Notes under the pieces: generated by a model
The model's input: the letters and a program-made list of their open reading frames with translations, nothing else
Databases searched by the model: none
What the model was told of the DNA's origin: nothing
Made by a program: the position numbers and the translations under genes
Shown here: one piece after another, positions 1 to 64,000 of the stretch
Numbering within the stretch: the stretch's first letter is position 1
Layout: every line of letters begins with the position of its first letter
Origin: an uncultured virus (IMG/VR IMGVR_UViG_3300020421_000004)
Taxonomy: Duplodnaviria > Heunggongvirae > Uroviricota > Caudoviricetes
Length of the DNA stretch: 64,000 nt
Reading direction: 5' to 3' (one strand)
IMG/VR virus record: IMGVR_UViG_3300020421_000004

Positions 1-31
1 CTTTGCGTCTCCCCCCCAATTGTAGTTAATA

Positions 32-154
32 TCAGCCAGTTTTATTATGGCGGTGGTAATACCAGCCTTTTTTTCTAGCCTCAATCAGCCGCTTTTTCTT
101 GTGGCCAATTTCTTTCTTGTTTGGGTTGTGCGCGTCGTTTGTGTTTTTTGACAT
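32..154 (-). CDS. small basic hypothetical protein (40 aa)
   Basis: Manually translated MSKNTNDAH...KTG*, just after the ACUA|G site at 164. Confidence 0.4.
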   Translation of the reverse strand: MSKNTNDAHNPNKKEIGHKKKRLIEARKKGWYYHRHNKTG

Positions 155-172
155 TACGTCATACTAGTAGTT

Positions 173-691
173 TCACTTTTTGTGAAACAATTTAATTGGA
201 AGTATAATATGTTTGTCACGCATTTTTCGTTCAGCATGATTCTTGAAAGCAATCCCTTCGGACCACGTCAATCGTACTTTGCTGTTCTCCAAATGGTATC
301 TTCTAATACCATTCTTATTCTTGACAATTCTTTTAACTTCCAGTTTAGCACCTTTGATATCCTTTGTATTATAGATATCGTGCTTAAACAAATTTCTAAC
401 CTCTTTGGCAGCGAGTTTGTCGCCAACTTTGAAGTCAGGGAAATCATTTCGCATTCCTTTGATGTAGTCTTTATATTTAGTAGACTTGCCATCGGGCAGG
501 AACGCTATAACATGTCGACCGTCACCAGAAAGGTATCCTTTCCTACCATCAGTTGCTAGGAGTTTATCCTTCTTTGGTGGTTTTTTCGGTGTCTTTGTTT
601 TGATTTCTTTTTTGTGAAAAACAGAGTTATGCAGTTTTTCTGCAGCCTCTGTTGTAAATTTTAAATCGCATATTTTGCAATTGTATTTCAT
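173..691 (-). CDS. hypothetical protein with N-terminal C2H2 zinc finger
   Basis: CKIC-x12-H-x4-H; leaderless start TACTAG-ATG. Confidence 0.75.
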   Translation of the reverse strand: MKYNCKICDLKFTTEAAEKLHNSVFHKKEIKTKTPKKPPKKDKLLATDGRKGYLSGDGRHVIAFLPDGKSTKYKDYIKGMRNDFPDFKVGDKLAAKEVRNLFKHDIYNTKDIKGAKLEVKRIVKNKNGIRRYHLENSKVRLTWSEGIAFKNHAERKMRDKHIILPIKLFHKK

Positions 692-710
692 CTAGTATGG
701 CTTTCGCCAA

Positions 711-2315
711 TCACTCTTCTTCAAGACTTTCCTTTCTAAGAAAGTCTCCAAAAATCCTTCTAGCACTTCGACGAACACCGATTTTTTTAGTAGGTAGTTC
801 GCTTGTGCTCTCAGTGGTAGATAACGTTCTATTTCTTCTAGAGACTCGCAGAGTTTGCGAAGCACCAGAATCCATAGTCAGTCTTCCCCTATTTGCCTCA
901 ACCGTTATTTCGGCCAAAGCGTTGGAAACTGTATCTACATATTGAATGATATCCACATTCGAGTCTATACAGACTCGATAGATACCGTTATTCATTTTTG
1001 CAACCTTTTTGTCGCGACGCAGAGTCGAACTGTGAGACAAGCGTATTTTATACACGCCGTCTTCAATTTGACCATAGTCGGTTAAGGTTGAACCAGCCTG
1101 AGTACCATCAAAGTCTCCTTCTCTCCATAAAAAGAGTTCAGAGCCCATGATACCCGGCAGTTTTAGAATATGCTCCTCAAGGGGGCCATCAGTATATGTT
1201 TTCAAGAAAGCATTTGCATTCAGCAATACTTTCTTATTAGTTTCGGGGTAGATATTAGTAGCCACCTTACTTTTCAGCAAGCGAAGTAATTCTTCGTCAT
1301 CAACACCAGGATCGGTGCAGACTATATTGGCTATAGTGTATCTTCCACTTTCGTCAAAAATGCCGTTAAACATTTTGTTATTTTTTCTTTTTGAAAAAGT
1401 GTTTGTAGTTACTGTTTTGCTGTGCAAAGTTTGTTGACCGATTCTGTTTTTGGTGTTTCGGTCATTAAAAAAACCTTGACGTATTTCAAATGTGCTCATC
1501 GAACCAAAGTCTACCCACCCTGTTGAGCGGATTGGATTCTGGTTTAGTATCGCCCGTGTGGGTGCAGTATATTTGAACTTTTTAATTGCGACACAAGTAG
1601 TAAGACCGCCTTCGGTTCTAACTATGGTGTCACGATTGGTATCTGTGGCGTGGGCACGAATTCTTGGAAAACGGTTTTCATGCAGCCATTGCCTAAGTCG
1701 GTTATGGTTGCGGTAATTGTTCGTAATTCCAGTTCTGTTCCTTTGCGACGAGGTTGTAGTCTGCGCTTCTACTAAAGAGGCGCGGAAATCGGACCATTCG
1801 CTGTCCTCCTCTAAAAATCGAGGAGTCGTAGGTAAAAGGAAATATGCCTCAGAATATCCGTCATTATAAAAATTCGTAACAGTATCTAACACTGTGTTAG
1901 TGTAGATGTCGAATTTCGTCGTGATATAGAAGTATTCTTCGTCTTCATTTATTGTATAATTAGTTCGCCGGTAATAAATACCAGCACCAAGTGTACAATA
2001 GCCATCAATACCCATGTTATTACTTCTTGCCCGTGCGTATTGACGGGTGTTAGTTAAAACAAAAAAGTCTTGATACATTGGGGTAAATGTCCGTAAATCT
2101 GCTGCGTAGCCTACCAGACTTCGTCTGGTTTGATCTAGGGACTCTGTCAAAATTAGTAACTCTATTGTGTCAAATGGAGTGGTAGTTATACCGCCACTTG
2201 TCACAGTGATTTTGCCGCACTTATTGTTTTTTATAAGACTCAGAGCCTCGTCAGAGGTTATGAAGTCTAATTCATTGCGTGCGAGCATTTGTTCAATATT
2301 TTCTCTATTGTTCAT
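711..2315 (-). CDS. hypothetical protein (534 aa)
   Basis: Long ORF; TACTAG-ATG start. Confidence 0.85.
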   Translation of the reverse strand: MNNRENIEQMLARNELDFITSDEALSLIKNNKCGKITVTSGGITTTPFDTIELLILTESLDQTRRSLVGYAADLRTFTPMYQDFFVLTNTRQYARARSNNMGIDGYCTLGAGIYYRRTNYTINEDEEYFYITTKFDIYTNTVLDTVTNFYNDGYSEAYFLLPTTPRFLEEDSEWSDFRASLVEAQTTTSSQRNRTGITNNYRNHNRLRQWLHENRFPRIRAHATDTNRDTIVRTEGGLTTCVAIKKFKYTAPTRAILNQNPIRSTGWVDFGSMSTFEIRQGFFNDRNTKNRIGQQTLHSKTVTTNTFSKRKNNKMFNGIFDESGRYTIANIVCTDPGVDDEELLRLLKSKVATNIYPETNKKVLLNANAFLKTYTDGPLEEHILKLPGIMGSELFLWREGDFDGTQAGSTLTDYGQIEDGVYKIRLSHSSTLRRDKKVAKMNNGIYRVCIDSNVDIIQYVDTVSNALAEITVEANRGRLTMDSGASQTLRVSRRNRTLSTTESTSELPTKKIGVRRSARRIFGDFLRKESLEEE

Positions 2316-2333
2316 CTAGTAGCAGGCCACGAA

Positions 2334-2552
2334 TCAAGATTCGTCTTCTGCGCGTAGAACCTTAAGATGGTACTGCGGTGATTTTGCAGTTCGGTCTTTG
2401 GCTCTGGTTTCATACATGTGGACTTTATCGCCAGCGTTGAGGGTTATAGTTTCCCTAATCTGTCCGTAAAAGTGGGTCTCTGTTTTCCCACCTACGGTCT
2501 TGCGTCTTTTCCACATGCCTGTTATGTTTTCAAAAGTTCTTTTCAAAGTCAT
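2334..2552 (-). CDS. hypothetical protein
   Basis: ORF between two punctuation sites. Confidence 0.75.
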   Translation of the reverse strand: MTLKRTFENITGMWKRRKTVGGKTETHFYGQIRETITLNAGDKVHMYETRAKDRTAKSPQYHLKVLRAEDES

Positions 2553-2572
2553 AGTTATCTAGTAAGACGAAA

Positions 2573-3028
2573 CTAAAAAGTTTCATCTAAGTTTAATGGG
2601 TTACCTCTTTCGTCAGTAATCTGGCTTAGCGCCCTCTTGACGAAGTTCATTACGAGTCCTGCATTTAGTCCATCGCGGGTTCCGACATTAGTGTCGACCC
2701 ATCTGGCCTTTTCATCATACATGTTAACTTGGTTAAGATATATCTGCATCTCGGAAGGTTGCTTCCAATAGTGTAGTATTTGATATTCATCAATTACTTC
2801 GAGACTACGATCTAAACAAACGAGATATACGTTACAGTATTCGTCGTTTTGTATCAAAGTAAAAGTAGTCACCGAATTGTTAAGTTCGTCATTAAAAACG
2901 AACTCCTTTGGTGGTAGGTTTCCTTTGAGCCTTCTCGGTGTGACGTTGGCAATCGGGATGATTGGTATATCAGGCTTCTTTTCAGTCTGATTATTTAATC
3001 TGTCAACTATTCGTCTCATATTGTTCAC
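2573..3028 (-). CDS. hypothetical protein
   Basis: GTGA overlap with upstream ORF. Confidence 0.75.
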   Translation of the reverse strand: MNNMRRIVDRLNNQTEKKPDIPIIPIANVTPRRLKGNLPPKEFVFNDELNNSVTTFTLIQNDEYCNVYLVCLDRSLEVIDEYQILHYWKQPSEMQIYLNQVNMYDEKARWVDTNVGTRDGLNAGLVMNFVKRALSQITDERGNPLNLDETF

Positions 3029-3453
3029 TCACCATTCATCCATTCGTTGAATAGTAGTAATCCATTATAGTGCTCTTGCATCCATTCACAGTCATTTGCT
3101 GACAAGTGTCGAATGCAGTGCATAATTTGTGTACAGGCTTTTCCGTCTCGGGAGTGTGGGATTCGTAGTTTGAAATTTGTCATATCAAAATATAGTCCTT
3201 GGCTCCGTCCACGATAGTGCCTGTATTCAGTGTTTATTGAATTTAGTATCGACAAAGTACGTTCACGAGACCTAGCATTATCTGCGGTCTCTTGGTTACT
3301 TCGGTTTATAAAATACTCATTTACACGAACGAAAAAGTGGGTGGATTCTCTGGTGTGAAAATCGTGACTTCCGTTCATATAGTTTCGCAGCGCCTCGCGC
3401 TCCTTTAGCGTATTTCTAATCGGCCTAAATCCGTTATCGTATGTTATTATCAT
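3025..3453 (-). CDS. hypothetical protein
   Basis: TACTAG-AT-ATG start. Confidence 0.75.
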   Translation of the reverse strand: MIITYDNGFRPIRNTLKEREALRNYMNGSHDFHTRESTHFFVRVNEYFINRSNQETADNARSRERTLSILNSINTEYRHYRGRSQGLYFDMTNFKLRIPHSRDGKACTQIMHCIRHLSANDCEWMQEHYNGLLLFNEWMNGE

Positions 3454-3471
3454 ATCTAGTAAGGCTCTCGC

Positions 3472-4245
3472 CTAATCTTGGTTTTCTTCATATATATCGT
3501 CTAATTCGGATTCTGTTCGAGTCTCCAAGTAAGTGCGATATATGGCATCTTTCGCCATCTTATCAAGATTAATCCTACCGTTAGCGAAGCCTTTGATGAC
3601 TCCTCTTGTTGTAGGATGGAATTGCTTTAGTAAATCTGTATTTACTAGGGTAGTAAAGTCTTCTCGCAAGATAGAAATAGCGACTTGATCACCATATACT
3701 CGATCAATTGCTTTTGTTGCAGCGGCCACGTTGTTCAATGAAATCACGTCGATTAGGTAAGTTAATACCCTCTCTTTGTAATTCATGAACGCCAAGCCGT
3801 TGTCCCATCTCCATTCCATAATTTCCCTTTGATGTGGTCGGTTGCCCCAGTACTGTTCAATAGCACCTTTGGACAAAACCTGGGAAAACTTGTAATCTTT
3901 CATATTGTTTCGTATGTAGAAAGCCTTTAGTTCGGATAAGTTCAAGTCTGCATCAGAAGCATTCATATTCATCTTTTTTTCTACAACACTCGTAGTTATA
4001 AATCTACAATCGTTGTTAGAAAAGTTTTCAGAAATACTTTTGTTGTTCTTTATCAGTTTGCTGGTAGGACTGCATATTGCTTTGTTTATTGCATATTTAG
4101 TAACCATGTCGTCGCAAAACGACAGGGCTTGTTCTTCGCTAAAAGTTAGTTCGGTCATATTACCGATTTCTTTTGCGCTTGCTTTGTCCACCATTTGGCT
4201 TATCATCCATTCTAAGTTTTTTTCTTTATTGTTATCATTGTTCAT
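3472..4245 (-). CDS. hypothetical protein (start moved to MNNDNNK)
   Basis: TACTAG-AGAG then ATG at 4245; avoids overlap with 4278 ORF. Confidence 0.75.
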   Translation of the reverse strand: MNNDNNKEKNLEWMISQMVDKASAKEIGNMTELTFSEEQALSFCDDMVTKYAINKAICSPTSKLIKNNKSISENFSNNDCRFITTSVVEKKMNMNASDADLNLSELKAFYIRNNMKDYKFSQVLSKGAIEQYWGNRPHQREIMEWRWDNGLAFMNYKERVLTYLIDVISLNNVAAATKAIDRVYGDQVAISILREDFTTLVNTDLLKQFHPTTRGVIKGFANGRINLDKMAKDAIYRTYLETRTESELDDIYEENQD

Positions 4246-4277
4246 AATAATCTCTCTAGTAAAAGAACTTGCGTTCT

Positions 4278-4883
4278 TTATTGGTTGTTTGCACGCCAAA
4301 CTCGTTCTTGTTCGGCTGCTAGGTCATTGAAGTAAGTCATAAAGTCTTCTGGGGTTGGTAGGTTATCTAAGTCCCATGAAACGGTTAATCTAACCGGATC
4401 ATCTAGGTCTTCGAATATGCCCTTGGAACCGTCACTAGAAGAATACACTTCTAGTTGATTCGAGTCCAGGTCAATTACCCATGCCCATTCGCAAAAGACT
4501 TTGTCTCCTCCAAATTTAAAACTATTTTGTAATAGCATTCTCTTAGGCCCACCACCATAATGTGGTAAATCACCGAGAATTAATTCTAGTATACGACAAC
4601 CAGTGTTTCTATGGAATGCAGGAAATACTGCAAGCCAAGTATCGGAGTGCATTGTTAAATTATGTTCTTCAATACTTCCAATAATTTCGTCCATTTTTAC
4701 CAGTTCTTCTGTAGTAGCCCAAGAGCATCGCTCTAGTTTACGTATGAAGTCTGGTCTGACGAGCCGTTGTAAGAAATTCAGTATGTACAAACCTGCCGAG
4801 TCCGGATATCCGTCCCATTGGCAGTATTGTGCTACTTTTATTTCTTCATTGTGCTTCACTATGGTTAAATTTCTTGTTCCCAT
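4278..4883 (-). CDS. conserved phage hypothetical protein (MGTR...WDGYP family)
   Basis: MGTRNL...QYCQWDGYP and EWAWVIDLD motifs, recalled from phage proteins. Confidence 0.75.
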   Translation of the reverse strand: MGTRNLTIVKHNEEIKVAQYCQWDGYPDSAGLYILNFLQRLVRPDFIRKLERCSWATTEELVKMDEIIGSIEEHNLTMHSDTWLAVFPAFHRNTGCRILELILGDLPHYGGGPKRMLLQNSFKFGGDKVFCEWAWVIDLDSNQLEVYSSSDGSKGIFEDLDDPVRLTVSWDLDNLPTPEDFMTYFNDLAAEQERVWRANNQ

Positions 4884-4905
4884 GTTATCTAGTAAAACGA
4901 CTTAA

Positions 4906-6354
4906 TTACTTAAGTCGATTAAATTCGTCCCTATCTTCATCAGTTATGGTTCCACCGGAACCAGTAGTCTGTAGAAAGTAATTTAGAAATACCTTTTGTA
5001 AATCAGCAACTTTTGGTTCGTTGCGGTCAGTACAGTATCGGTCTGAAACTTCTTTCCACTTTACGTAGAAAGGTTCGTCTCTTAAGACTGCTTGAGCCAT
5101 AACTTGTGTAAGGAGTTCTTCCTCGCTCAAAACTATGGGTGCTTTGACAGACTTTGTTTTTCTTTTCTTGATTACTGCTACTGCAGTTTTATCCAGCGCA
5201 TCCTTGTCAAAGGCTGGGCTTGTTTCAAGGTTAGAAAGCGAAGTCATTATTGTCGCAGTCTCTGTTTTTAAACCGTATACTATGGCGCCACTTTTAGTGA
5301 CACCAAACAGTTCTTGGGGTTGTAACGAATCAGTGGAGTCAGTCAGTGTAAAATTATTTACACTGGGTACTTGTCTTCTTGTTTCAACCGCATCGAACCA
5401 TGTTGGGTAAGTTATACTACTACTTCCTGATATATTATCTGGACTAGTATATATTATATTATTACTTATAGAAGTTGTTTGGACTTCAGATGTTTCATTG
5501 AGTACTCTAACGACTACTTTGCCATTAGTTGTATCATATAAAACATTTAGTTCACCAAATGGTTTACTTTTCTTTATTTTCGTAATTGCTTTACGAATAG
5601 TGCCGCGAGGCATTTCACAAAGGAAAGCCAAGTTAGCAATGTCGTAATCATTTGGTAGAGCATTTTTTACGATGCTTTCATTTTTTATGCTGTGTATTAA
5701 ACTGAGTGAGTTAACATCGAAACCGCTTGCATAATATGCATGCGAAGTCAAAGGCAAATTCGTAGTCGCACCATGTTCTAACAGGTACGATGTCATTGGT
5801 TGGTTCCCACTTGAGGGAGACCTGAGTTCACTTGTGACTATATCACAAAAGTACCCATGTACGCCCTTTATTGGACTCCAAGCCAAAGGAATTGCAAATC
5901 CAGTCAAACCTAGTTCTAGGTTGTATATTTGAGTAGTATTATTTACTCGTCTTGTGTTATGGTTATATCCGCTTCGCCCCGAAGGGCTAATTGGAATATC
6001 CGACTGCTCGTTTGCATTTGCATGTACGCCCGAAGTGTAAATATTCCTTCTTAACCGGGATTTACTTTCAGGGTCGCTCGTGCCTTCAAGTAAGAAATCA
6101 CCTTCAATTGGAAGGCGAGTCTTCTTAGTTAATTCATTTAGTTTCACAAACAAAACATTACCGATTTTGGCGTGTAAAGCGAAAGACAAATTGTTGTCTT
6201 TAACTTGTATATACGCCTTTTCGATGTTGTAGTCTTGCTTGAGAAAAATACTCATCATATTACGATACGCTGAGCGAAACTGCTCGGGTATTTCTACCGT
6301 CGTTGTTTTTCTGTCGCCAGTGCATCCTAAGTTAATTAGTGTGTTTGTATTCAT
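4906..6354 (-). CDS. hypothetical protein (482 aa)
   Basis: Long ORF after a TACTAG site. Confidence 0.85.
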   Translation of the reverse strand: MNTNTLINLGCTGDRKTTTVEIPEQFRSAYRNMMSIFLKQDYNIEKAYIQVKDNNLSFALHAKIGNVLFVKLNELTKKTRLPIEGDFLLEGTSDPESKSRLRRNIYTSGVHANANEQSDIPISPSGRSGYNHNTRRVNNTTQIYNLELGLTGFAIPLAWSPIKGVHGYFCDIVTSELRSPSSGNQPMTSYLLEHGATTNLPLTSHAYYASGFDVNSLSLIHSIKNESIVKNALPNDYDIANLAFLCEMPRGTIRKAITKIKKSKPFGELNVLYDTTNGKVVVRVLNETSEVQTTSISNNIIYTSPDNISGSSSITYPTWFDAVETRRQVPSVNNFTLTDSTDSLQPQELFGVTKSGAIVYGLKTETATIMTSLSNLETSPAFDKDALDKTAVAVIKKRKTKSVKAPIVLSEEELLTQVMAQAVLRDEPFYVKWKEVSDRYCTDRNEPKVADLQKVFLNYFLQTTGSGGTITDEDRDEFNRLK

Positions 6355-6376
6355 TTTAATCTAGTAGAGATTAGAT

Positions 6377-6571
6377 TTATTCTAGTTTCTCAATTTCTTC
6401 TTGCGCGTCTTGAGGTTTGACCTCTAGCACAAAATCGCTAAAAACCTTAATAAATTCTTTAATCTCGGTAAACAAAGCATTGTTTGCTTTTTGTAAAGCA
6501 TTGCCTGCTTTTTGTAAGTTGATAAGTTCATCAAGTTTTTCTTCCACACTCATACTTAAGCCTCCATCCAT
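6377..6571 (-). CDS. small coiled-coil hypothetical protein
   Basis: ORF; likely start at MSVEE after GGAGG. Confidence 0.6.
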   Translation of the reverse strand: MDGGLSMSVEEKLDELINLQKAGNALQKANNALFTEIKEFIKVFSDFVLEVKPQDAQEEIEKLE

Positions 6572-6831
6572 GATTCCAAAGTTTTTTGCTCCTTTGGTAT
6601 TAGGTTGTCGGCATCGTATAATGGCGTTATGCCATATTCTGGTGCTCGGTCTTCTTGTGATAAACTAACATAAAGGCTTGCTGCAGATTTTAATGCAGTG
6701 CCTTCTGTGCGAAATGTCGCACAATCAAGCCAGTATTGTTCGTCAAATTGTTCACCTATTTCTAAGTGAGCAACTTCGAACTCATGGCGTTTTCTGGTGT
6801 ATCGTACAAATATTGATGTATTATCTGACAT
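6556..6831 (-). CDS. hypothetical protein
   Basis: CACCAG-AAGGAG then ATG. Confidence 0.7.
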   Translation of the reverse strand: MSDNTSIFVRYTRKRHEFEVAHLEIGEQFDEQYWLDCATFRTEGTALKSAASLYVSLSQEDRAPEYGITPLYDADNLIPKEQKTLESWMEA

Positions 6832-6843
6832 ATTATCTCCTTC

Positions 6844-7423
6844 TGGTGAAGAGTAAACTATATTGTTTTTTTGAGAAAGTCCAATCCGTGAAATGCATTA
6901 GCATTCGCCATTGGTCTGTGTCTTGTCTTTCAGGTAAGAATCGCTTAATTTTGCGCCGTGTTAACGGTTTGCCCTTTTATAGTGTTGAGCGGAATGTTCC
7001 GCGTCCACCTTGTGCTTTGCGGATGCAAAGTAGATGGGTTGCACCTCTAGATTATACTAGGGGTGACCTTAACAGGGTCAAAAGTAACGATGTCTTCCCT
7101 AGGCTAGAACTGCACGCTTCAGAGTGCTGTTTCTATCCTCAATCTTTCTCAAAAAAACTTACACAAATGTTAATGTTGGTTTTTAGGCCAAAATCGCAGA
7201 AAACAATTTTTGTTTAACCCTTAACAAAGGGTGTTGTTGTTTGCCGCAATCAGGTGTGCAGTGTTAACTTGCGTCACACCGGTTCCGTCAAAGTGTCATC
7301 AAGAATAAGACCAGGTCTATGGTTTTACTCTTACATGATTTGTGTCACTTTGCGGACTCGGTGTTTCGGAAGTTAACACTACGTCATTGGCCTTGCGGCC
7401 TCAGTAGTTTAATCTAACTCTTC
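6844..7423 (-). ncRNA. putative 580-nt structured RNA with K-turn, 7-bp terminal stem and ACCA tail
   Basis: 5' GAAGAGU pairs with 3' ACUCUUC+ACCA; K-turn 7379-7407; long internal stems GUAGUGUUAACUU/AAGUUAACACUGC and GUUUUUUUGAGAAAG/CUUUCUCAAAAAAAC. Confidence 0.7.
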
Positions 7424-7715
7424 TAGTGAATGGTAAGTCCTAATGTGATAATATTATGAGTCACAAGTTCTTGTGGCGATAGTTCATTAATTCTCGTTGA
7501 ACCACGTCAAGTTTATCTTGACAGTGTAATATTATCACTGGTGTCAGAACGGCTAATAATCGATGAAGACCGAAAAACATCGTTTTGCGGATGTAATGTA
7601 TCTTCACGTATTGTTAGGGCTTTGCCAGTGTAGACTGACAAGGGGTTTATGCCCGTTCAGGCTCTGACGCCATACGTCATTAGCCTCTCGGCTTCAGTGT
7701 GTGCTTTACTCATTC
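7424..7715 (-). ncRNA. putative 292-nt K-turn RNA
   Basis: GAAUGAGUAA/UUACCAUUC termini + ACUA; K-turn 7671-7701; stems GGCGUCAGAGC/GUUCUGACACC and GUGAUAAUAUUA/UAAUAUUAUCAC. Confidence 0.7.
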
Positions 7716-8023
7716 TAGTGGAAGTTTCTAAATTCTCAGTGCAACTGTTTGACGCATGTCATGCACCATTACCTGACCCCAAAGGGCAGGTTATGGCAAG
7801 GCATAGCGCATCGCGTAGCGTGCTGCATGGGGCTGGTTGTGCTGAGACGTCTCATAATCCGGTTCTTCGACTATTGACGTGAAATTTATTTTCACGGTGC
7901 AGGTGTAGAGTGCATACTCTACTCCGACGGTTCTTATCGGCGGGATAAGAAATCGGCACGTATCTATAGTCGCCGGTGTTGAGGCGTTTCGTCATTGATT
8001 TTAATCTCAGATTTTACTCTTCC
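7716..8023 (-). ncRNA. putative 308-nt K-turn RNA
   Basis: GGAAG/CUUCC termini + ACUA; K-turn 7989-8011; nested hairpins. Confidence 0.65.
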
Positions 8024-8052
8024 TAATTGTTGGTTTCTGTCTCTTGTCCATC

Positions 8053-8172
8053 TAGTGGAGGACTAAGCATTTTGATGAAATGAGATAGTTCGCCCATCAT
8101 AGGCAACCGCTATCTCAAAAAAGAGACAATAAAACAAGAACCAACATAACTTGTTAATATGCTTACTCCTCC
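8053..8172 (-). ncRNA. putative 120-nt RNA with paired ends
   Basis: GGAGGAGUAAGCAU pairs with AUGCUUAGUCCUCC (one mismatch) + ACUA. Confidence 0.6.
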
Positions 8173-8180
8173 TAGTAGTA

Positions 8181-9041
8181 TCAACCAGTGATACAATTAC
8201 ATTTTTCTGATTTACAAGTAGTACCATCTGCAAGCAGATTGTTCAATTTGTAAATATTTCCACCATCATATGAGATGGGGTTTTCTGGACATCGCCTAAC
8301 TTGTCCCATTGGGTCAACGTCTACCATCTGGAAATCTTCTCCAGGGCAGTTGTTAATTCCAAGTAGGTTGTTTAGAGCAATGTCTCCAATGTATTTTTTA
8401 CCGTCTCCGGTAATGTTCACCCACGGATATTCTGTGAATACTCGTTGGTAGTTTTCCCAAAACTTAAAACCTTGCTGCTCGTAAATCGAGAGCGGTTTGT
8501 AAATTAGGTGTTGTACAGTGTTAGGGTAATTAATAGACTCCAACATTTCTCCAAATGCATCTTCATTTTCATAAAGCCATTCAAAGACCGTTGGGGTCCA
8601 AAGTAAATTGTAATTAATTACAGTAGTAGAGATTTTACTAAGGTCCCATTCTAGGTGTTTAGTTTGTTCCATAAAATCCTGTATGCTTTCAAATCGCATA
8701 TCGTCTACTGAGATAGTCAGAACATCTAAGTTCTGAAAAAATACTTTGTCATCACCGGCTTCGAGTGTGCTCGCCACAGTTGTTACACTTGTGTTGAAAC
8801 CCAAACTTTTGGCGTAGAGTATATATTTTTTAGTCATCTCAAAAGACCCAGGAAATGGGTTCCATGTTATTGCAAAGTCAGTATAACCATTTTCCGCAGC
8901 AGTTTCAATTGCTCGTAAATAGTATGCTTCTGACTTGGTTGCATTTCTCATCTCTTTTGTAACATCTGTTGTTAAGTAGCACCCTTCGCAACTGAGTTGG
9001 CAGTTGAAACTGGGTGCGATTGAAAATATTTTTTTATTCAT
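8181..9041 (-). CDS. radical SAM superfamily protein
   Basis: CQLSCEGC (CxxxCxxC), TISVD, Cys-rich C-terminus (SPASM/twitch-like). Confidence 0.85.
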   Translation of the reverse strand: MNKKIFSIAPSFNCQLSCEGCYLTTDVTKEMRNATKSEAYYLRAIETAAENGYTDFAITWNPFPGSFEMTKKYILYAKSLGFNTSVTTVASTLEAGDDKVFFQNLDVLTISVDDMRFESIQDFMEQTKHLEWDLSKISTTVINYNLLWTPTVFEWLYENEDAFGEMLESINYPNTVQHLIYKPLSIYEQQGFKFWENYQRVFTEYPWVNITGDGKKYIGDIALNNLLGINNCPGEDFQMVDVDPMGQVRRCPENPISYDGGNIYKLNNLLADGTTCKSEKCNCITG

Positions 9042-9054
9042 TTTCTGTCTCTCC

Positions 9055-9507
9055 TAGTGAAAGAAACTATATTATTCTGCGGTTTTGGATTTATTCCAAA
9101 TGGCACATCCCGACTTATCGGGGAGGGACAAAAATTTCCTAGACAAATTTTGCTCGAGATTCGTGTTAATCAAAATAACCCAACTTTGTTGTCTCTGCGC
9201 GCCTGCGCTGTCGAGTCTCTGGCTTTACTATTGCCGATCTCGGTTATTTATTAATACGTTCCTCGTGAAAAGTTGTCGAAAATGTTTTGCCGTGCATAAG
9301 CAGAATTTTTCCAATAGTACACAACTAACGGAAAAGACAGAGAACACGATTTTATTTTTGCCGCACTTCTAATTGTATTTTTAGAAGTTCTGAAAATACG
9401 TTGTTCTCACGTAAATGTGAAATAGTGTTCTGTACTTGTTCTGTTAGTTGTTAACTCTTGGAAAAAAACGTCATTGGCATTAACTGCCTCAGTGTTTTCT
9501 TTCTTTC
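9055..9507 (-). ncRNA. putative 453-nt K-turn RNA
   Basis: GAAAGAAA/UUUCUUUC termini + ACUA; K-turn 9468-9493 followed by a long stem; no minus-strand ORF. Confidence 0.7.
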
Positions 9508-9524
9508 TAGTAGAGTTGTTACAC

Positions 9525-10256
9525 TCATAGTGCCAAGATAAACTCGGCACCTTGTTGTAGAACAACAAATCCTAAGTTGTTGTCCATGATGATTATCGAC
9601 CATGAAGTAGCAGGCCCTAGGTTATTACGCCCAGCCTTTACCATCTTCATTATGATATCATCTATTTGTTTATACCTTTCAGTTGAATCAAATTTTTTCC
9701 CGGCAGTGATTTCATCACACACGCTTTTCCGCCAATTGGCGTACTCAACATGGCTTGTTTCAGTTGCTGAAAAATGGACTTCCAAATGAGACTCTTGGCC
9801 ACTAGCAACGCTTTGCAAGCGGTGCTTAAAGTGGTTGTGAATCTCGGTCATAAAGTCGTCATTGGACATTCTAAAAACATCATCATCGTCTGGTAGACGA
9901 GGAAGTTTGTGCTTTTTTAACCATGATGTATCTGTCGTCAAAGCAATAATTTCACTCCTTTTTAGTGGAACGTTTAATTCTTTTGCTTTTGTTTTAACAG
10001 TCGTCAGGTCTGGTGAATTTCGAACAATTTCTGCAAGTTGCTGGTGGGCGATTTTAAGTTGTTCCCTTTCCGCTTTAGCAGCGTTCTTTTGGTTCAACTT
10101 ACGTTTTGCGTCCGCCTGCGTCTCGAGTTTTAAGTTCTCTCCGACAACTTTAGTGTTGCTTTGGTTTGCTAAAATAAACGCAACAAGTGCGCTGTTATTT
10201 GCTTCCAGTTTTTTCAATTCATTGGTATCTATATTAATTATTATTTCAATAGTCAT
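9525..10256 (-). CDS. hypothetical protein
   Basis: TACTAG-GAGA leader. Confidence 0.8.
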   Translation of the reverse strand: MTIEIIINIDTNELKKLEANNSALVAFILANQSNTKVVGENLKLETQADAKRKLNQKNAAKAEREQLKIAHQQLAEIVRNSPDLTTVKTKAKELNVPLKRSEIIALTTDTSWLKKHKLPRLPDDDDVFRMSNDDFMTEIHNHFKHRLQSVASGQESHLEVHFSATETSHVEYANWRKSVCDEITAGKKFDSTERYKQIDDIIMKMVKAGRNNLGPATSWSIIIMDNNLGFVVLQQGAEFILAL

Positions 10257-10291
10257 ATATTGGTTTCTCCTAGTAATGGCGTGAAGCCATA

Positions 10292-10975
10292 TTATCCAAA
10301 CATCGAGTCTAGACCATCATTCTTGTCTGCAGGTTCAGTACTGTCGACAACAGGTTGTTCAAAATGGAGACCTATTTCTAGTTGTTCTCCGACTTTAAAT
10401 CCATGTCGTCTTACAGTTTCATAACCGATAGTGGCAACTTTTGGTGCCAATGTATGCAGTGCATCTTTTTGTTCAATACTATGCATTTTCATTTTATCAA
10501 ATATTTGCGGTAAAGTACGATGCAGTAAGTTTGGTAAGAACACTTCTTGGAAGTCTCCCAGTAAATCTGGTAGTGCTTCTTTGACTTGTTCTATTGCTGA
10601 TTCACGATCGACTTTGTCGTCTCTCATAACGACCTGGATTGCTACGTTTCCTATTGCTTTTTTAAGCAACGGGTCGTGCATTATAAAAGAATAAATATTG
10701 ACATCACCAAGGTCTATTTTTCCTTGCATTGGGTCAATATTGTTCTTTTCCATTTCGTTCATCATTGAATGAATAATGCCGTCTAGTCCTTCTGCAAGTT
10801 CTATTGGGGCATCTTCAAAGTCAGTTCTTTTAGACAGTATAGGCATTAAGCCCGTGTCTTCTTTCATTAGTTGGTAATAAAGGACAACTGAAAAATAGTC
10901 TGCGGGAGAAAACATCTCCTTAGTTTTTATCTTTTTTTCTAGTCCTTCTCTTACAAATCCTCTGCTGTTCGTCAT
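10292..10975 (-). CDS. hypothetical protein
   Basis: TACTAG-ATG start. Confidence 0.8.
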   Translation of the reverse strand: MTNSRGFVREGLEKKIKTKEMFSPADYFSVVLYYQLMKEDTGLMPILSKRTDFEDAPIELAEGLDGIIHSMMNEMEKNNIDPMQGKIDLGDVNIYSFIMHDPLLKKAIGNVAIQVVMRDDKVDRESAIEQVKEALPDLLGDFQEVFLPNLLHRTLPQIFDKMKMHSIEQKDALHTLAPKVATIGYETVRRHGFKVGEQLEIGLHFEQPVVDSTEPADKNDGLDSMFG

Positions 10976-11012
10976 CTAGTAAGACCACTAAGTGGTCAGT
11001 TAAAGGTTTGAT

Positions 11013-12779
11013 TCATTCGAGTTCTGTCAGTTCTGCAACTTCTACGTTGTCAGATTGATTACTCGAATCGTCAACAATATTTCTTCGGCGATTCTTATCG
11101 TTGGTCTTTCCAGACTTTCCGATAGAACTGTTGTTATTCGCTCTTCTCATGGATCCATTGTCAACAAAGGATCGCATGACTTCAATTTCGTCTTTCTTAG
11201 TTTTGCTAGTTGGAACCAGCGCCTCTAAGACGTAAACGAGATCTCTCATCTCAAGTGGACGGTCTTCGCTAAAAGACCTAGTCATTGCTTCTTCAATACC
11301 GTCTTCGATGTTACGACCTGAGAACTTGGCAGTTTTGCGAACTAGTTCTTTAATATCAAACTTGCTTGCATCTTGCTTTCTTAGTCCCAGGTGGATTTTA
11401 ATAATCTCTTCTCTTTCTTCAGGTTCTGGAAGGTCAATAAAGAATCTTCCTTCGAATCGGTCTATCAATTCTGGAGCGAACTTATTCATGTTATTTGCTG
11501 TAAAAACAAAGAACACTCCTGAGTCATCTTCCTGCATGAATGTAAGAAACTGTCCGAGAACGGCATCGTGTGCGCCGCCATCGTGGATTCCTTCTGACTT
11601 ACCAAGTAACTTCTCTGCCTCGTCAACGAAGACGATTAGCGGAGCCGCTGCTTTAGCAATCTCCAATAGTTTATGCACTTTTGCTTCGGACTCCCCAACT
11701 AGGGAGCCTTTCAGGTCAGTTGCATCTACCATTAGTATATTCATGTTCATTTCTTTGGCTGCTGCTTTTGCAATGGCTGTCTTTCCACAACCAGGCACAC
11801 CAGCCATCAAAAGTCCGCGAATGTTACGAATAAATCCGTAGTCTTTCGCAGAGTTTGTAAACCGCTTCGATATCAGTGTAACCCATTCTTTCAAAGGGGT
11901 CAATCCACCGATTTGTTCGAAGCCTGTTGTCGGGCGAACCAGGGTAAAACCCGCTCGCTCAACATTTTTTCTTTTTTCATCGAGGATGAAACTTACGTCC
12001 CATCTACCATTGTTGATTACACTCAAGGTGAGCACATCATCAATAGCGTTTCTTGTAAAACCCGCACAGGCATCTGTGAAGGTTTCGATATCTTTTTCAC
12101 TATAATTCCTAAAGGTTGCTATGGTTTGTGGCCTAAGCATCCCATCGGATTCATATGCAAATTGGTGGCGAATACTTTCAACCAAGTCAAGCCTAGTAGC
12201 CTTATCCGGTAAAGGATAATTTATTAGTCTTACAAATTGGTCTAGTTCCTTAGGAACGTTTTCGCTTGTCCATCTTGAAGGGTTGAGCATGACAACATTT
12301 TTGTTGGCACCTCGTAATATTGTTTCAAACAAGTTTAGTTGTCGATCTATATGTTCTGTATTAGAGTCGATAAAGTTGTGCCAGTCTCTGAGGACGAAGA
12401 TTGCTCTTCTTCCTTCATTATGGCCATCATAATCTGTCATGTATTGAACTGCAAACGGTACTTGACAGCCAGGGAAGTCTTCATCACTGGCTTCAATAAC
12501 ACCGGTTGGTCTAACTGCAATATCATCGACTGCAAAGCCGGATACATTTGTTAGTATTTCGTGTTCTTCATTTTGATCATCTTTAGCATATCCAGCGTAC
12601 TCTTCAAAGCCACGGGATACTCTCCACACCAATATTCTTGGTGTTTCAGTAAACTGCTCGCAAGCAGATTTGACTATTTCGTCAATTATGCATTGCGTCT
12701 CTGGCGACGATATCGCCAAGCAGGGTATAGATGCGTTCACTATCATTCTTAATTCATTTTTTGTATGGTTTTCATTCAT
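11013..12779 (-). CDS. Ycf46-like AAA+ ATPase
   Basis: Walker A GVPGCGKT, Walker B VFVDEAEK, FTAN, DRF; degenerate N-terminal AAA domain (FVLRDWH). Confidence 0.9.
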   Translation of the reverse strand: MNENHTKNELRMIVNASIPCLAISSPETQCIIDEIVKSACEQFTETPRILVWRVSRGFEEYAGYAKDDQNEEHEILTNVSGFAVDDIAVRPTGVIEASDEDFPGCQVPFAVQYMTDYDGHNEGRRAIFVLRDWHNFIDSNTEHIDRQLNLFETILRGANKNVVMLNPSRWTSENVPKELDQFVRLINYPLPDKATRLDLVESIRHQFAYESDGMLRPQTIATFRNYSEKDIETFTDACAGFTRNAIDDVLTLSVINNGRWDVSFILDEKRKNVERAGFTLVRPTTGFEQIGGLTPLKEWVTLISKRFTNSAKDYGFIRNIRGLLMAGVPGCGKTAIAKAAAKEMNMNILMVDATDLKGSLVGESEAKVHKLLEIAKAAAPLIVFVDEAEKLLGKSEGIHDGGAHDAVLGQFLTFMQEDDSGVFFVFTANNMNKFAPELIDRFEGRFFIDLPEPEEREEIIKIHLGLRKQDASKFDIKELVRKTAKFSGRNIEDGIEEAMTRSFSEDRPLEMRDLVYVLEALVPTSKTKKDEIEVMRSFVDNGSMRRANNNSSIGKSGKTNDKNRRRNIVDDSSNQSDNVEVAELTELE

Positions 12780-12795
12780 ATTTTTGAACTCCTTC

Positions 12796-14964
12796 TGGTG
12801 ATAGATTTATGGGAAGCGGGAATTTTGGTAGCATTCTTCCCTACATATAGTCGGGTTGCATATTACCAATCGCCAGTGATAAAGTTAAAACAGTGATTCC
12901 ATAAGTTGTTTTCTGTTTTGTTTACATAATTTTAGCCGGCTGCTTAATTTAAAGCAGCAACCCAGACACCCTAAGTGTCTAGAATAGAGAATTGGTCAGC
13001 GTGCTAAACGCACCTTTCCCGTATTCTCCCTTGGGCCAGACGCCGCGACTTGCCAGGTCCCCAGTGTGGGAACTTAGTATGGCGGCTTGAAAATCTTTTA
13101 CAGCCAAATTGGCCATTGCTTTACCACGGCTCTTCCAGGTACTGGACGAACCATTTGTGTGGTATGAAGCACCATTAGTCGTAGAGCCAGAAAAGAACTA
13201 CCTACATTTTCAATGTAAATTCCTTTCTGGCTAGCGTTGTTTAGAAATGTCACATGCTGTTTAAACGCAACCAGTACACAACACCCTTGGGCGCGGCTAA
13301 CTTGGTTTGTGTTCACATGTTTGTAAAGTTCTTTTTGGGCAGTTCTAGTGAACTGTTTGCGCTGCAGGCGCTGCTGGACATGGTCCGTGCACTGAGCGTT
13401 AAGAATTCAGAGGAATTATATCCACTGATTATGGGTATTCAGTATCCTGTTTTCTAAGAAGTGGTCAGTTATCGGACTAGTTGTCGGACAACACCACGAA
13501 CTTATTCATGACCCGGGCGCGCCACTTCTCATTCTAGAGTGGTTTGCTGAGGTAGGAACTTCTTTCCATATGATTTTACATTCTTTTTCTAACGTGTCTA
13601 CTATCAGGTCAGTTGGCCAGGTTCGTAGAAGTTAGACTAATGTTTTGATGTTCTTGTTGTAAACTTATTTATCGTTTAATTCACACTTAAATTTTCGTTG
13701 TCCCAATCCACCTGGCACTTGTACATTGTACTTGTGTCATAGTCGACGGGTTTACTTCATTGTCTTGAGAATTCTTTCGAATACTCTCTGTGCAGGAGTC
13801 GTAGTTAACGTTCTTTTCTATGGTACATGTTATGTCCATAAATCGATTTTCGTTTCCACTCGTGCGCATGTATTACGCGTGTAGAGTCTTGTCCATAATC
13901 CTTCTGAAAAGGTTTTATAGGCATATTTTGTATCAATAATCATCCCGTCTCTGCCATGCATTGCAATGGCTTCGTCCGGGAGTCGTCTTCGTAGTCACCA
14001 GGGTGGGACCACAGATGTTAATCATTGATTGTAAACTATTTTATGAGTTATTCGCCAACTGTTTAGTGGCGCACGGATGTGCACTTTATCGCGAGTGAGC
14101 ACCAGGTGCTCCTTCTGGGTTACACATGTATTCCATGTTAATTCTCTGTAAACTTTTTTTGGTCGTTTAAACCGAGGTAATCACAGTACTCTCTATGGAC
14201 CAGACGGGCCATGGAGTAGAGTGGCGGTAGAATCTTTGTGCTAATAAAAGTCACATTCTACTGTAAATCATTTTCTATCGTGTTCGTATTCGGTTTTCCA
14301 CACTCCAGAGGTACCTGGTGTGAGACCGCGGTCCATTACCACGTGTCTTCAGGAGGAGAAAGAACGGTCCGCCGCTCTTTACTCACCGAGAACTTCCATG
14401 CTGCTTGGGCTCCTAAAGAAATTTCCAATTTCCTTAAGGTTTGCAAACAGAACTGCTTAGTGACCAACACCAGTGTTATAGTAACCAGGTGCTTATTCAA
14501 TTAAGCCTTGTAGAAAATGCCTTTCGTTTACATCACAGTTTACTCATTGCCTAACTTTTCTGGCAGCGATGTTGCTGCTGGAGTCAGGTCGAAGACACAG
14601 TCTTCTTTAGCCGAAGACCTAATTGTCTCCGCTTGAAGACACTATGTCTTCTTCAGAGTGTTCTACAAAAGCATAGCATGCGTTTAGTGACATTATCTCC
14701 CCTGATGTTACCATAGGAGGGATCGAAACTAATCGCGGTAGTCGTTAGACTGTTAGCGTGCTTTCTTGCGTGTTTGACAATTCGATAGGTGTTTTGACTT
14801 CTCCAATCTATGGAGAAGTGCTTTACTTAAATCGTATTGTGTGTGTTTTACGTGTATAATTAGTTTTGGGGACCCGTTAGGGTCATCCCTCCTATGGTAA
14901 CATAACGTCATTGGTTATTTACCTCAGTATTATTATCACTAATCTTCGTAATCCATAATCTATC
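12796..14964 (-). ncRNA. putative ~2.17-kb structured RNA with K-turn, paired termini and ACCA tail
   Basis: GAUAGAUUAUGG pairs with CCAUAAAUCUAUC+ACCA; K-turn 14902-14933; 19-bp perfect stem (~14707-14725 with 14885-14903); dense hairpins; no credible ORF. Confidence 0.65.
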
Positions 14965-15164
14965 TGTTGGGCGACATAAGTTTTGCAATTGCTTATGCCG
15001 CACCGTTGGTGCAAGTGTATGCCTTTACATCAAGTCGAGGATAGCCAGCCAAAGCAGAGTTGTGAGGCTCTGCTTATTCTGCTCCAAATTCCCGACAAAT
15101 TTATCCTTCGGGCAACTGATCAAGTTACTTTTACTTGGTGTAAAAGTTTGTGTTATACTCTTGC
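14965..15164 (-). ncRNA. putative 200-nt structured RNA
   Basis: Bounded by ACUA|G and AACA|G; several hairpins; no minus-strand ORF. Confidence 0.45.
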
Positions 15165-15207
15165 TAGTAAGGGTGATACGGTTAGTATCCCCAATTGGAT
15201 GTGCGTC

Positions 15208-15420
15208 TCAACCTCTGTGGATTGATTCGCCGCCGGTAGCACCGTCACCTTCGTACTTGATGTGAGTTTGGGTAACCTTTGCATCAGTCATTCCCAAAGC
15301 CCCTTTCAAGAACTTGGTTAGGTCTAAACATTGTTGGTCTGGAAGACCATCAATCTTTACCGTCATTTCCCCTGTGTCGGGGTCATAGTAAATATCTACT
15401 TGCTGACTCATCAGACCCAA
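15208..15420 (-). CDS. DUF2997-like protein
   Basis: DPDTGEMTVKIDG...QCLDLTKFL..ALG; usual partner of DUF1257/Ycf46. Confidence 0.75.
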   Translation of the reverse strand: MGLMSQQVDIYYDPDTGEMTVKIDGLPDQQCLDLTKFLKGALGMTDAKVTQTHIKYEGDGATGGESIHRG

Positions 15421-15875
15421 CCCCCTGAGGTGTTGTTCTTTTTATTGCCAGAAGTAAATCCGCCTGTTAAGCGGATATGCTTTACTTTCTTTTCTTTGCC
15501 ATCCTTCATAATCACAGCGTCTTTTACGTCGCCGTTCATTTTCATGCCTGCCAACTGTGGGTTGCCTTTGAGTGCTTTCTTAACAACACTCTTGACATAT
15601 GATGTATAGACAGGATTCATGATCGTTTGGATCTTCTTGGCATCGCCATAGCCGGGGTTGTATTGCTTTACAGCATACGTTCCGTCTTGCTTTGCTTTCA
15701 GACCAATATCATGTTTACCTGATTGACGAATAACGTAATCGCATCTTTCGCGGATTCCATTACATATTTCGTTCTTCAGTATCGTCGCATTAGGCATAGC
15801 CTCTTGTAACGCTTCTTCTATACAATCATTGTTTTCTACAGTCAGGCTGGTTTTGCCTTCCATTTTGTGTGACAT
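15411..15875 (-). CDS. DUF1257 (Ycf35-like) protein
   Basis: MSH...EAL...DYVIR...DIGL...DGTY. Confidence 0.75.
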   Translation of the reverse strand: MSHKMEGKTSLTVENNDCIEEALQEAMPNATILKNEICNGIRERCDYVIRQSGKHDIGLKAKQDGTYAVKQYNPGYGDAKKIQTIMNPVYTSYVKSVVKKALKGNPQLAGMKMNGDVKDAVIMKDGKEKKVKHIRLTGGFTSGNKKNNTSGGWV

Positions 15876-16055
15876 ATTTTTTCTTTCTCCTTACCCTTTT
15901 CGGGTCTAATAACCAAAAAAAAAATGCCCCCAACACTCACGATTCGATAATCGTAAACATTGGGAGCCTGTTTTAAACTTGGTGTTTAATTCTAGTAAAC
16001 GTAGGTTGCGGGCAGAATATTATATTCCATCCGCAACTTTACGTTATTTGTGATA

Positions 16056-17003
16056 TCATTCTTCGCTGTCATTATGCATAGAATAAAATGCAGCCATAAA
16101 TTCGGGATTCGAATCACCCAAAGTTACTGGGCGTTCTTTCTCAACTTTGGCTTGTTGCTTCTTGTATTTGCCAAGTGCTTTCCATATTCTGGAACTCATT
16201 CTTAGCCATAGGAAATTGTAGCGATTATCTCGCCTTCCTCTCAAGTGTCTTATGATACGGTGTTGAAACTTTGGTAGACGCATAAATTGCGTTCGTGCAG
16301 GTTGGTCACCTTTATCACGATTACCAATGTGGTATTTTGTTCTTCCACTTGCGTCTGGCTTTACAGCCATTCGCTCTACCTCAAAGGCTACTTTAATTAC
16401 AGTAGCATCTTTGTGGTTGTTTTTCATTTCACCTTTGTAACTTAAAACTTCGAGTTTAGCAGGGACGTGGGTTTGAAACCAGTCTTCTGCGTCTTCCTTA
16501 GTTCTGTCAGCAGGTTTTGGATAACTGGAAACTTTCTTTCCTGTCATCGCTTTCTTCCCTGTTGTAAGGAAGCCTGTAATACAATCTGCTTTCCATTCAG
16601 TGTCTTCAACCCACTTAGCCTCGCTAAATGGATATGTTTTATTGAATACGATATCGCAGTCTTCTTGGTCGATGTATCCTTCGGTCATTAGTATGGCCAT
16701 AACATCGATTACAAGATTTGGGTTTGCTTTATACCAGTTGCTTTGGAAACAATCTACTAGAAAGTTTCCCGACAACTTGTGCGGCATAGAAGCAAGAGTT
16801 CTAGCAAGTTCATTACAATTTGGTTTCTCTTGGAGTAATATCCAATAAGAATTCTTAGGGTCTTCACCTATTAGTTCGAACTTCAAGGCTTTGCCTTTAA
16901 CGTTCTTTCTTCTAGGTAATTTACCTCTCTTTGTAATTGTAACTGGACCTATTCTTCTAGATCCATCATTGCTTTTGTTTTTATTATAGTCTTTATCAGT
17001 CAT
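16056..17003 (-). CDS. basic hypothetical protein
   Basis: ORF after hairpin + TACTAG. Confidence 0.8.
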   Translation of the reverse strand: MTDKDYNKNKSNDGSRRIGPVTITKRGKLPRRKNVKGKALKFELIGEDPKNSYWILLQEKPNCNELARTLASMPHKLSGNFLVDCFQSNWYKANPNLVIDVMAILMTEGYIDQEDCDIVFNKTYPFSEAKWVEDTEWKADCITGFLTTGKKAMTGKKVSSYPKPADRTKEDAEDWFQTHVPAKLEVLSYKGEMKNNHKDATVIKVAFEVERMAVKPDASGRTKYHIGNRDKGDQPARTQFMRLPKFQHRIIRHLRGRRDNRYNFLWLRMSSRIWKALGKYKKQQAKVEKERPVTLGDSNPEFMAAFYSMHNDSEE

Positions 17004-17411
17004 AATAGTCTCTCTCTAGTAATCCCCTATAGGGATAAAGTATGTATTAGTAATATATTATACTAATAGCCTTTATATTTATCATTATTCTTTGTATTCA
17101 TAAGTGTTCATTCTAATGCCGCCTGCAAATGTTACAGGTTCATTATTGTACAATTCTTTCATTGCGTGTACACTTTGTGCCATACTTGTTCTTAATGGTA
17201 TTGCCATCTATTAACTAGGATTGCAATTTACCTAGTTCACTTATACCTCTCTTGGTCACTATTTCAAGTCTCTAGAGGAAGATTTTCCACAGCCGTAAAT
17301 GCTTCACGACAAGTATGCTTACGTCAAGACAGTAAACAGGGACTGGGCGCTTATTTTGCGCGGTCTATCTAAAAAAAATGACATTGATTATTTTACTAAT
17401 CAATGCCGTTC

Positions 17412-17540
17412 TATCTGATAAGATTGGTAGTCTTATCTCAATGAATCCTTCACTGAATAAATTCAGTTCGAGACCCAAAGCGTTTATCCGGAAAGATATC
17501 CGGATAAATCGTCTTCCCAATAAAGGAAAGATAATCTATC
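17412..17540 (-). ncRNA. duplicated ~125-nt structured RNA, copy 1
   Basis: Near-identical to 21471-21595; paired ends; UUUAUCCGGA/UCCGGAUAAA hairpin. Confidence 0.65.
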
Positions 17541-17641
17541 TGATGTAAGTGCTCTGGGGTTATCGTTATCAGGTTGTACAGTCCTTTCCTTTCCCCCCGC
17601 GAAGAGAACCTGGCCCCACATAGTGGTAGCGAGGTTACCTC

Positions 17642-17678
17642 CCTTACATTATTATAACGTTTCATTTTATACCGGTAT
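17642..17678 (-). promoter_or_regulatory. conserved promoter-like element, copy 1
   Basis: ATACCGGTAT-N8-ACGTTATAATAATGTAAGG; extra palindrome at 17696-17705. Confidence 0.75.
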
Positions 17679-17731
17679 ATGGCATTATGCTTTCAATACC
17701 GGTATAACTCTGTCTAGTAGTGGGATATCGC

Positions 17732-17950
17732 TTATCTTATAAGAAAGCGTAGTTCTTTTTGGACATCTAATGATTGGCTTGCGTCCACTGTAAATATGGT
17801 ATCACCTTGTAGGAAGATTTGCAATCTTTCTATCTTCGGATTCGTGGTATCTCGTACCATCTGCCATGCAGTGACGGCTGATATTACAATATCAGTCATT
17901 CCATCAGTTGTCTTTATATCCCTTAATGTTTTATCGTATTTAAACGTCAT
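17732..17950 (-). CDS. hypothetical protein
   Basis: Hairpin + TATTAG-ATG. Confidence 0.7.
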   Translation of the reverse strand: MTFKYDKTLRDIKTTDGMTDIVISAVTAWQMVRDTTNPKIERLQIFLQGDTIFTVDASQSLDVQKELRFLIR

Positions 17951-17995
17951 CTAATAACGGCTCACTTAGAGATGTCCCTAAGCAGCGTTATGGTT

Positions 17996-18214
17996 TCAGC
18001 GCATCCTTCCGTTGCTAGCATGTTTCCTTCCGTGTCTACTGGAAGTACTGTTATTTCTAGCAATGTTCTTGCGGTGTTCTTGTAGCCGACTCATGTCTTC
18101 ATAGCGGGACATTTTAACATCCCACCATGAATTATTCTGGAGACATACTGGTCTCTCAGGTTGTTCAGTTCGTGCGTCTACTTCCTTTCGGTATTCTTCA
18201 ATATCCCGGGGCAT
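17996..18214 (-). CDS. hypothetical protein
   Basis: TACTAG-ATG. Confidence 0.65.
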   Translation of the reverse strand: MPRDIEEYRKEVDARTEQPERPVCLQNNSWWDVKMSRYEDMSRLQEHRKNIARNNSTSSRHGRKHASNGRMR

Positions 18215-18231
18215 CTAGTAAAAGAAAGATT

Positions 18232-18588
18232 TCACTCTTCCTCTGTTTTTGTAAATAGTGAACTTAATGCAGCCAATGCCCAAGATGGGGCATCTTCTGC
18301 GGTTGCACTTTCCAAAGTCACCGGTGTCGGTGGCTTGTATTCTTCCTCAACGTATAGTATAGTATTGTATTTGTTGCGGTGATTAGCAACGCATATTTCG
18401 TACTTGCCAATTTTAATATCAGCAAACTTGTCGTCGGTAGGAAGTTGATCTTTGTAGTGTTCTTCTATAAAGTTCAACAAGCGGTCCTCGGCTTCGTTTT
18501 GAGCCTTTTTTGCTTGCTTTTCTTTGTCAGTCCAATACACTATATCATTGCATACTTTCTTAATTGATTCTTCAATTTCTTGATCCAT
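18232..18588 (-). CDS. hypothetical protein
   Basis: Hairpin + CATTAG-ATG. Confidence 0.75.
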   Translation of the reverse strand: MDQEIEESIKKVCNDIVYWTDKEKQAKKAQNEAEDRLLNFIEEHYKDQLPTDDKFADIKIGKYEICVANHRNKYNTILYVEEEYKPPTPVTLESATAEDAPSWALAALSSLFTKTEEE

Positions 18589-18639
18589 CTAATGAGCGCA
18601 CCTAGAGTATACCCTAAGCCGCATCATAACTTTTTGGTG

Positions 18640-19359
18640 TTATGCACACATAGCCTTGTCACTCCACCATTCTCGTGAAGTGCGAAGAGCCGTTGTGAAC
18701 TCTTCAGGCGACATATTAGTGTCTGTGCCTCCATCATCGCCAAAATAATTGGCACATAATGTCTCAGGATGTATAGGCATCTCGCCTACCACTGGACTAG
18801 CATTAATACTAATGATTTCCCAATCAGCGTGAACGTCAGGGGTGTTGTCATTAGACTCTGCTAGTACATCCTTTCGGTATAGTACAATGTCTGTTTGTCG
18901 TGCAGGAACTTTCTGGGCTCCTTTTGCACCAATTTGCTTTCTTGGCAATTCGCCTTTCCTTCGTGATTTAAATGAACCCGAGAGTTCATCATCTTCTTTC
19001 AGTTGGGCGACGCCGGAGTAAAATCCCTCACTTGGAACACGGACGGTTATTACGCCGTCACGATATCCTGGGGTTTGTTCTTCCCAATGGGTTTCAACCA
19101 AACGCACCACCTCCGGAAGTTGTCCAGCATAGTAACTGAACGGGCTTTCTTTGGTTTGGCGTAGGACGAATCCATTGGCAATAATTTTCACATTATTCAT
19201 TTTATCTCTCCTAGTATCGTCCTCCGTTTCTGGAGGCGCGTTCAGTAATAGATCTAATTCTATTCTGTTATTGCATTTCTTACAAATGCGTGTGTTATCT
19301 TTGTTAGACCATATGATTCCTCTTCGGGAACATAGGTCGCAAGTGTCAACGACTTTCAT
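18640..19359 (-). CDS. DUF3228-like protein with in-frame N-terminal zinc finger (second start at 19200)
   Basis: SRRKGELP, DIVLY, DWEIISINA, PIHPETL..N..GG, EWW motifs. Confidence 0.7.
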   Translation of the reverse strand: MKVVDTCDLCSRRGIIWSNKDNTRICKKCNNRIELDLLLNAPPETEDDTRRDKMNNVKIIANGFVLRQTKESPFSYYAGQLPEVVRLVETHWEEQTPGYRDGVITVRVPSEGFYSGVAQLKEDDELSGSFKSRRKGELPRKQIGAKGAQKVPARQTDIVLYRKDVLAESNDNTPDVHADWEIISINASPVVGEMPIHPETLCANYFGDDGGTDTNMSPEEFTTALRTSREWWSDKAMCA

Positions 19360-19418
19360 CTAATACCGCACCGGAACGTGTCCCGGTGGGTTTTAAGTCT
19401 GCAAGTTATCGTGTTCTG

Positions 19419-20180
19419 TTACCAACAATTACTGAGTTTGTTCATTATATCATTGTAATCAAAACTATACGATGCTCTTGCGGTAGTCCATCCTTCACCA
19501 TTTACTAATCCGATGGGTGCCATTCTTGTCGCCTCAGAGACGTCCGTATCGCAACCACTATTATCGGGTCCGAAAGGTTCGTCGCTGACGTATATGCTTA
19601 CGGTTCTATGATCGACAACACTGTCGTTCATTCCCAACATATAATAGCAGCCATTAGTGACTCTACATTCCGGCACGCTTGCACTGGTGTGGAAAACCCA
19701 TAGTGAGTCTTCGTTCCAGACTTCGTTCATGCGGAACGAGAATGTCATTGCTGCTGACATCATTAATTGTTCATCAGTATAGTTTGGTGGTGGTGTCCAT
19801 AGCCCATAACTTCGGGTCCGAGTGCTTGCTTCGACGAATCTGTCGTCTGCTGCATAGCCTTCATGTTCCTTCCATTCTTGGGGGCTAACTAAGGTTTTAT
19901 CCACAGTCGTTCCATTTGGTAAGTTTATTCTAACATCCAAAAGGAGACAAGTGTCTATTATACCATAGTCATTTGTTGTGTTATTAGAAAGATAGCAACT
20001 TACGTCGTATTTGAAATACAGCATATTGCCGTCTTCTTCTACTTCGTTTTCTGCACCTGTATTTGTTACGTATCCTATTGGCAGCAACATCATTAAGATA
20101 ATTGCCGATATAAAATATGCATTAAAATATCTGTGTCCTGTTACTTTCTTTCTTATTGTATTAATTTTTTCAAAAATCAT
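19419..20180 (-). CDS. membrane-anchored hypothetical protein (start moved out of the tRNA)
   Basis: N-terminal hydrophobic helix; TAATAG-AT-ATG at 20180. Confidence 0.75.
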   Translation of the reverse strand: MIFEKINTIRKKVTGHRYFNAYFISAIILMMLLPIGYVTNTGAENEVEEDGNMLYFKYDVSCYLSNNTTNDYGIIDTCLLLDVRINLPNGTTVDKTLVSPQEWKEHEGYAADDRFVEASTRTRSYGLWTPPPNYTDEQLMMSAAMTFSFRMNEVWNEDSLWVFHTSASVPECRVTNGCYYMLGMNDSVVDHRTVSIYVSDEPFGPDNSGCDTDVSEATRMAPIGLVNGEGWTTARASYSFDYNDIMNKLSNCW

Positions 20181-20192
20181 ATCTATTAATGG

Positions 20193-20269
20193 TGGCGGGC
20201 CTAGCAGGGTTCGAACCTGCGACATTCCGGTTAAGAGCCGGACGCTCTACCTGACTAAGCCATAGGCCC
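20193..20269 (-). tRNA. tRNA-Lys(CUU) with encoded CCA
   Basis: Acceptor GGGCCUA/UAGGCCC, anticodon arm UCCGG-CUCUUAA-CCGGA, T-loop GGUUCGAAC, G-CCA end. Confidence 0.97.
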
Positions 20270-20316
20270 ATTCCATCTATTATGCGCCCCGTAGGACGAC
20301 TTTTGGTTTTTCCTAT

Positions 20317-20634
20317 TCAGTCACCGCCCCAGAAGGGGCCTTTGGTAACCGAACATGCTGCAGGAGAGTCCTCAGTAACCGTGATATAGAGATCGTAGTG
20401 TAACGCACCACGACCCCCGCACCAGGCGTCGGCTTTCCATGCTAACTCATCTGCGACAGACTCAGCATCCTCCTTCGTCCCGCAAATAACGGAACAGAAG
20501 GTAACGACTGCGTCGCTTTCTTCAAAGAAGAGGCCACCAGCGGCAGCCACCTCCTTAGGGCAGAAATAAGAGTCCGGCCCGTAGCAGATTAGTTCAATTT
20601 TATAGTTTAGTTTTTTTTCAGTCATATCTGTCAA
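20317..20634 (-). CDS. hypothetical protein flanked by 16-bp direct repeats
   Basis: ORF; TGCGCCCCGTAGGACG at 20283 and 20651. Confidence 0.65.
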   Translation of the reverse strand: MTDMTEKKLNYKIELICYGPDSYFCPKEVAAAGGLFFEESDAVVTFCSVICGTKEDAESVADELAWKADAWCGGRGALHYDLYITVTEDSPAACSVTKGPFWGGD

Positions 20635-20674
20635 CTACCTATATAATAAGTGCGCCCCGTAGGACGGCTTATAT

Positions 20675-20884
20675 TTATTCTTCACTCCACTGTTCTGCGA
20701 GTGCTTTGACTTGTTTCCAAGTTGTTTTCGCTGTGCCAAGTGGCTCCATCGAACTAAGTATAACATCGTCGTCGTCCAGTATGTCTTCTACTGCTTTACG
20801 CCAACGAATATTTTTCTCAGCAATCTTTAATAATTTGATTATCTTTGCTTGTTCATCTGTTTGTGTCATCATTTCTTCTGTCAT
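20675..20884 (-). CDS. hypothetical protein
   Basis: ORF after ATCA|G. Confidence 0.65.
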   Translation of the reverse strand: MTEEMMTQTDEQAKIIKLLKIAEKNIRWRKAVEDILDDDDVILSSMEPLGTAKTTWKQVKALAEQWSEE

Positions 20885-21470
20885 GTGTATCTGATAAAAA
20901 AAAAGACGCCACAGTTGTTACACCGTGACGCCTTTCCTTTTGTTTCTTCCCAACTTGAAATTAATCAAGCCCTTCCATGAGCAGTAGATTCAACTTGCAT
21001 TGCTGAATTTCCCACTCGCCTAAGATGTAGATGTGTAATTCCTATCCGGAGCAGGGGGCCGATCTTATGCGGCTGGTCCCAACATCTGTCATGTTATGGT
21101 ATCGTCAGTCTTACAGAGACAAAATCTGTAAGTCCTATTCGGTCATAGAGAAACCGCCGGGGTAGGTGTTGTGCACCTCCATAGCAGTTTTTGTTTATCC
21201 TCTCTCAAAATGATACTATAACAATAGCATCTAATATCTATCTGATACATAGCAGTCTGAACCTTGCTATGAAAATTATATTTTCCCATGGCCTCTCGGC
21301 TCCTGTATCATGGGAGGCATATTAGTTAGTCTATCGGACATTTGCCTTTTTTTGATTTCGTTTATCATTACCACCCTGGCAACCCAAGACACCTTAGAGC
21401 ACACTTTCAAAATGCTCTAAGGTGATTCAGACTTGGTTACTGTTGGTATGTGGTTTGTACCCGTAGGTTC

Positions 21471-21595
21471 TAATAGGATTGGTAGTCCCATCTCAATGAA
21501 TCCTTCGCTGAATAAATTCAGTTCGAGACTCAAAGCGTTTATCCGGAAAGATATCCGGATAAATCGTCTTCCCAATAAAGGAAAGATAATCTATC
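21471..21595 (-). ncRNA. duplicated ~125-nt structured RNA, copy 2
   Basis: Near-identical to 17412-17540; bounded by AACA|G and AUUA|G. Confidence 0.65.
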
Positions 21596-21664
21596 TGTTG
21601 ACACGTTTATGGCTTAGGTGTGTGAAGCCTATTGGGTTTCTTACCGCGCCCAAGCGTGAGACCC

Positions 21665-21943
21665 TCAAAAGAGATAGTCGTCGCCGAAGTCATCTTTATG
21701 TCTCTTCCAAGATTTCTGCTCTGACACATACTTTCTTTTCTGATTCAGTAAAAACTTATCTTTGTTCGATAATCCCTTTCTTGGGTTTGCCTTCAGCCAC
21801 CTTGCGGCAGCCTCTTCGTCGGCCCATCTCTCTCCGTGAATGAAGGATGCCTTAATTAAAAGGCGCTCCTGTTCCACGGTCAAATCTGACCGAGCATGCA
21901 ATCTCGTGTAGTCTTCCAATGTAATACTATTAATATCAAACAT
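21665..21943 (-). CDS. hypothetical protein
   Basis: TAATAG-GAGA leader. Confidence 0.75.
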   Translation of the reverse strand: MFDINSITLEDYTRLHARSDLTVEQERLLIKASFIHGERWADEEAAARWLKANPRKGLSNKDKFLLNQKRKYVSEQKSWKRHKDDFGDDYLF

Positions 21944-21953
21944 CTTAATCTCC

Positions 21954-22455
21954 TATTAACCGTTGGGAGGCGGCGAACCGCCCCTCCATTGGTTTTTATT
22001 ACTCAGTTGGTTTATAGTCTGGTTTGAGTAGTCCAGACACGATGTATTCATCTCAAATGCTAAAATAAGACACTCCTCGAGGTTCCTCACAAAGTCCATC
22101 CTGCGCCTTAAAGCGGTCAGGTTGTTAATGACAATGCGTATAAGTTCACTTCCAAAAGGAAGGTACTCGAAGTTCTGTTTTTAAACTTAAATTGCTAATC
22201 GCAGTTCAACTGTACATTTCTGCACCGTCCATCCCCCCTTACGGGCTTTTGCTGCTCTTGGCCTTATTTTAACTCGAATCATACGGGATGATAGAGTTTT
22301 TGTAGTGGGTTTTGACACCCACTACGGAATCTCACGAACCGGGCCGAAGCCCGAAGTAAATGCCGCCTAAGCAGCGAACGTGAGTTGGCAGCCTGTGAGG
22401 GCTGCCGGCATCTAAAAATGCCTTTTCTGTTAAAGAGGGTGCTTTCCCTCCTTAC
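21954..22455 (-). ncRNA. putative ~500-nt structured RNA with H-type pseudoknot
   Basis: Directly downstream of promoter copy 2; GC-rich hairpins; 13-bp long-range stem; pseudoknot 22000-22038. Confidence 0.55.
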
Positions 22456-22486
22456 ATTATTATAACGTATTAACCGATACCGGTAT
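22450..22486 (-). promoter_or_regulatory. conserved promoter-like element, copy 2
   Basis: Same motif and spacing as copy 1. Confidence 0.75.
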
Positions 22487-22594
22487 GTTACAATAATCTC
22501 TTACTGGTAGCCATCTAGGAATAATCCCCTAGTGGCTCTATGTCCGCTTTAGTAGGTGCGTCGTCCTAGGCGTTTCAGGCCATATTATCGCGGC

Positions 22595-22726
22595 CTAACC
22601 TCCACAGTTTATGCAAATAGATGAACCCCACGCTAGGCTGTGTATTCGTCCTTTACAACGAATACATCTAGGCCAACCGTCATTAAGTTCATCTTCTTTG
22701 CTATTCAATTCTTTTATTGTTATCAT
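22595..22726 (-). CDS. small zinc-ribbon protein (43 aa)
   Basis: MITIKEL...CIRC...CINCGG*; GGAGGAG SD. Confidence 0.6.
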   Translation of the reverse strand: MITIKELNSKEDELNDGWPRCIRCKGRIHSLAWGSSICINCGG

Positions 22727-22788
22727 ATTTATTTCTCCTCCCTTTCGGGACTAATAACCAAAGGTGCGCCCGAAGACGTCTTTTTATT

Positions 22789-22908
22789 TCATGCTGGGGC
22801 GGTTTCCACCATGTACTCTAGAATACACTCTTCTGTGTATTCTCTAGCCCATAGTTTTCCGTCATGCTCTGCATATACAATTAATTTTGATTTCCCATCA
22901 CTGTTCAT
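22789..22908 (-). CDS. small hypothetical protein (39 aa)
   Basis: MNSDGKSK...; AGGTGA SD; first ORF after promoter copy 3. Confidence 0.55.
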   Translation of the reverse strand: MNSDGKSKLIVYAEHDGKLWAREYTEECILEYMVETAPA

Positions 22909-22941
22909 TGTTTCACCTTTTGGTTGTGTAAGGAGTTCTCT

Positions 22942-22978
22942 CCTTACATTATTATAACGTATGAACCGATACCGGTAT
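22942..22978 (-). promoter_or_regulatory. conserved promoter-like element, copy 3
   Basis: Same motif and spacing as copy 1. Confidence 0.75.
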
Positions 22979-22979
22979 C

Positions 22980-23423
22980 TTACTTTTTATTGACTAAAGG
23001 CAGATTCGTCTCTACATCGACCCATCTTTCATAGCCACGGAAATCAGCAGCGGCTTCGACGTCTCCTAAAGACCACCAAGATTCAATTTGGTTAGAGTTA
23101 ATTCTTCTTGCCTTTCTATGACGCACAAACTGCGGACGTCTTTGTAATAGGCTGGAAACACGCTTTCTAGCCATTCCACCTTTTGTATTATCTTTGAGCC
23201 AGTTTGAAATGTCAGATAGACTAACTACCTCGATGTTCTTGTGGCGGTAGTCTATCAAACACTTTTCTATGTGACTAACAATACGCTGGTATCTTTGTCC
23301 AAGTTTTGGTTGCGGTGCAAGATTGTATGATGGGTGCATATGCTTCATATGCATAGTCCAATTAGATTTGGTAGTTAGTGTTCCAATATCGCAGCAAGGG
23401 CAAGCCAGTGTTTCTTCTTCCAT
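22980..23423 (-). CDS. C2H2 zinc finger plus possible winged-helix DNA-binding protein
   Basis: CPCC...HMKHMH; helix-helix-wing-like pattern. Confidence 0.6.
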   Translation of the reverse strand: MEEETLACPCCDIGTLTTKSNWTMHMKHMHPSYNLAPQPKLGQRYQRIVSHIEKCLIDYRHKNIEVVSLSDISNWLKDNTKGGMARKRVSSLLQRRPQFVRHRKARRINSNQIESWWSLGDVEAAADFRGYERWVDVETNLPLVNKK

Positions 23424-23696
23424 TCACTTTTTCCTCTGAGCCATTCTTTTGACTGTAAAAGAATCTTTCATTCTTTTCACAGTTTCCCACAGTGCTTCTC
23501 TTGGCAAGGCTAACTTCTCTAAGTCGGCTTTATCTTTCTTACGAATACGAATAGTCGTAAAATCAGCCTCTCGTGTCGCTTCCTTTGCCACGACTTGTCG
23601 GTTATCTATAGGTTATTTAAACCATTCTCTATGGATTACTGTATGTTTTGTTGCTATAACCGTATTTTTTAAGTATCTTATCATGTCATCGTATGC

Positions 23697-24281
23697 TTGA
23701 TGAAACTGTACGAAGTCACGATGACCTTCTCTATAGAAGCCATGCATGAAGAAAGCGCCGATAATAAATTAGACTCATTTCTTTCTGCCTTAGACCAGAA
23801 AAAGAATGATAAAATAGACTTAGTAGAATTAGGAGAACTAGTTTCTGTTGATGATGAACCAAAAGACTCCAAAGAGGAAGAGCCGACTAAGAAGAAAACA
23901 CCAGATTTGGTTATGCCTGAAGAGGATGACTGGGAAGATGACTGGGAAGAACTTGATTGGGATTCACTAGACGAAGACGAACCTGAAGACGAACCTGAAG
24001 AAGAACCTGAAGAAGAACCTGAAGAAGATGACGATGATGGAGAAGCAGAAGTACCCGCACCCCCTGCGGAAGATGAGGAAGTCGCCGATGTTGAAGATAC
24101 AACTACCGATACTGACGTGGGAGACGATACCGAAGGCGACGAAGAAGAGTCTGCCGATACTGAGGTCGACGATAACCCTGAAACCGAATCGGAAGAATCA
24201 GATGACGAAGACTGGGATGAAGACTCTGATGAAGCCTACGATGACGATGAAGACTGGGATGACATACCTTGGGAGGATTGA
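23697..24281 (+). CDS. highly acidic low-complexity protein
   Basis: D/E-rich with EPEE repeats and spaced Trp. Confidence 0.8.
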   Translation: MMKLYEVTMTFSIEAMHEESADNKLDSFLSALDQKKNDKIDLVELGELVSVDDEPKDSKEEEPTKKKTPDLVMPEEDDWEDDWEELDWDSLDEDEPEDEPEEEPEEEPEEDDDDGEAEVPAPPAEDEEVADVEDTTTDTDVGDDTEGDEEESADTEVDDNPETESEESDDEDWDEDSDEAYDDDEDWDDIPWED

Positions 24282-24285
24282 TTAA

Positions 24286-24525
24286 ATGCGCTTTGAGTGG
24301 AAATATGCACCAAAGCACATCAAATTGACCCCAACTCAGGCTAAAAGAGAACTAAAAGCAATAAATGTCTCTCTAGAAGAGATACCGTTAATCAAATATT
24401 CAGATGCTGCTATCACCAACCTAGTAGAACAAGGTGAAGAGATTGAAGTTAATGACGTAATTAAGATAATAAGAAATTCTAAAGTCGGTGGCGAAGTGCC
24501 ATACTATAGAAGAGTAATATACTGA
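24286..24525 (+). CDS. rpo5: RNA polymerase subunit Rpo5 (RpoH), archaeal type
   Basis: PKH..L, PLIKYSDAAI, VIKIIRNS..GG...YYRRV; 79 aa, assembly domain only. Confidence 0.93.
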   Translation: MRFEWKYAPKHIKLTPTQAKRELKAINVSLEEIPLIKYSDAAITNLVEQGEEIEVNDVIKIIRNSKVGGEVPYYRRVIY

Positions 24526-24530
24526 TTAAT

Positions 24531-24959
24531 ATGGTAGTCTATAATTGTTATACTGATGCCTCTACTATAGAGAGTAGTATAGAGTATAGTTCAGGTCTAT
24601 CTGCTATACTAGTAAATATAACGGATAACAGGTTAATGCTGTCTATGGGTAGGACTAACGATGTTGATAATTGTACGGTTGCAGAACTGTTTGCTATAAG
24701 GCTAGGTTTGTTTCTATCTAAGTCGACTGTGAAAGAAGGAGATCTTCTTAGAATCTGTTCTGATAGTCTATCCGCAATAGAGCATCTTGAAGACGCTGTC
24801 GAAACCAATAACGAAGACGTTGGAGAGATTAAACATTTCATACAAAGAATACTAGAGACATATCCGTGTGATGTTGAATTCCAGTGGGTTAGAGGTCATT
24901 CCGATCATCCAATGAATGACATGGCTGATTACATTGCCTACCGTCATGCGCAGGGTTAG
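24531..24959 (+). CDS. rnhA: ribonuclease HI
   Basis: YTDAS, AELFAI, SDS, WVRGHS..NDMAD. Confidence 0.93.
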   Translation: MVVYNCYTDASTIESSIEYSSGLSAILVNITDNRLMLSMGRTNDVDNCTVAELFAIRLGLFLSKSTVKEGDLLRICSDSLSAIEHLEDAVETNNEDVGEIKHFIQRILETYPCDVEFQWVRGHSDHPMNDMADYIAYRHAQG

Positions 24960-24978
24960 GCTTATTGCTTAATGCACG

Positions 24979-25713
24979 TTGGCGCTTAACATGGTCGACT
25001 TTGCGAAGAGAGCAAAAGATAGGGCACGTATCAACGAAAGGAATGCTACATTAAACTCAAGTAGAGTCAATTTTAGACAGAATTATATCAGGCGCAATAA
25101 TATACATCATTTCTTGTTGGGTGGAAAAGGTGTATCATTTGGTGCGCCCTTTGACGGTGTTGGTTTACCATCACATAACGTCATAATGTGCATGGTCAAT
25201 GATGCTGGCGAACTACCAATGGCAGTAGTCAACATTGGTTACAAGCAGAATAATACATTTCCTAAGACACTAGATGTTTCTCAGTTGAATAATATTCAAA
25301 TTAGAGGTGATGAAATAGTAATTACTATGCCTAAAGACGAAGAAGGTATAGCAAACGCAACAGGAATGTACTATGGATTGGATTCTGCCTTCACACAACA
25401 CGGTAAAATATTTTCTGCAGTACCATTGAGAGTATTGGTATCTTATCATATTAGCAGCAATACCACATCAAATGCTTTCAGCGTCAAATCAAAGTATGGT
25501 AGAACTAAACTAATCAAAGAAAGTATGACGAATGAGTCAGAATTTACCAAAGAATTCAGGGTTGGCGCCAATGGTGTGGTCAATCTTGGCGAATTAACTC
25601 AAGCATTAGTCAAAATCCCAGATGTTGCGGAACTAGACCCAGAAACAGGATTGGTAATGTATCCTCAGTATCTGATTACCGATAGAGTTACTATCAAGTT
25701 AATTAGAACGTGA
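24979..25713 (+). CDS. hypothetical protein in the RNA polymerase operon
   Basis: ORF between rnhA and rpo1. Confidence 0.8.
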   Translation: MALNMVDFAKRAKDRARINERNATLNSSRVNFRQNYIRRNNIHHFLLGGKGVSFGAPFDGVGLPSHNVIMCMVNDAGELPMAVVNIGYKQNNTFPKTLDVSQLNNIQIRGDEIVITMPKDEEGIANATGMYYGLDSAFTQHGKIFSAVPLRVLVSYHISSNTTSNAFSVKSKYGRTKLIKESMTNESEFTKEFRVGANGVVNLGELTQALVKIPDVAELDPETGLVMYPQYLITDRVTIKLIRT

Positions 25714-25717
25714 GAAT

Positions 25718-28700
25718 ATGGAAGAGCCTGAAGCGGTTGGGATACGGTCTTTTATTTGGTTTATCAAACCAGAAGACATCTATTCAGAAGAAGTCGAATT
25801 ACCTTCTACCAAAGAAGAGGGTGCGACATTCGTAGGTGTAAGAGACTTCATCGATTTCGATTTAAACAACGGTAGGCTGAAACACAAATGGGTGCCTAGA
25901 TGGAAGACTGAAGCAATAAGATATCTAACGACGCACGAAGATGCAGCAGGTTTACGAGCAGCATCAGACGTCTACTACCTAGTTACAATCAAAACAGAAG
26001 AAGATATTGTTGACAAGTCTGAAACATACCCAAAAATGATTCCTGAGGGGTGTGATGGAATGATATTAGAAGTACCAATAAAGGGGAAACTAATGAAGGG
26101 TGACCCAAGTCCTGATTTACCTATTTCATTTTATACAAACTACAAAAACGACCGTATTGACCTAAAAGAAGCCGGAGAAATAGGCGGAGTCAATATGGAA
26201 ATAATGTCACCAGAAGAGATAATAAAAATGTCAGTGGTCGAAGTTATCACTGGTGAGGCACTTAGAGAAGATACGGATCAAATAACACCTGTTATTGGTG
26301 GAACAATGGATCCTAGAATGGGTTCTTTGGCTAAAGATTCTGATTGCCCAACTTGCTACTTACCATTTGACCCATCGACCAACGACTCTACCAAAAGTTG
26401 TTCGGGGCATTTTGGCCATATCTCACTACCAGAACCTATACCTAACATACTTTTTCTAGGAGAAACGAAAAGAAAAGGAGATACCTCTAAGCCTTTGCTA
26501 GACGCATTAAATAAGACCTGTCATAGTTGCAGTAGAGTTATGTTACCTAACGATTTATTAGAAAGTCTAAGACCTAGAATACTTGAGGAATTTACGCTAG
26601 GTGGTAAAAACATAGCATCGAGAAGAAGAGTTAGAGCAATAATGAGTAAATTTTTCAATAATGTTGATAAGACTGGAAGAAACTGCCCACATTGTTCTGC
26701 AATAACACCAAAAATTACTTTCTACTTTAACTCTGGAGAGTTTCAATATGATACTAAAAGAGAAGATGGTGTAGATTTACTTAGTTACAGGGCAGTTCGA
26801 GACATCTTTAGCGACATCCCTGACGGCGATTGTTATTTTCTAGGGATAAATCCTGTAACATCTAGACCTGAAAATATGTTTTTTGAAGTCTTACCAGTCA
26901 TACCAAATACATCTCGGCCAATAAAGCAAAGAAGTGACGGCAGAACAGATGTAGATGATTTAACTAAACTCTACGGTGCTGTGGTTAACGATGCCAATAA
27001 GTTGCTCACAATCAAAAACTCAGGACGAGCGGTAAGGAGTGGACGATATGCTAGGAAAATGCTTTTGTTTTCGGTATCTAGATTAATTGACAATAGTAAT
27101 CAAACAATAGGTTCTGGAGGCAGTAAGCAGACTTTTACCTACGGTGCAGGGGTTCAACTAGAATCCTTAAAGGGGGTTTTGAATAGGCTAGAAGGTAAAA
27201 AAGGTAGACTTAGGAATAATCTGCAGTCTAAATATGTAAACAACGTAGGTTACTCAGCAATAAGCCCAGATCCAAATTTAGCAATAGACGAAGTCGGTGT
27301 ACCAATGGCCATGTTATTGGGTGACGATGGCATAACGTATCCTGTAACAGTCACTAACGAAAACATAGTTCGAGTTAAACAGTATATACAAAACACCATT
27401 GATGACGTACACCCAAAAGCCAAGCGTTTGTTCAATCATATCAACGAACAAGGTGGTGATGTTTTAGAACGCAGTTCAGCAGAACATCTCACTCATGTTA
27501 TGGATGGCTTGAAACCAGGAATGGTAGTAAAAAGGGAATTGATGGATGGCGATATTTGCTTATTCAATCGAGCACCGTCTTTACATAGACAATCAATAAT
27601 GGCATTCAGAATAAGAATTGTGCCAACAAAAAGCCTTAGTATGAACCCAACAGTTTGTATTCCCTTCAACGCAGACTACGATGGAGATGCAATGAAAGCA
27701 CACTTTGTTCAATCTGAAGCAGCAAAGCAAGAAGCAATCAAATTGATGTCATTAACAAAGAACATCATTCATTCTAGGTACGGGATGCTAACAGTTGCTA
27801 CCGACCAAGACCAAACTTCTGGCTTGTATCTATTAACTTACACCGACAAAGCCAAAGCAAACACTTGGAATAGTGGCACAGGATTTGGATTCAATGCAGA
27901 AGGGCTACCGTATGTCTCTAAGCAAACTGCAATTGAATGTTATTCGACTGTATTTAGTGAAATAAGAGACGGTAAAGAAGGCAAAACTTACCGCACGATG
28001 GATTCATTACCAGAATCTGACGCCGCGACACCTGATGGACCTGGGTATACTGGCAGAGCATTATTTAATCACCTATTTACAATACTGGACGCAGAGTATG
28101 TTTCTGCTAGTTTTCCTGGTGACACACCGTTGACTGAGGTACTTGAAGACGGCTCTGTTGCTGTTAAGCGAGAAAACGGCAAAGCCATCAGAGAACAGGT
28201 AGTCATTAGGAGTGGTAAACTAGTTTCTGGTACACTTGAGAAGTCAGCATTTGGCGAAGGAGGTGCATCTATTGCTCCATCTTTCATTTACCATGAGGGC
28301 TATGAAGCAGGACAAGAGAAGTTAGTAGAATTTATAGAACTGGCTACTAGACTCGGATTTGCTGCTCACAAAGTTGTCGGCTATACAATGGGAACTGCTG
28401 ATGTTTCCGCAGTTCCGGTACAACAAGATATAGATAGGCTCTACAGTGATTGTGCAAAAAAGATACTAAAAATAGACCAAGCGTTTGCTAATGGACAACT
28501 GAAACAGTATGTTGAAAACCACACACCAGAAAAAGCAATAGAAGCATTAGCAGATCCATTGTCATACATTGAAGATCAGATACTTACATTTACAGACACC
28601 TTTGAGAAAAAGATGCTAAACAAAATAGAAGACTATCAAGGTAGCGGAAATGCCATGCAGATTGCTGTCAGGTCAAAAGCAAGAGGCAAACCGATGAATA

Positions 28701-30406
28701 TCCAACAAATGGCCGGTGCTTTCGGCTTAGTTAGGCTGGCAGGGCTGAGAGTAACATCAGGTGTTCAACCAAGAAGAGTCTTACCACACTACCCAAAAGG
28801 CAGTCTTGAGCCAAAACACCGTGGCTTTGTTAGAGGGAATTACTCAAAAGGTATGGAACCAGATGAGTACTTTATGACTTCTATTGCAGGAAGAAGGTCA
28901 ACAGTAGAGTCTGCTCAAGGAAATATTGCTAAATCTGGCTACCTAGAGCGTAAAATGATTAAGGCTTTAGAGTCCTGTGTAGTTAATCAACGTAGACAAG
29001 TCGTCAATTTACGTACCAAAAGAGTCATTTCTCCAATAGTAGGCGACGATGGGTTGTCTCCATATCACATTAGAGGTAACACAGCATCTACTAATGAGCG
29101 AGGTTATACTATTACGCTTCAACCGTTCTTCTACGACCATGCTTGTAAACATGGTTTGACTTTAGAAGATGACTGCCTACACTGTGCTAAAGGCTCTGAT
29201 ATTGCTACGTTCGCTAGAAATATAGACAAAATAGTTTCAAATATGACACAAAATGCAGTTCTTAACAAACTCAGAGTCAGAGAGATGGGTAAAACCGACG
29301 TGAAAAACTTAGCAAAGCGACTCAACACATACTATGAAGACAGCCTTTGTCGAATAGGCGAAGCAATAGGGGCTACAGCAGGGGCAGATATTGGTGAACC
29401 GGCTACTCAGGCTGCGCTTAGAACGTTCCATTTCGCTGGGAAAACATCTGTTCAAGGTTCTATTGATAGGTTAAGACAAATTTTGGAATACAGTCCCTCT
29501 AACAATAAGTCGCCTATGACGAAATTGTATATGCAAGAAGGTTCTACAGAAGCAGAAGCAACAAGAGTTCAGGCTTTACTAGCAGAAGTCAAAGGTAAAC
29601 AGATAATCAAATTGATATCCTACGACCTAGAAAAGAAATTATTGTTTGTTAAGTTTGACTTTGAGGCAATGGGAACATACCAAATTTCCCCAGACATTGC
29701 TTTGAATCAAATAAAGACTGCGCTAAGTTCTGGTAGTAGCAGCGGGTTGTTCAAGTTTAACATACTTCAAGGTAGAATAGCACCAGAACAAGCATTCGTC
29801 GTACAAATAATGCCGGTTGGCTATAAAATAGCAGAAGGTAGAGAAAATTACGTCAGTGATGCAGCACTATTGTACGCTAAAGAATTGATTTTTGGTTCAA
29901 ATTTCAATGGTGTTGCAGGTGTTACCAGTATAGAACTGTCACAAAATGAAGAAAGTAGATGGGTACTAACGATGAAATCAGCAGAAAGTAAATTACTCGA
30001 CACAGTTGCAGATACTTTTGCCGGAATGGTGGACCTAAGTATGCTAGAAACTAATAACCATCAGTGGGTAGAAAAGAATTTTGGGTTAGAAGCAGCGATA
30101 GGCAACTTATACGAAGAGTTAGATTTCCAAATGAATTTAACTACTAAGAGTATAGGAGACTATGATAATAGATATATACGTACTATAGTAGATTGTATGG
30201 GAGAATATGGGTATATCAAATCTCTAGCACCTACTGGTTTGGGCGGCAATGACAACCCTAGTATATTGGGTGGAATATCTATACAAGGAATAAAAGAACA
30301 AATTATTGGTGGTGCTGCAATGGGTAATGAAGACCCAATTAGAGGTGTCACTGAATCCATTGTGGTCGGTGCAATGCCTACAATCGGTGACTTCACTCCT
30401 GAGTAG
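25718..30406 (+). CDS. rpo1: DNA-directed RNA polymerase largest subunit, fused A'+A''
   Basis: MDPRMG, CSGHFGH, GKKGRLRNNL, NRAPSLH, NADYDGD, bridge helix SGYLERKM, trigger loop GEPATQAALRTFHFAG. Confidence 0.97.
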   Translation: MEEPEAVGIRSFIWFIKPEDIYSEEVELPSTKEEGATFVGVRDFIDFDLNNGRLKHKWVPRWKTEAIRYLTTHEDAAGLRAASDVYYLVTIKTEEDIVDKSETYPKMIPEGCDGMILEVPIKGKLMKGDPSPDLPISFYTNYKNDRIDLKEAGEIGGVNMEIMSPEEIIKMSVVEVITGEALREDTDQITPVIGGTMDPRMGSLAKDSDCPTCYLPFDPSTNDSTKSCSGHFGHISLPEPIPNILFLGETKRKGDTSKPLLDALNKTCHSCSRVMLPNDLLESLRPRILEEFTLGGKNIASRRRVRAIMSKFFNNVDKTGRNCPHCSAITPKITFYFNSGEFQYDTKREDGVDLLSYRAVRDIFSDIPDGDCYFLGINPVTSRPENMFFEVLPVIPNTSRPIKQRSDGRTDVDDLTKLYGAVVNDANKLLTIKNSGRAVRSGRYARKMLLFSVSRLIDNSNQTIGSGGSKQTFTYGAGVQLESLKGVLNRLEGKKGRLRNNLQSKYVNNVGYSAISPDPNLAIDEVGVPMAMLLGDDGITYPVTVTNENIVRVKQYIQNTIDDVHPKAKRLFNHINEQGGDVLERSSAEHLTHVMDGLKPGMVVKRELMDGDICLFNRAPSLHRQSIMAFRIRIVPTKSLSMNPTVCIPFNADYDGDAMKAHFVQSEAAKQEAIKLMSLTKNIIHSRYGMLTVATDQDQTSGLYLLTYTDKAKANTWNSGTGFGFNAEGLPYVSKQTAIECYSTVFSEIRDGKEGKTYRTMDSLPESDAATPDGPGYTGRALFNHLFTILDAEYVSASFPGDTPLTEVLEDGSVAVKRENGKAIREQVVIRSGKLVSGTLEKSAFGEGGASIAPSFIYHEGYEAGQEKLVEFIELATRLGFAAHKVVGYTMGTADVSAVPVQQDIDRLYSDCAKKILKIDQAFANGQLKQYVENHTPEKAIEALADPLSYIEDQILTFTDTFEKKMLNKIEDYQGSGNAMQIAVRSKARGKPMNIQQMAGAFGLVRLAGLRVTSGVQPRRVLPHYPKGSLEPKHRGFVRGNYSKGMEPDEYFMTSIAGRRSTVESAQGNIAKSGYLERKMIKALESCVVNQRRQVVNLRTKRVISPIVGDDGLSPYHIRGNTASTNERGYTITLQPFFYDHACKHGLTLEDDCLHCAKGSDIATFARNIDKIVSNMTQNAVLNKLRVREMGKTDVKNLAKRLNTYYEDSLCRIGEAIGATAGADIGEPATQAALRTFHFAGKTSVQGSIDRLRQILEYSPSNNKSPMTKLYMQEGSTEAEATRVQALLAEVKGKQIIKLISYDLEKKLLFVKFDFEAMGTYQISPDIALNQIKTALSSGSSSGLFKFNILQGRIAPEQAFVVQIMPVGYKIAEGRENYVSDAALLYAKELIFGSNFNGVAGVTSIELSQNEESRWVLTMKSAESKLLDTVADTFAGMVDLSMLETNNHQWVEKNFGLEAAIGNLYEELDFQMNLTTKSIGDYDNRYIRTIVDCMGEYGYIKSLAPTGLGGNDNPSILGGISIQGIKEQIIGGAAMGNEDPIRGVTESIVVGAMPTIGDFTPE

Positions 30407-30713
30407 ACTGCCAATACTTAGCAGCCGCACGATAGAAAACGTCTTCTGATGCTATTGGACCCAATTCACGGTACATATACCACATATTAGTTTTCAAAGA
30501 TTTTAGAAAATCTTTTTCGTCATCTATTTCGAAGTTCTTTACCAACGCTTTGTAGTAAATTTCTTTTCTATCACGGTAAGTACAAACAAGACAGCCTCTA
30601 GTTGAAGAGTATCTGTAAATACTTTGTCGATCTAAGTCTTTGACGACTTTATAGTGGTTTCCGCAAATACAGCATAACTTCCATGCGATAGCATTTTCAG
30701 CCAAAGTAATCAT
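30393..30713 (-). CDS. hypothetical Cys-motif protein
   Basis: CxxC pairs; coupled to the polB stop. Confidence 0.6.
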   Translation of the reverse strand: MITLAENAIAWKLCCICGNHYKVVKDLDRQSIYRYSSTRGCLVCTYRDRKEIYYKALVKNFEIDDEKDFLKSLKTNMWYMYRELGPIASEDVFYRAAAKYWQSTQE

Positions 30714-33423
30714 CCACCGTAAACTTACGGTCAGGAACACGAAGGTCATCCAACGACATTCCCATACCATACATTATGTGGTCTAATTTACCGACAACAA
30801 ACTTTTCGATAATTAACTCCACATCAATTTCGTAGTCAGATATTTGCTCAAGGTCATGGAAAGAAACATAGCCACCTTCTGGAATCCACGTAGGCCCATC
30901 TTTGACAAAAGTGGTATAAAATGAATCACCTTTGTCAAGTGTGTCGTATTCTTCATTAGCCAAAACTATGTTATGCCAAGCAGCACCACGAGCATCTCCA
31001 GATAAACTAGAATAGCAAGCATCATCGCCATCAGAGTCAACAGAAGTGTTGTCATTAGTAGCACCATCAGAATAATGCCATGACACATTTTTGAGAGCAA
31101 GTTGTATCTTTTCTTCGGTATCTTTGCTACTCGCTACTTGTCGCATGGCTTTTCGATTTGGCAACCATTTACCCAATCTAGCCCTAGATATCAAATCCGT
31201 AGTTTTGACATTACCGTCTCGTATGTTTGCAATATACTCTAGCAAAGACTCCTTAACTTCCTCAGGTGTATGGTCATCCCATAACATATGTAGTGCCTTT
31301 AGTTGAATACCACGTCCTACAGGCGACGTATTTGCGTGCTTGGCCTCCAACCCCTGTATCTTCATTCTGTCCTCTACAGCCTCGTTAGAGATACTAAAAC
31401 CGACCTCTGGCATCCAAACTACCCTTCCACCGTAGCGATTCCGCCTCGGTAAGTAGAATCTATCCATCAGCATCTCACAATCGACAATCATAGCCTTTGA
31501 CTGTAACTTAGTTTGCATCATCTCTGTCAAATGTGTACCAAGTTCCTGTGCCTTTTGTACACACTCTTCGGTTGATAGGTCATCGCCCATCTTTACGAAG
31601 ATAGAATCAGTATGACCATAAATTACAGGATAACCTAGTTTGTTAGACTCAACCATAATAGCGTTCAAAGAATCCCTACCAAACTTAGTGATTGTTCTTG
31701 CAATATCTATATCGCCCCAAGAGTAGCCTTTGAAGGCCATCAAGCCATAAAATGTGGCTCTTAACCGCTTCACAGTCTTCTGTGCATCATCCCACTTCCT
31801 AAACTCGTTAGAGGTCTTACCATGCTCTGCACCGGCTTCATCTCTCTTAGCCTTGTATTCGTCTCTTAACTCATCTAACTCCAACACAGAAGCGGGCAGA
31901 ATACCAATTGGGTTACGTCTAAACCTGCAACCGTCACCAATGATATCATCATCCTGTTCATCTCCTTTTGCTACTTTTGTCTCAAACGAACAATTAGCGG
32001 CAATCATGCACGATGGATACAGACCTGCGAAATCTAGGATTGCTACGTTCTTATGCAAACCAACAGAGTCTAAATCTTCCGGGTCTAAAACAATAGCACC
32101 TTGCAATGCCATGTCATCTGTTCCCTTACCAGTCTTCGCCGCATAATAACCGCTTCTTTGTTTGAAACTAGCCTTTCGCATGAAATACACTCTAGCGTAA
32201 GACGAACCATAGAAGGTACTACTGATTTGACATTTAGCCAATTGTTGTAATGCCATCTGTCCATTAACTAGGTTATACTTATCTTCTATCTCTACCATTA
32301 GTAATACATCTCTAAAGTTATAGTATAGATAGTCCTCTAGGAATAGGTGATAATCACCATCATAGAAATCTGGTCTGAAATCAGTTTTACCCCTGCCAAA
32401 TAATTTCTGTCCAACTATGTCTAACTTGTTAGATGGAAGGTTCGTTGACTTAGAATCACGATAGACACGCTCGAATAACCTGTCTAAAGATATAACCGTA
32501 CGACCCCTAATAGGTTGTCTTGTCCAGTTGTATCTATCCTTAGTCCACCTCGACGGCTCATCAACATGCCTATTCTTACCTAGTGAAGATGGCGACAGTT
32601 TGTCAGCGCCAATACCTAATGACTCTAACCGCGCATACAATGTAGGTAAGTCATAAAAGCCCATACCCCATGCTAATAATATATCTGGGTCTATTAATTC
32701 TAACCACTTTACAAAGTCTTGCATCATAGTATACTCATTAGCGAAATGGCGTATCTCTACGTCTATACCGTCAAACTTCATCATTTTTACAGGTGTTATT
32801 TGTGAGAAACTATGTAAGTGCTCATGTGCTAATGGATGCTGTGTCCATATCGTGTATATGTTAGTATAGTTATCGTAACAACCTATTACATTGATACTTT
32901 GCCTATCAGCCCATATAGCGCCTTTCTGTCTCATTTCTTTTGGCCCACTACTTTTACGATTGTATTGCAAAGCCTCTAAATCTATAAACACTTTTCTAGG
33001 CTCATATTCAGGTAACTCATTCATGTTATCTATGAGATACCTATCTTCATATGGAACATCCGCTTCGTAAGTACCACTAACCTCTCGTGCAAATTTCTTC
33101 AATCGTGATGGAGAATCAAAAGTAACCTTCCATAGTGGGTCGCCGTTTGCAGCAACTGCATCTGTGACCTTCTCGTGACTATCCACATCGTAGCGGTCTA
33201 CTAGGAAAGCATCCAAAGAATGTCTATCAAGTCTTCTTTCTTTCAGCCCTTTGCTTTTATCTGCTCTGACCTTAGTATGATTTGGATGAACAAATAAGTA
33301 CGGCTTAAAATCGGTAACTACCTTTTCTTTACGCATCCACTGTCCTAATTCGTTCTGTTCTCTCCAACGTAGGTTAAGTTCATTTGATGGCCAACCGTCG
33401 TTAATTCCTGTACTAATAATCAT
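30697..33423 (-). CDS. polB: family B DNA polymerase
   Basis: Exonuclease DLE / YDL / YNFRD; DFAGLYPS; KRLRATFYG; YGHTDS. Confidence 0.96.
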   Translation of the reverse strand: MIISTGINDGWPSNELNLRWREQNELGQWMRKEKVVTDFKPYLFVHPNHTKVRADKSKGLKERRLDRHSLDAFLVDRYDVDSHEKVTDAVAANGDPLWKVTFDSPSRLKKFAREVSGTYEADVPYEDRYLIDNMNELPEYEPRKVFIDLEALQYNRKSSGPKEMRQKGAIWADRQSINVIGCYDNYTNIYTIWTQHPLAHEHLHSFSQITPVKMMKFDGIDVEIRHFANEYTMMQDFVKWLELIDPDILLAWGMGFYDLPTLYARLESLGIGADKLSPSSLGKNRHVDEPSRWTKDRYNWTRQPIRGRTVISLDRLFERVYRDSKSTNLPSNKLDIVGQKLFGRGKTDFRPDFYDGDYHLFLEDYLYYNFRDVLLMVEIEDKYNLVNGQMALQQLAKCQISSTFYGSSYARVYFMRKASFKQRSGYYAAKTGKGTDDMALQGAIVLDPEDLDSVGLHKNVAILDFAGLYPSCMIAANCSFETKVAKGDEQDDDIIGDGCRFRRNPIGILPASVLELDELRDEYKAKRDEAGAEHGKTSNEFRKWDDAQKTVKRLRATFYGLMAFKGYSWGDIDIARTITKFGRDSLNAIMVESNKLGYPVIYGHTDSIFVKMGDDLSTEECVQKAQELGTHLTEMMQTKLQSKAMIVDCEMLMDRFYLPRRNRYGGRVVWMPEVGFSISNEAVEDRMKIQGLEAKHANTSPVGRGIQLKALHMLWDDHTPEEVKESLLEYIANIRDGNVKTTDLISRARLGKWLPNRKAMRQVASSKDTEEKIQLALKNVSWHYSDGATNDNTSVDSDGDDACYSSLSGDARGAAWHNIVLANEEYDTLDKGDSFYTTFVKDGPTWIPEGGYVSFHDLEQISDYEIDVELIIEKFVVGKLDHIMYGMGMSLDDLRVPDRKFTVDDYFG

Positions 33424-33872
33424 TTTAATGCACCTACTATGTCGAACCTAGAGCATTGTGAAAAACAATATATCACTGATTGCTCTGGATTGAATCTGAA
33501 ATGATTGGAATCGGAATCCTTGCCTCTTTTAGCACAAGAAGGACAGCGACCAGTATAATATCCGCTACCATCTGGCCCACGAATATTCTCTATTCTCTCT
33601 AAAACCAAACCAACAGTCAGTCCATCAGTCTCTTTGTCCCATTCGTAATCTATAGTTTTCTGACGATATACCTCTGTTTCTGGCTGTGTTCCTAGTTCAG
33701 AGGCTCTTAGGAGGTTCTTGAAGGCTAGGATGGCTCCAGACGTCCTAAAATAGACAAAACCGTCACGAACGTCTTGATTCACTAGTGCGTGTTCCTTTGA
33801 TGCCGTGACTTTTGTATTACGCAGCAATTTAAGGTAGTCTGCAACTACCATTTTCGGCACTTTCATCGTCAT
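33420..33872 (-). CDS. zinc-ribbon protein (primase Zn-domain-like)
   Basis: RCPSC...DSDSNHF...YCFSQC; coupled to polB. Confidence 0.6.
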   Translation of the reverse strand: MTMKVPKMVVADYLKLLRNTKVTASKEHALVNQDVRDGFVYFRTSGAILAFKNLLRASELGTQPETEVYRQKTIDYEWDKETDGLTVGLVLERIENIRGPDGSGYYTGRCPSCAKRGKDSDSNHFRFNPEQSVIYCFSQCSRFDIVGALK

Positions 33873-33893
33873 GGATTACTTACCAAAGCCAGT

Positions 33894-33923
33894 CGGTTTA
33901 TAATGATAACCTAGTTTGAGTTA
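33894..33923. repeat. 30-bp direct repeat, copy 1
   Basis: CGGTTTATAATGATAACCTAGTTTGAGTTA, identical at 35029-35058. Confidence 0.9.
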
Positions 33924-35005
33924 ATAGTTTTCTTGAAAACCATTACTATTTCGTTAGTATTCAAATCATCTTTTGCACTTGGTCTAGTTGTGTTTTTCAA
34001 AAGAATCGAATCAATGCGTTCGAATCCGTTCGCTTTGGCGATGCGTTGCGTATCTTGGACTAATTCGTACTCTGAAAAGTTTTTTACATTGATTAAAAAT
34101 AACCCGTCAGGTACCAAATACTTGTGAATATTTTGTATTGTCCGTGTCAAATAGCCCGCTAACCACTGTTCGTAAGTAGTACCTTCTGTATATGACTGGT
34201 TTCCTATTTTGTAATCTTCTAGCGAAAAATACGGTGGGCTACTAAATGCAACACCAATGGTGTTTTCCCATTCGACATGGAAAACCTCTGAACCACTACA
34301 CTTGATATTTACCTTATTTTTAGTACCATTAACGTTATTGTAGGATTCATGCAGTGAATTAAGCCTATCAACTAACATATAATTTGGATCTGTTCCGAAA
34401 TATTCTACATTATTTTTCATAGCAGAAAGCATTCTGACTCCCCAACCACAAGAAAAATCGTAGTATTTGCCATTAACATTGTATTGTTCTAGTATTTGGT
34501 CAATACTTTTCATAGGAAAATTAGATGGTTTCATTGCAACGCCACCACCCGACAGTCGAAGCGCAGTCTCAAAATTATTGATGTCAGTTTTATGAGGTGG
34601 ATATACCTTTTCGCTACTCATTACTCTACTCCAAAAGTACCTAATCAAGTCGTTGCTTTCAAATATCTCTTCTATCGACCATCGTGGAGACAGCAACTTA
34701 ACTTTAGCCATCAAGTCTTTGACAAAATAATTGGTAATATGTGCAACCTGTGTACCACCATCAGCAATCTTTTTTAGATTACGAACAACTAGTTCACTAC
34801 TGGGTTTTGTATAATATGCTTTTTTCAAAGCAAGACACTCAGCATCAGTTAACGGATACCAATGATTAGTCCTAAGAGTTTTGTTTTTGTGAGTAATAGT
34901 GTATTTTTTACCCTTTTTTACAGTCTTTTCTTCTGTTTCTAACGAATCTACAATACGGTCAAGAGCAATAGCGATTCTTTTCTGCTGCTCAGTAACCATT
35001 GTCAT
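33911..35005 (-). CDS. amino (N4-C/N6-A) DNA methyltransferase
   Basis: YDFSCGWG SAM-binding motif and FSSPPY catalytic motif. Confidence 0.9.
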   Translation of the reverse strand: MTMVTEQQKRIAIALDRIVDSLETEEKTVKKGKKYTITHKNKTLRTNHWYPLTDAECLALKKAYYTKPSSELVVRNLKKIADGGTQVAHITNYFVKDLMAKVKLLSPRWSIEEIFESNDLIRYFWSRVMSSEKVYPPHKTDINNFETALRLSGGGVAMKPSNFPMKSIDQILEQYNVNGKYYDFSCGWGVRMLSAMKNNVEYFGTDPNYMLVDRLNSLHESYNNVNGTKNKVNIKCSGSEVFHVEWENTIGVAFSSPPYFSLEDYKIGNQSYTEGTTYEQWLAGYLTRTIQNIHKYLVPDGLFLINVKNFSEYELVQDTQRIAKANGFERIDSILLKNTTRPSAKDDLNTNEIVMVFKKTINSN

Positions 35006-35028
35006 CCCGACTTAATCAGAAGTTACTG

Positions 35029-35058
35029 CGGTTTATAATGATAACCTAGTTTGAGTTA
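35029..35058. repeat. 30-bp direct repeat, copy 2
   Basis: Identical to 33894-33923. Confidence 0.9.
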
Positions 35059-35059
35059 T

Positions 35060-35320
35060 TTATTCTTCTTCCTCTGGCCAAAAGTATCGGTTGACATCCC
35101 CCATTCTAATGGCCGAAAAACCAGATCTTTTTAGCCAATAAGCAAATGTTCGTGGAGATTTGCGCCATTGTTCGTTACGTCTGTCTTTATGTGTTCTCCC
35201 TAGCAAGTAGTGATAACCAGATTCTGCAGTTAAACCATCATGTAGGTATGGATGTTGTAGTAATATACTGAGAATATGATGGTCGCGCTCACTCTGAGCC
35301 TGCACCATCTTCCTCACCAA
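35060..35320 (-). CDS. hypothetical protein
   Basis: ORF in gene-dense run. Confidence 0.55.
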   Translation of the reverse strand: MVRKMVQAQSERDHHILSILLQHPYLHDGLTAESGYHYLLGRTHKDRRNEQWRKSPRTFAYWLKRSGFSAIRMGDVNRYFWPEEEE

Positions 35321-35798
35321 TTACTGCATCTGCAACTGCTTCTGCTGCATCTACTGTTGTTTCTACTGCATCTTCTGCCACTTCTGCTGTTTTACCAACT
35401 ACTGCCTTTCCAGCATTAGCCACAGCAGTCCCTGCCGATACTGTGGTACTTACGCTTTTATCAACAACTGCTGCTGCTACTCTTGCTGGTGCTTTAATCA
35501 TGTCTTTTAGCAAAGAACCCTTACCAATTGATTCATCGCTGCTAGCATCTTGTAGTGATTCTGGTACTCCTTTGTTAAGAATTTCTAACAAAATAATCCA
35601 TGCTTGTGCTCTAGATACTTCTGGAAATCCTCCATCCTTTAGTATCTGTGCTGGTATTGCAAGAAGTTTATCGTGGCTTCTTTTACCAAAATGATTCTGT
35701 ACTTCGGAGACCCATCCTTCTTCGACTAGTACTACATCATCAATCGCTTTTCGGACGAATCCGACTTGTTTTCCATTGTAGGTGAAATATTTACCCAT
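35289..35798 (-). CDS. hypothetical protein with Ala/Val-rich tail
   Basis: TTATATA about 25 nt before ATG. Confidence 0.75.
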   Translation of the reverse strand: MGKYFTYNGKQVGFVRKAIDDVVLVEEGWVSEVQNHFGKRSHDKLLAIPAQILKDGGFPEVSRAQAWIILLEILNKGVPESLQDASSDESIGKGSLLKDMIKAPARVAAAVVDKSVSTTVSAGTAVANAGKAVVGKTAEVAEDAVETTVDAAEAVADAVIGEEDGAGSE

Positions 35799-35828
35799 GA
35801 TACATCGTGGTTTCCACTGATATATAAG

Positions 35829-36134
35829 TCAATCTTTGTTTCCACTGTTTAGTATATTACTGATACGGCCTTTCTTCCTTGACGAATATGCTGATTTTGG
35901 GCTGTAAGTATAACCTAACATTTTGACGGCCTTCTTTTCTGTAAAACTTTCATCGAGTTCTATCGCATATTCTTGTGCTTTAGTTTTTCCGAACATTTCT
36001 TCTAACATATGTGCTGTTATAGGTCGTGTTTTTCTGAACAATTCCCAGATATCATCTGCAATATCATCAGCACCAAAATAATTCACCTCCTCAAACTTTG
36101 TTTCATCAAGAATCTTAATCGATTCAACTCGCAT
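35829..36134 (-). CDS. hypothetical protein
   Basis: ORF. Confidence 0.7.
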   Translation of the reverse strand: MRVESIKILDETKFEEVNYFGADDIADDIWELFRKTRPITAHMLEEMFGKTKAQEYAIELDESFTEKKAVKMLGYTYSPKSAYSSRKKGRISNILNSGNKD

Positions 36135-36150
36135 ACTAAAGTCACGATTG

Positions 36151-36477
36151 TTAGAGATAGCGCCTAGCCCCCTGTTCCTGCATATCTTCTAGGTCAGTAG
36201 TGTGTTTAATTAGTGCTTTTGCTAGTAGCCTCGCCTCTGTAGGCGATAATCGAAGCACCATTGTGTCAAATTCGTTAGTAACTTGCACCAGTATAGTTGC
36301 ACCTGCTTCAACAAGACCTCTACGTTCTTCGCAGAATGCACAAAAGCAATCATCAATGTGTACCTCTACCCCTACTTCAGACCAACATCCTTCGGTATCC
36401 ACCAGTTCTGGTTCAAATAATGTAGGAATACTCGAGACTATATCGTCAGAAGACGGTTCGATGTCCTCTCCTAACAC
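36151..36477 (-). CDS. hypothetical protein
   Basis: ORF with HxxxCxCxxC. Confidence 0.65.
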   Translation of the reverse strand: MLGEDIEPSSDDIVSSIPTLFEPELVDTEGCWSEVGVEVHIDDCFCAFCEERRGLVEAGATILVQVTNEFDTMVLRLSPTEARLLAKALIKHTTDLEDMQEQGARRYL

Positions 36478-36788
36478 AAGTCATCTGAGACTTCACTTGG
36501 TTTATTAGACATTCTAATCATGTGTGGTAAAGGTAATACGATCTCTAAATCTTGTACCAATCCTGAGCGAATATAAACGCCAGACTCTTTATTACCTTCT
36601 TCTACTAATAATACGAAGTAAGTATTATCCTTATATTGTATATCTGATATAGAATAACATGCACCATCATCTATACTAACCTCAGTAAAACCAAAAGTTT
36701 TAACGGATTTTCTGCTTAGAAGATGTTTTACAATGTTATACATTGCATCTAGTTCGGATTCTATCAACTCTCTAGGTGGAGGTTCCAC
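36471..36788 (-). CDS. hypothetical protein
   Basis: ORF. Confidence 0.65.
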   Translation of the reverse strand: MEPPPRELIESELDAMYNIVKHLLSRKSVKTFGFTEVSIDDGACYSISDIQYKDNTYFVLLVEEGNKESGVYIRSGLVQDLEIVLPLPHMIRMSNKPSEVSDDLC

Positions 36789-36826
36789 ATGATGTCGGGG
36801 GATGTCAGTGGTAATTAGTCTTTGCT

Positions 36827-37276
36827 TTAATAGTGAGTGACAAAATATACGTCTTTTTCGCCATCCGAAAGATATTTTTGTACAAGATGCAGTACATCTT
36901 CTTGGACTAAACCGTCTTCATCATAGTATCCTATCGCTGGAAAATAGATTCTATGTTTATCATGCAAGCGATAACTCGCCAAGGTCTGTAAACCGCTTTC
37001 TATCCAGTCTAGTCTATATTTGGTATTGTACAATTTATGCATAGGAAACCACAAAATAGGCTCTTTTGTGTTAGAGTCAGAGAATATTAGTTGGCCTTCT
37101 TTAATACCGTTTTGTTCGACAAAACCTAGTAGATGGCCATATGCGATAAGATCGCTTTTCTTAAACTCGCTAATTGGATAGTTGCTCATATACCTATACT
37201 GCGTGCATACAGGACAAACAATAATACCATCTTCACATAGGTTTATTTTGGTATTCGTGTAAAGTAACACTGACAT
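36827..37276 (-). CDS. divergent macrodomain (Poa1p-like)
   Basis: ILWFP..K...RLDWIESGL...IYFPAIG...GL...V..LV.KYL pattern; Gly loops degenerate. Confidence 0.6.
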   Translation of the reverse strand: MSVLLYTNTKINLCEDGIIVCPVCTQYRYMSNYPISEFKKSDLIAYGHLLGFVEQNGIKEGQLIFSDSNTKEPILWFPMHKLYNTKYRLDWIESGLQTLASYRLHDKHRIYFPAIGYYDEDGLVQEDVLHLVQKYLSDGEKDVYFVTHY

Positions 37277-37309
37277 TTTCGTTCCTCTTAAACATAGTTA
37301 GAGTTAACT

Positions 37310-37654
37310 TTACTCTTCTTCTGCTGGGTCTGCTATGTCGCTGTAAAGAGTGAATATGTGATTTAGCCACCACTTTGACTGACCTAATGACACACCGCCA
37401 TCAGGATATATCTTAAATGGTACATTTTCTGGCACAAATGGCGATTCTATCTTAGTATCGTTAAGTTTTACCCACATTGCTCTATGGAAATCATGTCCAG
37501 GTGGCAGTGTAATTTGCTGAGATTTGGCCCATTGGACATAGTTATCTATACTACGTTCGTGACTTTCTTTAACCATCATACCGGCAGTATTACCTTCTGG
37601 ATTTTTCACTTCATAGAAGCATAGTATATCACCCGCTTTTAGTTGTTCACTCAT
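37310..37654 (-). CDS. hypothetical protein
   Basis: ORF. Confidence 0.65.
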   Translation of the reverse strand: MSEQLKAGDILCFYEVKNPEGNTAGMMVKESHERSIDNYVQWAKSQQITLPPGHDFHRAMWVKLNDTKIESPFVPENVPFKIYPDGGVSLGQSKWWLNHIFTLYSDIADPAEEE

Positions 37655-37750
37655 CTATTTCATCTCCAGTATATGCTGCACTTCCCGCAGCGTTGTTATC
37701 TAATGCTATCATACTGTTTGTCGTTTGTTGTCCTTCTATAAATGTTGTAT

Positions 37751-38497
37751 TCATAATATTCCTCCCCAAGAGAATTCTTTTTCTTCGCCGTCTAACTCGT
37801 ACACTCCTTTGTATAGGCGTTCGTTCTTTAGGATACCGCTAATAGTGGCGGGAGACCAACTAAGTTTACCCTTCTTTGTTTTGATTCCACTTTGGATTAG
37901 ATGTTCACAGATTTCAGATAGGCTTAGAGCCTTCTCTTTACACTGGAAAATAATTTTCACAATCTCTGCTTCTGCTTTATTGATAACTAATATGCCTTTA
38001 TCTGTATCTTTACCTGTGATTTTGAACTTAGAATCATACCCATATGGCGGTGGCCCTAGTTTCCTACCTTGATGCCTAACTGCATCTAAGCCCATCTTCG
38101 TTCTTTCACGTGTCATCTCTACTTCTAATTGCGCTAATGAACTCATTAATTGGAAAATAAACCTACCCATAGGAGTAACAGTATCGATATCTATGTCTAT
38201 TGCTGCGAAGTTTTTGTTACGAGAGTTGAGATCCGCTGCCCATGTAGCAGCGTTTGCAGCACTACGGTGGAATCGGTCTAGTTTGTAAGCAATAGTGATA
38301 TCCCAAGTATCTATATCTTCCATCATTTTCTCGTATCCTTCACGTTCCGTCTTCATACCAGAACCAACGTCAGAGTACACTTCTACGACTTCGTAGTCTT
38401 TGAATGCACAATACTCCCTACACTTACGTATCTGCTGTTCGACAGAACCTTCTGATTGATGGTCAGTAGACACTCTAGAATAGATAACTGCTTTCAT
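37751..38497 (-). CDS. serine recombinase (resolvase + recombinase domain)
   Basis: YSRVST, DVGSG, LDRFHR, ERTKMGL, PPYGY. Confidence 0.92.
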   Translation of the reverse strand: MKAVIYSRVSTDHQSEGSVEQQIRKCREYCAFKDYEVVEVYSDVGSGMKTEREGYEKMMEDIDTWDITIAYKLDRFHRSAANAATWAADLNSRNKNFAAIDIDIDTVTPMGRFIFQLMSSLAQLEVEMTRERTKMGLDAVRHQGRKLGPPPYGYDSKFKITGKDTDKGILVINKAEAEIVKIIFQCKEKALSLSEICEHLIQSGIKTKKGKLSWSPATISGILKNERLYKGVYELDGEEKEFSWGGIL

Positions 38498-38582
38498 CTC
38501 ATCACCACTATTCTACAAACCTTTGATTCTTCGTCGTAGTACATATAGTCAGGAAGTTTTTTTTGACAATGTGGACACAGCA

Positions 38583-38888
38583 TTACTCTTCCTCCGTCCT
38601 TTTCGTTGGAGTTTCTACAAAGTCGTTAACTGAAAGAGGTTCTTTATCTGCGAAAAATGTTTTACGTATTGCTCTACGCTTACGAATAGTGCGCATAGTT
38701 AGTATCTCTACCCAAAAGGCTAGGAAGAAATACGCAATAACTACGCTAGATATTATCATACCATTTTGACAAAGTAACTCTAAGTTGCTATTTGTTTCAT
38801 AACGTATCTCTAACTTACTTGAGTTGAATAGCCCTAGACCTCCTATGCCCATAGCAATCAAATAATTGAATAACTTCCGATAACCCAC
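38583..38888 (-). CDS. membrane protein
   Basis: Two hydrophobic segments. Confidence 0.65.
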   Translation of the reverse strand: MGYRKLFNYLIAMGIGGLGLFNSSKLEIRYETNSNLELLCQNGMIISSVVIAYFFLAFWVEILTMRTIRKRRAIRKTFFADKEPLSVNDFVETPTKRTEEE

Positions 38889-39440
38889 TTATTCTTCCTC
38901 CATCTCTGCAAGTTCGTAATCTAGGAATTTTATGTCATGCTTTGCTTTAATCGCCTCTATTTCGTCGATTGCTAATTGGATATCTGCATGAAAGACTTCG
39001 CTTTTACCTCGTAAAAACAAGACCTCTCCGTGCTTTTTGTCGTGTTTTTTATTCAACTCGAGAATAGTTACGTTAAGGGCATCTATGTGCAGATGGTGAC
39101 TTTGTGCTTCGTCAACTGCTTTCATCATTTTATCGTGATACTTGTTTTGCTCCGCATCGTACTTCTTCTTAGTATCCTCATCTTTTGCTTTGTGTTGTTT
39201 TGTTACCGCTTCATTACGTAGCGTCTTGTATTTGTTCGCTTCTTCGTTAGACTTGTTTCTAAGAACAATAAGGTCTCTTACCTTTCCTACAGTTTCTCTA
39301 GACAGTGTGTTTAATTGAATACGTTCTTTCTTCGCTGCTCTCAACAACTTGTGTTGATAGTTTCGCTTCATACGACTTATTTTGATAGAATGATACAACT
39401 CATTCGCCCTAGTTAGGTCTTTCTTTAGGATAAAATCCAT
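38889..39440 (-). CDS. archaeal coiled-coil protein (COG1340-like)
   Basis: RN..N...K..RNE, YH..M...EAQ.HH pattern. Confidence 0.6.
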   Translation of the reverse strand: MDFILKKDLTRANELYHSIKISRMKRNYQHKLLRAAKKERIQLNTLSRETVGKVRDLIVLRNKSNEEANKYKTLRNEAVTKQHKAKDEDTKKKYDAEQNKYHDKMMKAVDEAQSHHLHIDALNVTILELNKKHDKKHGEVLFLRGKSEVFHADIQLAIDEIEAIKAKHDIKFLDYELAEMEEE

Positions 39441-39441
39441 C

Positions 39442-39600
39442 CTAGCATCTCCTTCGTGCTTTCAGAGCATCTCTTTTGCTGAGATGCTTATGTCGCTTTC
39501 CTCTACCTTGCTTTACTGAGGCAACAGGTTTACTATTACCTACTCTTGTTCGCTTGTACTCTTTCATTAGTTTCCTAAACTTCTTTCCATTGTGTTTCAT
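39442..39600 (-). CDS. small basic protein
   Basis: K/R-rich ORF. Confidence 0.55.
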   Translation of the reverse strand: MKHNGKKFRKLMKEYKRTRVGNSKPVASVKQGRGKRHKHLSKRDALKARRRC

Positions 39601-39601
39601 A

Positions 39602-39883
39602 TTACTCACTCTCCATGTCTTCAAATAACGTGGAATCTTTTTTGGTGTTTATTTTAGCAACAGCATCTTGGGTTAACTCTTCAAGTAACTCAAACTCACC
39701 GTCTTCTAGGGCTTCTACTAGTACAGCGTGTGTTAAAAGATGTGCAAGCACATCGTGCATTTCACTGACCATCTCTAATGCCTTACCAATAACTGCTGCG
39801 TTAATGTATAGTGCAATCAAGGTAATCAGATTAAGGACTATCAATATTTCAAATTCATACATAACTATCTCTCCTAAAATCAA
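39602..39883 (-). CDS. membrane-anchored hypothetical protein
   Basis: N-terminal hydrophobic helix. Confidence 0.6.
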   Translation of the reverse strand: MILGEIVMYEFEILIVLNLITLIALYINAAVIGKALEMVSEMHDVLAHLLTHAVLVEALEDGEFELLEELTQDAVAKINTKKDSTLFEDMESE

Positions 39884-39909
39884 CTCTGTTTACTTATTTA
39901 CTTAATTCT

Positions 39910-40461
39910 TTACCAAGCAGTTTGCATGGTATTTCTAGCGTATTCATCTGGGTCTTGTATTATCGGTAACAATGCTGAGTACCATTCTGGAGGATTAGAT
40001 TTACCTTTATTCCATATACCCATATAGGACTTATCATATAGATAGTATAACCTATACTTAGTTACTATAGGTAGATTATCAAAGTTATAGAAAGACCTAC
40101 ACTTCTGGTCAGCACTTATAGCGGCTACAAATGGTGTCATTTCTCCGTTTACGGGTAGGTTAGGGCGATTATCTCTGACCCATTCAATAACGTCTTGACA
40201 CTTATGCCTACGTCCGTAGCGGTTGGTATATTCCATACATAGTGCAAGACCATGTTGTATTAGCCAATCGTGATTCTCTCTGCAGGTTCTAGCCCATACT
40301 GTAGACGGGTGATTGTAATGTGTTTTCTTATACGGTGCTACACCGTCAGGATATGCAGCGCATAGCATTTGTGCGGTTTCTAGGGGCATTTTCACAATGT
40401 GCTTATCTAGTTGCATCACTGCTGCTTCCACAGGATCGGTTGAAAGAACAAAGATATTCAT
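39910..40461 (-). CDS. pyrimidine-dimer DNA glycosylase-like (DenV superfamily) protein
   Basis: MNIFVL..DP..AA...DKHIVKM..E.AQML, HYNHPSTVW, EYTNRYGRRH. Confidence 0.85.
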   Translation of the reverse strand: MNIFVLSTDPVEAAVMQLDKHIVKMPLETAQMLCAAYPDGVAPYKKTHYNHPSTVWARTCRENHDWLIQHGLALCMEYTNRYGRRHKCQDVIEWVRDNRPNLPVNGEMTPFVAAISADQKCRSFYNFDNLPIVTKYRLYYLYDKSYMGIWNKGKSNPPEWYSALLPIIQDPDEYARNTMQTAW

Positions 40462-40522
40462 TGTAGTAGCCTCCCTATGAATAAGACCCACTTAGGCATA
40501 TATTGTGCAACAGCGTCAGATA

Positions 40523-40777
40523 TCATGCTTCCACCTCATCTTCTAACCAACCTTTCCTCAGTGCATACTGATAATACCATTCTTCCTCCAATTGCTCATA
40601 GAGTCCTTCCGGTAAGCAATTGACGTTGACATATTCCTGCAATACCATTTCTTTACAAAGTAAACACTGAACCTTCTTCTTGTGGGTTCTAATGCCGCCT
40701 GTAGGTAAGTTCTCTTCTTTGGCGGCTAATTCATAAATATGGTTCCCACCGTTAAGATCATGTGAGCACTCTTTCAT
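40523..40777 (-). CDS. hypothetical protein
   Basis: GAGGTGG SD. Confidence 0.6.
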   Translation of the reverse strand: MKECSHDLNGGNHIYELAAKEENLPTGGIRTHKKKVQCLLCKEMVLQEYVNVNCLPEGLYEQLEEEWYYQYALRKGWLEDEVEA

Positions 40778-41373
40778 GCTTCCACCTCATGTACTGCCAT
40801 TCTTATATCTTTTAGGATTCCTTCCATTTTGGAGACAGCGTCTAGTAACTCCTGTCTGAACTCCGGTTCCTTCTTACATCTTTCTAAATATATTTCCATC
40901 AATTTACTTTCTATCATTTGCGTCTTCTCCTTAACTATGTTTGCAGCAATCCTAGTTACATTGAACTATACCTTGGGTGCGGCTATGCCTATACCCACCT
41001 ACAGGCGGTATATAAGTTAATGGGGCCTTATACTTATAGCAAATGGGTAGGGACCTGGTTCTCATATGTATAACGTCCGTTACACATATACATATACCCT
41101 TTTACATATAGGCGGATAAGTGTACATATCAGGGGTAAAAGGCTATTATTCGATGTTTTCACTAGGGTATAATAGTAGGTTGCGGGAATTGGGCATGGAA
41201 AAACAGATTATTGGTTGCAGCACAATAGGAGTTGTTATCAAAAGGAGGTTGTCCAACCCCGCAATATAACCGAGTGGGCAGGTGATTATAACCCCATCTC
41301 AGGCAAACATAGTTTATATGAATACTAGGTTAGAATGACAATGTTTAATTACCTTCGGTTACGAGCAAGGCTC

Positions 41374-42105
41374 ATGTCTGATAATTATCAAGAGAGAATC
41401 GCAGATGCTCTTGAAAGAATCGCAGGCTCCCTTGAGGAAATGGTTAATCGACCATTACCATTAAGGACAGTTGAGAAGAGATTGGAACAGGCCATTGACG
41501 CCAATGACCAACTCTCTGAGATATCAGTAGCATCTGTAATAAAAGAAAGCAAGCAAGAAACTGTGGAGGTAGTAGAAAAGGAGGCAATCCAGACTACTAC
41601 CCTACCTAAAGCAAGAGAGTCGGTATTCACTACTGACCTAGAAGTAGGGGTTAGAGTACTAGTCTCTGGCTCTGATGGACCAAATGAGGGTTGTGTCGGT
41701 ACAATAGTCGATAAAGCCAAGAATTGGATTACCGTCTCTGTAGAAACCGGAAACAATGTCAAGAAAGCAGGAGAGACAATCTCTGTAAGAAAGTCTTGGT
41801 GTCAAGTTCTAGAAGGAGAAGAAAACGTAGAAACAGCCACTGAAGTAGAAGAAGATACTATTGGTGTAGAAAAGACTACAGAATTGTTAATAGACGAATC
41901 TGATGTAAACCACCCTGGAAACTTCACTTTTGACAAAGGTGCTAGAAAGGGTGAGACTGTTCACCAAGCATATATGTCTGGTGATGAAGGCAAGACTTTC
42001 GTACACTATGTAGCATTCTTGGCAGCAAATCGCCCAGAGTGGACTGAACACTGCAAGAGATACTGTGCATTAGTGGGAATAACTTCCCATCCGGACAGGT
42101 CGTGA
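41374..42105 (+). CDS. hypothetical protein with KOW/SH3-like segment
   Basis: EVGVRVLVSG..GPNEG.VGTIVD; TTTAATTA about 25 nt before ATG 41374. Confidence 0.7.
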   Translation: MSDNYQERIADALERIAGSLEEMVNRPLPLRTVEKRLEQAIDANDQLSEISVASVIKESKQETVEVVEKEAIQTTTLPKARESVFTTDLEVGVRVLVSGSDGPNEGCVGTIVDKAKNWITVSVETGNNVKKAGETISVRKSWCQVLEGEENVETATEVEEDTIGVEKTTELLIDESDVNHPGNFTFDKGARKGETVHQAYMSGDEGKTFVHYVAFLAANRPEWTEHCKRYCALVGITSHPDRS

Positions 42106-42109
42106 TATC

Positions 42110-42373
42110 GTGACACTGGAAGACGAAGAGTGGGATAATCGACATGAACCTGGATTCAATTTCGAAGCGTATTTGGCGCAGAAACTGGTAAAATCACATG
42201 AGATAACCATAGACGAATTGCTTGAAGCCCATGCTGAATTGGCGAAGAATAATGCTTATTGGTTCAAGCAGTATACGGATTTGAAAGAGGCTCTTGTAGG
42301 CGACAGTACTAACTGGACTCACGACGAACTCGTTGGAAGAGCACTAGAGTTAGTAGACTTGGGAAGTGAGTAA
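42110..42373 (+). CDS. hypothetical protein
   Basis: ORF. Confidence 0.65.
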   Translation: MTLEDEEWDNRHEPGFNFEAYLAQKLVKSHEITIDELLEAHAELAKNNAYWFKQYTDLKEALVGDSTNWTHDELVGRALELVDLGSE

Positions 42374-43375
42374 ATGGGTAAAGATTGGGGAGACTGGAGA
42401 AGGCACGATATATCGCCATCCAGGTTGAAAACCTTTTCAGATTGTCCTAGAAAGTACTTTTACCAGTACGTTCAGAAGATAAAGACACCTAACAGACTCT
42501 TTTTCCTTAGTGGTAACGTTTTCGACGAAATCGCTATGGAAGAGTTTAGAGCAGATCCTAGTCAAGATGTAGAACCAATCGTTGAGTTGGCTGGAGATAT
42601 CTTACTTATTAGAATCAAAGAAGCACAGAAAGATGAAGACAAACCATTGTTAAATCTAGATGGTAGTCCTGTCACTGATGCACAAGGCTTACAAGAAGTC
42701 ATGGACTTTAGAACATGGACTAGAGGCTTCCTTTTAGCATGGCAAAATGGTGAAGATTACTTAGGTAACAAGTTCCAAATGCCACCTATTGCAGATACAC
42801 AAGTACAATGTATATGGCCTATACAGATTGATGGACAAACTATTAGGTTGAATGGATTTGCTGATATAACACATACAGATGGTTCTGTTACTGATTTGAA
42901 GATGGCTTCTTATTGGAAGTCTTCTCGTTGGACATCTGGCCGTATAATGTCAGAATTACAATGGGTTCCTTATTCACAGGCTCTAAATACCAACAAATTC
43001 AGATATATCGTGACAGATAAGCACAAGTCTGGTTGGAAAGATAAGCGTAAAGCAGACCCACCAACAGTTAGAACATTTGACGTAGACGTGTACCCACAAG
43101 ATGTAGACAATTTTAAGGATTTGGTAACATCTTTTGTACGTACTACAGACTTCCTAAACGACCATTTGGACGGTGTATTCCCTCCAAAGCCACAATACAA
43201 AGGAGATGAAACAGCATTTGGTGCTGAACCATCTAAAAAGAAGTTTAACGAATACAGTCTACCACAGGTTAATTTCTGTAGGAAACTATGCGACTTCAAA
43301 GACGTCTGTTTCAAAGAATGCTTTGGTGGTACATTTAGGTCAGAAAGTACTCCAGATGACATGGAAGGTGCATGA
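42374..43375 (+). CDS. PD-(D/E)XK exonuclease, Cas4/RecB-like
   Basis: SPSRL...CPRKY, GFAD, DLK, Q..PY, C-terminal CxxxCxxxxxC. Confidence 0.88.
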   Translation: MGKDWGDWRRHDISPSRLKTFSDCPRKYFYQYVQKIKTPNRLFFLSGNVFDEIAMEEFRADPSQDVEPIVELAGDILLIRIKEAQKDEDKPLLNLDGSPVTDAQGLQEVMDFRTWTRGFLLAWQNGEDYLGNKFQMPPIADTQVQCIWPIQIDGQTIRLNGFADITHTDGSVTDLKMASYWKSSRWTSGRIMSELQWVPYSQALNTNKFRYIVTDKHKSGWKDKRKADPPTVRTFDVDVYPQDVDNFKDLVTSFVRTTDFLNDHLDGVFPPKPQYKGDETAFGAEPSKKKFNEYSLPQVNFCRKLCDFKDVCFKECFGGTFRSESTPDDMEGA

Positions 43376-43538
43376 TATGAATACAAAGGAAGCAGAGTTA
43401 CTAGAAAACATATTAGCCGCTGGTGGAGAGATAGTCGGTTGGCAAGAAGTCACAGATAGTAAAGGTGGCATTCATATAATTCCTAGAGTCAGAATAGATA
43501 AATCGGCTCTATCGAAATTTGAAAAGGAGAGAAAGTAA

Positions 43539-43850
43539 ATGGGATTCAAGAAGAGTGCTTTACAGAAACAACTAGCAGCAGCGCAGAGTGAATTAGAATT
43601 GTACAGAGGTTTGCTTATGGACAACCAAGAGGTTAGTTTCAAGCAAGCACACGTTATAGATATTGTTCTATCTAATCACTTTAGTGAAGAACCTGTAATA
43701 CCTGTACCGGATCTTGTTGTTGACGATGACTGGCTACATGGTATGAAAGAAGCAAATAGAAGTGCTTTACAGCAGATGACAAACATTGCTCAGTTTAACG
43801 AAAAACAAATGACAAGTAGTGCAACGGTGGTTACGTCAGAAGAGGAGTAG
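43539..43850 (+). CDS. hypothetical protein
   Basis: ORF. Confidence 0.65.
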   Translation: MGFKKSALQKQLAAAQSELELYRGLLMDNQEVSFKQAHVIDIVLSNHFSEEPVIPVPDLVVDDDWLHGMKEANRSALQQMTNIAQFNEKQMTSSATVVTSEEE

Positions 43851-43852
43851 GA

Positions 43853-44437
43853 ATGGCCACCGAAGAAGAGATTAGAACCCATATAGAAGCCTTATGTGCT
43901 GATAAAGATTGGGTCAAATCTTTCAATTCTAAGTTAAAAAGGGTCAAATCTGGAGAACACAAAGGCTGTTTAGAGTGGCAGGGTGGACTAGATAAGGGCG
44001 GCTACGGACGTTTCCATGTCAAGAAACACCACGAAACCGGAACAGGTAGAAACTTCTTTGCACATAGGATGTCTTACATGATTAATAGAGGATACATTAC
44101 ACCGGATGAATTGATACTACATCAGTGTCATAACCGTCTCTGTTGTAATCCATCACATCACAAATTAGGCGATCATATGGACAATATGGATGATTTACAT
44201 GATTCCAAAAGAATTGCTGGAGAGAACAATCCTAGAAGCAAACTAACAGAAGATGAGGTGTGGGATATCCTATCTCTATACTATGATGGTATAGAACCTA
44301 TATATGAGCCTCTATCTATAGGAGATATAGTAAAGTTATATGAAGATGTAGGTATTAAGAGAGGAACCGTATCTGATATAGTATATGGTAGAACGTGGCC
44401 GTACGTCTACAATGAGTTTTTTGAGGAGGAAGACTAA
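43853..44437 (+). CDS. HNH endonuclease with C-terminal DNA-binding helix
   Basis: CLEWQG..GYG, AHRMSY, LHQCHNRLCCNPSH, GENNPRSKLTE. Confidence 0.9.
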   Translation: MATEEEIRTHIEALCADKDWVKSFNSKLKRVKSGEHKGCLEWQGGLDKGGYGRFHVKKHHETGTGRNFFAHRMSYMINRGYITPDELILHQCHNRLCCNPSHHKLGDHMDNMDDLHDSKRIAGENNPRSKLTEDEVWDILSLYYDGIEPIYEPLSIGDIVKLYEDVGIKRGTVSDIVYGRTWPYVYNEFFEEED

Positions 44438-45855
44438 TGTTTGATGGATTAATACTCTTGATGTTAACGGCATTCTTCCCTTTGATCTTATATTGGGGCA
44501 TATCGTACTTCTTTGTATGCAGAGATGTCATCAGATACATGTTAGATGTAGTAGGTTGGAGAGGTTAATATGAGTTTAGGTGCAATATGGCCTTGTGATA
44601 AGTGTAAAAGGCACGTTCCTTTTCACGAATTGAAAGCAGGGCTATGCTGGATATGTCAGGAACGGGTGATATAATATGTCGATTTTAGATGCTATTGGTA
44701 GTATCTGTGCCGGTGCATGTCTAATTTATTTTGTAGTTCTGGTGATCTACACTGCGATAGATATGCAATATTTACCTGGAAAGTCTTTTTTAGTAGTTAA
44801 AAAGAGGGATGATGATGAAAAGTAACGAAGATTTTTGGAAAGCAAAGGTTGGACATTCGTTTATGACCTTAGTTGCAGCAGCCAGACACGTACTTGACGT
44901 GAAGCCAAATAGCCTAAAATACCAAGAATCATACGATAAAATACTTTATTCATTGTCCATCGTGGCACATGAGTTCGATGCAATGTATCCTGGTGGAATT
45001 ATAATGGAGGAAGAGTGATGACTACAGAATACGACTGTCCTATTTGCATAGAATTAGCAACACCTATCAAGAGAAGTATGAGCATTGGTAAGATCCACTA
45101 TATGGATTCCCGATACGTAATGACCTGTGACGAATGTAAGTTGGTTATTTCTACCAATAAATGGAGAGAACTAACTTCTGCAGCGTTGTACAAAACAAAA
45201 CAGGAGGAAGAATAATGCTTGTGAATCGAACTAAGTTAGAAAAATATGAAGAAAAAGATCCCCTATGGTGGTGTCTACATCATAAAAATACACTTTCGTA
45301 TCTCAAATTAAGAGTAAAACAATGGCAAGATGCTGAAACAGAAGAAGAAAAAGATAAAATCATGTCTCTTATCAATGTCGTTGTGCATGCAGATTAGGTG
45401 GTTTAGGAATGGCGATATTAGAAACACTACTGATAATGTTAGTTATATTGCTTGGTTTGCTATTTTTAGGGATACTTGCTCTATATACAGCATTTAGAGC
45501 GCAAACAAATAGACTATTAGACATGAAAAAAGACTTCGATAGAGGTCGACAAGCAGTTGAAAAACGGTTTAACAGGAAGTGATTCGGTGAAGAAAAAACC
45601 CAACGAGTGGCTACAGCAGTACAAACTAAACGATGTTTTAAACAGAATGCAGTATGAAATGTACGAGTTGCCGAACAGAGTTTTGTTTAGGTATGAATGG
45701 ATAGTCCTAACTGGGTTTGTGTTATTTGCTTTAGCCATGACTAATGAGTTAGGCTATACCAATTTTAGCGGTGATTTGTTTTGGGCACTCTGTGGAGCAG
45801 CACTTGCAGGTGAAGGAATCGTCGAATTATACTATGAAAAGAGGAAGCGTGGAGA

Positions 45856-46485
45856 ATGATTAGACGCACACACCTTTACAAAGTACCTTCTGCGTTCTTA
45901 GCGGTTCGTACGGAGGATGTCGTACATTGTATAAAATGTAAAACAAAGACTCATTCTTGTGCTGTATTCGGCCAAAAATTCAAAATTATCGCTAAAAACA
46001 GGTTAATTCAGAAGACTCGTTGTGGACATCACGACTGTAATACTGTTAGGCGTTCTTTTTGCAAATTTAAAAGATACTCTGCCGTAACTGGATATCCTTA
46101 TGCTGGAAAACAATACAAAATGACCCGTTATGTTAGTCCAACTTGGTTTTCAGAAGAATTATCTTCATTGGAGATAGATTGGGAAGAAATGTATAACCAT
46201 AGACTTTTGTATAAGGTATCTAAACCGAAACTCAGAAGAAATAGATTACCAAGAAAATACCCACATAATCGTACCCAACCATACGCACCAGATCCAAACA
46301 TACATAATCAAGTTGGTGACGATTATGTCAGGGCTATTAGAGCACAGAGACAACAAGGACAACCACCTTATCCACAGGTAAACGAAAGACCTTACACGCC
46401 TTCAGAGCCTGCGAATCCGTTTCACAACCGAGATTATTATAACTATAGGAATAACCTAGTTGAACCATCAGAGGAGGTCGAGTGA
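45856..46485 (+). CDS. Cys/His-rich hypothetical protein
   Basis: ORF. Confidence 0.6.
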   Translation: MIRRTHLYKVPSAFLAVRTEDVVHCIKCKTKTHSCAVFGQKFKIIAKNRLIQKTRCGHHDCNTVRRSFCKFKRYSAVTGYPYAGKQYKMTRYVSPTWFSEELSSLEIDWEEMYNHRLLYKVSKPKLRRNRLPRKYPHNRTQPYAPDPNIHNQVGDDYVRAIRAQRQQGQPPYPQVNERPYTPSEPANPFHNRDYYNYRNNLVEPSEEVE

Positions 46486-46808
46486 TGCTAAGGGACCCGT
46501 TTACTGGTGATATCGACTCTGATGCTGTTATTAGAATAGCAACAATAGTCGTTATTCTGGCTGCATTCGCTACTTTAGGTTCTGTTAGTGAAGGCGAAGC
46601 ATGGTATTATCCTTATGAACTGGTCATCGACTATGCAATATTACACTCTACCGCAACAATAGCATCTATTATGATAATGGTAATGGCTTATTGGTGGTAT
46701 GAACAATTTAGAGGTGGTTATTTTTGAGGACTTTAACACTAGAAAACAGTAGACAAACAACACTCCATGAGTACTTCGATATAGGTATTCCAGAGGAAGG
46801 GAATTAAA

Positions 46809-47390
46809 ATGACAAAAGTAGCAGCGTATTTATACAAACCGAAAGGCAAGCAATATGACTTTACTGAGATGGTAAAGTATACAGAATTAAAGGCGAAAGA
46901 TGTAAATGTAGTAATAGATGAGTTTTACGCAGATGGTTGGGACGACATTCCTAATGGGATTGATGAACTACTATCTGATATAAATAACTATAATGGTATA
47001 CTACTATACTCTCTAGAGGGTATAACTAAAGAACAGATTAAACTACTAAGTAAGAAATCAATATATTGTATAACTACCCCATGGATTAAGGGTGCTAAAG
47101 CAGCAACCGAACTAGGTAATGTACAAACTGCAGGAGAGTATTACAAAACTATGCGCTCTCTTAATATACGCATGGGAATAAAAGCCTCTTCTAAGCAATC
47201 TGGATCCGCACCATATGGGTTTATGTTCAATGATGGAGTCTTAATTGAGTCTCCTGTCGAGAAACCAATCCTCGATAACGTGCTAAATTGGAAGAAAACT
47301 GGTATGTCGGTGTCAGAAATATCCATCAAAACTGGTTTAGACACATGGAAAATCTACAGTATTCTAAACTACTGGAGAAATAAGAAATGA
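46809..47390 (+). CDS. degenerate resolvase-like protein with HTH
   Basis: APYGF motif, C-terminal HTH; catalytic YxRVS replaced by YLYKP. Confidence 0.6.
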   Translation: MTKVAAYLYKPKGKQYDFTEMVKYTELKAKDVNVVIDEFYADGWDDIPNGIDELLSDINNYNGILLYSLEGITKEQIKLLSKKSIYCITTPWIKGAKAATELGNVQTAGEYYKTMRSLNIRMGIKASSKQSGSAPYGFMFNDGVLIESPVEKPILDNVLNWKKTGMSVSEISIKTGLDTWKIYSILNYWRNKK

Positions 47391-47767
47391 AGTTACCTTC
47401 TAGCGACCAAAAGATAGTCAACGACTTCTTTAGGGAGCATGTTGAGAGGGCATATAAGAATCCTATGAACTCTGTTAGGTTGAATGTAGACCACACAAAC
47501 GACCATAGAGTTAGAATATTTGAGATATGTAATGTCTTGATAGACAAGAAAATACCTTTCTGGACAGAAGTCAGACTAAAGAATGGCTGTATTCCTGATA
47601 TAGTAGCACCAACCCACGTTGTCAGATTCATAGAAGTACTCGGTACAGAGAGTCCCGAAGACTTCCTACAAAATAAATTTCACAAGTACGAAAGTTTTGG
47701 CTTTTCTAAAAAAGACTTTCTACTAATAGACGCTAACGGTGCGTTTGCACCGGAAGACGTCCTGTAA
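47387..47767 (+). CDS. small PD-(D/E)XK nuclease-like protein
   Basis: TEVRL...IPDIV...FIEV. Confidence 0.6.
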   Translation: MKLPSSDQKIVNDFFREHVERAYKNPMNSVRLNVDHTNDHRVRIFEICNVLIDKKIPFWTEVRLKNGCIPDIVAPTHVVRFIEVLGTESPEDFLQNKFHKYESFGFSKKDFLLIDANGAFAPEDVL

Positions 47768-48335
47768 CAAAGGGGCCCTTGTAGATGGTGAAAGAAAGGA
47801 AAAGGAAAAATAACGATAAAACAGTTTCTAAGCAAGATTCATTTTTGTCTAGTCTGATACCGAGTAATTTAGAGTTGACAATCAAGATGCAAGATGAAGA
47901 TAAAGAAATCTTGCTTGAGAAGTTAGAAGAAACCAAGAAAGATATGCTAAGAAATTGGCGAATTGTTCAAATCATAATGGCAAGTGGCATAATTCTTAGT
48001 GTCGTTGGTAGATTTTACCCATAAACAAATTTTTTGCAGTTTAGGAAAAAACATACCCTTCTGCGTCGCTCCTGTGGCAAGTAATCAACATAAAAGGTAT
48101 CAGAGTGACCGGACACCCTTTGCTGCTCTTAAACAGCGTTTAAACGGGTATTTTTGCTAAAACCAAAATTTTTCTTCAAAATATTGTCTTTTTTTGGCTT
48201 CTTTGTTGATTTTGTCTCTAATTTTTTTTCTTTTCAGCAAATAACACTTTCCGCAGATTTCATCTTTACTTGTTCTAGTGATCGGCCCTTTACAAGTTTT
48301 ACAGATGCCTAACTGTTTTTTCATGCTACTCTCAA

Positions 48336-48641
48336 TCACTCTACATATTTGTAGGCATACTTTAGAACTTGTGTCATAGATATTTTCTTCTTTCCACCAC
48401 ACATTTTCTTCCAATCCGGATCTTCTCCGCAGAAAATAACTTGTCCACCTTTGTAGGTTTTCTTACCGACTTTCAGTGAGTCTCCTTCTCCGCCTTGTAT
48501 GCCGAGTGCATGAATCCCGTTCTTTCCATGCCATAGATTCTTTAGTATGTCTTTCCTCTTTACTGAGGTCTTTCCCATCAGATTCGCTAATGGGCCAGTT
48601 ACTTTTACTTTTACATCTAGGGGCTTTACTTTCTTTGCCAT
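48336..48641 (-). CDS. SWIB/MDM2-domain protein
   Basis: PLANLMG...R..I.K.LW..I...GIQ...IFC..D...K......ISM..V.K. Confidence 0.7.
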   Translation of the reverse strand: MAKKVKPLDVKVKVTGPLANLMGKTSVKRKDILKNLWHGKNGIHALGIQGGEGDSLKVGKKTYKGGQVIFCGEDPDWKKMCGGKKKISMTQVLKYAYKYVE

Positions 48642-48666
48642 GTTGATTCCTCACATTATTATTTAC

Positions 48667-49224
48667 TTAAGCATTCCTGAAAGCCGCAGAAACAGGCGAT
48701 TGACGCATAGTACTTCGGAATTTGACTCCGGCCTTATTTTCTGTGTTGATTAGATAGTATGCTCCGTAACCTATTGCAAGCCACCCTATCATGGTATAGA
48801 CAACTGCTTTATTTTCAGTCATATATGGCCCGTCTCTATAGAACTCTGCCATTTCGTCTCTATTTTTATTCACAACTGCCATTGCCGATCTTTCTTCGCC
48901 TTTTAGTACAGACTGCTCTGTTTTCGATGCTTCCAATAGTCGAGCCTTTGAGTTTCTTTGATTTGCTAATGTAACTATTTCACCTGTGTCAGTAGTAGAA
49001 ACTATGCTTTGGTTAATTGCCTTAATCTCATCCTCTAAAGTCGCTATATCTGCGTTTACTTGAGGTAATCGCTCGGCGACTCTTTCTAAAATTGCTATAT
49101 TTTGTTGAAGAATACCTGCGTCTACACTACTTACAGGAGATGTTCTATCCCAAATCGCTTCTCTTTTCTTGGAGGAACGTATCCTCCAATAGTTATTATT
49201 TGGTATAAGACCTTCCGAAGCCAC
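48667..49224 (-). CDS. coiled-coil protein with C-terminal TM helix
   Basis: Sequence composition. Confidence 0.75.
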   Translation of the reverse strand: MASEGLIPNNNYWRIRSSKKREAIWDRTSPVSSVDAGILQQNIAILERVAERLPQVNADIATLEDEIKAINQSIVSTTDTGEIVTLANQRNSKARLLEASKTEQSVLKGEERSAMAVVNKNRDEMAEFYRDGPYMTENKAVVYTMIGWLAIGYGAYYLINTENKAGVKFRSTMRQSPVSAAFRNA

Positions 49225-49228
49225 TTAA

Positions 49229-51496
49229 TCACTTCCTGTTGGCTACATAAGCCAGTCCAGCAAGTCCAACTAATGCCAATCCTAAATGGCTGTGTGTGGC
49301 AGCAGATGTTACTGGTGTAATATCTGCTGTTGCTTGTTGAATAACGTAGGGATTGTCTTCATAATTCTGTGCTACATACGTTTGTCTAATTATTTGGTCT
49401 TCATAGAATGTCGTAGTATCTTCTCCAGCGTTTACTAGTTCATTGTAGTTTTCCGAACCAGTTTGAGCCTGTGTAATTATTGGGTCTTGATAGACTGTTG
49501 TAGTATCAGTCGTCACTACTGATGCGTCTTGCTGTAAGAATTTCAATGCATCTGCTTTTGCTTGGGCTTCTGCTGCTGCTGCTTCAGATGCTTTTTGTTC
49601 TGCAGCCCTTGCATCGGCTGCTGCTTTTTGTTCTGCAGCCCTTGCTGCTTCTTGTCTCAGAAAGTCTCGTGCAGCCTCTTTATCCGCTTTTGCTTTTGCT
49701 GCTGCTGCTTTTGCCTGCGCTGCTTTTCTTGCTTGTTCCTCTTTCTTTCGCCTAAATCTGGATGCTTCTGCTAATTTTGCCTTTGCTGCGTCTCTCTTTT
49801 TCTTTTCGTCTGCTGCGGTCATTATTGGATCTCGATAGACAGGGCCGGGCTTTGTCACGTTTTGCATCAAAGGATTTGCATCAACCCATGCTTTGGCAGC
49901 GTACGAAGCCCCCGCTGGATCTTGTTCAGACAAACGTGGTAGCGTATTCCTAGGGGTTTGAGGGTCAAACTCCGAGGTGAATGTTTGGAAAAGCCTGTTT
50001 CCTTCTCCACCGTCTGGCCCCATCGAGAAGACTTCTACTATTTGCAATATTTTGGGTACTTTCATTGTCTTTGCAGGGGTGGCGATTTTTCTCTTCGTAT
50101 CTGTTAATTGTTTTCTCAACTCACGTTGCCTGTCAAGACCCCAGTTTCCAATGCGTGCCCTAGGCGCCGCACTAAGGCCAGTAGATGGCAGCAATCCTGA
50201 ATCTACTGGAGTTGGGCGATAAAATCGACTCTGAAGGAAGTATCCCTTGTAACTCATAGGTGCTGCTGCATAGAATTGGAAACCGGCTGGTGGTTGCAAT
50301 CGGTTCTCCGCAGTCCAATTGGTTGCAGGCATTTGACTTGTTATATCGCCACCGTTACCGTTATTTGTAGGCACTTCTAACACTGGTGGTGCGTCTTGGT
50401 CGTAGAAATCGGGTGTGTTTTCTATTGTAGCAACCTCTGCTTGGAACATATCGACTGCTCTTAGGTAGTCACTAGTTGACCCAGATTCTTTCACTACCGT
50501 ACCATCTTTTCTAGATGTGATAACTTTGAATGATTTTGCTGGCATTTCTGACCATTTTGCTGATACTTCCGGTCTATTTGAAGCACTAGTATAGTCAGTA
50601 GTAACCGATGCGCTACTTGCTGCGTGGAAATCTGGTTTAGGGGCATTTCTATTTTGCTCTGCCATTTGGTCAACAGTCAATCCTAGTCCAAAGATATTCA
50701 TTATGCCGTTAAAGAACCCACTGAGTCCTGCTGCTGCTGTTGTGACTTGTAGTTTGACATCGTAGTTGGTTTTAGCGACAGAAAGTGGCTTTTTGCCTTC
50801 GTAAACTGTCTTTTTTGTGGCTAGACTCTTGAACTGTCTGTGTTTTGCCACTGCTGCTGGGCCTTGATCTTGATTAAAAGTTGCAACTTCTTTAACAACC
50901 GTTCCTTCGAAGACGCTAACCATGTATTTTCTGCTCATACCATTGTACATTGCACGGACTGTGTACTTTCCAGTAGTGAAATCTACTGGTAGAGTAACCG
51001 GCGTAAACATTTTTCTAGCCTCTTCTTGGGCTTTTAGTCTGTTAAATCGTGCTACTTCTCCAGGGTCTGTCACAGGTACGGTTGCATCCGTAGTTGATGC
51101 AGACGATGCATCGGTGAAAATTGTCATTTGTGGCTCTACTATACCGAGACTATTGTCTATTTTACTCTTTACTGCATTAACCGATTCGCCTTTTGAGCGA
51201 CCTGCTGCATTAAAAAAGTTCAAGCCCTTGCTTCCCTTAGTAACCCATGAGTTTAGGAAAGCGTTGAAAGTAGACTCTAGTTTGAATCCTCTGTATTCTT
51301 GTATATCTCCAGTCGGTGTGACAACAACCGCAGGTGCCCCTTCACGCATATTTTGCTGAGCCATTTGGTCTATTGTCATTTTGCCCATTGACTTGTATCT
51401 CTTTTTCTGATGATTTCTTCTGCCTCGATGACCTGCTGCTATGCCACTCAATGGCGTATTGGTCTCTCTATTTGAAGTACCAAACCAGCCACTCAT
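49229..51496 (-). CDS. large putative virion/membrane protein
   Basis: A/K/E coiled coil and C-terminal TM helix. Confidence 0.8.
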   Translation of the reverse strand: MSGWFGTSNRETNTPLSGIAAGHRGRRNHQKKRYKSMGKMTIDQMAQQNMREGAPAVVVTPTGDIQEYRGFKLESTFNAFLNSWVTKGSKGLNFFNAAGRSKGESVNAVKSKIDNSLGIVEPQMTIFTDASSASTTDATVPVTDPGEVARFNRLKAQEEARKMFTPVTLPVDFTTGKYTVRAMYNGMSRKYMVSVFEGTVVKEVATFNQDQGPAAVAKHRQFKSLATKKTVYEGKKPLSVAKTNYDVKLQVTTAAAGLSGFFNGIMNIFGLGLTVDQMAEQNRNAPKPDFHAASSASVTTDYTSASNRPEVSAKWSEMPAKSFKVITSRKDGTVVKESGSTSDYLRAVDMFQAEVATIENTPDFYDQDAPPVLEVPTNNGNGGDITSQMPATNWTAENRLQPPAGFQFYAAAPMSYKGYFLQSRFYRPTPVDSGLLPSTGLSAAPRARIGNWGLDRQRELRKQLTDTKRKIATPAKTMKVPKILQIVEVFSMGPDGGEGNRLFQTFTSEFDPQTPRNTLPRLSEQDPAGASYAAKAWVDANPLMQNVTKPGPVYRDPIMTAADEKKKRDAAKAKLAEASRFRRKKEEQARKAAQAKAAAAKAKADKEAARDFLRQEAARAAEQKAAADARAAEQKASEAAAAEAQAKADALKFLQQDASVVTTDTTTVYQDPIITQAQTGSENYNELVNAGEDTTTFYEDQIIRQTYVAQNYEDNPYVIQQATADITPVTSAATHSHLGLALVGLAGLAYVANRK

Positions 51497-52089
51497 CTAA
51501 ACTGCCTCCTAATACGAGAACCAAAGAAATATGCGCCACCTAAGTGTACTGCGCCTATGGTTCCATATCGGGGATACTTTGCTAACCAGTGGTCTTGCCC
51601 TGGAATACCTTTGAGTAAGCCGTGATTTACTCCCAATGTTGGATGTAAATACGCTGCTCCACCGAGGTACATTGCTGTGTTGGCATATGGTGTTGGCACA
51701 CCTCTCTTACCAATCTTGTACATACCTAGTAAAAGAAGTGACGTTGCACCTACGGATTTGACAATTGCTGTCATTTTTGGTGAACCCATGCTATCGTCGT
51801 CTGCATAGAATGGTATTATTGGATGCCAATATTTAGGCTCAGTAGGTTCGGAAGTAATTGGTAATGTATAACCCATATTTGGGTGATTTACTCCAGATGC
51901 ATTACTTGAAGGAGGTGTTTGAGACGCTTGTCTAGGTCTAGTAGTTACTTTTGGTGCGCTTTCTTGACGAGACTGCCTCATTCTAGGGTTTGCTTCATTT
52001 GGCATTCCACCTAAGAATCCAGAGAAGTCTATCATTCCTTCTTCTTCTTCGTCATCTTGGTATAGATTTGACCTGTGGAAACTACTCAT
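51493..52089 (-). CDS. membrane protein
   Basis: Hydrophobic C-terminal half. Confidence 0.75.
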   Translation of the reverse strand: MSSFHRSNLYQDDEEEEGMIDFSGFLGGMPNEANPRMRQSRQESAPKVTTRPRQASQTPPSSNASGVNHPNMGYTLPITSEPTEPKYWHPIIPFYADDDSMGSPKMTAIVKSVGATSLLLLGMYKIGKRGVPTPYANTAMYLGGAAYLHPTLGVNHGLLKGIPGQDHWLAKYPRYGTIGAVHLGGAYFFGSRIRRQFR

Positions 52090-52093
52090 TTAA

Positions 52094-52459
52094 TCACCTG
52101 TTTGCTCTATTTATTAATATCAAAGTTCCTGCACCCAGTAAAACTGCTTGTGTAGTTTGTTTTGGTTGATCGATTCTTCTCTTAACCCAGTCGATGGTTC
52201 CTTCTGCGTAGGGAAAATTAAGCCCTACGTATATCATACCTAACGCAATAATACCTGCGCCACCTAATGCTTCTGTTGGAAAGATTGCTCCCAAGCCTTG
52301 TTTTTCACCTAAAGCAGTGGTTTTCTTATATTTTAGATGTGCTCTAGGATTGTGGTACTGAGCCATTTCTCCCATTGGGGCGTACGCTGGCAGAGACCCG
52401 TTTGGGGTGTTCCCAAACTCTCGCGCTATCATATTTTGATGAGTACGACTACCTACCAT
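52094..52459 (-). CDS. membrane protein
   Basis: Two TM-like segments. Confidence 0.75.
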   Translation of the reverse strand: MVGSRTHQNMIAREFGNTPNGSLPAYAPMGEMAQYHNPRAHLKYKKTTALGEKQGLGAIFPTEALGGAGIIALGMIYVGLNFPYAEGTIDWVKRRIDQPKQTTQAVLLGAGTLILINRANR

Positions 52460-52502
52460 CTATCTATCCCAAGGGGGACTATAACTTAAGCGGTTCGCTT
52501 AC

Positions 52503-53243
52503 TTACTGCATTGCATTAGGTTGTTGGTACATACCTTGTTGCTGTGGATATTGCTGATATTGGTTATAGTTTGGTGCAGGTGGTAAACCTAGTGAGCCTC
52601 TAAGTAGAGTCGAACCGAAACTACCTAACGCACCACTAATACCTTGTGGTTGTTGCTGTTGCATCATTTGTTGTTGATACATTTGTTGCTGGAACATCTG
52701 TTGCTGCTGATCCATACCAGCCTGCATACCGCCCATTTGCATACCATATTTATGTTGATTGATTAAACCAATTGCTTCAGCGTCTGCTGCATTGATTCTT
52801 TGTTGTCCAGCATCCACAGAGTACATCTTACCTAAGATGTTGTCTATATTCTCTTGAGTTATTGTTGAATAACCTAATTCTGCTGCCGTAGCAGCGTTTA
52901 CTGATGCTGCTATTGCCTCCGAATTGAACCATATATACAATTCTCTCTTCATAATGGTGGATATCAATTCTGCTAGTCCAGATAAGAATTCTGGATTCCC
53001 TACGAAGAATAAATCTACTTCGTTTGGATGACGAGCCATCAGATGATACATTAGTTCTATTTCTTCTGTGTTGACTCCTCCACCAGTCATCTGGTCTAGC
53101 ATTCCCATGCCCATTCCAGTCAGTCCCGAGTTATTCGCTGCTTGAGCGAACATATTCATTTGATCTTGCGAAATACCGCCTCCGACACCTGGCGGTACTA
53201 ACGCCGCTGCGGAGGTTGTGCTGCTTCTTCCGAACAATCCCAT
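52503..53243 (-). CDS. Gln/Met/Gly-rich protein
   Basis: Low-complexity termini. Confidence 0.8.
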   Translation of the reverse strand: MGLFGRSSTTSAAALVPPGVGGGISQDQMNMFAQAANNSGLTGMGMGMLDQMTGGGVNTEEIELMYHLMARHPNEVDLFFVGNPEFLSGLAELISTIMKRELYIWFNSEAIAASVNAATAAELGYSTITQENIDNILGKMYSVDAGQQRINAADAEAIGLINQHKYGMQMGGMQAGMDQQQQMFQQQMYQQQMMQQQQPQGISGALGSFGSTLLRGSLGLPPAPNYNQYQQYPQQQGMYQQPNAMQ

Positions 53244-53285
53244 GTTATAGCCACCCTAGTCCTTTGTATTGAACGTTTCTCATAA

Positions 53286-54029
53286 TTATCGCCTCTGCAT
53301 TTCTTCTAAAACCTTGTAATATTCCGCCATGTCCATCGTTTTCATCGTATTATGGCGTGGTGCAGTGTTTTTCAGTACCCTATTGTCAAAGACTAACATA
53401 GTTATGTCATTCTCCTTTGTAATTGGGTTTTTATAATGAACAAGTTGTATGCCGTCTTTCATAGCCTCTTGAATAATAGGTGTCCATTTAACGATTAAAG
53501 GGTGCTCTGGTTCTTCTGCCTGTCTAACAATAGGTACGAATGCAATTCCTTTCTTTGCCATCGAAGAAAAGAATCCTGGGTCTGACTCTCTTTCTTCTTG
53601 TTCTATCCACTCCATTAGATTATGATACAGCATCATATGTTGCGGGCAATATGTTCCAGACATTTTCCTGCCTTTCTGTGGTAATACTCCCGTTGTTGGT
53701 CTGAATGGTTCTATTTCAAGTGTGATTGGATCTCTAAAATATTGGTCAAATAAGTCACCATAGTCTGCTTTTATGCAATCTATACCGTCACAAACGCACT
53801 CATGTGGCTTGGTATGTCTATGCTTACCTCTAAGAAGTCTTTTTGGTGAAAATATGCTTCTTTTATTTGGCTTCAATGCTTTAATTGCAGCCTTGATATT
53901 TGCTCTTCTTGCCTTTCTTGGGTCAGGATTTGCAGACATTCTAAAGTCTACCTGTGCTACTACGTCGTTATATCCACCTGCATCTAGTGCAGGATTTTGC
54001 ATCATGTCTAATATTTCTCTGTTTGTCAT
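53286..54029 (-). CDS. hypothetical protein coupled to the GTPase
   Basis: ATGA overlap; CxC...CxxH. Confidence 0.75.
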   Translation of the reverse strand: MTNREILDMMQNPALDAGGYNDVVAQVDFRMSANPDPRKARRANIKAAIKALKPNKRSIFSPKRLLRGKHRHTKPHECVCDGIDCIKADYGDLFDQYFRDPITLEIEPFRPTTGVLPQKGRKMSGTYCPQHMMLYHNLMEWIEQEERESDPGFFSSMAKKGIAFVPIVRQAEEPEHPLIVKWTPIIQEAMKDGIQLVHYKNPITKENDITMLVFDNRVLKNTAPRHNTMKTMDMAEYYKVLEEMQRR

Positions 54030-54745
54030 ATTGATAGCCCCTTGATTAAAGCGTCCTGTACATTCCATCCGTATTTTGCACTAACCGCATCCATATATAC
54101 AGGAACATTCATGGCTTGTAAGCGGTAAAAGTCTTCTCTAAATACGTCGAATATTTGGTGACGGGCGATAAAACCCTTTTCCCATGTAGCGTGGTCAGCA
54201 TCTGTCATCCAATCGTCTGCTTTATTGGCAAGTACGACTACTCTTTTTGGATAGTATTTCTTTGCTCGCCACCAACCTCTCCAAGTGAGTCCTCTAGGAG
54301 TATTATTCTTATCGCTTAATGCTCTTACTAAATACCCTAGAGCAGTTTGATTATCTACATTATTAGTATCCATTAGGTGTCTATTATCTATTACTAATAC
54401 TACACTACTACAGTTACGGTTAATCATATCTCTCAACCATGTTGAATGGTACTCTATATGACCGCCCAAGTCTCTAGAAACAATTGTTCTTGCTAAACCA
54501 TCTGAACGTATTCGCTTCTTAGTTGCGTCAGGTAACTTATACCTGCCTAACCAGTCTTTACTATGATGAGTACGGTCTTTGTCGTATAGTTTTCTTATTT
54601 CGCCTCTAGTGGTTAATTGCCCATCAAGAGTCGTCTTACCACTATTACTTGCGCCAATAACACTTATCTCATAAGGAACTAATGTCAAAACGCCAGCCAT
54701 GACTCTCCATACGCCGTGTGCTAAGATGATTTCTGCTGAGCCCAT
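54026..54745 (-). CDS. Ras/Arf-superfamily small GTPase
   Basis: G1 GASNSGKT, G3 DLGGH, G4 NKAD, G5 SAK. Confidence 0.88.
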   Translation of the reverse strand: MGSAEIILAHGVWRVMAGVLTLVPYEISVIGASNSGKTTLDGQLTTRGEIRKLYDKDRTHHSKDWLGRYKLPDATKKRIRSDGLARTIVSRDLGGHIEYHSTWLRDMINRNCSSVVLVIDNRHLMDTNNVDNQTALGYLVRALSDKNNTPRGLTWRGWWRAKKYYPKRVVVLANKADDWMTDADHATWEKGFIARHQIFDVFREDFYRLQAMNVPVYMDAVSAKYGWNVQDALIKGLSI

Positions 54746-54749
54746 TCTA

Positions 54750-54983
54750 TCACACCCCTATTATTGCAGTAAATAACCAATCTACTATGCCAGTATGGTC
54801 TGTTGTTTTGTAAACAATATAATCTGTTATGGCTATACCAAGCCCAGACCCGATACCAGATGCCACAGTATAGACCATCCACTTCATTGTAAGATAGCGA
54901 TACTGCCAAGTTAGTCCGACCGCAGTTGTTTGCATCATTGCTTGCTGTTGGTCGTCTCTTTCATCATTGAATATTAGACCCAT
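54750..54983 (-). CDS. small membrane protein
   Basis: TM helix with GxGxGxG. Confidence 0.7.
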   Translation of the reverse strand: MGLIFNDERDDQQQAMMQTTAVGLTWQYRYLTMKWMVYTVASGIGSGLGIAITDYIVYKTTDHTGIVDWLFTAIIGV

Positions 54984-55055
54984 GCTGATGACACCATCCC
55001 GACCTCGTCATTCTCTCGCATTGTGTTCCCATATCTGTTATTGCTTGGCATTGTA

Positions 55056-55790
55056 TTAATTCGTCTTTGCCGGATCCAGATCCAATGTGCTTTGTTGCAC
55101 TGGTTGCTGAATCTGGAATTGGCCTAAAGGGGCTTGTGTGACTGTTAGTGGTGTCGGTGTCAAAGATGGCCCCATTGGTATCGGGCCAATTCTGTGACGG
55201 TCTAAACCTAGTTGCTTTGCTAGTGCTTCTAAATCATATTGCATATTAGCATTGACACTTGGTACTTGTTGGTCTAATTGTTGTACTTGTTGATATTGTT
55301 GTTGAAGAACGTTTTGTTCGCCTGGAGTTAACATACCATCTGCTTGTGCCATCATTGCACTTTGTTGGAATTGCTGTATTTGTTGGTCTAACATCCATTC
55401 TGTACGCTGTTTATCAACTTCATACTTAATTTGTGCCATTCTTCTCTTGTTCTTATTCTTCATTCGCTTAATATTGCGTCTGTAATTAGTAGAATCCTCA
55501 AACATTGTTCTGTAAAGTAAGTAAAGAGATGCTTGGAAACAGAATGCAAGCATACCGTAAAGTAAAGCAGATTGCCATACTTGGTCAAACTTGCCCCATG
55601 ACCAACTTTCGTATAACATAAGTGCTAAAGCAAGGAAAACAGACTGAACCATCATCGATCCAATGAGTCTATTCTCTTGTTCTTTCTGCATTTGAACGAT
55701 ATCTTCGTTCGTCATATCAGTATACTGCGGGCTTGCACCTTGAGTAAACATGGCATCTGTTAGTGGGTTTCTTGTTGGGTCAATTGGCAT
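55056..55790 (-). CDS. two-TM coiled-coil Gln-rich protein
   Basis: Sequence composition. Confidence 0.8.
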   Translation of the reverse strand: MPIDPTRNPLTDAMFTQGASPQYTDMTNEDIVQMQKEQENRLIGSMMVQSVFLALALMLYESWSWGKFDQVWQSALLYGMLAFCFQASLYLLYRTMFEDSTNYRRNIKRMKNKNKRRMAQIKYEVDKQRTEWMLDQQIQQFQQSAMMAQADGMLTPGEQNVLQQQYQQVQQLDQQVPSVNANMQYDLEALAKQLGLDRHRIGPIPMGPSLTPTPLTVTQAPLGQFQIQQPVQQSTLDLDPAKTN

Positions 55791-55932
55791 TTCTTTTCCT
55801 CCTTAATCAATAATGTAAAGACGGTCAGTCTTATCGTTGCTAAATATAGCAACTCCAGATTCGTCTTGAACCATTAGAATATAACTTACGCCGGTTTCTT
55901 TCAGCGCCACTAGTGCAGCATTGACTTTAGTT

Positions 55933-57486
55933 TTAGTATTGGTATCCATCTTCTCCAATCTCCGGTCCTCTTTGCATTTCGATAATGTTATCGATGCGGA
56001 GTAACTGAGAAGCAATATCAGTAGCACTATCAAGTGCTTGTGATACTACACTTAGTGGTTCAATGACACCCATTTCTAGCATATCTACTCCTCCTCCGTT
56101 CTCCACGTCCACTCCGTTGGAGTGGCCTGCTGCAGATGCATGGAGTTGGCGCAAGCGAATAAGGGTATCTAATGGATCTAAACCACTATTTTCAGCCAAA
56201 GCCGCGGGAATTACTTCCAATGCTTGAGCATAAGACTCAACAGCCATTTGCTCTCTTCCACTAACAGTTGCAGCGAATTCTCGTAAGTTTTTAGACAAGT
56301 GTAAGTAAGGTGCACCACCGCCTGCAAGGACTTTTCCATGCTCCATAGCAACACTGATGACGCCGATTGCATCATCGAATGCCCTACCTATTTCATCGAC
56401 AGAATGCAATGTTGGTGCTCTTAGTAATACTGATACTGAGCCAGCAGTTTCTATTTCGGTCAATTTAATCAATGGTTTCTCACCAACAGCGACTTCTTCT
56501 AGGAGTCCAACTGTGGCAAGGTCTGATGCTTTCAGTCCATCAATTGCAGAAACCATTCTGCCTTTCCCTGCTTTTGCAACCGCTTCCATGTCACTCATGG
56601 CAACTCTTCTTGCTGCGTAAACTCCTTTCTGTGCAAATATTTCTACAACAAATGGGTCTATATCTCTCTTACAGAGAACAACATTGGCCCCACTGTCAAG
56701 TATGGTCTCAGCAATTTCTTGTAACTGAGCCTTTCTACTTTCGATAAACTCTTTTACAGCGTTGTTATCGTTTACTTGAATCTGCAACTGTTGCGCAAAC
56801 TCTGGCAGTGTAACGTCAACGCTAATCAAAGCAATCTTTGCATCTTTAACAGAGTCCGGCATATTGTGATCCATCTTTTCTCTGTCAATAAGAAGCCCAG
56901 AGATAGCAAGTGAATCTTTTACTTTACCATTCGGTCTTTTTACGATGTTGATATTATCTAAAGTAGTGGACTTGATTACGTCTAGTGCGATTTGTGCTAA
57001 TTGGTCTTGTTCTGCTTCTGCACTTTTACCTGTCATAGCAGTCTTACCTACACTTAGTAGCAAATCATCTGTAACATCTACACCTATCTCTTCTAACAAA
57101 GACTGTGCTTTCTTGTTAGCCAAAGTGTATCCTTTAGCAATGCGTGTAGGATGGATTTTAAGATTGAGCAGGTCTTTTGCCTTAGACATTAATTCTCCAG
57201 TAATTACAACTGAACTAGTTGTACCATCAAAGCAGTTTTCTTCTTGCGTACGTGCTACTTCTGTAATTATTCTAGCAGTAGGGTGGTGTAATTTTGTTTC
57301 TCTAAGAATTGTTGCACCGTCATTGGTCATAACAACTACGCCAGCAGGGTCTACCATCTCTTTGTCCATTCCATATGGCCCTAGAGTTGATTTTACTAAG
57401 TTAGCCAATTGTATTGCGACTTGAATATTAATATCGTGTGCCGATACTACTGGTGCGTTTTGCTTTGCGTCAACTACTGTTGCCAT
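55933..57486 (-). CDS. ths: group II chaperonin (thermosome subunit)
   Basis: STLGPYGMDK, TNDGATIL, DGTTS, GGGA, LAENSGLD, LLRID. Confidence 0.96.
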   Translation of the reverse strand: MATVVDAKQNAPVVSAHDINIQVAIQLANLVKSTLGPYGMDKEMVDPAGVVVMTNDGATILRETKLHHPTARIITEVARTQEENCFDGTTSSVVITGELMSKAKDLLNLKIHPTRIAKGYTLANKKAQSLLEEIGVDVTDDLLLSVGKTAMTGKSAEAEQDQLAQIALDVIKSTTLDNINIVKRPNGKVKDSLAISGLLIDREKMDHNMPDSVKDAKIALISVDVTLPEFAQQLQIQVNDNNAVKEFIESRKAQLQEIAETILDSGANVVLCKRDIDPFVVEIFAQKGVYAARRVAMSDMEAVAKAGKGRMVSAIDGLKASDLATVGLLEEVAVGEKPLIKLTEIETAGSVSVLLRAPTLHSVDEIGRAFDDAIGVISVAMEHGKVLAGGGAPYLHLSKNLREFAATVSGREQMAVESYAQALEVIPAALAENSGLDPLDTLIRLRQLHASAAGHSNGVDVENGGGVDMLEMGVIEPLSVVSQALDSATDIASQLLRIDNIIEMQRGPEIGEDGYQY

Positions 57487-57488
57487 AC

Positions 57489-57881
57489 TTATTCCTCCAT
57501 TAATTCTTTGATTGCTACGTTATTTTCAAACACTGTTGTACCATCTGCTGTCTTCTTTGAAGCAAATGTTTCTTTTGTTTCTTCAACTACTTCTGCTGTT
57601 TCAACCACTACTTTTGGTGGTTCACCAATAAATACGGGTCCTCCTTGCGGTTCACTGACTGGTGCTGCTGTTAGTGCAGACTGAAATCTCTTCATCATGT
57701 CAAAAGAAAACTCTACCATAGCCATTCCTCGTGGCTGGATGTTTGCTTCTAAAAAGTTGTAAACGAAAAGTGCTTGACCTCTCGTCAATTTCATATCAAT
57801 TTCTTCTTGATATACTGGGTCCAGTATATTTATCTGCTGGCTTTCTGGTTGTGTTTCTGCTGGTGCTGCATCTTCAGGCAT
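57489..57881 (-). CDS. hypothetical protein
   Basis: ORF with upstream TTTATAT. Confidence 0.7.
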   Translation of the reverse strand: MPEDAAPAETQPESQQINILDPVYQEEIDMKLTRGQALFVYNFLEANIQPRGMAMVEFSFDMMKRFQSALTAAPVSEPQGGPVFIGEPPKVVVETAEVVEETKETFASKKTADGTTVFENNVAIKELMEE

Positions 57882-57925
57882 AAAACAAACTTGGCTTACT
57901 TTTTGATATAAAGATTACTAGGTTA

Positions 57926-58288
57926 TCAGCAATCTGTAGCGTCAGTCCAACCATCTGCTGTTTTCAGTCTCAGATAACACTGCTTAATTAGATTATACTG
58001 GTTTTTACTGCCTGCAGTATCTATGTTAAATCTTCCATTGAACCCACCAATGGCTGACTTATCTTCATCATAGGCATTTTTATCTGCCCATACTTTGACT
58101 TTGAATCTAACTACAAACTCTTTTGTCACAATCCATTCGTTGTTTGGATTTGGTACTCCTGGTTCGTTTTCATCGTACTCATGCCAAACCCTATTTACTA
58201 TTTTATTTGTAGTTACATCTACAACTGTCGCATATGCATTATCACAAACGATTCCGTACGGTGTTTCCCATTCTAGTTGTAGTGCCAT
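57926..58288 (-). CDS. tail-fibre-associated hypothetical protein
   Basis: Context; C-terminal Y..LK...W.DA.DC pattern. Confidence 0.6.
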   Translation of the reverse strand: MALQLEWETPYGIVCDNAYATVVDVTTNKIVNRVWHEYDENEPGVPNPNNEWIVTKEFVVRFKVKVWADKNAYDEDKSAIGGFNGRFNIDTAGSKNQYNLIKQCYLRLKTADGWTDATDC

Positions 58289-58332
58289 ATTCTTTCCTCC
58301 TTATCTATTAATATAAATCATTCTATTACTAT

Positions 58333-58893
58333 TTATTGGAAGATGTAAGTGATTTCTACTTCATCTGCGGCAGTTGAGCCGTGAGCGTTAGTAGCCGTAC
58401 AATTTATTTTTATTGTTAATTCCATACCATTTGAAGGGAAGGTAGTACCACCTTTACCACCTGCAAACTGCCATTTAACCCTTTCACCTACACCACTACT
58501 ACCTGTTGCATCTTGATTTGTTGAAGCCGTTCCTATAACAGCCAAAGATAAATTATTCACACTTGTGTTTGAACCAAGTGATACATCCCATAAAAATGAT
58601 GTCGCACCTGTCGCCCTACAATATCCTTGGAATACAAATATCTCTTGAGGACTTACACCAGTAAATGCACTTGCCATATGATTACCTTGTAATTGTTCAA
58701 TCCAAGCACCACTGATAAAACTAGAACCGTCATCCTCAAAAAAAGTAAGATTTGAACCCGCAGAAGAATCAACTATAACTGCATCATCATAATTACCACT
58801 AGAAGAAGTTGCTATACTTACATTAGTAGGAGCAGAAGGAGTAGCAGTTTGTCCTTCTTGCGCAATTGTTCCTATTACTGCGGGCATTATCAT
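58333..58893 (-). CDS. putative structural protein
   Basis: G/S/T-rich beta protein next to the fibre gene. Confidence 0.65.
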   Translation of the reverse strand: MIMPAVIGTIAQEGQTATPSAPTNVSIATSSSGNYDDAVIVDSSAGSNLTFFEDDGSSFISGAWIEQLQGNHMASAFTGVSPQEIFVFQGYCRATGATSFLWDVSLGSNTSVNNLSLAVIGTASTNQDATGSSGVGERVKWQFAGGKGGTTFPSNGMELTIKINCTATNAHGSTAADEVEITYIFQ

Positions 58894-58898
58894 TTTAA

Positions 58899-61800
58899 TC
58901 ACCCAAGTGCAATCCAAGTTGAAGAAGAAGTTGCTATGAAAGTCTTAGCATTATATTGTGTAGTAATAGTAGTATTAGCAGAACCGTTGATTGTGTCGCT
59001 ACTATGCCCATCTATTGTTGTAGTACCTGCATGATCGCTTATGACAACAACTTGGTCGCCTGTTTTTGGTGAATCCCAAAGGGTAAATGTTCCCGCACCT
59101 GTGGCTCTAACGTAAGCACCTGCATGGGTATCTCTACTAAGTGCCGTTGTACCTGTACCCGAATAAGTTACCATTGAACCTGTAAATGCTCTAACACCCG
59201 CAGATGTATCATTAGTTTTGTTAGTACCTATTTCTAAAAAGTCAGTATGAGTATTAGCACACATAGCGGAAAGCATCAAGTTACCATCGGCTGTACCACT
59301 ACTTACATCAACCAAATTACACTCTATTTTAGCATAATCCCGTAAGTCATGTAAGAAAGGAGAAGCCATTCCTGTTTGACCACCCATAAACTTAATCAGA
59401 CCTAATATATCGTCATCTGCGACATCTCCGTCATCAACATAGCGTACTAAACTAACAACGGGTGCAGCACTAGAAGATGTTTCATCTGAAAAGAATGTAA
59501 ATTGACCCAAGCCTTTTGTTTTGAATGACATACCAACATCGGTTGTAGAACCTGTTGCCTCAAGACCCGGCCCTGTCATTCTGCCTGTACCTGTTGTATC
59601 TGTGCTTATTACATCATTACCAAACAAAGTACCATCTGCGTGATCAGCAATACCGTTCCAAACTTGTAAGTACGAATTTGCTTGCTGACCACCGCTACCG
59701 TCAGCAGTATGTTGGAAAAGCAACAACTCCCGACCATTACTTATTGCGTCTGCATAGATTCCCTTACCGTCATCAATTATTATATCATGGCCGTTAGTGT
59801 CCAAATCTCCACCGAGTTGTGGTGAAGTATCTTCAACAACATTGGATATTCCACCACCGCCTATTGCTGAACCGCCACTTGTCAATCCGTTAGGGAAATC
59901 TACTACACCTGTTGAAGCACCTTTAATCCAAGTAACGCCACCATCACCGGATGCGATTATTAATTGGTCGTCTGCTGTTGCCGAATCAGCATCAATAGCA
60001 CCGATAATTACGTTATTATCTCCCGATGTTATATTATCTCCTGCATTTCTTCCGAGCATTATATTATCTGTACCTGAATTAATTGCACCACCTGCGGTTA
60101 CACCAAGTAAAGTGTTATTACCACCTGTTGTTACGTTATCACCTGCACCATATCCTACAAGTGTATTTGCAGATGATGTTGCGTAGTAACCTGTTGCATA
60201 ACCAACAAACACATTTTGCCCGCCACTTGTTACTACCCTACCTGCATCTGCACCTACCGCTACGTTATTACCCGATGTGCATAGACCTAAAGCAGACATT
60301 CCTATCGCTACGTTTTGTCCATTTGTTGAAACAGCGTCTAATGCTTGATGACCAATTGCTATGTTATGGCCGCCCGTTGTTATTGATTTGCCCGCATCAT
60401 GTCCTATCGCTACATTTCCTGTGGCTGTTGTAATATTCGTTAAAGCGTAAGAACCTACAGCGGTGTTATCATCGCCTGTTGTTACATCTTCCATTGAATA
60501 ATGACCTAGTGCAGTATTGTAATTTGCACCTGTGGTGTTAGATGAATGACCTTTGAGAGCGTTTTGACCCATCGCTATGCTGCCTGTCGCTGCTTTCAAA
60601 CCAAACTTACCTGCATCATTTCCTACCGCTACGCTTTGTGTTGCATCTGTTGAGCCGTAGCCCGCTTGCATACCTACGAGAACATTGTTAGCCCCTATAT
60701 CCCCGTTACCTGCTGCTTCTGAACCAATAACAACATTCGACCCACCATCTTGTATTAGACCTCCTGCGTTATATCCTATTGCTATGTTGTGATCAGCACT
60801 TGTTAGTGCATCAAGAGAATAATTTCCAATTGCGATATTCTTTTCACCACCCGCAACAGCACCACCTAAAGCATCGTAACCTATTGCTATATTGTCGCTT
60901 TCTGTTGTAGCAGCATCCATGCTATTTGCACCGATAGCAATTACTCTTGTTCCCGATGTTACATTTAATGCCGCACTTGAACCTATTGCTACGTTATAAT
61001 CCGAAGTAAAATCTTGACCTGCTAAATAACCCATTATTGTGTTATTTGCCCCGCCTTGACCGTAAGCAAGTGCTTGATGACCCATAACTGTGTTATTTCC
61101 ACCTGTATTGTTTAATCCTACACTATTCCCAACAAACGTGTTATTGCTAGTAGCGCCTTCTGTACCTCTTTTACCTGCATTAACTCCAATAAAGGTATTG
61201 GTCGCACCTGAATTAAATCTTCCCGCATTATCTCCTATCGCAACTACACTAGAACTTGTCGTTAAGTATTGACCTGTTTCTCTACCAACTAATACGTTGT
61301 AACCACCCGAAGTAAGGTTCATACCCGCATCAGGGCCAACCACTACGTTGTAATCTCCACTTGTTAAGTCTTGAAATACATTCTTTCCAATACCAATGTT
61401 TTCTGTTGCACTACTTAGTGTTCCTGTTGTTGGTGCTGAACCATCACTATTTGGTTGAATGAGAATACCATCAACAAAGTTAGTAATATCCATTGTTACA
61501 TCTGTTAAGTCGCCTAATACAGAAGCACCACCACCTGCTGCTGCAATACGGTCATTAATCGCCGCAGATGTCATCAAGTGTTCATCAGAATCTACAAACT
61601 CACCCGCTACATCAATATCGTTAACAGCATGACCTCCAAGAGTAATACTACCGCTAAATGTCTTATTACCGCTAAATGTCTGTGTTCCCGAAAGATGTGC
61701 TGTGTCGGCGTCTAAGTAAGCAGAAGCAATCGCTGTTCCTTGCCATGTTCCTGTTCCTATTGTTCCTAATGTTGTAATACTTGTAGTACCTGCTGCTGCT

Positions 61801-63041
61801 ATTGCAGTACCACCAATAGTAATTGCATCCGATTCAAGTGTACCGTGGAAATATCCATCTTTGAATTGATAAGAGGAACTTCCTAGGTCAACACCTGCGT
61901 CGTCGGGAGGAAGCCACGCAGTAATGCTAGTATTTCCTAATACAACCGAGTTATCTGCTAAACCAACTGCACCTTGTCCAATGACAATTTGATTTGATGC
62001 ATTAACCGCACTAGGCTCGGCATCTGCTCCAACCACGGTGTTACTAGATCCTGTCGTGATTGTTTCGCCTGCATCGTGGCCCAGCAGAGTGTTGGAATCA
62101 CCCGTACTTACTGCTGTTCCTGCATTCTCTCCGATGGCAGTATTGTGGTTACCACCGTTGAGTACAAGGCCGCTTACATACTGTGTTAGTGAGTCTAACG
62201 CTCCCTCTCCAAGAGCAACGTTTTCTTGATCTGTTTCAAAATGGAACGGTCCAGTTATTACATCTCTGAAACCACCAACGTCTATTTCATTCATCATCTT
62301 TCTTCTGTCTGCACCACCATCTAAAATAATAAACTCGTCTGCATTATCGGTGACATCAGCAGTCATGTCTGTCAATTCTGACATATCAAGTGTTAGTGTC
62401 ACACCGCCAGTGGTACCACCTCCACTCAGCCCTACGCCTGCTGTGACAGCGGTTATGTCTCCACCACCTGCAGAACCAACAGAGTCGTCTACATATTTCT
62501 TAATTGATTGTTGAGTTGCTAAAGCGGTATCAGAATCAGAAGACATATCGTTTTCGTCTAGGATTGTAGTGACTCTACTGTTAGCACCGCCTAGTCTGAC
62601 CCCGCTATCACTGATATCGAGTCTTGTTGAGCCACCTGTTTCATATGTTTGCGTATCAGTACCAAATGCGATCGAATTGTTGGTATCTCCTGAATGTTGT
62701 ATTTCTCCTGCTACGGATACTGTGGAAGAAAAGGTCTTAGCCCCTGAAAAAGTTTGTGTTCCCGAAAGATGTGCTGTGTCAGCATCCAAGTAAGCAGAGG
62801 CAATCGCTGTTCCCTGCCATGTTCCTGTTCCAATAGTCCCGACTGTGACTATACTTGAACTGCCTGCTATAACACCAAATTTATCGTTGATTCCGGCTGA
62901 TGTCATAATATGTGCATCATCATCAGTAAACTCTCCTGAGTCGTCAACACCTGTGATTGTGTTGCCGTCTAAGACAATACCTGAGACCGTTGCATTGCCA
63001 GAGACAATTAATCCATTTTTTACTCTAAACTCATTTGCCAT
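58899..63041 (-). CDS. tail fibre/spike-like protein with beta-helix repeats
   Basis: Many N.AIG..A repeats; duplicated TIGTGTWQGTAIASAYLDADTAHLSGTQTFSG. Confidence 0.85.
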   Translation of the reverse strand: MANEFRVKNGLIVSGNATVSGIVLDGNTITGVDDSGEFTDDDAHIMTSAGINDKFGVIAGSSSIVTVGTIGTGTWQGTAIASAYLDADTAHLSGTQTFSGAKTFSSTVSVAGEIQHSGDTNNSIAFGTDTQTYETGGSTRLDISDSGVRLGGANSRVTTILDENDMSSDSDTALATQQSIKKYVDDSVGSAGGGDITAVTAGVGLSGGGTTGGVTLTLDMSELTDMTADVTDNADEFIILDGGADRRKMMNEIDVGGFRDVITGPFHFETDQENVALGEGALDSLTQYVSGLVLNGGNHNTAIGENAGTAVSTGDSNTLLGHDAGETITTGSSNTVVGADAEPSAVNASNQIVIGQGAVGLADNSVVLGNTSITAWLPPDDAGVDLGSSSYQFKDGYFHGTLESDAITIGGTAIAAAGTTSITTLGTIGTGTWQGTAIASAYLDADTAHLSGTQTFSGNKTFSGSITLGGHAVNDIDVAGEFVDSDEHLMTSAAINDRIAAAGGGASVLGDLTDVTMDITNFVDGILIQPNSDGSAPTTGTLSSATENIGIGKNVFQDLTSGDYNVVVGPDAGMNLTSGGYNVLVGRETGQYLTTSSSVVAIGDNAGRFNSGATNTFIGVNAGKRGTEGATSNNTFVGNSVGLNNTGGNNTVMGHQALAYGQGGANNTIMGYLAGQDFTSDYNVAIGSSAALNVTSGTRVIAIGANSMDAATTESDNIAIGYDALGGAVAGGEKNIAIGNYSLDALTSADHNIAIGYNAGGLIQDGGSNVVIGSEAAGNGDIGANNVLVGMQAGYGSTDATQSVAVGNDAGKFGLKAATGSIAMGQNALKGHSSNTTGANYNTALGHYSMEDVTTGDDNTAVGSYALTNITTATGNVAIGHDAGKSITTGGHNIAIGHQALDAVSTNGQNVAIGMSALGLCTSGNNVAVGADAGRVVTSGGQNVFVGYATGYYATSSANTLVGYGAGDNVTTGGNNTLLGVTAGGAINSGTDNIMLGRNAGDNITSGDNNVIIGAIDADSATADDQLIIASGDGGVTWIKGASTGVVDFPNGLTSGGSAIGGGGISNVVEDTSPQLGGDLDTNGHDIIIDDGKGIYADAISNGRELLLFQHTADGSGGQQANSYLQVWNGIADHADGTLFGNDVISTDTTGTGRMTGPGLEATGSTTDVGMSFKTKGLGQFTFFSDETSSSAAPVVSLVRYVDDGDVADDDILGLIKFMGGQTGMASPFLHDLRDYAKIECNLVDVSSGTADGNLMLSAMCANTHTDFLEIGTNKTNDTSAGVRAFTGSMVTYSGTGTTALSRDTHAGAYVRATGAGTFTLWDSPKTGDQVVVISDHAGTTTIDGHSSDTINGSANTTITTQYNAKTFIATSSSTWIALG

Positions 63042-63085
63042 GCACGGTTCACTTTCCCCAGTGCAAGGGTTTTAACACATTAATA

Positions 63086-64000
63086 TCATATTGCTGATAT
63101 TCTTTGTGTCACCGCCCTTACCTTAAACGACCCTGTTCCTGCTACGGCAGCGGGCACGAAATTTAATGTTATAGTATCTCCAGAAGTAGTGGCAGTGAAT
63201 GTCCCAAGTTCCACGTTGTTGAAAACAACTGCGTAGACTGTCATGAATGCTTCAGCAGTACTTGGATTGTCGTCTCCTAACAATAGTATTTCTGTAGTCA
63301 TTAAATCATTATTGGTTGTATCTTCAACTATTATGAAATACTTAGTGGCTTGATATACTGAGCAATTGAAAGCGTCTATTGCAGTTGCACCGTCACTCTC
63401 TCCAATTGCGGTTGCACCGGTACCCTTTGCTGCTGTTGCAACTCCTATATTGAACATAGAAGTTCCTGCTGTTTCGAACACAACGTGTTCGTTATCTGCT
63501 ACGTTGAGAACAATCTTTCCGTCAGCATCTAGGTTCATGTGGGCTGCTGCGGCAGCGTTATCGACTGTTGCGAGAGTAAATTCACCATTGGTTGCTGCTG
63601 TCATTGTTACGGTGTCGTTTGAAGAACCAGTCATTGTTATGACTTTTCCATCAACTTCAATATCGTCAACAGTCAAAGCAGATGCTGCTATTTCACCACT
63701 ACTGCCGTAAATAACTGCTTTAGAGTTTACAACAGTGTCTGCAACAGCAGTATCTAGTAAATTCAACTCTGCTGGGGTTGAAGTTATTGTTTCAGTGACA
63801 GCCACAGCCATTATAGCCATATGACCCCCTAGATCTGGCATTGTTATTGTTCTGTCAGCAGTTGCATCCGCCGCAGTAAGTATTACTTCATGGTCATTGC
63901 CATCTCCTGCTCTAAATGCTAATGAGTTGTCTTCTACAACCTGTACTGTTTCACTATGGTAAATAGTATCTCCTGTTACAGTTAAATTACCTGCAATCTC
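63086..64000 (-). CDS. tail-fibre-like structural protein, 5'-truncated by the window
   Basis: Frame is open to the window edge (EIAGNLTVTG...); TPAELNLLD motif. Confidence 0.75.
   Translation of the reverse strand, partial: EIAGNLTVTGDTIYHSETVQVVEDNSLAFRAGDGNDHEVILTAADATADRTITMPDLGGHMAIMAVAVTETITSTPAELNLLDTAVADTVVNSKAVIYGSSGEIAASALTVDDIEVDGKVITMTGSSNDTVTMTAATNGEFTLATVDNAAAAAHMNLDADGKIVLNVADNEHVVFETAGTSMFNIGVATAAKGTGATAIGESDGATAIDAFNCSVYQATKYFIIVEDTTNNDLMTTEILLLGDDNPSTAEAFMTVYAVVFNNVELGTFTATTSGDTITLNFVPAAVAGTGSFKVRAVTQRISAI

What the first reader, a model, noticed from the sequence alone, without database searches (positions are those of the whole stretch)
164..22755. Transcript punctuation code: stem + ANYA|G between almost every gene and RNA of a 23-kb block
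Seen: on the minus strand, ACUA|G (variants ACCA, AUUA, AAUA, AUCA, AACA|G) has its G at 164, 692, 2316, 2559, 3456, 4256, 4889, 6361, 6843, 7423, 7715, 8023, 8052, 8172, 9054, 9507, 10270, 10976, 12795, 14964, 15164, 15992, 17016, 17951, 18215, 18589, 19211, 19360, 20183, 20277, 20891, 21953 and 22751. Most sites lie 0-3 nt after a stem, e.g. GUUUCAC/GUGAAAC, UGGC-GAAA-GCCA, AGAUGAAAC/GUUUCGUCU, CGACUUAA-GUAA-UUAAGUCG, GACCAC/GUGGUC. The G is followed directly by AUG, a short SD leader, or a non-coding unit whose 5' G pairs with the C just before the next ACUA. Inference: long transcripts are cut at A^G, giving RNAs with a 5' G and a tRNA-like 4-nt 3' overhang, analogous to mitochondrial tRNA punctuation. 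Alternatives are a terminate/re-initiate signal for the viral RNA polymerase, or integron-like cassette junctions. Caveat: bare ACTAG also occurs inside CDSs (e.g. ~4588, ~5443), so structure must matter.
Basis: partly seen in the sequence, partly recalled or inferred. Interest (0 to 1): 0.92.

Follow-up and report, generated by a model that had tools for sequence, protein, structure and literature searches.

The report
Helix-plus-AYUA|G gene punctuation, archaeal virus
In a marine archaeal virus, almost every gene, several structured non-coding RNAs and a tRNA in one 23-kb gene train are separated by a small RNA helix followed by the letters A-Y-U-A-G, a mark kept across the virus family that most likely tells where a long RNA is divided into separate, nearly leaderless messages.

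Summary
All 33 listed positions carry A[ACU][CU]A|G on the minus strand, and 28 of 33 sit 0-3 nt after a local hairpin or a long-range 5'/3' closing helix. The composite mark is about 9-fold enriched over shuffles and over the other strand and the 23-64 kb region. The window is a magrovirus group D-like virus of marine group II archaea (thermosome, RNA polymerase subunits A and H, family B DNA polymerase). In relatives with 60-78% identical ATPase the mark stands before 138 of 182 genes; stems change completely and covary, while the motif and the stem-to-motif spacing stay fixed. G.U pairs and long-range helices place the signal in RNA. No TATA/BRE-like element precedes the sites; three separate TATA-like repeats exist. 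Putative host genomes lack the mark. Gene cassettes are reshuffled at it. Five non-coding units share a K-turn-like motif 12-37 nt after the G. Best reading (about 0.5): endonucleolytic punctuation of long transcripts, giving leaderless or 5'-SD mRNAs and closed ncRNAs. Main rival (about 0.28): helix-dependent stop plus initiator-type restart by a virus-modified polymerase. No RNA ends could be mapped (contigs only), so cleavage is inferred. I found no published description.

The parts
22751..22755 (-). junction AUUA|G; hairpin 4 nt upstream; followed by 5' hairpin + SD and a 43-aa Zn-ribbon ORF (22595-22726)
21953..21957 (-). junction AAUA|G after a UUCG hairpin (-20 kcal/mol); SD leader, AUG 10 nt on; strain breakpoint
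20891..20895 (-). junction AUCA|G after hairpin + U9; AUG 7 nt on
20277..20281 (-). junction AAUA|G after a hairpin; opens the tRNA-Lys unit (8-nt leader)
20183..20187 (-). junction AAUA|G closing the tRNA unit (leader/trailer helix 5 bp, offset 0); AUG 4 nt on
19360..19364 (-). junction AUUA|G after a hairpin; G directly before AUG of a Zn-ribbon unit
19211..19215 (-). junction ACUA|G after a hairpin, lying in frame inside ORF 18640-19359; SD + AUG at 19200
18589..18593 (-). junction AUUA|G after a hairpin; G directly before AUG
18215..18219 (-). junction ACUA|G after a hairpin; G directly before AUG
17951..17955 (-). junction AUUA|G after a hairpin; G directly before AUG
17016..17020 (-). 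junction ACUA|G after a hairpin; GAGAGAG leader, AUG 13 nt on
15992..15996 (-). listed ACUA|G without a helix within 3 nt (weak site)
15906..15910 (-). unlisted junction AUUA|G after hairpin + U-run; 5' hairpin + SD before gene 15411-15875; paralogue of the 22751 junction
   Evidence: (family D13)
15164..15168 (-). junction ACUA|G after a hairpin; opens a 200-nt non-coding unit
14964..14968 (-). junction AACA|G after a hairpin; 5' end of the 2,169-nt RNA
12795..12799 (-). junction ACCA|G closing the 2,169-nt RNA (8 contiguous pairs, covarying in relatives); SD leader of the AAA ATPase gene
10976..10980 (-). junction ACUA|G after the hairpin GACCAC/GUGGUC; G directly before AUG; orthologous junction compared in 28 loci
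10270..10274 (-). junction ACUA|G after a hairpin; SD leader, AUG 14 nt on
9507..9511 (-). junction ACUA|G after a hairpin; 5' end of the 453-nt K-turn RNA
9054..9058 (-). junction ACUA|G closing the 453-nt RNA (8 bp); SD leader
8172..8176 (-). junction ACUA|G after a hairpin; 5' end of the 120-nt RNA
8052..8056 (-). junction ACUA|G closing the 120-nt RNA; followed by a 29-nt spacer unit
8023..8027 (-). junction AUUA|G without an upstream helix; 5' end of the 308-nt K-turn RNA
7715..7719 (-). junction ACUA|G closing the 308-nt RNA; 5' end of the 292-nt K-turn RNA
7423..7427 (-). junction ACUA|G closing the 292-nt RNA; 5' end of the 580-nt K-turn RNA
6843..6847 (-). junction ACCA|G closing the 580-nt RNA (7 bp, covarying); SD leader
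6361..6365 (-). junction ACUA|G after a bulged hairpin; AUG 7 nt on
4889..4893 (-). junction ACUA|G after a GUAA hairpin + UUUU; AUG 6 nt on
4256..4260 (-). junction ACUA|G after a GCAA hairpin; AUG 11 nt on
3456..3460 (-). junction ACUA|G after a GAGA hairpin; AUG 3 nt on
2559..2563 (-). junction ACUA|G after a hairpin; AUG 7 nt on
2316..2320 (-). junction ACUA|G after a hairpin; G directly before AUG
692..696 (-). junction ACUA|G after a GAAA hairpin; G directly before AUG
164..168 (-). junction ACUA|G after a hairpin; AUG 2 nt on
6844..8023 (-). three tandem K-turn ncRNA units (308, 292, 580 nt), each closed by its 5' G-strand and the strand just before the next motif
8053..8172 (-). 120-nt structured ncRNA unit (z = -4.7)
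9055..9507 (-). 453-nt K-turn ncRNA unit
12796..14964 (-). 2,169-nt non-coding unit with a K-turn motif 37 nt from the 5' G; conserved ends, interior not alignable between relatives
21954..22440 (-). structured ncRNA downstream of promoter-like repeat 2 (z = -5.5)
20193..20269 (-). tRNA-Lys(CUU), a unit of the array
22936..22983 (-). promoter-like repeat 1: palindrome ATACCGGTAT, 9 nt, TATA-like TTATAATAAT
22444..22491 (-). promoter-like repeat 2
17636..17683 (-). promoter-like repeat 3 (75% to repeat 2)
24286..24525 (+). RNA polymerase subunit H (Rpb5 C-terminal domain)
25718..30406 (+). RNA polymerase subunit A'+A'' fusion, archaeal type

Best explanation
The mark 'RNA helix, 0-1 free nucleotide, A-Y-U-A, G' is an RNA-level boundary signal of a magrovirus group D-like archaeal virus. 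A few long transcripts, probably started at the three TATA-like repeats, run through the minus-strand gene train. An endonuclease that reads the foot of a helix plus the single-stranded AYUA|G cuts them at each mark.

Every cut makes two ends at once. One is a 3' end protected by the helix with a 4-5 nt tail. The other is a 5' end that begins 1 nt before AUG (a leaderless-type mRNA), begins with the SD sequence, or begins the purine-rich 5' strand of a non-coding RNA that pairs with the strand just before the next mark.

The enzyme is unknown. Because putative host genes lack the mark, it is either virus-encoded or a host enzyme with few natural substrates. Because the same short mark ends every cassette, it also serves as a joint at which cassettes are exchanged between relatives.

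Shown: the anatomy, its enrichment, its conservation with covarying stems, its RNA-level character, and the cassette shuffling. Inferred: polycistronic precursors, cleavage, the cut position, and the enzyme.
For: 1. Enrichment and strand or block specificity.
2. Family-wide conservation. In 13 of the 51 related loci (chosen for length and non-redundancy), 113/182 sense ORFs have A[CT]TAG and 25 more have another ANYAG within 30 nt upstream, against 14/142 and 10/142 for spurious antisense ORFs.
3. At the orthologous ATPase-to-next-gene junction, 26 of 28 distinct loci have a hairpin, usually 1 free nt (0-2), then A[CT]TA|G. Stem sequences differ completely between lineages, and one pair differs by an A-U to G.U change. 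The slack (0-24 nt) lies between stop codon and stem, not between stem and motif.
4. RNA level. G.U:A.C inside stems is 19:6 at boundaries against 22:25 at in-CDS motifs. In 6 ncRNA units and the tRNA unit of the window, and in 23/29 K-turn RNAs of the family (controls 10/87), the helix before the motif is a long-range 5'/3' closure ending exactly at the motif; this cannot form in DNA.
5. No conserved position upstream of -9 in 151 boundary sites, so no TATA/BRE. Separate TATA-like repeats occur 3 times in the block and are conserved in L011 and L025 on the sense strand only.
6. The ncRNA arrays have no T-runs between units, so their 3' ends need a cut.
7. G-to-AUG distances cluster at 1, 6-7 and 10-14 nt and avoid 4, 5, 8 and 9, as expected if the mark sets the mRNA 5' end.
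8. The stop codon precedes the mark in 101/103 junctions, and the motif's TAG is never the stop.
Against: No RNA end was seen. The laid runs are contigs, which cannot show starts, ends or precursors, and RNA libraries can hold DNA.

The mark is confined to one gene block. The virus carries its own RNA polymerase subunits A and H. Both facts would also suit a class-specific initiation signal.

Y at -2 and A at -1 followed by G resembles the Y(-1)R(+1) initiator rule of Pol II-type polymerases (recalled), if transcription starts at the A.

At site 19211 in the window, and at its homologue in L011, the upstream Zn-ribbon ORF has no stop before the mark, so a cut there would leave a non-stop message.

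No candidate nuclease was found among the block's proteins. The one archaeal enzyme checked in print, aCPSF1, cuts C^A and not a U-for-C variant (PMC3553952, passages), which fits only a minority of the motifs.
Confidence: 0.5

Rival explanations
1. Stop-start transcription. The helix with its U/A-rich tail terminates the transcript of the upstream unit, and AYUAG is an initiator-type minimal promoter at which a virus-modified polymerase (viral A and H subunits in a host core, or a fuller viral enzyme) starts the next RNA. This would be a composite terminator/promoter cassette like the PeSLs of T4-type phages.
For: The mark is specific to one gene block. Viral RpoA and RpoH lie next to the block. 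The host lacks the mark: 12/271 ORFs in 409 kb of Poseidoniales loci. Position -2 is always Y and -1 always A, then G and mostly A, like a Y-R initiator (recalled). Units begin purine-rich (GRAGAG), ncRNAs included. A few marks follow T-runs (20891, 4889, 15906). Two ORFs read through the mark. Cassettes shuffle as at PeSLs (PMC4122927 abstract).
Against: Nothing is conserved upstream of -9, and no multisubunit polymerase is known to start from a 5-7 nt element alone next to a terminator (recalled). The stem-to-motif spacing is fixed while other spacings are slack, which two independent signals would not need. Most tails are not oligo-U, the archaeal terminator signal (recalled). At tandem ncRNAs the 'terminator' would be a helix whose arms lie 120-2,169 nt apart. 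No RpoB was seen among the ORFs scanned in the window.
Confidence: 0.28
2. The marks are first of all DNA recombination sites, integron-like cassette junctions used by a recombinase, and any RNA role is secondary.
For: Cassette order differs between the window and L011, with breakpoints 0-7 nt from sites 21953, 20891, 20183, 19360, 19211, 7423 and 4256. 9 of 48 HSP ends lie within 10 nt of a site, against 3.1% expected. All cassettes have one orientation. A serine recombinase lies at 37751-38497.
Against: The conserved letters lie outside the stem and unpaired, unlike attC core sites (recalled). Stems are 5-10 bp with a G.U excess on the sense strand. Long-range closures cannot be DNA structures. 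The tight link to AUG or SD has no DNA-level reason. No tyrosine integrase was found in the window. Homologous exchange at a shared ~10-nt mark explains the mosaics.
Confidence: 0.05
3. The mark is only a translation signal (a substitute ribosome-binding site or a re-initiation signal) within uncut polycistronic mRNA.
For: The G stands 1 nt before AUG at 47/182 genes of relatives and 8 genes in the window, without an SD.
Against: The same mark bounds ncRNAs and the tRNA unit. Its TAG is never the upstream stop codon. An internal AUG without an SD directly after a helix has no known way to recruit archaeal ribosomes unless it is at a 5' end (recalled).
Confidence: 0.03

Closest known systems
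PeSL (promoter-early stem-loop) cassettes in hyperplastic regions of T4-type phages (PMC2839356, search listing; PMC4122927, abstract read)
   Same: A small composite stem-loop-plus-signal element stands between many small accessory genes of one orientation. Relatives gain, lose and swap genes at it.
   Different: PeSLs carry a sigma-70 early promoter. Here nothing is conserved upstream of -9, the setting is archaeal, the mark also bounds ncRNAs and a tRNA, and long-range RNA helices can replace the hairpin.
Intercistronic processing of polycistronic transcripts: phage T7 RNase III sites and tRNA punctuation of animal mitochondria (both recalled, not read here)
   Same: Long transcripts are divided at structured RNA elements between genes, leaving 3' hairpins and short or absent 5' leaders.
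   Different: T7 sites are long irregular duplexes cut inside the stem, and mitochondrial junctions are whole tRNAs. Here short, freely varying stems are followed by a fixed single-stranded AYUA|G, and only 1 tRNA is present.
Hairpin-dependent 3'-end formation of Mimiviridae mRNAs (PMC4402537, abstract read)
   Same: A virus with a Pol II-like polymerase ends its transcripts at hairpins that an enzyme cleaves.
   Different: There the palindromes themselves are cut and poly(A) is added, and no fixed motif or coupling to the next start is described in the abstract. Here the motif follows the stem and abuts the next AUG.
Histone pre-mRNA 3' processing by CPSF-73 (recalled) and its archaeal orthologue aCPSF1 (PMC3553952, abstract and passages read)
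   Same: The geometry matches: a stem, then a cut 4-5 nt downstream in an A/C-rich single strand (two marks here read ACCA). aCPSF1 is universal in archaea and prefers single-stranded CA.
   Different: The histone stem is sequence-conserved and a U7 snRNP measures the site. Pab-aCPSF1 cuts C^A and not the U variant, whereas position -2 here is U in 128 of 151 sites.
Hairpin promoters of phage N4 virion RNA polymerase (PMC4496689, search listing only)
   Same: A hairpin directly upstream of the RNA start.
   Different: N4 hairpins are DNA structures read by a single-subunit polymerase. Here G.U pairs and closures spanning 120-2,169 nt argue for RNA, and the viral polymerase genes are of the multisubunit archaeal type.
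Integron attC sites (recalled)
   Same: Structured elements at the 3' end of each promoterless, co-oriented cassette, with cassette shuffling.
   Different: See the membership test: the conserved letters lie outside the stem, and no IntI-type integrase is in the window.

Membership tests
PeSL cassettes (T4-type phages) | stem-loop directly followed by a host sigma-70 early promoter (-35/-10) | tested here: not met
   The stem-loop is present, but no position upstream of -9 is conserved in 151 sites. The genes are archaeal-type.
PeSL cassettes (T4-type phages) | flanks variable accessory genes and coincides with indel or swap breakpoints between relatives | tested here: met
   Window against L011: unit order is shuffled, and 9/48 HSP ends lie within 10 nt of a mark.
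tRNA punctuation (mitochondria) | junctions are tRNAs or tRNA-shaped elements cut by RNase P and RNase Z | tested here: not met
   One tRNA in 64 kb by ARAGORN and Rfam. The junction helices are single hairpins or closures, not cloverleaves.
RNase III intercistronic sites (T7) | about 20-bp irregular duplex cut within the stem | tested here: not met
   Stems are 5-11 bp, and the conserved element is single-stranded, 3' of the stem.
Integron attC | conserved core sites paired within an imperfect palindrome; IntI tyrosine integrase and attI nearby | tested here: not met
   The motif lies outside the stem. Only a serine recombinase was found in the window.
Archaeal BRE/TATA promoter | TATA box about 26 nt and BRE about 33 nt upstream of the start | tested here: not met
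   Information content is at most 0.09 bit at every position from -45 to -10 at the marks. By contrast, three TATA-like repeats exist elsewhere in the block.
N4-type hairpin promoter | DNA hairpin with conserved stem/loop, read by a T7-like virion RNA polymerase | tested here: not met
   Stems vary freely. G.U excess. Long-range closures. No single-subunit polymerase hit among the ORFs scanned.
Box C/D sRNA (for the non-coding units) | terminal C (RUGAUGA) and D (CUGA) boxes plus guide regions | tested here: not met
   Only an internal CUGA-hairpin-AAUGACG (D'/C'-like K-turn) is present. Rfam gives nothing at gathering score, and the only snoRNA hit scores 27 bits against a cut-off of 70.
Magrovirus group D (host element) | DNAP B, thermosome, resolvase and RNA polymerase A of archaeal type on one element (PMC5434244, passage) | tested here: met
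   All four are present in the window. No phylogeny was made.

The most novel reading that the evidence does not exclude
A dedicated RNA punctuation code, 'helix foot + AYUA|G', is read by an undescribed endonuclease that is either viral or a host beta-CASP/RNase Z-type enzyme re-aimed by the virus. It turns a few long TATA-driven transcripts of an archaeal virus into some 35 ready-made products: leaderless mRNAs, SD-first mRNAs, K-turn ncRNAs closed like tRNA acceptor ends, and a tRNA. The same mark doubles as the joint at which gene and RNA cassettes are exchanged. This would be the first transcript-punctuation system described in Archaea or their viruses.
Probability: 0.45. Interest if true: 0.9.

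Novelty: new variant of a known kind. Interest (0 to 1): 0.78.

Why it matters
Almost nothing is known about how archaeal viruses, and uncultured marine group II archaea in particular, make and shape their RNAs. No archaeal virus has been characterised with its own RNA polymerase subunits; that statement is recalled, and the group D mention in PMC5434244 is the only one I found. A fixed, family-wide boundary mark gives an exact, testable prediction for RNA 5' and 3' ends in marine metatranscriptomes. It explains how SD-less genes inside a dense gene train can be translated, namely as leaderless messages. It also allows genes and at least five K-turn-bearing ncRNAs, about 7 kb of the 23-kb block, to be annotated precisely. 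If a cut is confirmed, the enzyme would be a new structure-plus-sequence-guided RNase. If initiation is confirmed, it would be a new minimal promoter type for an archaeal-type polymerase. Either way the mark is also the seam along which these abundant ocean viruses exchange accessory cassettes.

Tried and rejected
**RNA ends.** The look-up of sequencing runs found 6 RNA-library runs from 4 studies holding 19-40% of the sampled words. All are kept as contigs. Read laying on X15, X16, X18 and the DNA run X6 gave no table of molecule starts or ends. Contig ends, depth differences between bins (such as high depth over 21676-22342 in X18) and the uncovered stretch 13005-14338 cannot be used as evidence. 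Adapter-tagged contig ends (12775, 6645, 18729) are not at marks. Contigs bridging marks occur in the RNA libraries but may be DNA.

**Whole genome.** None is held. Records behind the loci are not held, so the ends of the block and the rest of the polymerase genes could not be seen.

**Alternative genetic code for the ORF-free stretches.** Rejected, because all three stop codons are frequent in all frames.

**Known RNA families.** Only the tRNA was found.

**IMG/VR.** No close relative of the ATPase. The two RNAP relatives at 34% identity (L001, L002) show no such mark in the 24.8 kb held.

**Search for a nuclease or specificity factor.** PHROGs, Pfam and NCBIfam on the ORFs, PDB sequence searches and the ESM Atlas (scores 0.75-0.81, no lead) all gave nothing. 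An AlphaFold model of the conserved 244-aa protein upstream of rpoA (pLDDT 66) had only meaningless Foldseek hits (TM <= 0.2). The 194-aa neighbour has too few full-length relatives.

**BHB (splicing endonuclease) geometry and self-cleaving ribozymes.** Considered by eye and rejected: the two ANYA tails would face each other rather than being staggered, and the element is too small.

**Other.** The first genome-contig scan with the viral thermosome found nothing; a scan with an alignment of cellular thermosomes succeeded. A z-score script timed out, and strand folding was used instead.

Full report
**What the window is.**
The window carries archaeal-type genes:
- a thermosome subunit (NF041082, 501 bits, above its cut-off of 450);
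- an RNA polymerase A'+A'' fusion (NF006336, 509 bits; Pfam Rpb1 domains 1-5);
- next to it an Rpb5-C/RpoH gene (24286-24525) and an RNase H gene;
- a family B DNA polymerase, nearest to those of haloarchaeal tailed viruses at 23% identity;
- a serine recombinase;
- tail-spike-like and baseplate-like proteins.

This gene set is the one Philosof et al. describe for 'magrovirus group D', of unsettled nature at the time (PMC5434244, passages). The cellular thermosomes nearest to the viral one are from Poseidoniales MAGs. I therefore treat the window as a tailed virus of marine group II archaea. No RpoB-like domain appeared among the ORFs scanned. No whole genome is held.

**The observation.**
All 33 positions carry A[ACU][CU]A|G on the minus strand, and the wider consensus is yUACUAGA.

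Bare ACTAG is common: 98 on the minus strand and 52 on the plus strand of the window, and 17 of the 41 in the block lie inside CDSs. Context removes the noise:
- YTACTAG occurs at 0.13/kb in CDSs and 1.91/kb outside.
- ACTAG precedes 12/24 block genes against 2/56 other genes (p = 3e-6).
- The composite 'YAYTAGR with a hairpin ending <=3 nt upstream' occurs 17 times on the block's sense strand, 2 times on its antisense strand, 6 and 5 times on the strands of 23-64 kb, and 1.9 times on average (max 6) in 30 dinucleotide shuffles.

Twenty-eight of the 33 sites follow a helix within 3 nt: 22 local hairpins and 6 long-range closures. Seven of 32 units have at least 5 contiguous pairs between the strand beginning at G(+1) and the strand ending just before the next motif, against 2.6% at random; an eighth unit (21953) reaches 5 only through G.U pairs with a T-run and was dropped. 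These seven are exactly the purely non-coding units and the tRNA unit. MFE folds of units 7715 and 8172 pair nucleotide 1 with the base before ACUA and leave the tail free (z = -4.9 and -4.7).

**The non-coding units.**
The stretches without ORFs are non-coding under any stop-codon reassignment, and Rfam knows none of them. Five units (starting at 8023, 7715, 7423, 9507 and 14964) share CUGA-[covarying hairpin]-AAUGACG. By its layout (GA directly 5' of a helix, and a 3-nt bulge plus GA 3' of it) this looks like a K-turn of the D'/C' kind; that reading is mine, from recalled K-turn rules.

Over the window and all loci the pattern occurs 47 times on the sense strand and once on the antisense strand. 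It nearly always lies 11-19 nt after a mark, and 37 nt after it in the large RNA.

Of 29 distinct family members, 23 have a closure of at least 5 bp ending exactly at a downstream mark, against 10/87 shifted controls. The 6 misses are the large RNA, for which my script picked an internal ATTAG (4 cases), and loci that end too soon (2 cases). RNAalifold on five orthologues of the 580-nt type predicts the terminal stem and the K-turn hairpin, with compensatory changes in 26 of 64 pairs overall.

The 2.2-kb unit upstream of the ATPase keeps its ends in relatives. These are the 5' site ccA[CA]CA|GAUAGA.. and the 3' sequence ..CUAUC A[CU]CA|GA(A)GGAG, with a GAUAGA/UCUAUC to GAUAGG/CCUAUC double change. 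Its interior cannot be aligned even with a relative whose ATPase is 94% identical.

**Conservation.**
One metagenome scan with the AAA ATPase gave 51 loci at 40-100% identity.
- In 13 of them, 138 of 182 sense ORFs have an ANYAG within 30 nt upstream (113 A[CT]TAG plus 25 other variants). ATTAG dominates in the more distant lineages.
- G-to-AUG distances cluster at 1 nt (47 genes), 6-7 nt (17) and 10-14 nt (54). None are at 4, 5, 8 or 9 nt.
- A lineage at 40% identity shows hairpin + CAUAG + AUG at some genes.
- At the orthologous ATPase-to-next-gene junction, 26 of 28 distinct sequences read stop codon, 0-24 nt, hairpin, usually 1 nt, A[CT]TA|G. Stems are unrelated between lineages.
- The stop codon lies upstream of the mark in 101 of 103 junctions, and the motif's TAG is never the stop (48 further sites were set aside for lack of a nearby upstream ORF).

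**At what level it acts.**
- Inside strict hairpins (at least 5 Watson-Crick pairs; 54/150 boundary sites against 73/766 in-CDS motifs), G.U outnumbers A.C 19:6. At in-CDS motifs the ratio is 22:25. This points to the sense RNA.
- Long-range closures of 120-2,169 nt in place of hairpins cannot be DNA structures.
- The information profile of 151 sites is flat from -45 to -10, so there is no TATA or BRE.
- A different, clearly promoter-like repeat (the palindrome ATACCGGTAT, 9 nt, then TTATAATAAT) occurs three times in the block. It is conserved in L011 (2 copies) and L025 (1 copy), always on the sense strand.
- In 409 kb around thermosome genes of 23 Poseidoniales MAGs, only 12/271 ORFs have A[CT]TAG within 30 nt upstream and 2/271 have the motif abutting the AUG (first-ATG ORF calls). 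The mark is therefore the virus's own.

**Cassettes.**
Against L011 the unit order differs. There, the tRNA unit is followed directly by the 149-nt Zn-ribbon unit (96% identical), and that by the homologue of the window's gene 20675-20884. Nine of 48 HSP ends lie within 10 nt of a mark, against 3.1% expected. Joints and loose ends of strain contigs at 21953, 20283, 20897 and 9512 agree.

**Reading.**
I take the mark to be a composite RNA signal (helix foot plus AYUA|G) at which long transcripts are cut (about 0.5). This one assumption explains:
- the fixed stem-to-motif spacing;
- the equivalence of hairpins and closures;
- the missing promoters and terminators inside ncRNA arrays;
- the start-codon spacing, which gives leaderless or SD-first messages;
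- the tRNA unit with its leader/trailer helix.

The main rival (about 0.28) is helix-dependent termination followed by an initiator-type restart by a polymerase that carries the viral A and H subunits. It is favoured by the block specificity, the virus-specificity, the Y-A-G resemblance to a Y(-1)R(+1) initiator, and two ORFs that read through a mark. It is disfavoured by the lack of any upstream element and by the fixed spacing. A primary role as a recombination site (0.05) or as a pure translation signal (0.03) fits poorly.

The cut position inside the motif is not fixed by sequence. Y^A would fit general nuclease preferences, and Pab-aCPSF1 cuts C^A but not U^A (PMC3553952, passages).

**What is in print.**
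Searches for magrovirus together with RNA polymerase/thermosome, intergenic/stem-loop/non-coding/leaderless, or hairpin/promoter/transcript listed no paper that describes such a mark. The 2025 Poseidoniales virus paper contains none of the words hairpin, intergenic, promoter or non-coding. Supplements were not read.

Earlier notes of this scan report the same kind of mark in four other genomes, with similar readings and likewise without RNA-end data. They are not independent evidence.

Noticed in passing
window 24286-30406 (+): Operon-like row: RpoH (Rpb5-C), RNase H, a conserved 244-aa protein of unknown fold, and an RpoA'+A'' fusion. The same order occurs in the distant relative L001 (84, 141, 213 and 1609 aa). 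No RpoB-like domain was found among the ORFs scanned in the window.
   Followed up: partly
window 8181-9041 (-): The 286-aa protein conserved in L011, L021 and L025 has an invariant CX3CX2C near its N-terminus and C-terminal cysteine clusters. It looks like a radical SAM/SPASM-type enzyme, though Pfam and PDB sequence searches did not name it.
   Followed up: partly
window about 13100-14700 (-), inside the 2.2-kb RNA: The interior of the large non-coding unit cannot be aligned with relatives whose flanking genes are 94-95% identical, while both ends are conserved. This is a hypervariable core of unknown meaning.
   Followed up: partly
window 17414-17545 and 21469-21600: A 132-nt direct repeat (95%) lies within two different non-coding stretches. 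One of them is downstream of promoter-like repeat 3.
   Followed up: no
window about 33875-33905 and about 35010-35040 (-): Two copies of a roughly 29-nt element that holds CTAGGT and a TATA-like TCATTATAAA. Each lies about 20-50 nt upstream of the start of a replication-block gene. This is a different, canonical-looking archaeal promoter class; CTAGG-like words recur before other genes outside the block.
   Followed up: no
window 19212-19360 (-) and L011 2480-2629: A 149-nt unit encodes a CxxC...CxxC Zn-ribbon peptide with no stop codon before the junction. In the window it runs in frame into the next gene (239-aa ORF); in L011 it stops 18 nt past the mark.
   Followed up: partly
window 20193-20269 (-) and L011 about 2400-2475: The viral tRNA-Lys(CUU) encodes its CCA in the window but not in L011. 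In both, an 8-nt leader pairs with the trailer just before the next mark.
   Followed up: partly
window 8024-8052 (-): A 29-nt mini-unit between two marks (AUG..AGAGACA..AACCAACA) is conserved in several relatives ahead of a K-turn RNA. It has no helix, and its role is unknown.
   Followed up: no
runs X15 and X17: Two oligo-dT RNA-seq libraries hold 33-40% of the sampled words of the block. This could reflect A-rich sense RNA, A-tailing or DNA carry-over; it cannot be told from contigs.
   Followed up: no
window 55933-57486 (-): The viral thermosome forms a 517-aa clade (51-94% identical among metagenome proteins) that is distinct from 540-aa cellular Poseidoniales thermosomes (45-47% identical).
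   Followed up: partly

Follow-up and report, generated by a model that had tools for sequence, protein, structure and literature searches.

Large structured non-coding RNAs with conserved bodies are known from bacterial phages, namely GOLLD and ROOL, and both are present in Rfam. tRNA punctuation, in which the transcript is processed by RNase P, is found for the mitochondrial tRNAs and for MALAT1-mascRNA. L7Ae is a subunit of archaeal RNase P, of the ribosome and of the sRNPs, and an invariant uridine at position L3 of a K-turn suits recognition by proteins of the L7Ae family. For OLE, a large ornate non-coding RNA, the available part of the report describes a K-turn as the recognition site for the RNP partner OapC (PMC9723947). 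Moreover, in the portions at hand of two studies on K-turn folding, a C at position 3b together with C:G at -1b:-1n results in a K-turn that folds in Mg2+ alone, unlike the K-turns of box C/D type (PMC6298567; PMC8191799), and L7Ae folds every K-turn tested (PMC6298567). The K-turns acting as operators in the 5' UTR of the l7ae mRNA were predicted to require L7Ae for folding and proved to do so, as far as the accessible text of these reports goes (Daume et al., 2017; Huang et al., 2019, PMC6298567). Finally, group D of the magroviruses is described, in the part of the publication at our disposal, by an archaeal-type DNA PolB, a thermosome, a resolvase and an RNA polymerase A, and the nature of these elements is given there as still unknown (Philosof et al., 2017, PMC5434244).

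The DNA analysed here, a stretch of 64 kb referred to as the window, has a gene content that fits 'magrovirus group D', with marine group II archaea as the presumed hosts; the gene set of this group is present in full, with PolB at 30697-33423, the thermosome at 55933-57486 (3e-150), the resolvase at 37751-38497 and RNAP A'/A'' at 25718-30406. In the presumed host order, i.e., the order of a Ca. Thalassarchaeum MAG, L7Ae-family genes were found in 61 of 61 sampled genomes, and no gene of this family was found in the window. For an archaeal-looking element with such a presumed host, binding of L7Ae to the K-turns described below would be plausible.

Within an island of 8 kb the window contains five units, arranged head to tail, which are probably discrete folded non-coding RNAs of one undescribed family. 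The pattern CTGA-N6-24-AATGACG matches the window exactly five times, always on the minus strand (7382-7404, 7675-7697, 7990-8010, 9469-9492 and 14906-14927). Shuffled windows gave 0.68 matches on average and reached five in 1 of 100 shuffles; that the motif occurs more often than by chance is concluded mainly from the relatives, i.e., from strand bias and covariation of the flanking pair. In the window, a covariance model derived from 51 distinct motif instances finds the same five sites alone, with E-values of 5e-7 to 3e-4, and its next match has an E-value of 0.25. These minus-strand heads are found in U1 at 7374-7412 (stem GGCC/GGCC, GCAA loop; 34.2 bits, E 3.8e-6), in U2 at 7667-7705 (AGCC/GGCU, GAGA loop; 26.4 bits, E 3.3e-4), in U3 at 7982-8018 (GAUU/AAUC, modelled as GAU(U)/(A)AUC; 37.8 bits, E 4.7e-7), in U4 at 9461-9500 (GGCA/UGCC; 32.8 bits, E 8.7e-6) and in U5 at 14898-14935 (GGU/ACC, CUGA-GGU AAAUA ACC-AAU-GACG with flanking NC pairs; 35.8 bits, E 1.5e-6). 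The original prediction had read five CUGA-hairpin-AAUGACG motifs on this strand, and pattern and covariance model confirm their positions, just as the stem pairs were confirmed in all five sequences.

All five motifs lie in gaps without a minus-strand ORF of at least 90 aa (6832-8180, 9042-9524 and 12780 to about 15000), and the share of folded RNA in the island is ~5.4 kb (6844-8023, 9055-9507 and 12796-14939). The genes between the units are encoded on the minus strand as well. A radical-SAM-like gene (8181-9041; 286 aa, CxxxCxxC) was assigned by synteny and by a weak NCBIfam match to the viperin family (5.4e-6, under the cut-off). The island also contains two ORFan genes of 243 aa and 227 aa (9525-10975), for which no Pfam or PHROG family was found and the protein Atlas gave nothing usable. 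The gene of an AAA+ ATPase of 588 aa (11013-12779; Pfam AAA 5.7e-29, phrog_8638 1.8e-86) is conserved in synteny and serves as the syntenic anchor.

The junctions read A(C/U)(C/U)A|G, and their G is where each unit starts; a stem of ~7 bp closes the unit and ends just before the next ACCA or ACUA. In the window the box is a conserved A(C/T)(C/T)AG or ATTAG with its G located 11-18 nt before CUGA, and the 5' G that had been proposed for each unit appears to correspond to this G; the unit lengths of 580, 292, 308, 453 and 2144 nt between the junction G's are close to those proposed. In U1 (6844-7423) the 5' GAAGAGU pairs with the ACUCUUC just before ACCA|G at 6843 in 7 of 7 positions, as read by eye, the script having chosen the wrong box for this unit. 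U2 (7424-7715) and U3 (7716-8023) were delimited by junction boxes and fold, and U1, U2 and U3 stand in tandem with no gene between them. An alternative upstream box with its G at 8052 is present for U3. U4 (9055-9507) lies between the junction G's 9507 and 9054, and its 5' GAAAGAA pairs with the UUCUUUC just before ACUA|G, again in 7 of 7 positions. U5 comprises a 5' domain (14690-14939), in which the junction G at 14939 is followed by the K-turn and a long helix, and a hypervariable ORF-free body (12796-14689), which terminates at a CACCAG junction ahead of the ATPase gene; all units lie on the minus strand.

Of 87 pattern matches, 57 have a junction box at an upstream distance of 9-27 nt (mode 12-13) versus about 7.5 expected, and the tails of the units are ACCA, ACUA, AUCA or AUUA. 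When 5' leader and 3' tail come from the same unit, their duplex has -9.73 kcal/mol compared to -7.06 kcal/mol for mismatched combinations (0 of 5000 permutations). Matched units (n = 15) show 5.2 of 7 closing pairs versus 3.9 in mismatched ones (permutation P<1e-4), a count from which 5 of 20 candidate tandem units without a recognisable box were dropped and in which several automatic box calls were wrong, e.g., those of the window units U1 and U2. The downstream genes have a junction box of their own and an SD right before the ATG, and protein-coding units end in a different structure, a hairpin with a U run. The RNA ends would be placed at the junctions. Contigs from RNA libraries of four studies cover parts of U1-U5; these libraries may hold DNA and are silent on transcription, ends and strand. 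One such contig ends at 9507, the junction of U4; neither contig ends nor stretches lacking cover were counted as evidence.

The motif is strand-specific in relatives. In 700,479 nt of related marine metagenome loci, 71 of 71 regex matches are on the gene-sense strand, compared to 28 poor matches in 1,517,640 nt of unrelated loci, 20 of which are on the plus and 8 on the minus strand. Similarly, the covariance model gave 71 of 71 matches on the ATPase-sense strand at E<=1 (65 related loci, 597,316 nt). A relaxed pattern resulted in 80 distinct sense-strand matches versus 20 antisense; L3 = U together with 3b = C occurs in 54 of these 80, while the other 26 are near the antisense background. 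Among family members L2 is a purine and L3 is U without exception, and CCGA replaces CUGA in many homologues. The sequence CUGA/CCGA ... N-R-U-GA in 51/51 aligned instances was part of the search pattern, as was G:C at 4b:4n, which in 51/51 is imposed by it and is no independent test. Pairs 14-27 and 15-26 covary among the 51 instances, an observation which is partly ascertained because hairpin pairing belonged to the search pattern. The pattern left the identity at -1 free, and pair 13-28 at this position is G:C in 49/51 and A:U in 2/51. Pair 8-36, which flanks the motif and is absent from the search pattern, is formed in 43/51 instances by six types of pairs (AU 22, UA 15, GC 2, GU 2, CG 1, UG 1), with a covariation score of 0.484 versus 0.140 in shuffles (0 of 500 reach 0.484) and at most 0.095 in slid controls. 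Covariation of the K-turn head is supported by a pair that was not selected for. Further features at the level of RNA are GNRA or UUCG loops and G.U pairs in the family; a GAAA loop caps 26 of the 80 relaxed sense-strand matches, and caps outside GNRA are UUCG, UUAU, AAAUA and GUUAA. Moreover, the ORF-free stretches occupy the same places across relatives, in which the ATPase gene is preceded by a K-turn-headed ORF-free unit of about 500-1150 nt.

In IMG/VR no close relative was found by alignment of the ATPase, only one with 40% ATPase identity, and three exact matches there to the commonest form of the motif were rejected as chance, being located in GC-rich coding DNA of unrelated contigs. 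Neither an L7Ae-family gene nor the motif was found in this distant relative with 40% ATPase identity, a complete genome of 140 kb, megablast of the region against phage GenBank gave no match, and searches for loci with single proteins found none. The motif was also considered as a host RNA family and rejected because the covariance model matches 7 of 121 host-order genomes at E 0.002-0.05, i.e., approximately at chance level. In a search for complementarity to 201 host-order genomes, U5 has only matches of 18-42 nt on both strands (best E 4e-4 per genome), which were taken as chance, and no target was found.

At the level of sequence, the motif is a standard simple K-turn. The 3-nt bulge N-R-U is followed by a same-strand G-A able to pair with the opposite G-A in tandem G.A/A.G, and a Watson-Crick C-helix with mostly C:G at -1b:-1n (49/51) lies next to the bulge. 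Position 3b is C and 3b:3n is C:U or C:C, thus a non-Watson-Crick pair, which is followed by a Watson-Crick NC helix. The original prediction had assigned the K-turn to the box C/D type, and this assignment is not supported, because the published rules put K-turns with these determinants into the class folding in Mg2+.

The bodies are hypervariable: over 12801-14699, that of U5 shares 75.8% identity with strain L084, although the ATPase gene differs at 1 of 1767 bases, and over 13044-14759 it has no similarity to L085. U4 is 91.3% identical to L084, and the 5' domain of U5 has 2 mismatches to this strain in 265 columns. Between relatives whose ATPase genes share 65-78% identity the bodies are unalignable. 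The divergence of the U5 body is 100-fold above that of its flanks, with a balanced substitution spectrum and, compared to L084, sharp borders near 12950 and 14700, which points to allele exchange rather than simple decay. DGR-like mutagenesis of this body was ruled out by the balanced spectrum.

The variable bodies seem to be structured. The U5 K-turn is followed by a helix of 18 bp, which in the folds is kept via compensatory changes in 6 of 6 homologues; the long helix of U5 is formed by GUUACCAU and an extension, with the partner about 180 nt downstream, and the loops of the 5' domain contain AAACAC repeats. The long stem that had been predicted to follow the motif at once is thus found in U5, and single-sequence folds show it for U1-U4. 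Compared to L084, compensatory changes are above permutation in all five units (P 0.001-0.047), with 3 versus 0.3 expected in U1, 2 versus 0.2 in U2, 3 versus 0.2 in U3 and 11 versus 4.5 in the body of U5, whereas the coding control has 0 with 0.3 expected; substitutions are under-represented at the paired positions of each of the five units, but not at those of the coding control. Pairs of the MFE structure are often broken between strains, 72 of them in U5. Sliding fold z-scores (300 nt), noisy with only 20 shuffles, did not separate the units from coding DNA because they are negative there too, and RNAalifold on MAFFT alignments of 5' domains (6 sequences of the U5 class, 15 of the ATPase-upstream class) gave the K-turn hairpin or a mis-paired version and nothing more because length variation breaks the alignment. 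A search for enriched k-mers in the bodies showed nothing strong. Where the embedded RUG opens a frame, the median length is 12 codons (n = 54), and two such frames reach at least 60. No conserved ORF was found in the U5 body, the longest small ORFs being lost in L084 or L085, and a 60-aa frame in U5 was rejected as coding since its amino-acid identity of 56% is below the nucleotide identity. These results support the earlier picture, in which non-coding bodies that are otherwise unrelated share a K-turn head that covaries, and the hypervariability strengthens the proposal of a common handle with variable payloads.

Several other readings of these data have to be weighed. A purely architectural role is conceivable because the folding rules predict that the K-turn folds without protein: like the K-turns of riboswitches and rRNA, it would serve folding through RNA alone, the capped hairpin being bent back onto the body, with no dedicated protein handle. 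This reading, which overlaps with the main explanation, is possible though unlikely. Both Mg2+-folding determinants given in the accessible parts of the literature (3b = C and -1b:-1n = C:G, 49/51) speak for it, as do the dominance of GNRA caps, GAAA in particular (26/80), which suit loop-receptor docking, and the result that no viral K-turn-binding protein was found. However, the purine at L2 and the U at L3 are invariant in the family, the caps are sometimes UUCG, UUAU, AAAUA or GUUAA, and a consensus K-turn in an archaeal cell would be expected to meet abundant L7Ae, on which every K-turn tested folds (PMC6298567). That the units are box C'/D'-like half-mers, whose CUGA and RUGACG load L7Ae, Nop5 and fibrillarin to guide 2'-O-methylation, is hardly credible. 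The order of a D-like box, a short loop or hairpin and a C-like box is that of the internal C'/D' motif, and box D is matched by CUGA, the beginning of box C by R-U-G-A, but the C-like side is RUGACG instead of RUGAUGA in 51/51, 3b:3n is C:U or C:C rather than U:U and CUGA is often replaced by CCGA in homologues. Moreover, 0 of the 28 RUGAUGA matches of the window are inside a unit, the units are 292-2144 nt long with no Rfam C/D family at E<=1, and a free guide upstream of CUGA is missing because in 43/51 the bases there form pairs with bases following the C-like box.

If the units were cis-regulatory leaders, they would be long 5' UTRs of the ATPase gene, the radical-SAM gene and ORF91, in which an AUG/GUG (L2-L3-G) lying behind an SD-like GGUGAG/GAAGAG box is hidden in the K-turn and L7Ae operates a switch of translation or stability as in the l7ae mRNA leader. 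This is improbable. In relatives the ATPase gene always comes after a unit, the purine-rich box is similar to the SD of adjacent genes, and an RUG is always present, the latter because L2 is always a purine; a similar motif also covers the start codon of a real 156-aa gene in two host-order genomes. Against it speak the short, unconserved frames opened by the RUG (median 12 codons), the three tandem units without an intervening gene, the separate junction box and SD of each downstream gene and the closure of the units by their own terminal stems; furthermore, the viral K-turn belongs to the self-folding class, whereas the l7ae operators fail to fold in metal ions alone according to the portions available of these reports. 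It is very improbable that function is limited to the first ~40-250 nt, or to a signal of the DNA within them, and that the bodies are filler in fast-decaying spacer or recombination cassettes. Such filler would account for bodies that are unalignable between relatives with 65-78% identical ATPase genes, for the 24% difference between strains with nearly identical genes and for the unremarkable fold z-scores over most of the bodies. It does not account for ORF-free stretches at the same places across relatives, for enriched compensatory changes and substitution-depleted paired positions in all five units and not in the coding control, or for covarying unit termini. The 100-fold divergence with sharp borders and a balanced spectrum suggests allele exchange, and a DNA signal needs no strand-specific pairing that tolerates G.U.

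In the favoured explanation of discrete folded RNA units, each unit would extend between two consecutive A(C/U)(C/U)A|G junctions and begin with the G of the first one, with the first ~7 nt pairing with ~7 nt ahead of the next ACCA/ACUA to form P1, and the units would be transcribed as separate RNAs. The K-turn arm would start 2-4 nt after the P1 strand and consist, in this order, of the NC helix (C.U or C.C, G-C, N-N'), tandem G.A/A.G, the bulge N-R-U and a C-helix of 3-4 bp with a cap that is mostly GNRA, and the strand leaving it would enter the long body helix directly. The K-turn would be the one invariant module and fix a sharp bend where P1, arm and body meet. In the archaeal cell host L7Ae should occupy it, giving each unit the same protein-bound head. 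The structured bodies seem to change or to be swapped very fast and would therefore be the variable, probably host-interacting part. A more far-reaching version, a modular viral RNP, is rather unlikely: an RNase P-like activity recognising tRNA ends would cleave long precursors transcribed from the island at each ACCA|G junction, releasing closed units with a 5' G, an acceptor-like stem of 7 bp and a 3' ACCA tail; their K-turns would be loaded with host L7Ae, and the exchangeable bodies would serve as payloads, i.e., as decoys, sponges or guides, their diversity being kept by an arms race in which marine group II archaea or rival viruses are the opponents. Folded RNAs with one invariant textbook protein-binding motif would offer a first handle on what group D elements do. 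If they are true RNPs, they would, by the literature searched, be the first case of an archaeal virus with a family of large structured RNAs, with RNA loci instead of protein genes as the hypervariable islands of a virus, and they might reveal that viral transcripts in archaea are punctuated in a tRNA-like manner. In metagenomes, such elements can be marked by means of the K-turn covariance model.

As a comparison with known systems, the proposal that no described family is present stands: Rfam 15 at gathering score finds only tRNA in the 64 kb, there is no match at E<=1 in 6700-15100 (including OLE, GOLLD, ROOL, RNase P, SRP, C/D and H/ACA), and no description of such RNAs was found in the accessible parts of the literature, including three magrovirus papers. 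The standard K-turn of the Kt-7 class, an L7Ae-family site of ribosomal RNA and riboswitches, shares with the viral motif the C-helix, bulge and tandem G.A/A.G, the non-Watson-Crick 3b:3n, the Watson-Crick NC helix, the C at 3b and C:G at -1b:-1n; the viral motif, defined here by its sequence alone, differs in a capped C-helix of only 3-4 bp and in its place 11-18 nt from the junction, between closing stem and body, at the head of long viral RNAs. The internal C'/D' motif (K-loop or K-turn) of archaeal box C/D sRNAs has the same order of CUGA, short loop or hairpin and RUGA and the same expected partner, L7Ae. Box C/D sRNAs have a box C RUGAUGA with U:U, a free guide of 10-12 nt and a size of about 50-70 nt, whereas the viral units have RUGACG, C:U or C:C at 3b:3n, CCGA variants, no terminal C/D pair, no free guide and 292-2144 nt. 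The l7ae operators gate a real ORF, as far as the text at hand describes them; the viral K-turn, with determinants that predict ion-induced folding, is followed by no conserved ORF, the RUG frames having a median of 12 codons. OLE, in the part of its description available, is a bacterial, cellular and single conserved RNA of ~600 nt, neither viral nor tandem or hypervariable, and the viral units have no sequence or Rfam relationship to it. Like the viral units, GOLLD and ROOL are large, structured and non-coding, and viruses of prokaryotes carry them, but the bodies of the viral units are hypervariable and match no Rfam family. Finally, although the units lack a cloverleaf (ARAGORN finds tRNA-Lys only) and their tail is often ACUA, they resemble the acceptor end of a tRNA in the initial G, the closing stem of ~7 bp and the 4-nt ACCA/ACUA tail that abuts the next G.

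A search of the 64-kb window for CTGA-N6-24-AATGACG gives exactly five matches, all of them on the minus strand (7382-7404, 7675-7697, 7990-8010, 9469-9492 and 14906-14927), which bears out the five minus-strand sites of the original prediction, and the stem sequences given there agree with those at the five sites. In dinucleotide shuffles of the window the mean was 0.68 matches, and one shuffle in 100 got to five. The heptamer AATGACG by itself is common (13 matches versus 7.25 expected), so the signal lies in its combination with the CUGA, the hairpin, the single strand and the location. The five sites all fall in minus-strand stretches free of ORFs of at least 90 aa (6832-8180, 9042-9524 and 12780-~15000), where they head five units, U1-U5. 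A covariance model of the motif (R1) recovered only these five sites over the window, the best other match having an E-value of 0.25. Elsewhere in the window, the strand that carries the adjacent genes also lacks ORFs of at least 90 aa over long distances at 17004-18231, 20635-22979, 40492-41334 and 44438-45556; R1 found no match in these stretches.

Eighty metagenome loci were retrieved via an alignment (A1) of the AAA+ ATPase encoded at 11013..12779 (minus strand), which served as syntenic anchor. A regular expression combining CTGA with a hairpin, NNT and GACG gave 71 matches in 700,479 nt, a set comprising the window and related loci with near-identical window copies included, and all 71 lie on the ATPase-sense strand; the same expression gave 28 matches (20 on plus, 8 on minus) in 1,517,640 nt of unrelated loci, where the family features are absent. 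From 54 distinct instances an alignment of 51 rows (A2) was built by omitting three (two within ORFs, one with a weak hairpin), removing one identical duplicate and adding the window's own copy. Just beyond the searched motif, columns 8 and 36 hold pairing bases in 43 of the 51 rows (AU 22, UA 15, GC 2, GU 2, CG 1, UG 1), and the next two columns outward do so in 27. Covariation scores 0.484 versus 0.140 in shuffles, equalled by none of 500, and slid controls reach at most 0.095. Run on 65 related loci (597,316 nt), R1 yielded 71 matches at E<=1, again 71 of 71 on the sense strand, recovering CCGA variants missed by the regular expression. A relaxed pattern gave 80 distinct sense-strand versus 20 antisense matches; L3 is U and 3b is C in 54 of the 80, and the remaining 26 are near the antisense background, so that U at L3, a purine at L2 and C at 3b are retained by family members. 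The observation of K-turn heads is confirmed and holds across a whole clade of marine elements.

Read as RNA, the motif has at the sequence level a complete simple K-turn topology, with 5'-N-C-(U/C)-G-A-[C-helix] on the non-bulged strand and [C-helix]-N-R-U-G-A-C-G-N' on the bulged strand. The -1b:-1n pair is C:G in 49 of 51 rows, followed by the tandem G.A/A.G, by C:U or C:C at 3b:3n and by G:C at 4b:4n, then a covarying pair. The original prediction had assigned the motif to the box C/D type; this is contradicted by the C-like side, which reads RUGACG in 51 of 51 instances, by RUGAUGA, none of whose 28 matches in the window lies within a unit, and by the bases 5' of CUGA, which are paired. 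In the portions of two studies covered here (Huang et al., 2019, PMC6298567; Huang et al., 2021, PMC8191799), metal-ion folding is conferred by 3b = C together with a C:G pair at -1b:-1n, the box C/D and l7ae-UTR K-turns depend on protein for folding, and L7Ae folds every K-turn tested. By these published rules, the viral motif is a standard, probably self-folding K-turn that L7Ae should bind.

The units appear non-coding beyond the lack of long ORFs: frames of the embedded RUG have a median of 12 codons (n=54; 35 with at most 20 codons, 2 with at least 60), and none of the ORFs in the U5 body is retained in a coding-like manner in comparison with two relatives. In the U5 class, the 12-18 nt directly after the K-turn pair with a segment ~170-215 nt downstream in six of six homologues; in the distal part of this helix the sequence changes and pairing is kept (window version AGGAGGGAU/AUCCCUCCU), and the enclosed loops contain AAACAC repeats. 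In the class upstream of the ATPase gene, GACGC/ACGCA words recur after the K-turn; a variable centre comes next, and a 3' element of ~100 nt is conserved. The shared K-turn head on unrelated bodies, as first proposed, is borne out in outline.

Concerning the unit boundaries, 57 of 87 pattern matches have a box A(C/T)(C/T)AG or ATTAG upstream of the K-turn, at a distance of 9-27 nt (mode 12-13), with ~7.5 expected by chance; the 30 box-less matches include false positives and TTTAG/AATAG variants. For the window units the box G, the putative 5' end, is at 7423 (U1), 7715 (U2), 8023 or 8052 (U3), 9507 (U4) and 14939 (U5). In single-sequence folds of U1-U4, the first bases after the box G pair with bases just before the next box. 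Across 18 tandem units from nine loci, duplexes of a unit's own leader and tail have -9.73 versus -7.06 kcal/mol for mismatched ones (0 of 5000 permutations). In exact register (7 nt from the G, set opposite the heptanucleotide preceding the 4-nt tail), matched units form 5.2 of 7 closing pairs versus 3.9 in mismatched combinations (P<1e-4, n=15 tandem units), a test from which five of 20 candidate units were left out as having no box and in which several automatic box calls are wrong, including those of window U1 and U2; by eye, U1 has 7 of 7 closing pairs. The unit tails are ACCA or ACUA. This geometry of a G-started 7-bp stem and an ACCA abutting the next G is that of a tRNA acceptor end, and cleavage at such an acceptor-like junction is only an idea. 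In the left 20 kb of the window, most genes likewise have this box directly ahead of their SD or ATG. Since the same box heads non-coding units and genes, it looks like an element-wide unit-punctuation, promoter or processing signal.

Upstream of most genes within 1-20300 (minus strand) there is a short hairpin, GNRA-capped or of another kind, together with a few U's and the box, which reads ACTAG (or CACCAG, ATTAG), for example at 692, 2316, 3456, 4889, 6361, 9054, 10270, 10976 and 17016; the box abuts the ATG or stands 11-15 nt ahead of it, before a GAG-rich SD. Directly after the radical-SAM-like gene, a perfect box with SD (ACTAGGAGGAG) is present within 8063-8180 (minus strand), and the ATG 20 nt past it opens only a ~10-codon Leu/Val-rich frame ahead of U3.

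Comparison with a second strain (L084) separates conserved from variable parts. Mismatches are rare in the ATPase gene (1 in 1767), in the neighbouring ORF227 (3 in 684), ORF243 (4 in 732) and the part of ORF91 in view (1 in 132), and in the U5 5' domain (2 in 265). The U5 body is 75.8% identical (263 mismatches, 227 gap columns), with sharp borders of divergence near 12950 and 14700, and U4, U3, U2 and U1 are 91.3%, 93.8%, 90.2% and 92.7% identical, respectively. Hypermutation of the U5 body is disfavoured by its balanced substitution spectrum of 136 transitions and 127 transversions, in which an adenine bias is absent; the divergence looks like old alleles swapped between near-identical backbones. 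A relative with a 75%-identical ATPase (L085) shows zero similarity to the window over 13044-14759. Within the alignable pair formed by the window and L084, MFE pairs show more compensatory double changes than permutation gives in all five units (U5, 11 versus 4.5 expected, P 0.006; U4, 2 versus 0.4, P 0.047; U3, 3 versus 0.2, P 0.001; U2, 2 versus 0.2, P 0.006; U1, 3 versus 0.3, P 0.004), with 0 versus 0.3 expected in the radical-SAM coding control. They lend modest support because MFE folds are unreliable at such lengths, and broken predicted pairs are numerous between the strains (72 in U5). Within the radical-SAM-like gene, 8600-8800 has 28 mismatches in 200 nt against L084 and the rest of the gene 0-4 per 100 nt, which suggests a mosaic recombination block in coding DNA too.

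In RNA libraries of four studies, each of the five units is partly covered by Logan contigs, as are the genes (6800-7316, 7404-7997, 9015-9595 and 14389-15000); these contigs report presence and not strand, ends or level, and RNA libraries may contain DNA. The host is presumed, from literature and gene content, to be marine group II archaea, and the order of a Ca. Thalassarchaeum MAG was taken as the host order. L7Ae-family genes are present in 61 of 61 sampled genomes of this order; the 66 window ORFs searched contain no L7Ae-family domain, and a distant relative with a complete 140-kb genome (G001) has neither such a domain nor the motif. R1 gave weak matches in seven of 121 host-order genomes, at chance level. 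Guides had been among the functions envisaged for the bodies; U5 showed only short chance matches to host sequences in 201 host-order genomes. Two genomes of the order carry a homologous K-turn-like motif, ACUGA-GGUGYAURCC-WAUGACGU (L237, G045:C9:20191-20227, minus; L242, G083:C15:590-626, plus), with a TATAAAAA box ~25 nt before it. The AUG within this motif serves as start codon for a conserved gene (156 aa in L237 by table-11 ORF call; 158 aa in L242, counted from an ATG two codons upstream of the motif AUG), and a possible role of the motif is that of an L7Ae-type translational operator in Poseidoniales.

Rfam holds nothing matching the units, non-coding RNA is not mentioned in the portions of three magrovirus papers covered by term searches (PMC5434244, PMC11706807, PMC10160649), and literature searches found no work on K-turns in archaeal viruses. 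As far as Rfam and the literature searched are concerned, the units have no described counterpart; of the original interpretation, the shared K-turn head, the unrelated bodies and the lack of a described family stand and the box C/D type does not. An RNP with a K-turn/L7Ae head and exchangeable structured bodies is, regarding anatomy and L7Ae head, the reading we moderately favour, any particular role being held with less confidence, and tRNA-like punctuation combined with arms-race payloads is the boldest reading the data allow.

Among the products encoded in the window are a thermosome subunit of archaeal type (NF041082, 3e-150), a fused RNA polymerase A'/A'' (25718-30406, plus strand; PRK08566, 2e-152), a family B DNA polymerase, a serine resolvase, RNase H, a PD-(D/E)XK nuclease and tail-like proteins (PHROGs). 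The fused polymerase ORF has 1562 aa with an N-terminal extension of ~150 aa, and a gene for subunit B was not recognised among those of the window. The only tRNA, tRNA-Lys(CUU) with encoded CCA (20193-20269, minus strand), has an AATAG box and an ATG within the next 10 nt; the start of the ORF listed at 19419-20225, which overlaps it, is probably miscalled. ATPase homologues are plentiful in marine metagenomes; their contigs reach 234,567 bp, and those of the closest relatives measure 135-180 kb. IMG/VR has a single distant relative (40% identity). A 51%-identical copy of the ATPase gene on a 3341-nt contig (DMQR01000147.1) filed in a bacterial Cryomorphaceae MAG is probably a binning error and not a sign of a bacterial host.

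Compared with known systems, box C/D and l7ae-UTR K-turns need protein to fold, as far as the published portions covered here go, whereas the viral motif is predicted to fold in metal ions. The gene set is identical in kind to that of magrovirus group D, for which DNA polymerase, thermosome, resolvase and RNA polymerase A are described and, in the portion of the source covered, no closed genome is reported and the nature is left open (Philosof et al., 2017, PMC5434244); later texts, in the parts covered, still term the group MCP-lacking or possibly plasmid-like (PMC11706807, PMC10160649). A 1380-aa protein at 58899-63041 (minus strand) matches PHROG tail-spike and virion-structural families (8.7e-50), and the next gene (63086-63841, minus strand) a baseplate wedge connector (5e-5). 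Group D is described in the literature as being without recognisable structural genes.

Follow-up and report, generated by a model that had tools for sequence, protein, structure and literature searches.

The window, by which we mean the whole 64-kb stretch of DNA that was analysed, belongs to a virus- or plasmid-like element of marine archaea. At 12780-15207 (minus strand) it contains a non-coding locus that is real and conserved and that probably makes a large folded RNA. In the reading that we favour, with a confidence somewhat above even, the product is one large structured leader RNA, closed at its base and running from 14964 to about 12797 (about 2.17 kb), which lies between a small ORF and the gene of an AAA ATPase. 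Its architecture is best read as conserved 5' and 3' domains around a fast-evolving middle of about 1.8 kb. The first-pass annotation of the window had proposed a giant structured RNA of about 2.2 kb: the lack of coding content, the kink-turn, the covarying stem and the ends closed at long range all stand, but the molecule looks more like a giant leader or intercistronic RNA. Such an RNA is likelier than a stand-alone one of the GOLLD or ROOL type, since the 3' end abuts a Shine–Dalgarno-like GGAG and the AAA start codon. This family of RNAs seems to be undescribed.

A conserved locus without long reading frames

The longest stop-to-stop frame in 12780-15410 has 119 codons, and reassigning any single stop codon opens no long frame in this interval. 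Across the ORF-free stretch every frame holds 39–61 stop codons, and a Pfam scan of 20 pieces of it gave no match of note. The earlier statement that there is no credible ORF is correct for 12780-15207, also under the alternative codes whose examination had been suggested, and the RNA that had been proposed is that of the minus strand, which is non-coding there. One correction is needed: 15208-15408 (minus strand) is a real small gene, without Pfam family, so that the ORF-free stretch is 12780-15207 (2428 nt). This gene forms the upstream boundary of the non-coding stretch and lies outside the RNA fold. In tblastx comparisons with close relatives all six frames are equally similar, and frame-specific conservation is found only in the small ORF.

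A gap of 550-2881 nt without long ORF is present in 38 of the 41 related loci that carry both flanking genes; it is absent altogether in three relatives, which indicates that the insert is dispensable. The G+C content of the stretch is 0.426, against 0.404 for the window. In the loci L004, L005 and L006 the stretch is a junction between segments of differing relatedness. Public libraries of marine DNA and RNA contain near-identical stretches, and there are marine runs in which about 0.3 of the sequence words are present.

Layout of the locus

The features are given below, 5' to 3' on the minus strand; LR1 and LR2 are the long-range helices, and R1 is the model with which the kink-turn modules were matched.

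15208..15408, minus strand: small ORF, about 66 aa, found again by tblastx and tblastn in about 40 related loci
14953..14964, minus strand: 5' strand of LR1, GAUAGAUUAUGG, the 5' end in the first-pass annotation; pairs with 12812-12800
14962-14892, minus strand: kink-turn module 1 (R1, 41.1 bits, E 8.5e-07)
14933..14942, minus strand: 5' strand of LR2, UUAGUGAUAA, an ACUAG-type box; best partner 12882-12859, covaries in the window's lineage
14906..14927, minus strand: kink-turn, made of CUGA (14927-14924), a capped C-helix hairpin (14923-14913) and AAUGACG (14912-14906)
14705..14903, minus strand: P1 domain, a 19-bp closing stem (14903-14885 with 14723-14705) around 161 nt
14591..14652, minus strand: three GAAGAC/GUCUUC hairpins in a small tandem array, whose copy number differs in L004
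12936..14590, minus strand: rapidly evolving interior, in which conserved islands and repeated A-rich GUUUACA boxes lie
12873..12882, minus strand: 3' strand of LR2, UUAUCACUGG, from covariation and partner ranking
12800..12816, minus strand: 3' strand of LR1, CUUC followed by CCAUAAAUCUAUC (12812-12800), the 3' end in the first-pass annotation
12777..12799, minus strand: ACCAG box, GGAG (12792-12789) and ATG of the AAA ATPase gene (12779-12777)
9455..9528, minus strand: kink-turn module 2 (R1), whose 5' box pairs best with 9066-9043
7368..8044, minus strand: three further kink-turn modules (R1; 8044-7976, 7736-7661 and 7444-7368)

Most of what had been noticed by eye is recovered here: the paired ends, which belong to the minus strand and are kept in relatives with compensatory changes; the K-turn, which directly precedes the 19-bp stem; the stem itself, which is perfect and covaries; the three hairpins; and the recurring UUUACA. 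This last motif occurs seven times on the minus strand, against 0.9 +/- 0.9 in shuffled sequences (0 of 500 shuffles reach seven), and at the DNA level TTTACA is enriched whichever strand is read, with 7 and 5 copies where 0.9 and 1.4 are expected. The A-rich GUUUACA boxes, in seven copies, are kept in the close relative L004, which has one extra copy of the GAAGAC/GUCUUC hairpin. The ACCA in which the ends were said to finish is present (12799-12796), but it is a piece of a conserved CACCAG box before the GGAG and not a CCA-like tail.

An ACUAG-type box is found 5' of every kink-turn module, and the P1 junctions contain repeated AAACAC motifs. The islands of the interior lie at about 13860-13960, 13620-13690, 13400-13500, 13330-13370, 13148-13198 and 13010-13053 and are collinear in L005 and L006. 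The 3' strands of the long-range helices are 20-80 nt upstream of the AAA-ATPase start codon, and all the lineages compared have a purine-rich box of the GGAG type ahead of the ATG. The 3' strand of LR1 also resembles an A/T-rich promoter box about 30 nt upstream of the ATG.

A family of kink-turn modules

A k-turn consists of a canonical helix, a 3-nt bulge, tandem sheared G-A/A-G pairs and a non-canonical helix; a sharply kinked three-dimensional geometry and the binding of proteins of the L7Ae family are also hallmarks of it. Judged at the level of sequence, the modules fit this definition. They consist of CUGA, a capped hairpin and NAUGACG, and belong to a multi-copy family with five members in the window and 93 in 80 related loci. 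CUGA, the hairpin and (N)AUGACG are invariant in the 43 aligned modules, all of which have a C-G pair beside the G-A pairs, and the hairpins are capped by GNRA or UUCG. The C helix covaries, with GC, AU, CG and UA types: in 39 cells both sides have changed, compared with 12.2 in shuffles. The first three hairpin pairs had served as a selection criterion for the aligned modules.

The 93 matches of R1 were obtained in 0.70 Mb of relatives and are all on the gene strand (0 on the other strand), while 1.24 Mb of unrelated loci, distant phage AAA loci used as a negative set, gave none. All but one of the 93 are outside ORFs, although ORFs cover 70.6% of the bases, and the next ORF lies at a median distance of 649 nt. 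When the hairpin filter is removed, the gene strand has 76 matches and the other strand 2, and 56 of the 76 have at least three closing pairs. At least about 4 kb of the window is given to this one family of kink-turn-anchored RNA loci. A Pfam scan of 72 ORFs or pieces of the window detected no protein of the L7Ae family. R1 gave no match in two Poseidoniales genomes, where an empty answer is no evidence.

The P1 stem and the long-range helices

In six homologues P1 has stems of 15-19 bp, in which seven positions vary and no mismatch occurs; stem positions 9-15 show two to four pair types. The covariation among homologues that the first-pass annotation had suggested looking for is thus seen in P1, as it is in the module hairpin, in LR2 and in the helices of a sister lineage.

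The LR1 duplex has an energy of -15.6 kcal/mol, which is matched by 4% of random pairs of 30-nt segments from the same stretch. Its complementarity is kept in relatives: in a comparison made by hand, three lineages have compensatory changes, two have G-U changes and four have a mismatch, so that the sequences give mixed support to LR1 in the window's own lineage. LR2 (14942-14933 with 12882-12873) covaries across this lineage, the pairs being GUGAUAA/UUAUCAC, GUGAUAU/AUAUCAC, AUAGUGAU/AUCACUAU and GUGAC/GUCAC, and the partner of its 5' box at 12882-12859 ranks first of 2124 downstream windows. In the sister lineage, RNAalifold predicts helices of 12 and 9 bp which differ in sequence from those of the window and span 600-800 nt; the 12-bp helix is the equivalent of LR1. 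Pair columns such as UA:3 CG:3 UG:2 and UA:5 CG:3 are found there, with G-U intermediates, and the helices contain 24 U-G cells against 4 A-C cells.

Across the family, 28 of the 56 boxes located 5' of a kink-turn pair best at most 120 nt from the next ORF start, against a uniform expectation of 11.5 and 14 and 9 for permuted boxes. The best partner is near the next ORF start in four of the five window units; that of module 2 ends 2 nt upstream of the next ATG. Looser duplex scans (38 x 40 nt), which are noisy where the 20-nt box is cleaner, put the region next to the ATG in first place in only 7 of 26 loci and found the gene strand more stable in only 6 of 26, hence no strand preference.

Folding statistics and the interior

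The folding z-score, proposed earlier as a check, does not discriminate: the two 1000-nt halves of the minus strand reach -7.8 and -8.8, against -1.9 for the plus strand, but one of the two coding controls, the AAA gene, reaches -6.35 (PolB, -1.5; 20 shuffles each throughout). With 150-nt windows, the minus strand of the neighbouring coding sequence scores similarly.

When the whole-length minimum free energy fold is compared with L004, 85 of the 127 changed pairs are broken. This is fewer than in the null on the minus strand (111.5 +/- 6.2, 0 of 500), meaning that substitutions avoid predicted stems. Double compensatory changes number only 12, against 7.4 expected, and 28 of 500 shuffles reach this number. 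With so many of the changed pairs broken and so few compensated, most of the interior fold is unsupported.

Transcripts and expression signals

The public sequencing runs were examined as contigs, from which transcript ends and continuity cannot be read. An RNA-library contig of 268 nt covers exactly 14700-14964, DNA carry-over being possible. Contigs for the bins 14172-14672 are present in the DNA run and absent in three RNA libraries, an absence which, with contigs, is uninformative. No spliced joint across 12800-14960 appeared in the contigs, which may miss one.

No T run of five or more is found on the minus strand from 15915 to 11506. A scan for sigma-70 promoters and terminators, a method unsuited to archaea, gave counts as in shuffles. 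As a general promoter box, GATAGATTATGG has 10 matches with at most two mismatches against 5.8 expected, which is not discriminating, and there is no clear signal of a TATA-like box at a fixed distance upstream of the modules in 53 units.

Alternative explanations

The locus may instead be an array of separate small RNA genes with promoter-like boxes, in which a kink-turn RNA of ~265 nt (14964-14700) would be followed by short units and spacer, and the long-range pairing would go unused in cis. We consider this unlikely, albeit worth serious attention: it would account for the tandem modules at 8010, 7697 and 7404, spaced by about 300 nt, for the GUUUACA boxes and their conservation in L004, for the poor conservation of the interior fold and for the 268-nt contig, if the latter is not carried-over DNA. 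It does not explain why LR2 covaries over about 2 kb and the sister lineage's helices over 600-800 nt, nor why the best partners of the boxes cluster upstream of the next ORF; moreover, the stretch has no oligo-T terminator on the minus strand, and no consistent promoter box is seen 5' of the modules.

Inverted DNA sites could imitate long-range covariation, if two sites change in concert, and the boxes would then be sites of a DNA-binding protein, convergent promoters, a region for replication or partition, or the two ends of an inserted cassette. The near strand symmetry of the complementarity in the loose scans, the enrichment of TTTACA in both orientations and the position of the 3' box, where a TATA-like box of the AAA gene is expected, are in line with this idea, as are the relatives that lack the gap and the relatedness junction in L004, L005 and L006. 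We nevertheless find it improbable, since an excess of U-G over A-C, as in the sister lineage, is expected only for an RNA of the gene strand. The kink-turn that the helices flank has GNRA- or UUCG-capped hairpins, which are features of RNA, the modules are all on the gene strand, the G+C content is not reduced, and a transposase or repeated cassette was looked for and not found. It is hardly credible that a protein gene, whether decayed, recoded or interrupted by introns, occupies the stretch: the gaps of some relatives do hold ORFs of 135-189 codons, but no Pfam family is found in six ORFs from these gaps any more than in the pieces from the window, stops crowd every frame even when one is reassigned, and the tblastx similarity does not depend on the frame outside the small ORF.

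A possible mechanism for the leader RNA

If the locus makes one large leader, the domain would be transcribed together with the downstream AAA gene, as a leader or intercistronic RNA, and the kink-turn at its base would be bound by the L7Ae of the host or a relative of it. The closing helices would loop out the whole insert, bringing the stop codon of the upstream ORF close to the ribosome-binding region that lies downstream, and this closure may tune or couple the translation of the AAA gene.

More generally, there may be a class of "closed leaders", that is, inserts of 0.4-2.9 kb between cistrons which are anchored by an L7Ae-type kink-turn and closed by a helix between the end of the upstream ORF and the next ribosome-binding region. 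The ribosome could then be handed over, by coupling or shunting, or the RNA could be excised at the closing stem, in the manner of archaeal rRNA precursors and introns. Excision would release a stable kink-turn RNP, perhaps a circular one, with a size of up to 2 kb and with AAACAC repeats that would bind a host factor. We put this proposal forward as speculation, and rate it as doubtful.

The host element and significance

The window encodes an RNA polymerase A/Rpb1-like protein, PolB, a protein of the Cpn60/thermosome family and a resolvase. In the passage that PMC5434244 (Philosof et al. 2017) devotes to them, group D magroviruses are described as having PolB, a thermosome, a resolvase and RNA polymerase subunit A, which are archaeal-like, and as lacking the capsid block. 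As far as that passage goes, the match in gene content makes the window fit the capsid-less group D magrovirus type, associated with Marine Group II archaea (Poseidoniales). No capsid, portal or terminase was matched by Pfam among the 62 larger ORFs of the window. At 64 kb the window is just part of an element whose length in relatives is about 140 kb or more. A DNA search of a phage collection with the stretch gave no match. In IMG/VR, neither the AAA protein alone nor the stem's 19-mer returned anything, and a search with the AAA alignment returned only distant phage AAA genes (at most 34% identity).

Group D elements may be viruses, plasmids or something else. If real, the RNAs would rank with the largest structured RNA domains other than rRNA and would be the first RNA family described for these elements, and they would provide natural long-range RNA closure beside start codons in archaea, whose translational control is poorly understood. 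The kink-turn offers a direct experimental handle on them, via L7Ae.

Comparison with known RNAs

At the gathering score, the Rfam models find only tRNA in the whole window, and nothing relevant appears at E values up to 10 in 12500-15700 and 6300-9700. Literature searches for kink-turn together with Marine Group II, and for IMES-1 in metatranscriptomic work, found no paper. Membership in GOLLD, ROOL, OLE, HEARO or IMES is rejected, as no covariance model of these families matches in the window. The same holds for group I and II introns, of which no hallmark had been noticed by eye: the best match, Intron_gpI, reaches 13.4 bits (E 4.6) where the cut-off is 50, and lies mostly inside the AAA gene.

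Archaeal box C/D sRNAs are RNAs of about 50-70 nt with terminal C (RUGAUGA) and D (CUGA) boxes, internal C' and D' boxes and guides of about 12 nt. Our module resembles the internal D'/C' motif: both have CUGA and (R)UGA-type strands that form tandem G-A pairs, a 3-nt bulge whose last base is U, and two boxes separated by a C helix, with the D-like box first. It is not a box C/D sRNA, since it has one D-like and one C-like box, in this order, which enclose a hairpin, and no second pair at guide distance in the sequences examined; it lacks the terminal C/D pair and guides of 10-12 nt, its C-like box is AUGACG instead of UGAUGA, and it is placed at the base of a much longer RNA, hundreds to thousands of nucleotides in length. 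Among the Rfam CD-box families the best match is snoU36a, on the opposite strand, with 21.8 bits against a cut-off of 45.

GOLLD, ROOL, OLE and HEARO are large structured non-coding RNAs, several of which are carried by phages or other mobile elements. The present locus is, like them, a long, ORF-free, structured and conserved locus of a mobile element, known only from sequence; it differs in its archaeal host, in a hypervariable interior where they have a conserved core, and in being joined to the downstream gene. The long-distance interactions of MS2 and Qbeta and the shunt leader of cauliflower mosaic virus are also comparable, in that a helix between distant sites joins the end of an ORF to a start region, or occludes the start, and that a small ORF ends just before the base of the structure; ours, read from sequence, has an archaeal host, a basal kink-turn and inserts of up to 2.8 kb. 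No bulge-helix-bulge motif, as in the introns of that name, was recognised in LR1 or LR2. With these introns and with the processing stems of archaeal rRNA operons the locus nevertheless shares inverted flanks that form a basal stem, and kink-turns of the L7Ae type.

The non-coding stretch and its boundaries

The absence of coding sequence claimed in the first-pass annotation is confirmed: positions 12780–15207 (2428 nt) are non-coding. The sequences it quoted come from the minus strand, on which all neighbouring genes also lie, but the ORF-free extent has to be corrected on the upstream side, since the minus-strand frame 15208–15408 is conserved as a protein in about 40 related loci. The features around the stretch are the following:

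15915–15967, minus strand: terminator-like hairpin, 19 pairs then T10, the strongest terminator-like site near the stretch
15208–15408, minus strand: small conserved ORF, about 66 aa, weak DUF2997 hint (E 0.11)
11013–12779, minus strand: AAA ATPase, 588 aa, N-terminal half family-specific, classical AAA domain

The hairpin divides ORF 16056–17003 from a unit made up of a 154-aa ORF, the small ORF, the non-coding stretch and the AAA gene.

Eighty loci were collected from metagenome contigs by a scan with an alignment of the AAA protein. In the 41 that have both the small ORF and the AAA start, the spacing is about 25 nt in 3 (25–27 nt, with no insert) and 550–2881 nt in 38, and a long ORF is found in none; gap ORFs of 135–189 codons in some relatives match no Pfam family. 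The gap being present in 38 of 41 loci at varying size, the long non-coding space is characteristic of the family and unconstrained in length.

The GAAGAC hairpins, the perfect 19-bp inverted repeat and the UUUACA enrichment are all present as described. The folding z-scores proposed as a check are −7.8 and −8.8 for the minus strand and −1.9 for the plus strand, yet coding controls give −6.35 and −1.5, and in 150-nt folding windows the gap and its coding flanks look alike. With these controls, folding z-scores count neither for nor against structure.

A family of kink-turn modules

The conserved block 14894–14970 yielded the motif CUGA, short hairpin, (N)AUGACG. As RNA, we take this motif to be a kink-turn, in which the hairpin is presumably the C helix, NAU the 3-nt bulge and the GA of each box the tandem G–A pairs, while C...G would close the other side. 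Across the 80 loci the unfiltered motif has 76 matches on the gene strand vs 2 on the opposite strand; of the 76, 56 show three or more closing pairs. The hairpin occurs with some 25 different stems; the commonest loop is GAAA, and GCAA, GUAA, GAGA and UUCG are also found.

The module alignment comprises 43 of 55 distinct filtered instances, near-duplicates having been removed. Its hairpin covaries, with 39 cells changed on both sides compared to 12.2 ± 2.5 in shuffles, a signal that collapses in slid controls. Because instances were selected on the first three pairs, the percentage of paired positions is partly set by construction. In L008, L010 and L015 the first box (the homologue of 14927–14924) reads CCGA instead of CUGA, and since this is so in three lineages, variation is tolerated at the position facing the C of AUGACG.

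R1, a covariance model of the module whose seed alignment included the copies of all five window modules in L001 (the same genome as the window, at 99.9% identity), gives five modules in the window:

14962–14892, minus strand: kink-turn module 1
9528–9455, minus strand: kink-turn module 2
8044–7976, minus strand: kink-turn module 3
7736–7661, minus strand: kink-turn module 4
7444–7368, minus strand: kink-turn module 5

In the 80 loci, R1 has 93 matches at E ≤0.01, all on the gene strand and many outside the seed. Unrelated loci from phages and archaea (1.24 Mb) gave no R1 match, and a search of the module regions against Rfam returned nothing. The modules lie outside ORFs of at least 90 aa in 92 of 93 cases, though such ORFs cover 70.6% of bases, and the next ORF start is at a median distance of 649 nt (10th percentile 351 nt).

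Three of the modules stand in tandem, at a spacing of about 300 nt, in a second mostly non-coding region, 6355–8180. There, an ORF of 90 aa or more begins on the minus strand near 6832, after CACCAGAAGGAG, a box also found before the AAA gene; a plus-strand ORF at 6678–7217 (TTG start) has no Pfam family and may be spurious. Five other stretches of 0.56–1.2 kb (17004–18231, 20635–21432, 21944–22639, 40778–41334 and 44438–45556) have only ORFs below 80 aa on either strand, and R1 finds no module in them.

The stem behind the kink-turn

The 19-bp stem, P1 (14903–14885 with 14723–14705), begins two nucleotides past AAUGACG. In six homologues it has 15–19 bp and encloses 119–178 nt; pairs 1–8 are invariant, and pairs 9–15 show 2–4 Watson–Crick or G–U types each, with zero mismatch. 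The enclosed sequence has inner hairpins that covary, and its junctions carry repeated AAACAC motifs. A long hairpin also lies directly 3' of the kink-turn in the window's other four modules; the arm sequences differ, and one of these hairpins has a compensating change in the close relative L004. The K-turn and the perfect stem noticed by eye are members of a conserved, multi-copy, strand-specific RNA family.

Pairing of the two ends

The pairing of the ends proposed in the first-pass annotation corresponds to the outer helix, LR1 (14964–14953 with 12812–12800). When inspected by hand across lineages, it stands in part: there are compensating changes in L008, L011 and L018/L023 and G–U pairs in L005 and L010, but mismatches in four lineages (L005, L008, L015 and L017). 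Cross-lineage duplexes are mostly weaker than a locus's own, 47 of 448 being at least as stable. In loose scans the ATG-proximal region ranks first in 7 of 26 loci (six from one lineage) and in the top 3 in 9 of 26; the loose duplexes have no gene-strand preference, this strand giving the more stable duplex in just 6 of 26. GATAGATTATCT, which closely resembles the LR1 box, occurs on the minus strand at 17529–17540 and 21584–21595.

The closure of the ends is backed by a second, covarying helix, LR2 (14942–14933 with 12882–12873). Its compensating variants are GUGAUAA/UUAUCAC in the window, GUGAUAU/AUAUCAC in L005, GUGAUAAU/AUUAUCAC in L006, AUAGUGAU/AUCACUAU in L008 and L015, and GUGAC/GUCAC in L017, L018, L020 and L023. 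In the window's lineage the 3' strand is always 82–116 nt before the ATG, and the window's partner ranks first among the 2124 segments scanned 3' of the kink-turn.

In a sister lineage (8 of 9 loci were folded, L025 being left out because it aligns poorly), the same two places, 5' of the kink-turn and 5' of the AAA start codon, pair with different sequences. A 12-bp helix, GAACAGUUUUAU/AUAAGGCUGUUC, has U–G in most sequences and U–A in one or two, while two columns of a 9-bp helix read UA:3 CG:3 UG:2 and UA:5 CG:3. In these helices U–G cells outnumber A–C cells by 24 to 4, as a gene-strand RNA predicts, unlike a symmetry at the DNA level. In the minimal gaps (552–670 nt), RNAalifold also pairs the sequence 5' of the kink-turn with that just 5' of the AAA start codon; this helix gives no covariation because it is invariant within that group.

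The generality of this pairing was examined with the 20-nt segment immediately 5' of each kink-turn, an ACUAG-type box conserved in the module alignment. In 28 of 56 distinct units its best downstream partner is at most 120 nt from the next ORF start, and in 13 at most 40 nt, compared to uniform expectations of 11.5 and 4.4; boxes reassigned to other units gave 14 and 9 (≤120 nt) and 8 and 5 (≤40 nt). The partner is near the next ORF start in 4 of the 5 window units. That of unit 9492 (9066–9043) ends 2 nt before an ATG and covers a GGAG-type box, the best one of unit 7404 (6378–6355) ends 1 nt before the ATG at 6354, and that of unit 7697 ends 4 nt before the start, at about 6832, of the minus-strand ORF.

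A fast-evolving interior

L004 has flanks almost identical to those of the window, while 12780–14396 is only 78.6% identical, with indels that include an additional GAAGAC hairpin unit. This points to very fast evolution or to recombination limited to the interior. L005 and L006 have a left flank 94% identical to that of the window and an AAA gene 75–79% identical; taken together, the three relatives make the stretch a fast-evolving region and also a junction between differently related flanks. Conserved islands are collinear in the window, L005 and L006, and the intervening sequence is unrecognisable. In a DNA run from another study some islands reach a depth of 100–190 vs 8–20 for the flanks, which suggests that they are common to more abundant relatives.

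The whole-length MFE fold of the minus strand was compared with the L004 substitutions, with local reshuffling as the null. On this strand 545 pairs are unchanged and 85 are broken; a further 30 survive a change on one side and 12 survive a change on both. The null gives 111.5 ± 6.2 broken pairs (0/500 as low) and 7.4 ± 2.6 double changes (28/500 as high). The number of broken pairs being below the null, substitutions avoid stems. The effect is weaker on the plus strand (103 broken vs 114.7, 19/500), and the majority of predicted interior pairs are unconserved.

Some twenty public marine runs (13 studies), of which six are RNA libraries, contain parts of the stretch. RNA-library contigs lie on 12349–12876, 14700–14964 and 15025–15363, among others, with few or no differences, which is not proof of transcription: the comparison is one of contigs only, from which start, end and strand are not readable.

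The finding is real and exceeds what could be seen by eye. The object is most likely a large RNA domain, either leader or intercistronic, with a closed base and the kink-turn as its anchor. Its 5' and 3' domains are conserved and its middle is expandable and evolves fast; we infer its function.

The genetic element

The majority of window ORFs have no Pfam family. Those assigned include a 1562-aa RNA polymerase Rpb1/A-type subunit, a family B DNA polymerase, a Cpn60/thermosome-family chaperonin, a serine resolvase, RNase H, a T4 endoV-type glycosylase and the AAA ATPase. A single Rfam or ARAGORN match was obtained in the window:

20193–20269, minus strand: tRNA-Lys (CUU)

The nearest phage relatives of the AAA ATPase are about 27% identical (for example Corndog-type mycobacteriophage AAA-ATPases), and the nearest cellular AAA domains found are from Poseidoniales and related archaeal MAGs (40–42% identity). 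Hundreds of relatives occur in marine metagenomes, on contigs of up to 140–235 kb, one of which is labelled 'Euryarchaeota archaeon'.

'Group D' magrovirus-like genomes are described as having DNA polymerase, thermosome, resolvase and RNA polymerase A without the morphogenetic block, and their nature was left undecided (Philosof et al. 2017, PMC5434244). Two later papers describe them as MCP-less, note their enrichment in the cellular fraction and consider that they may be plasmid-like (PMC11706807, PMC10160649). On gene content, as distinct from sequence comparison, the window appears to match group D.
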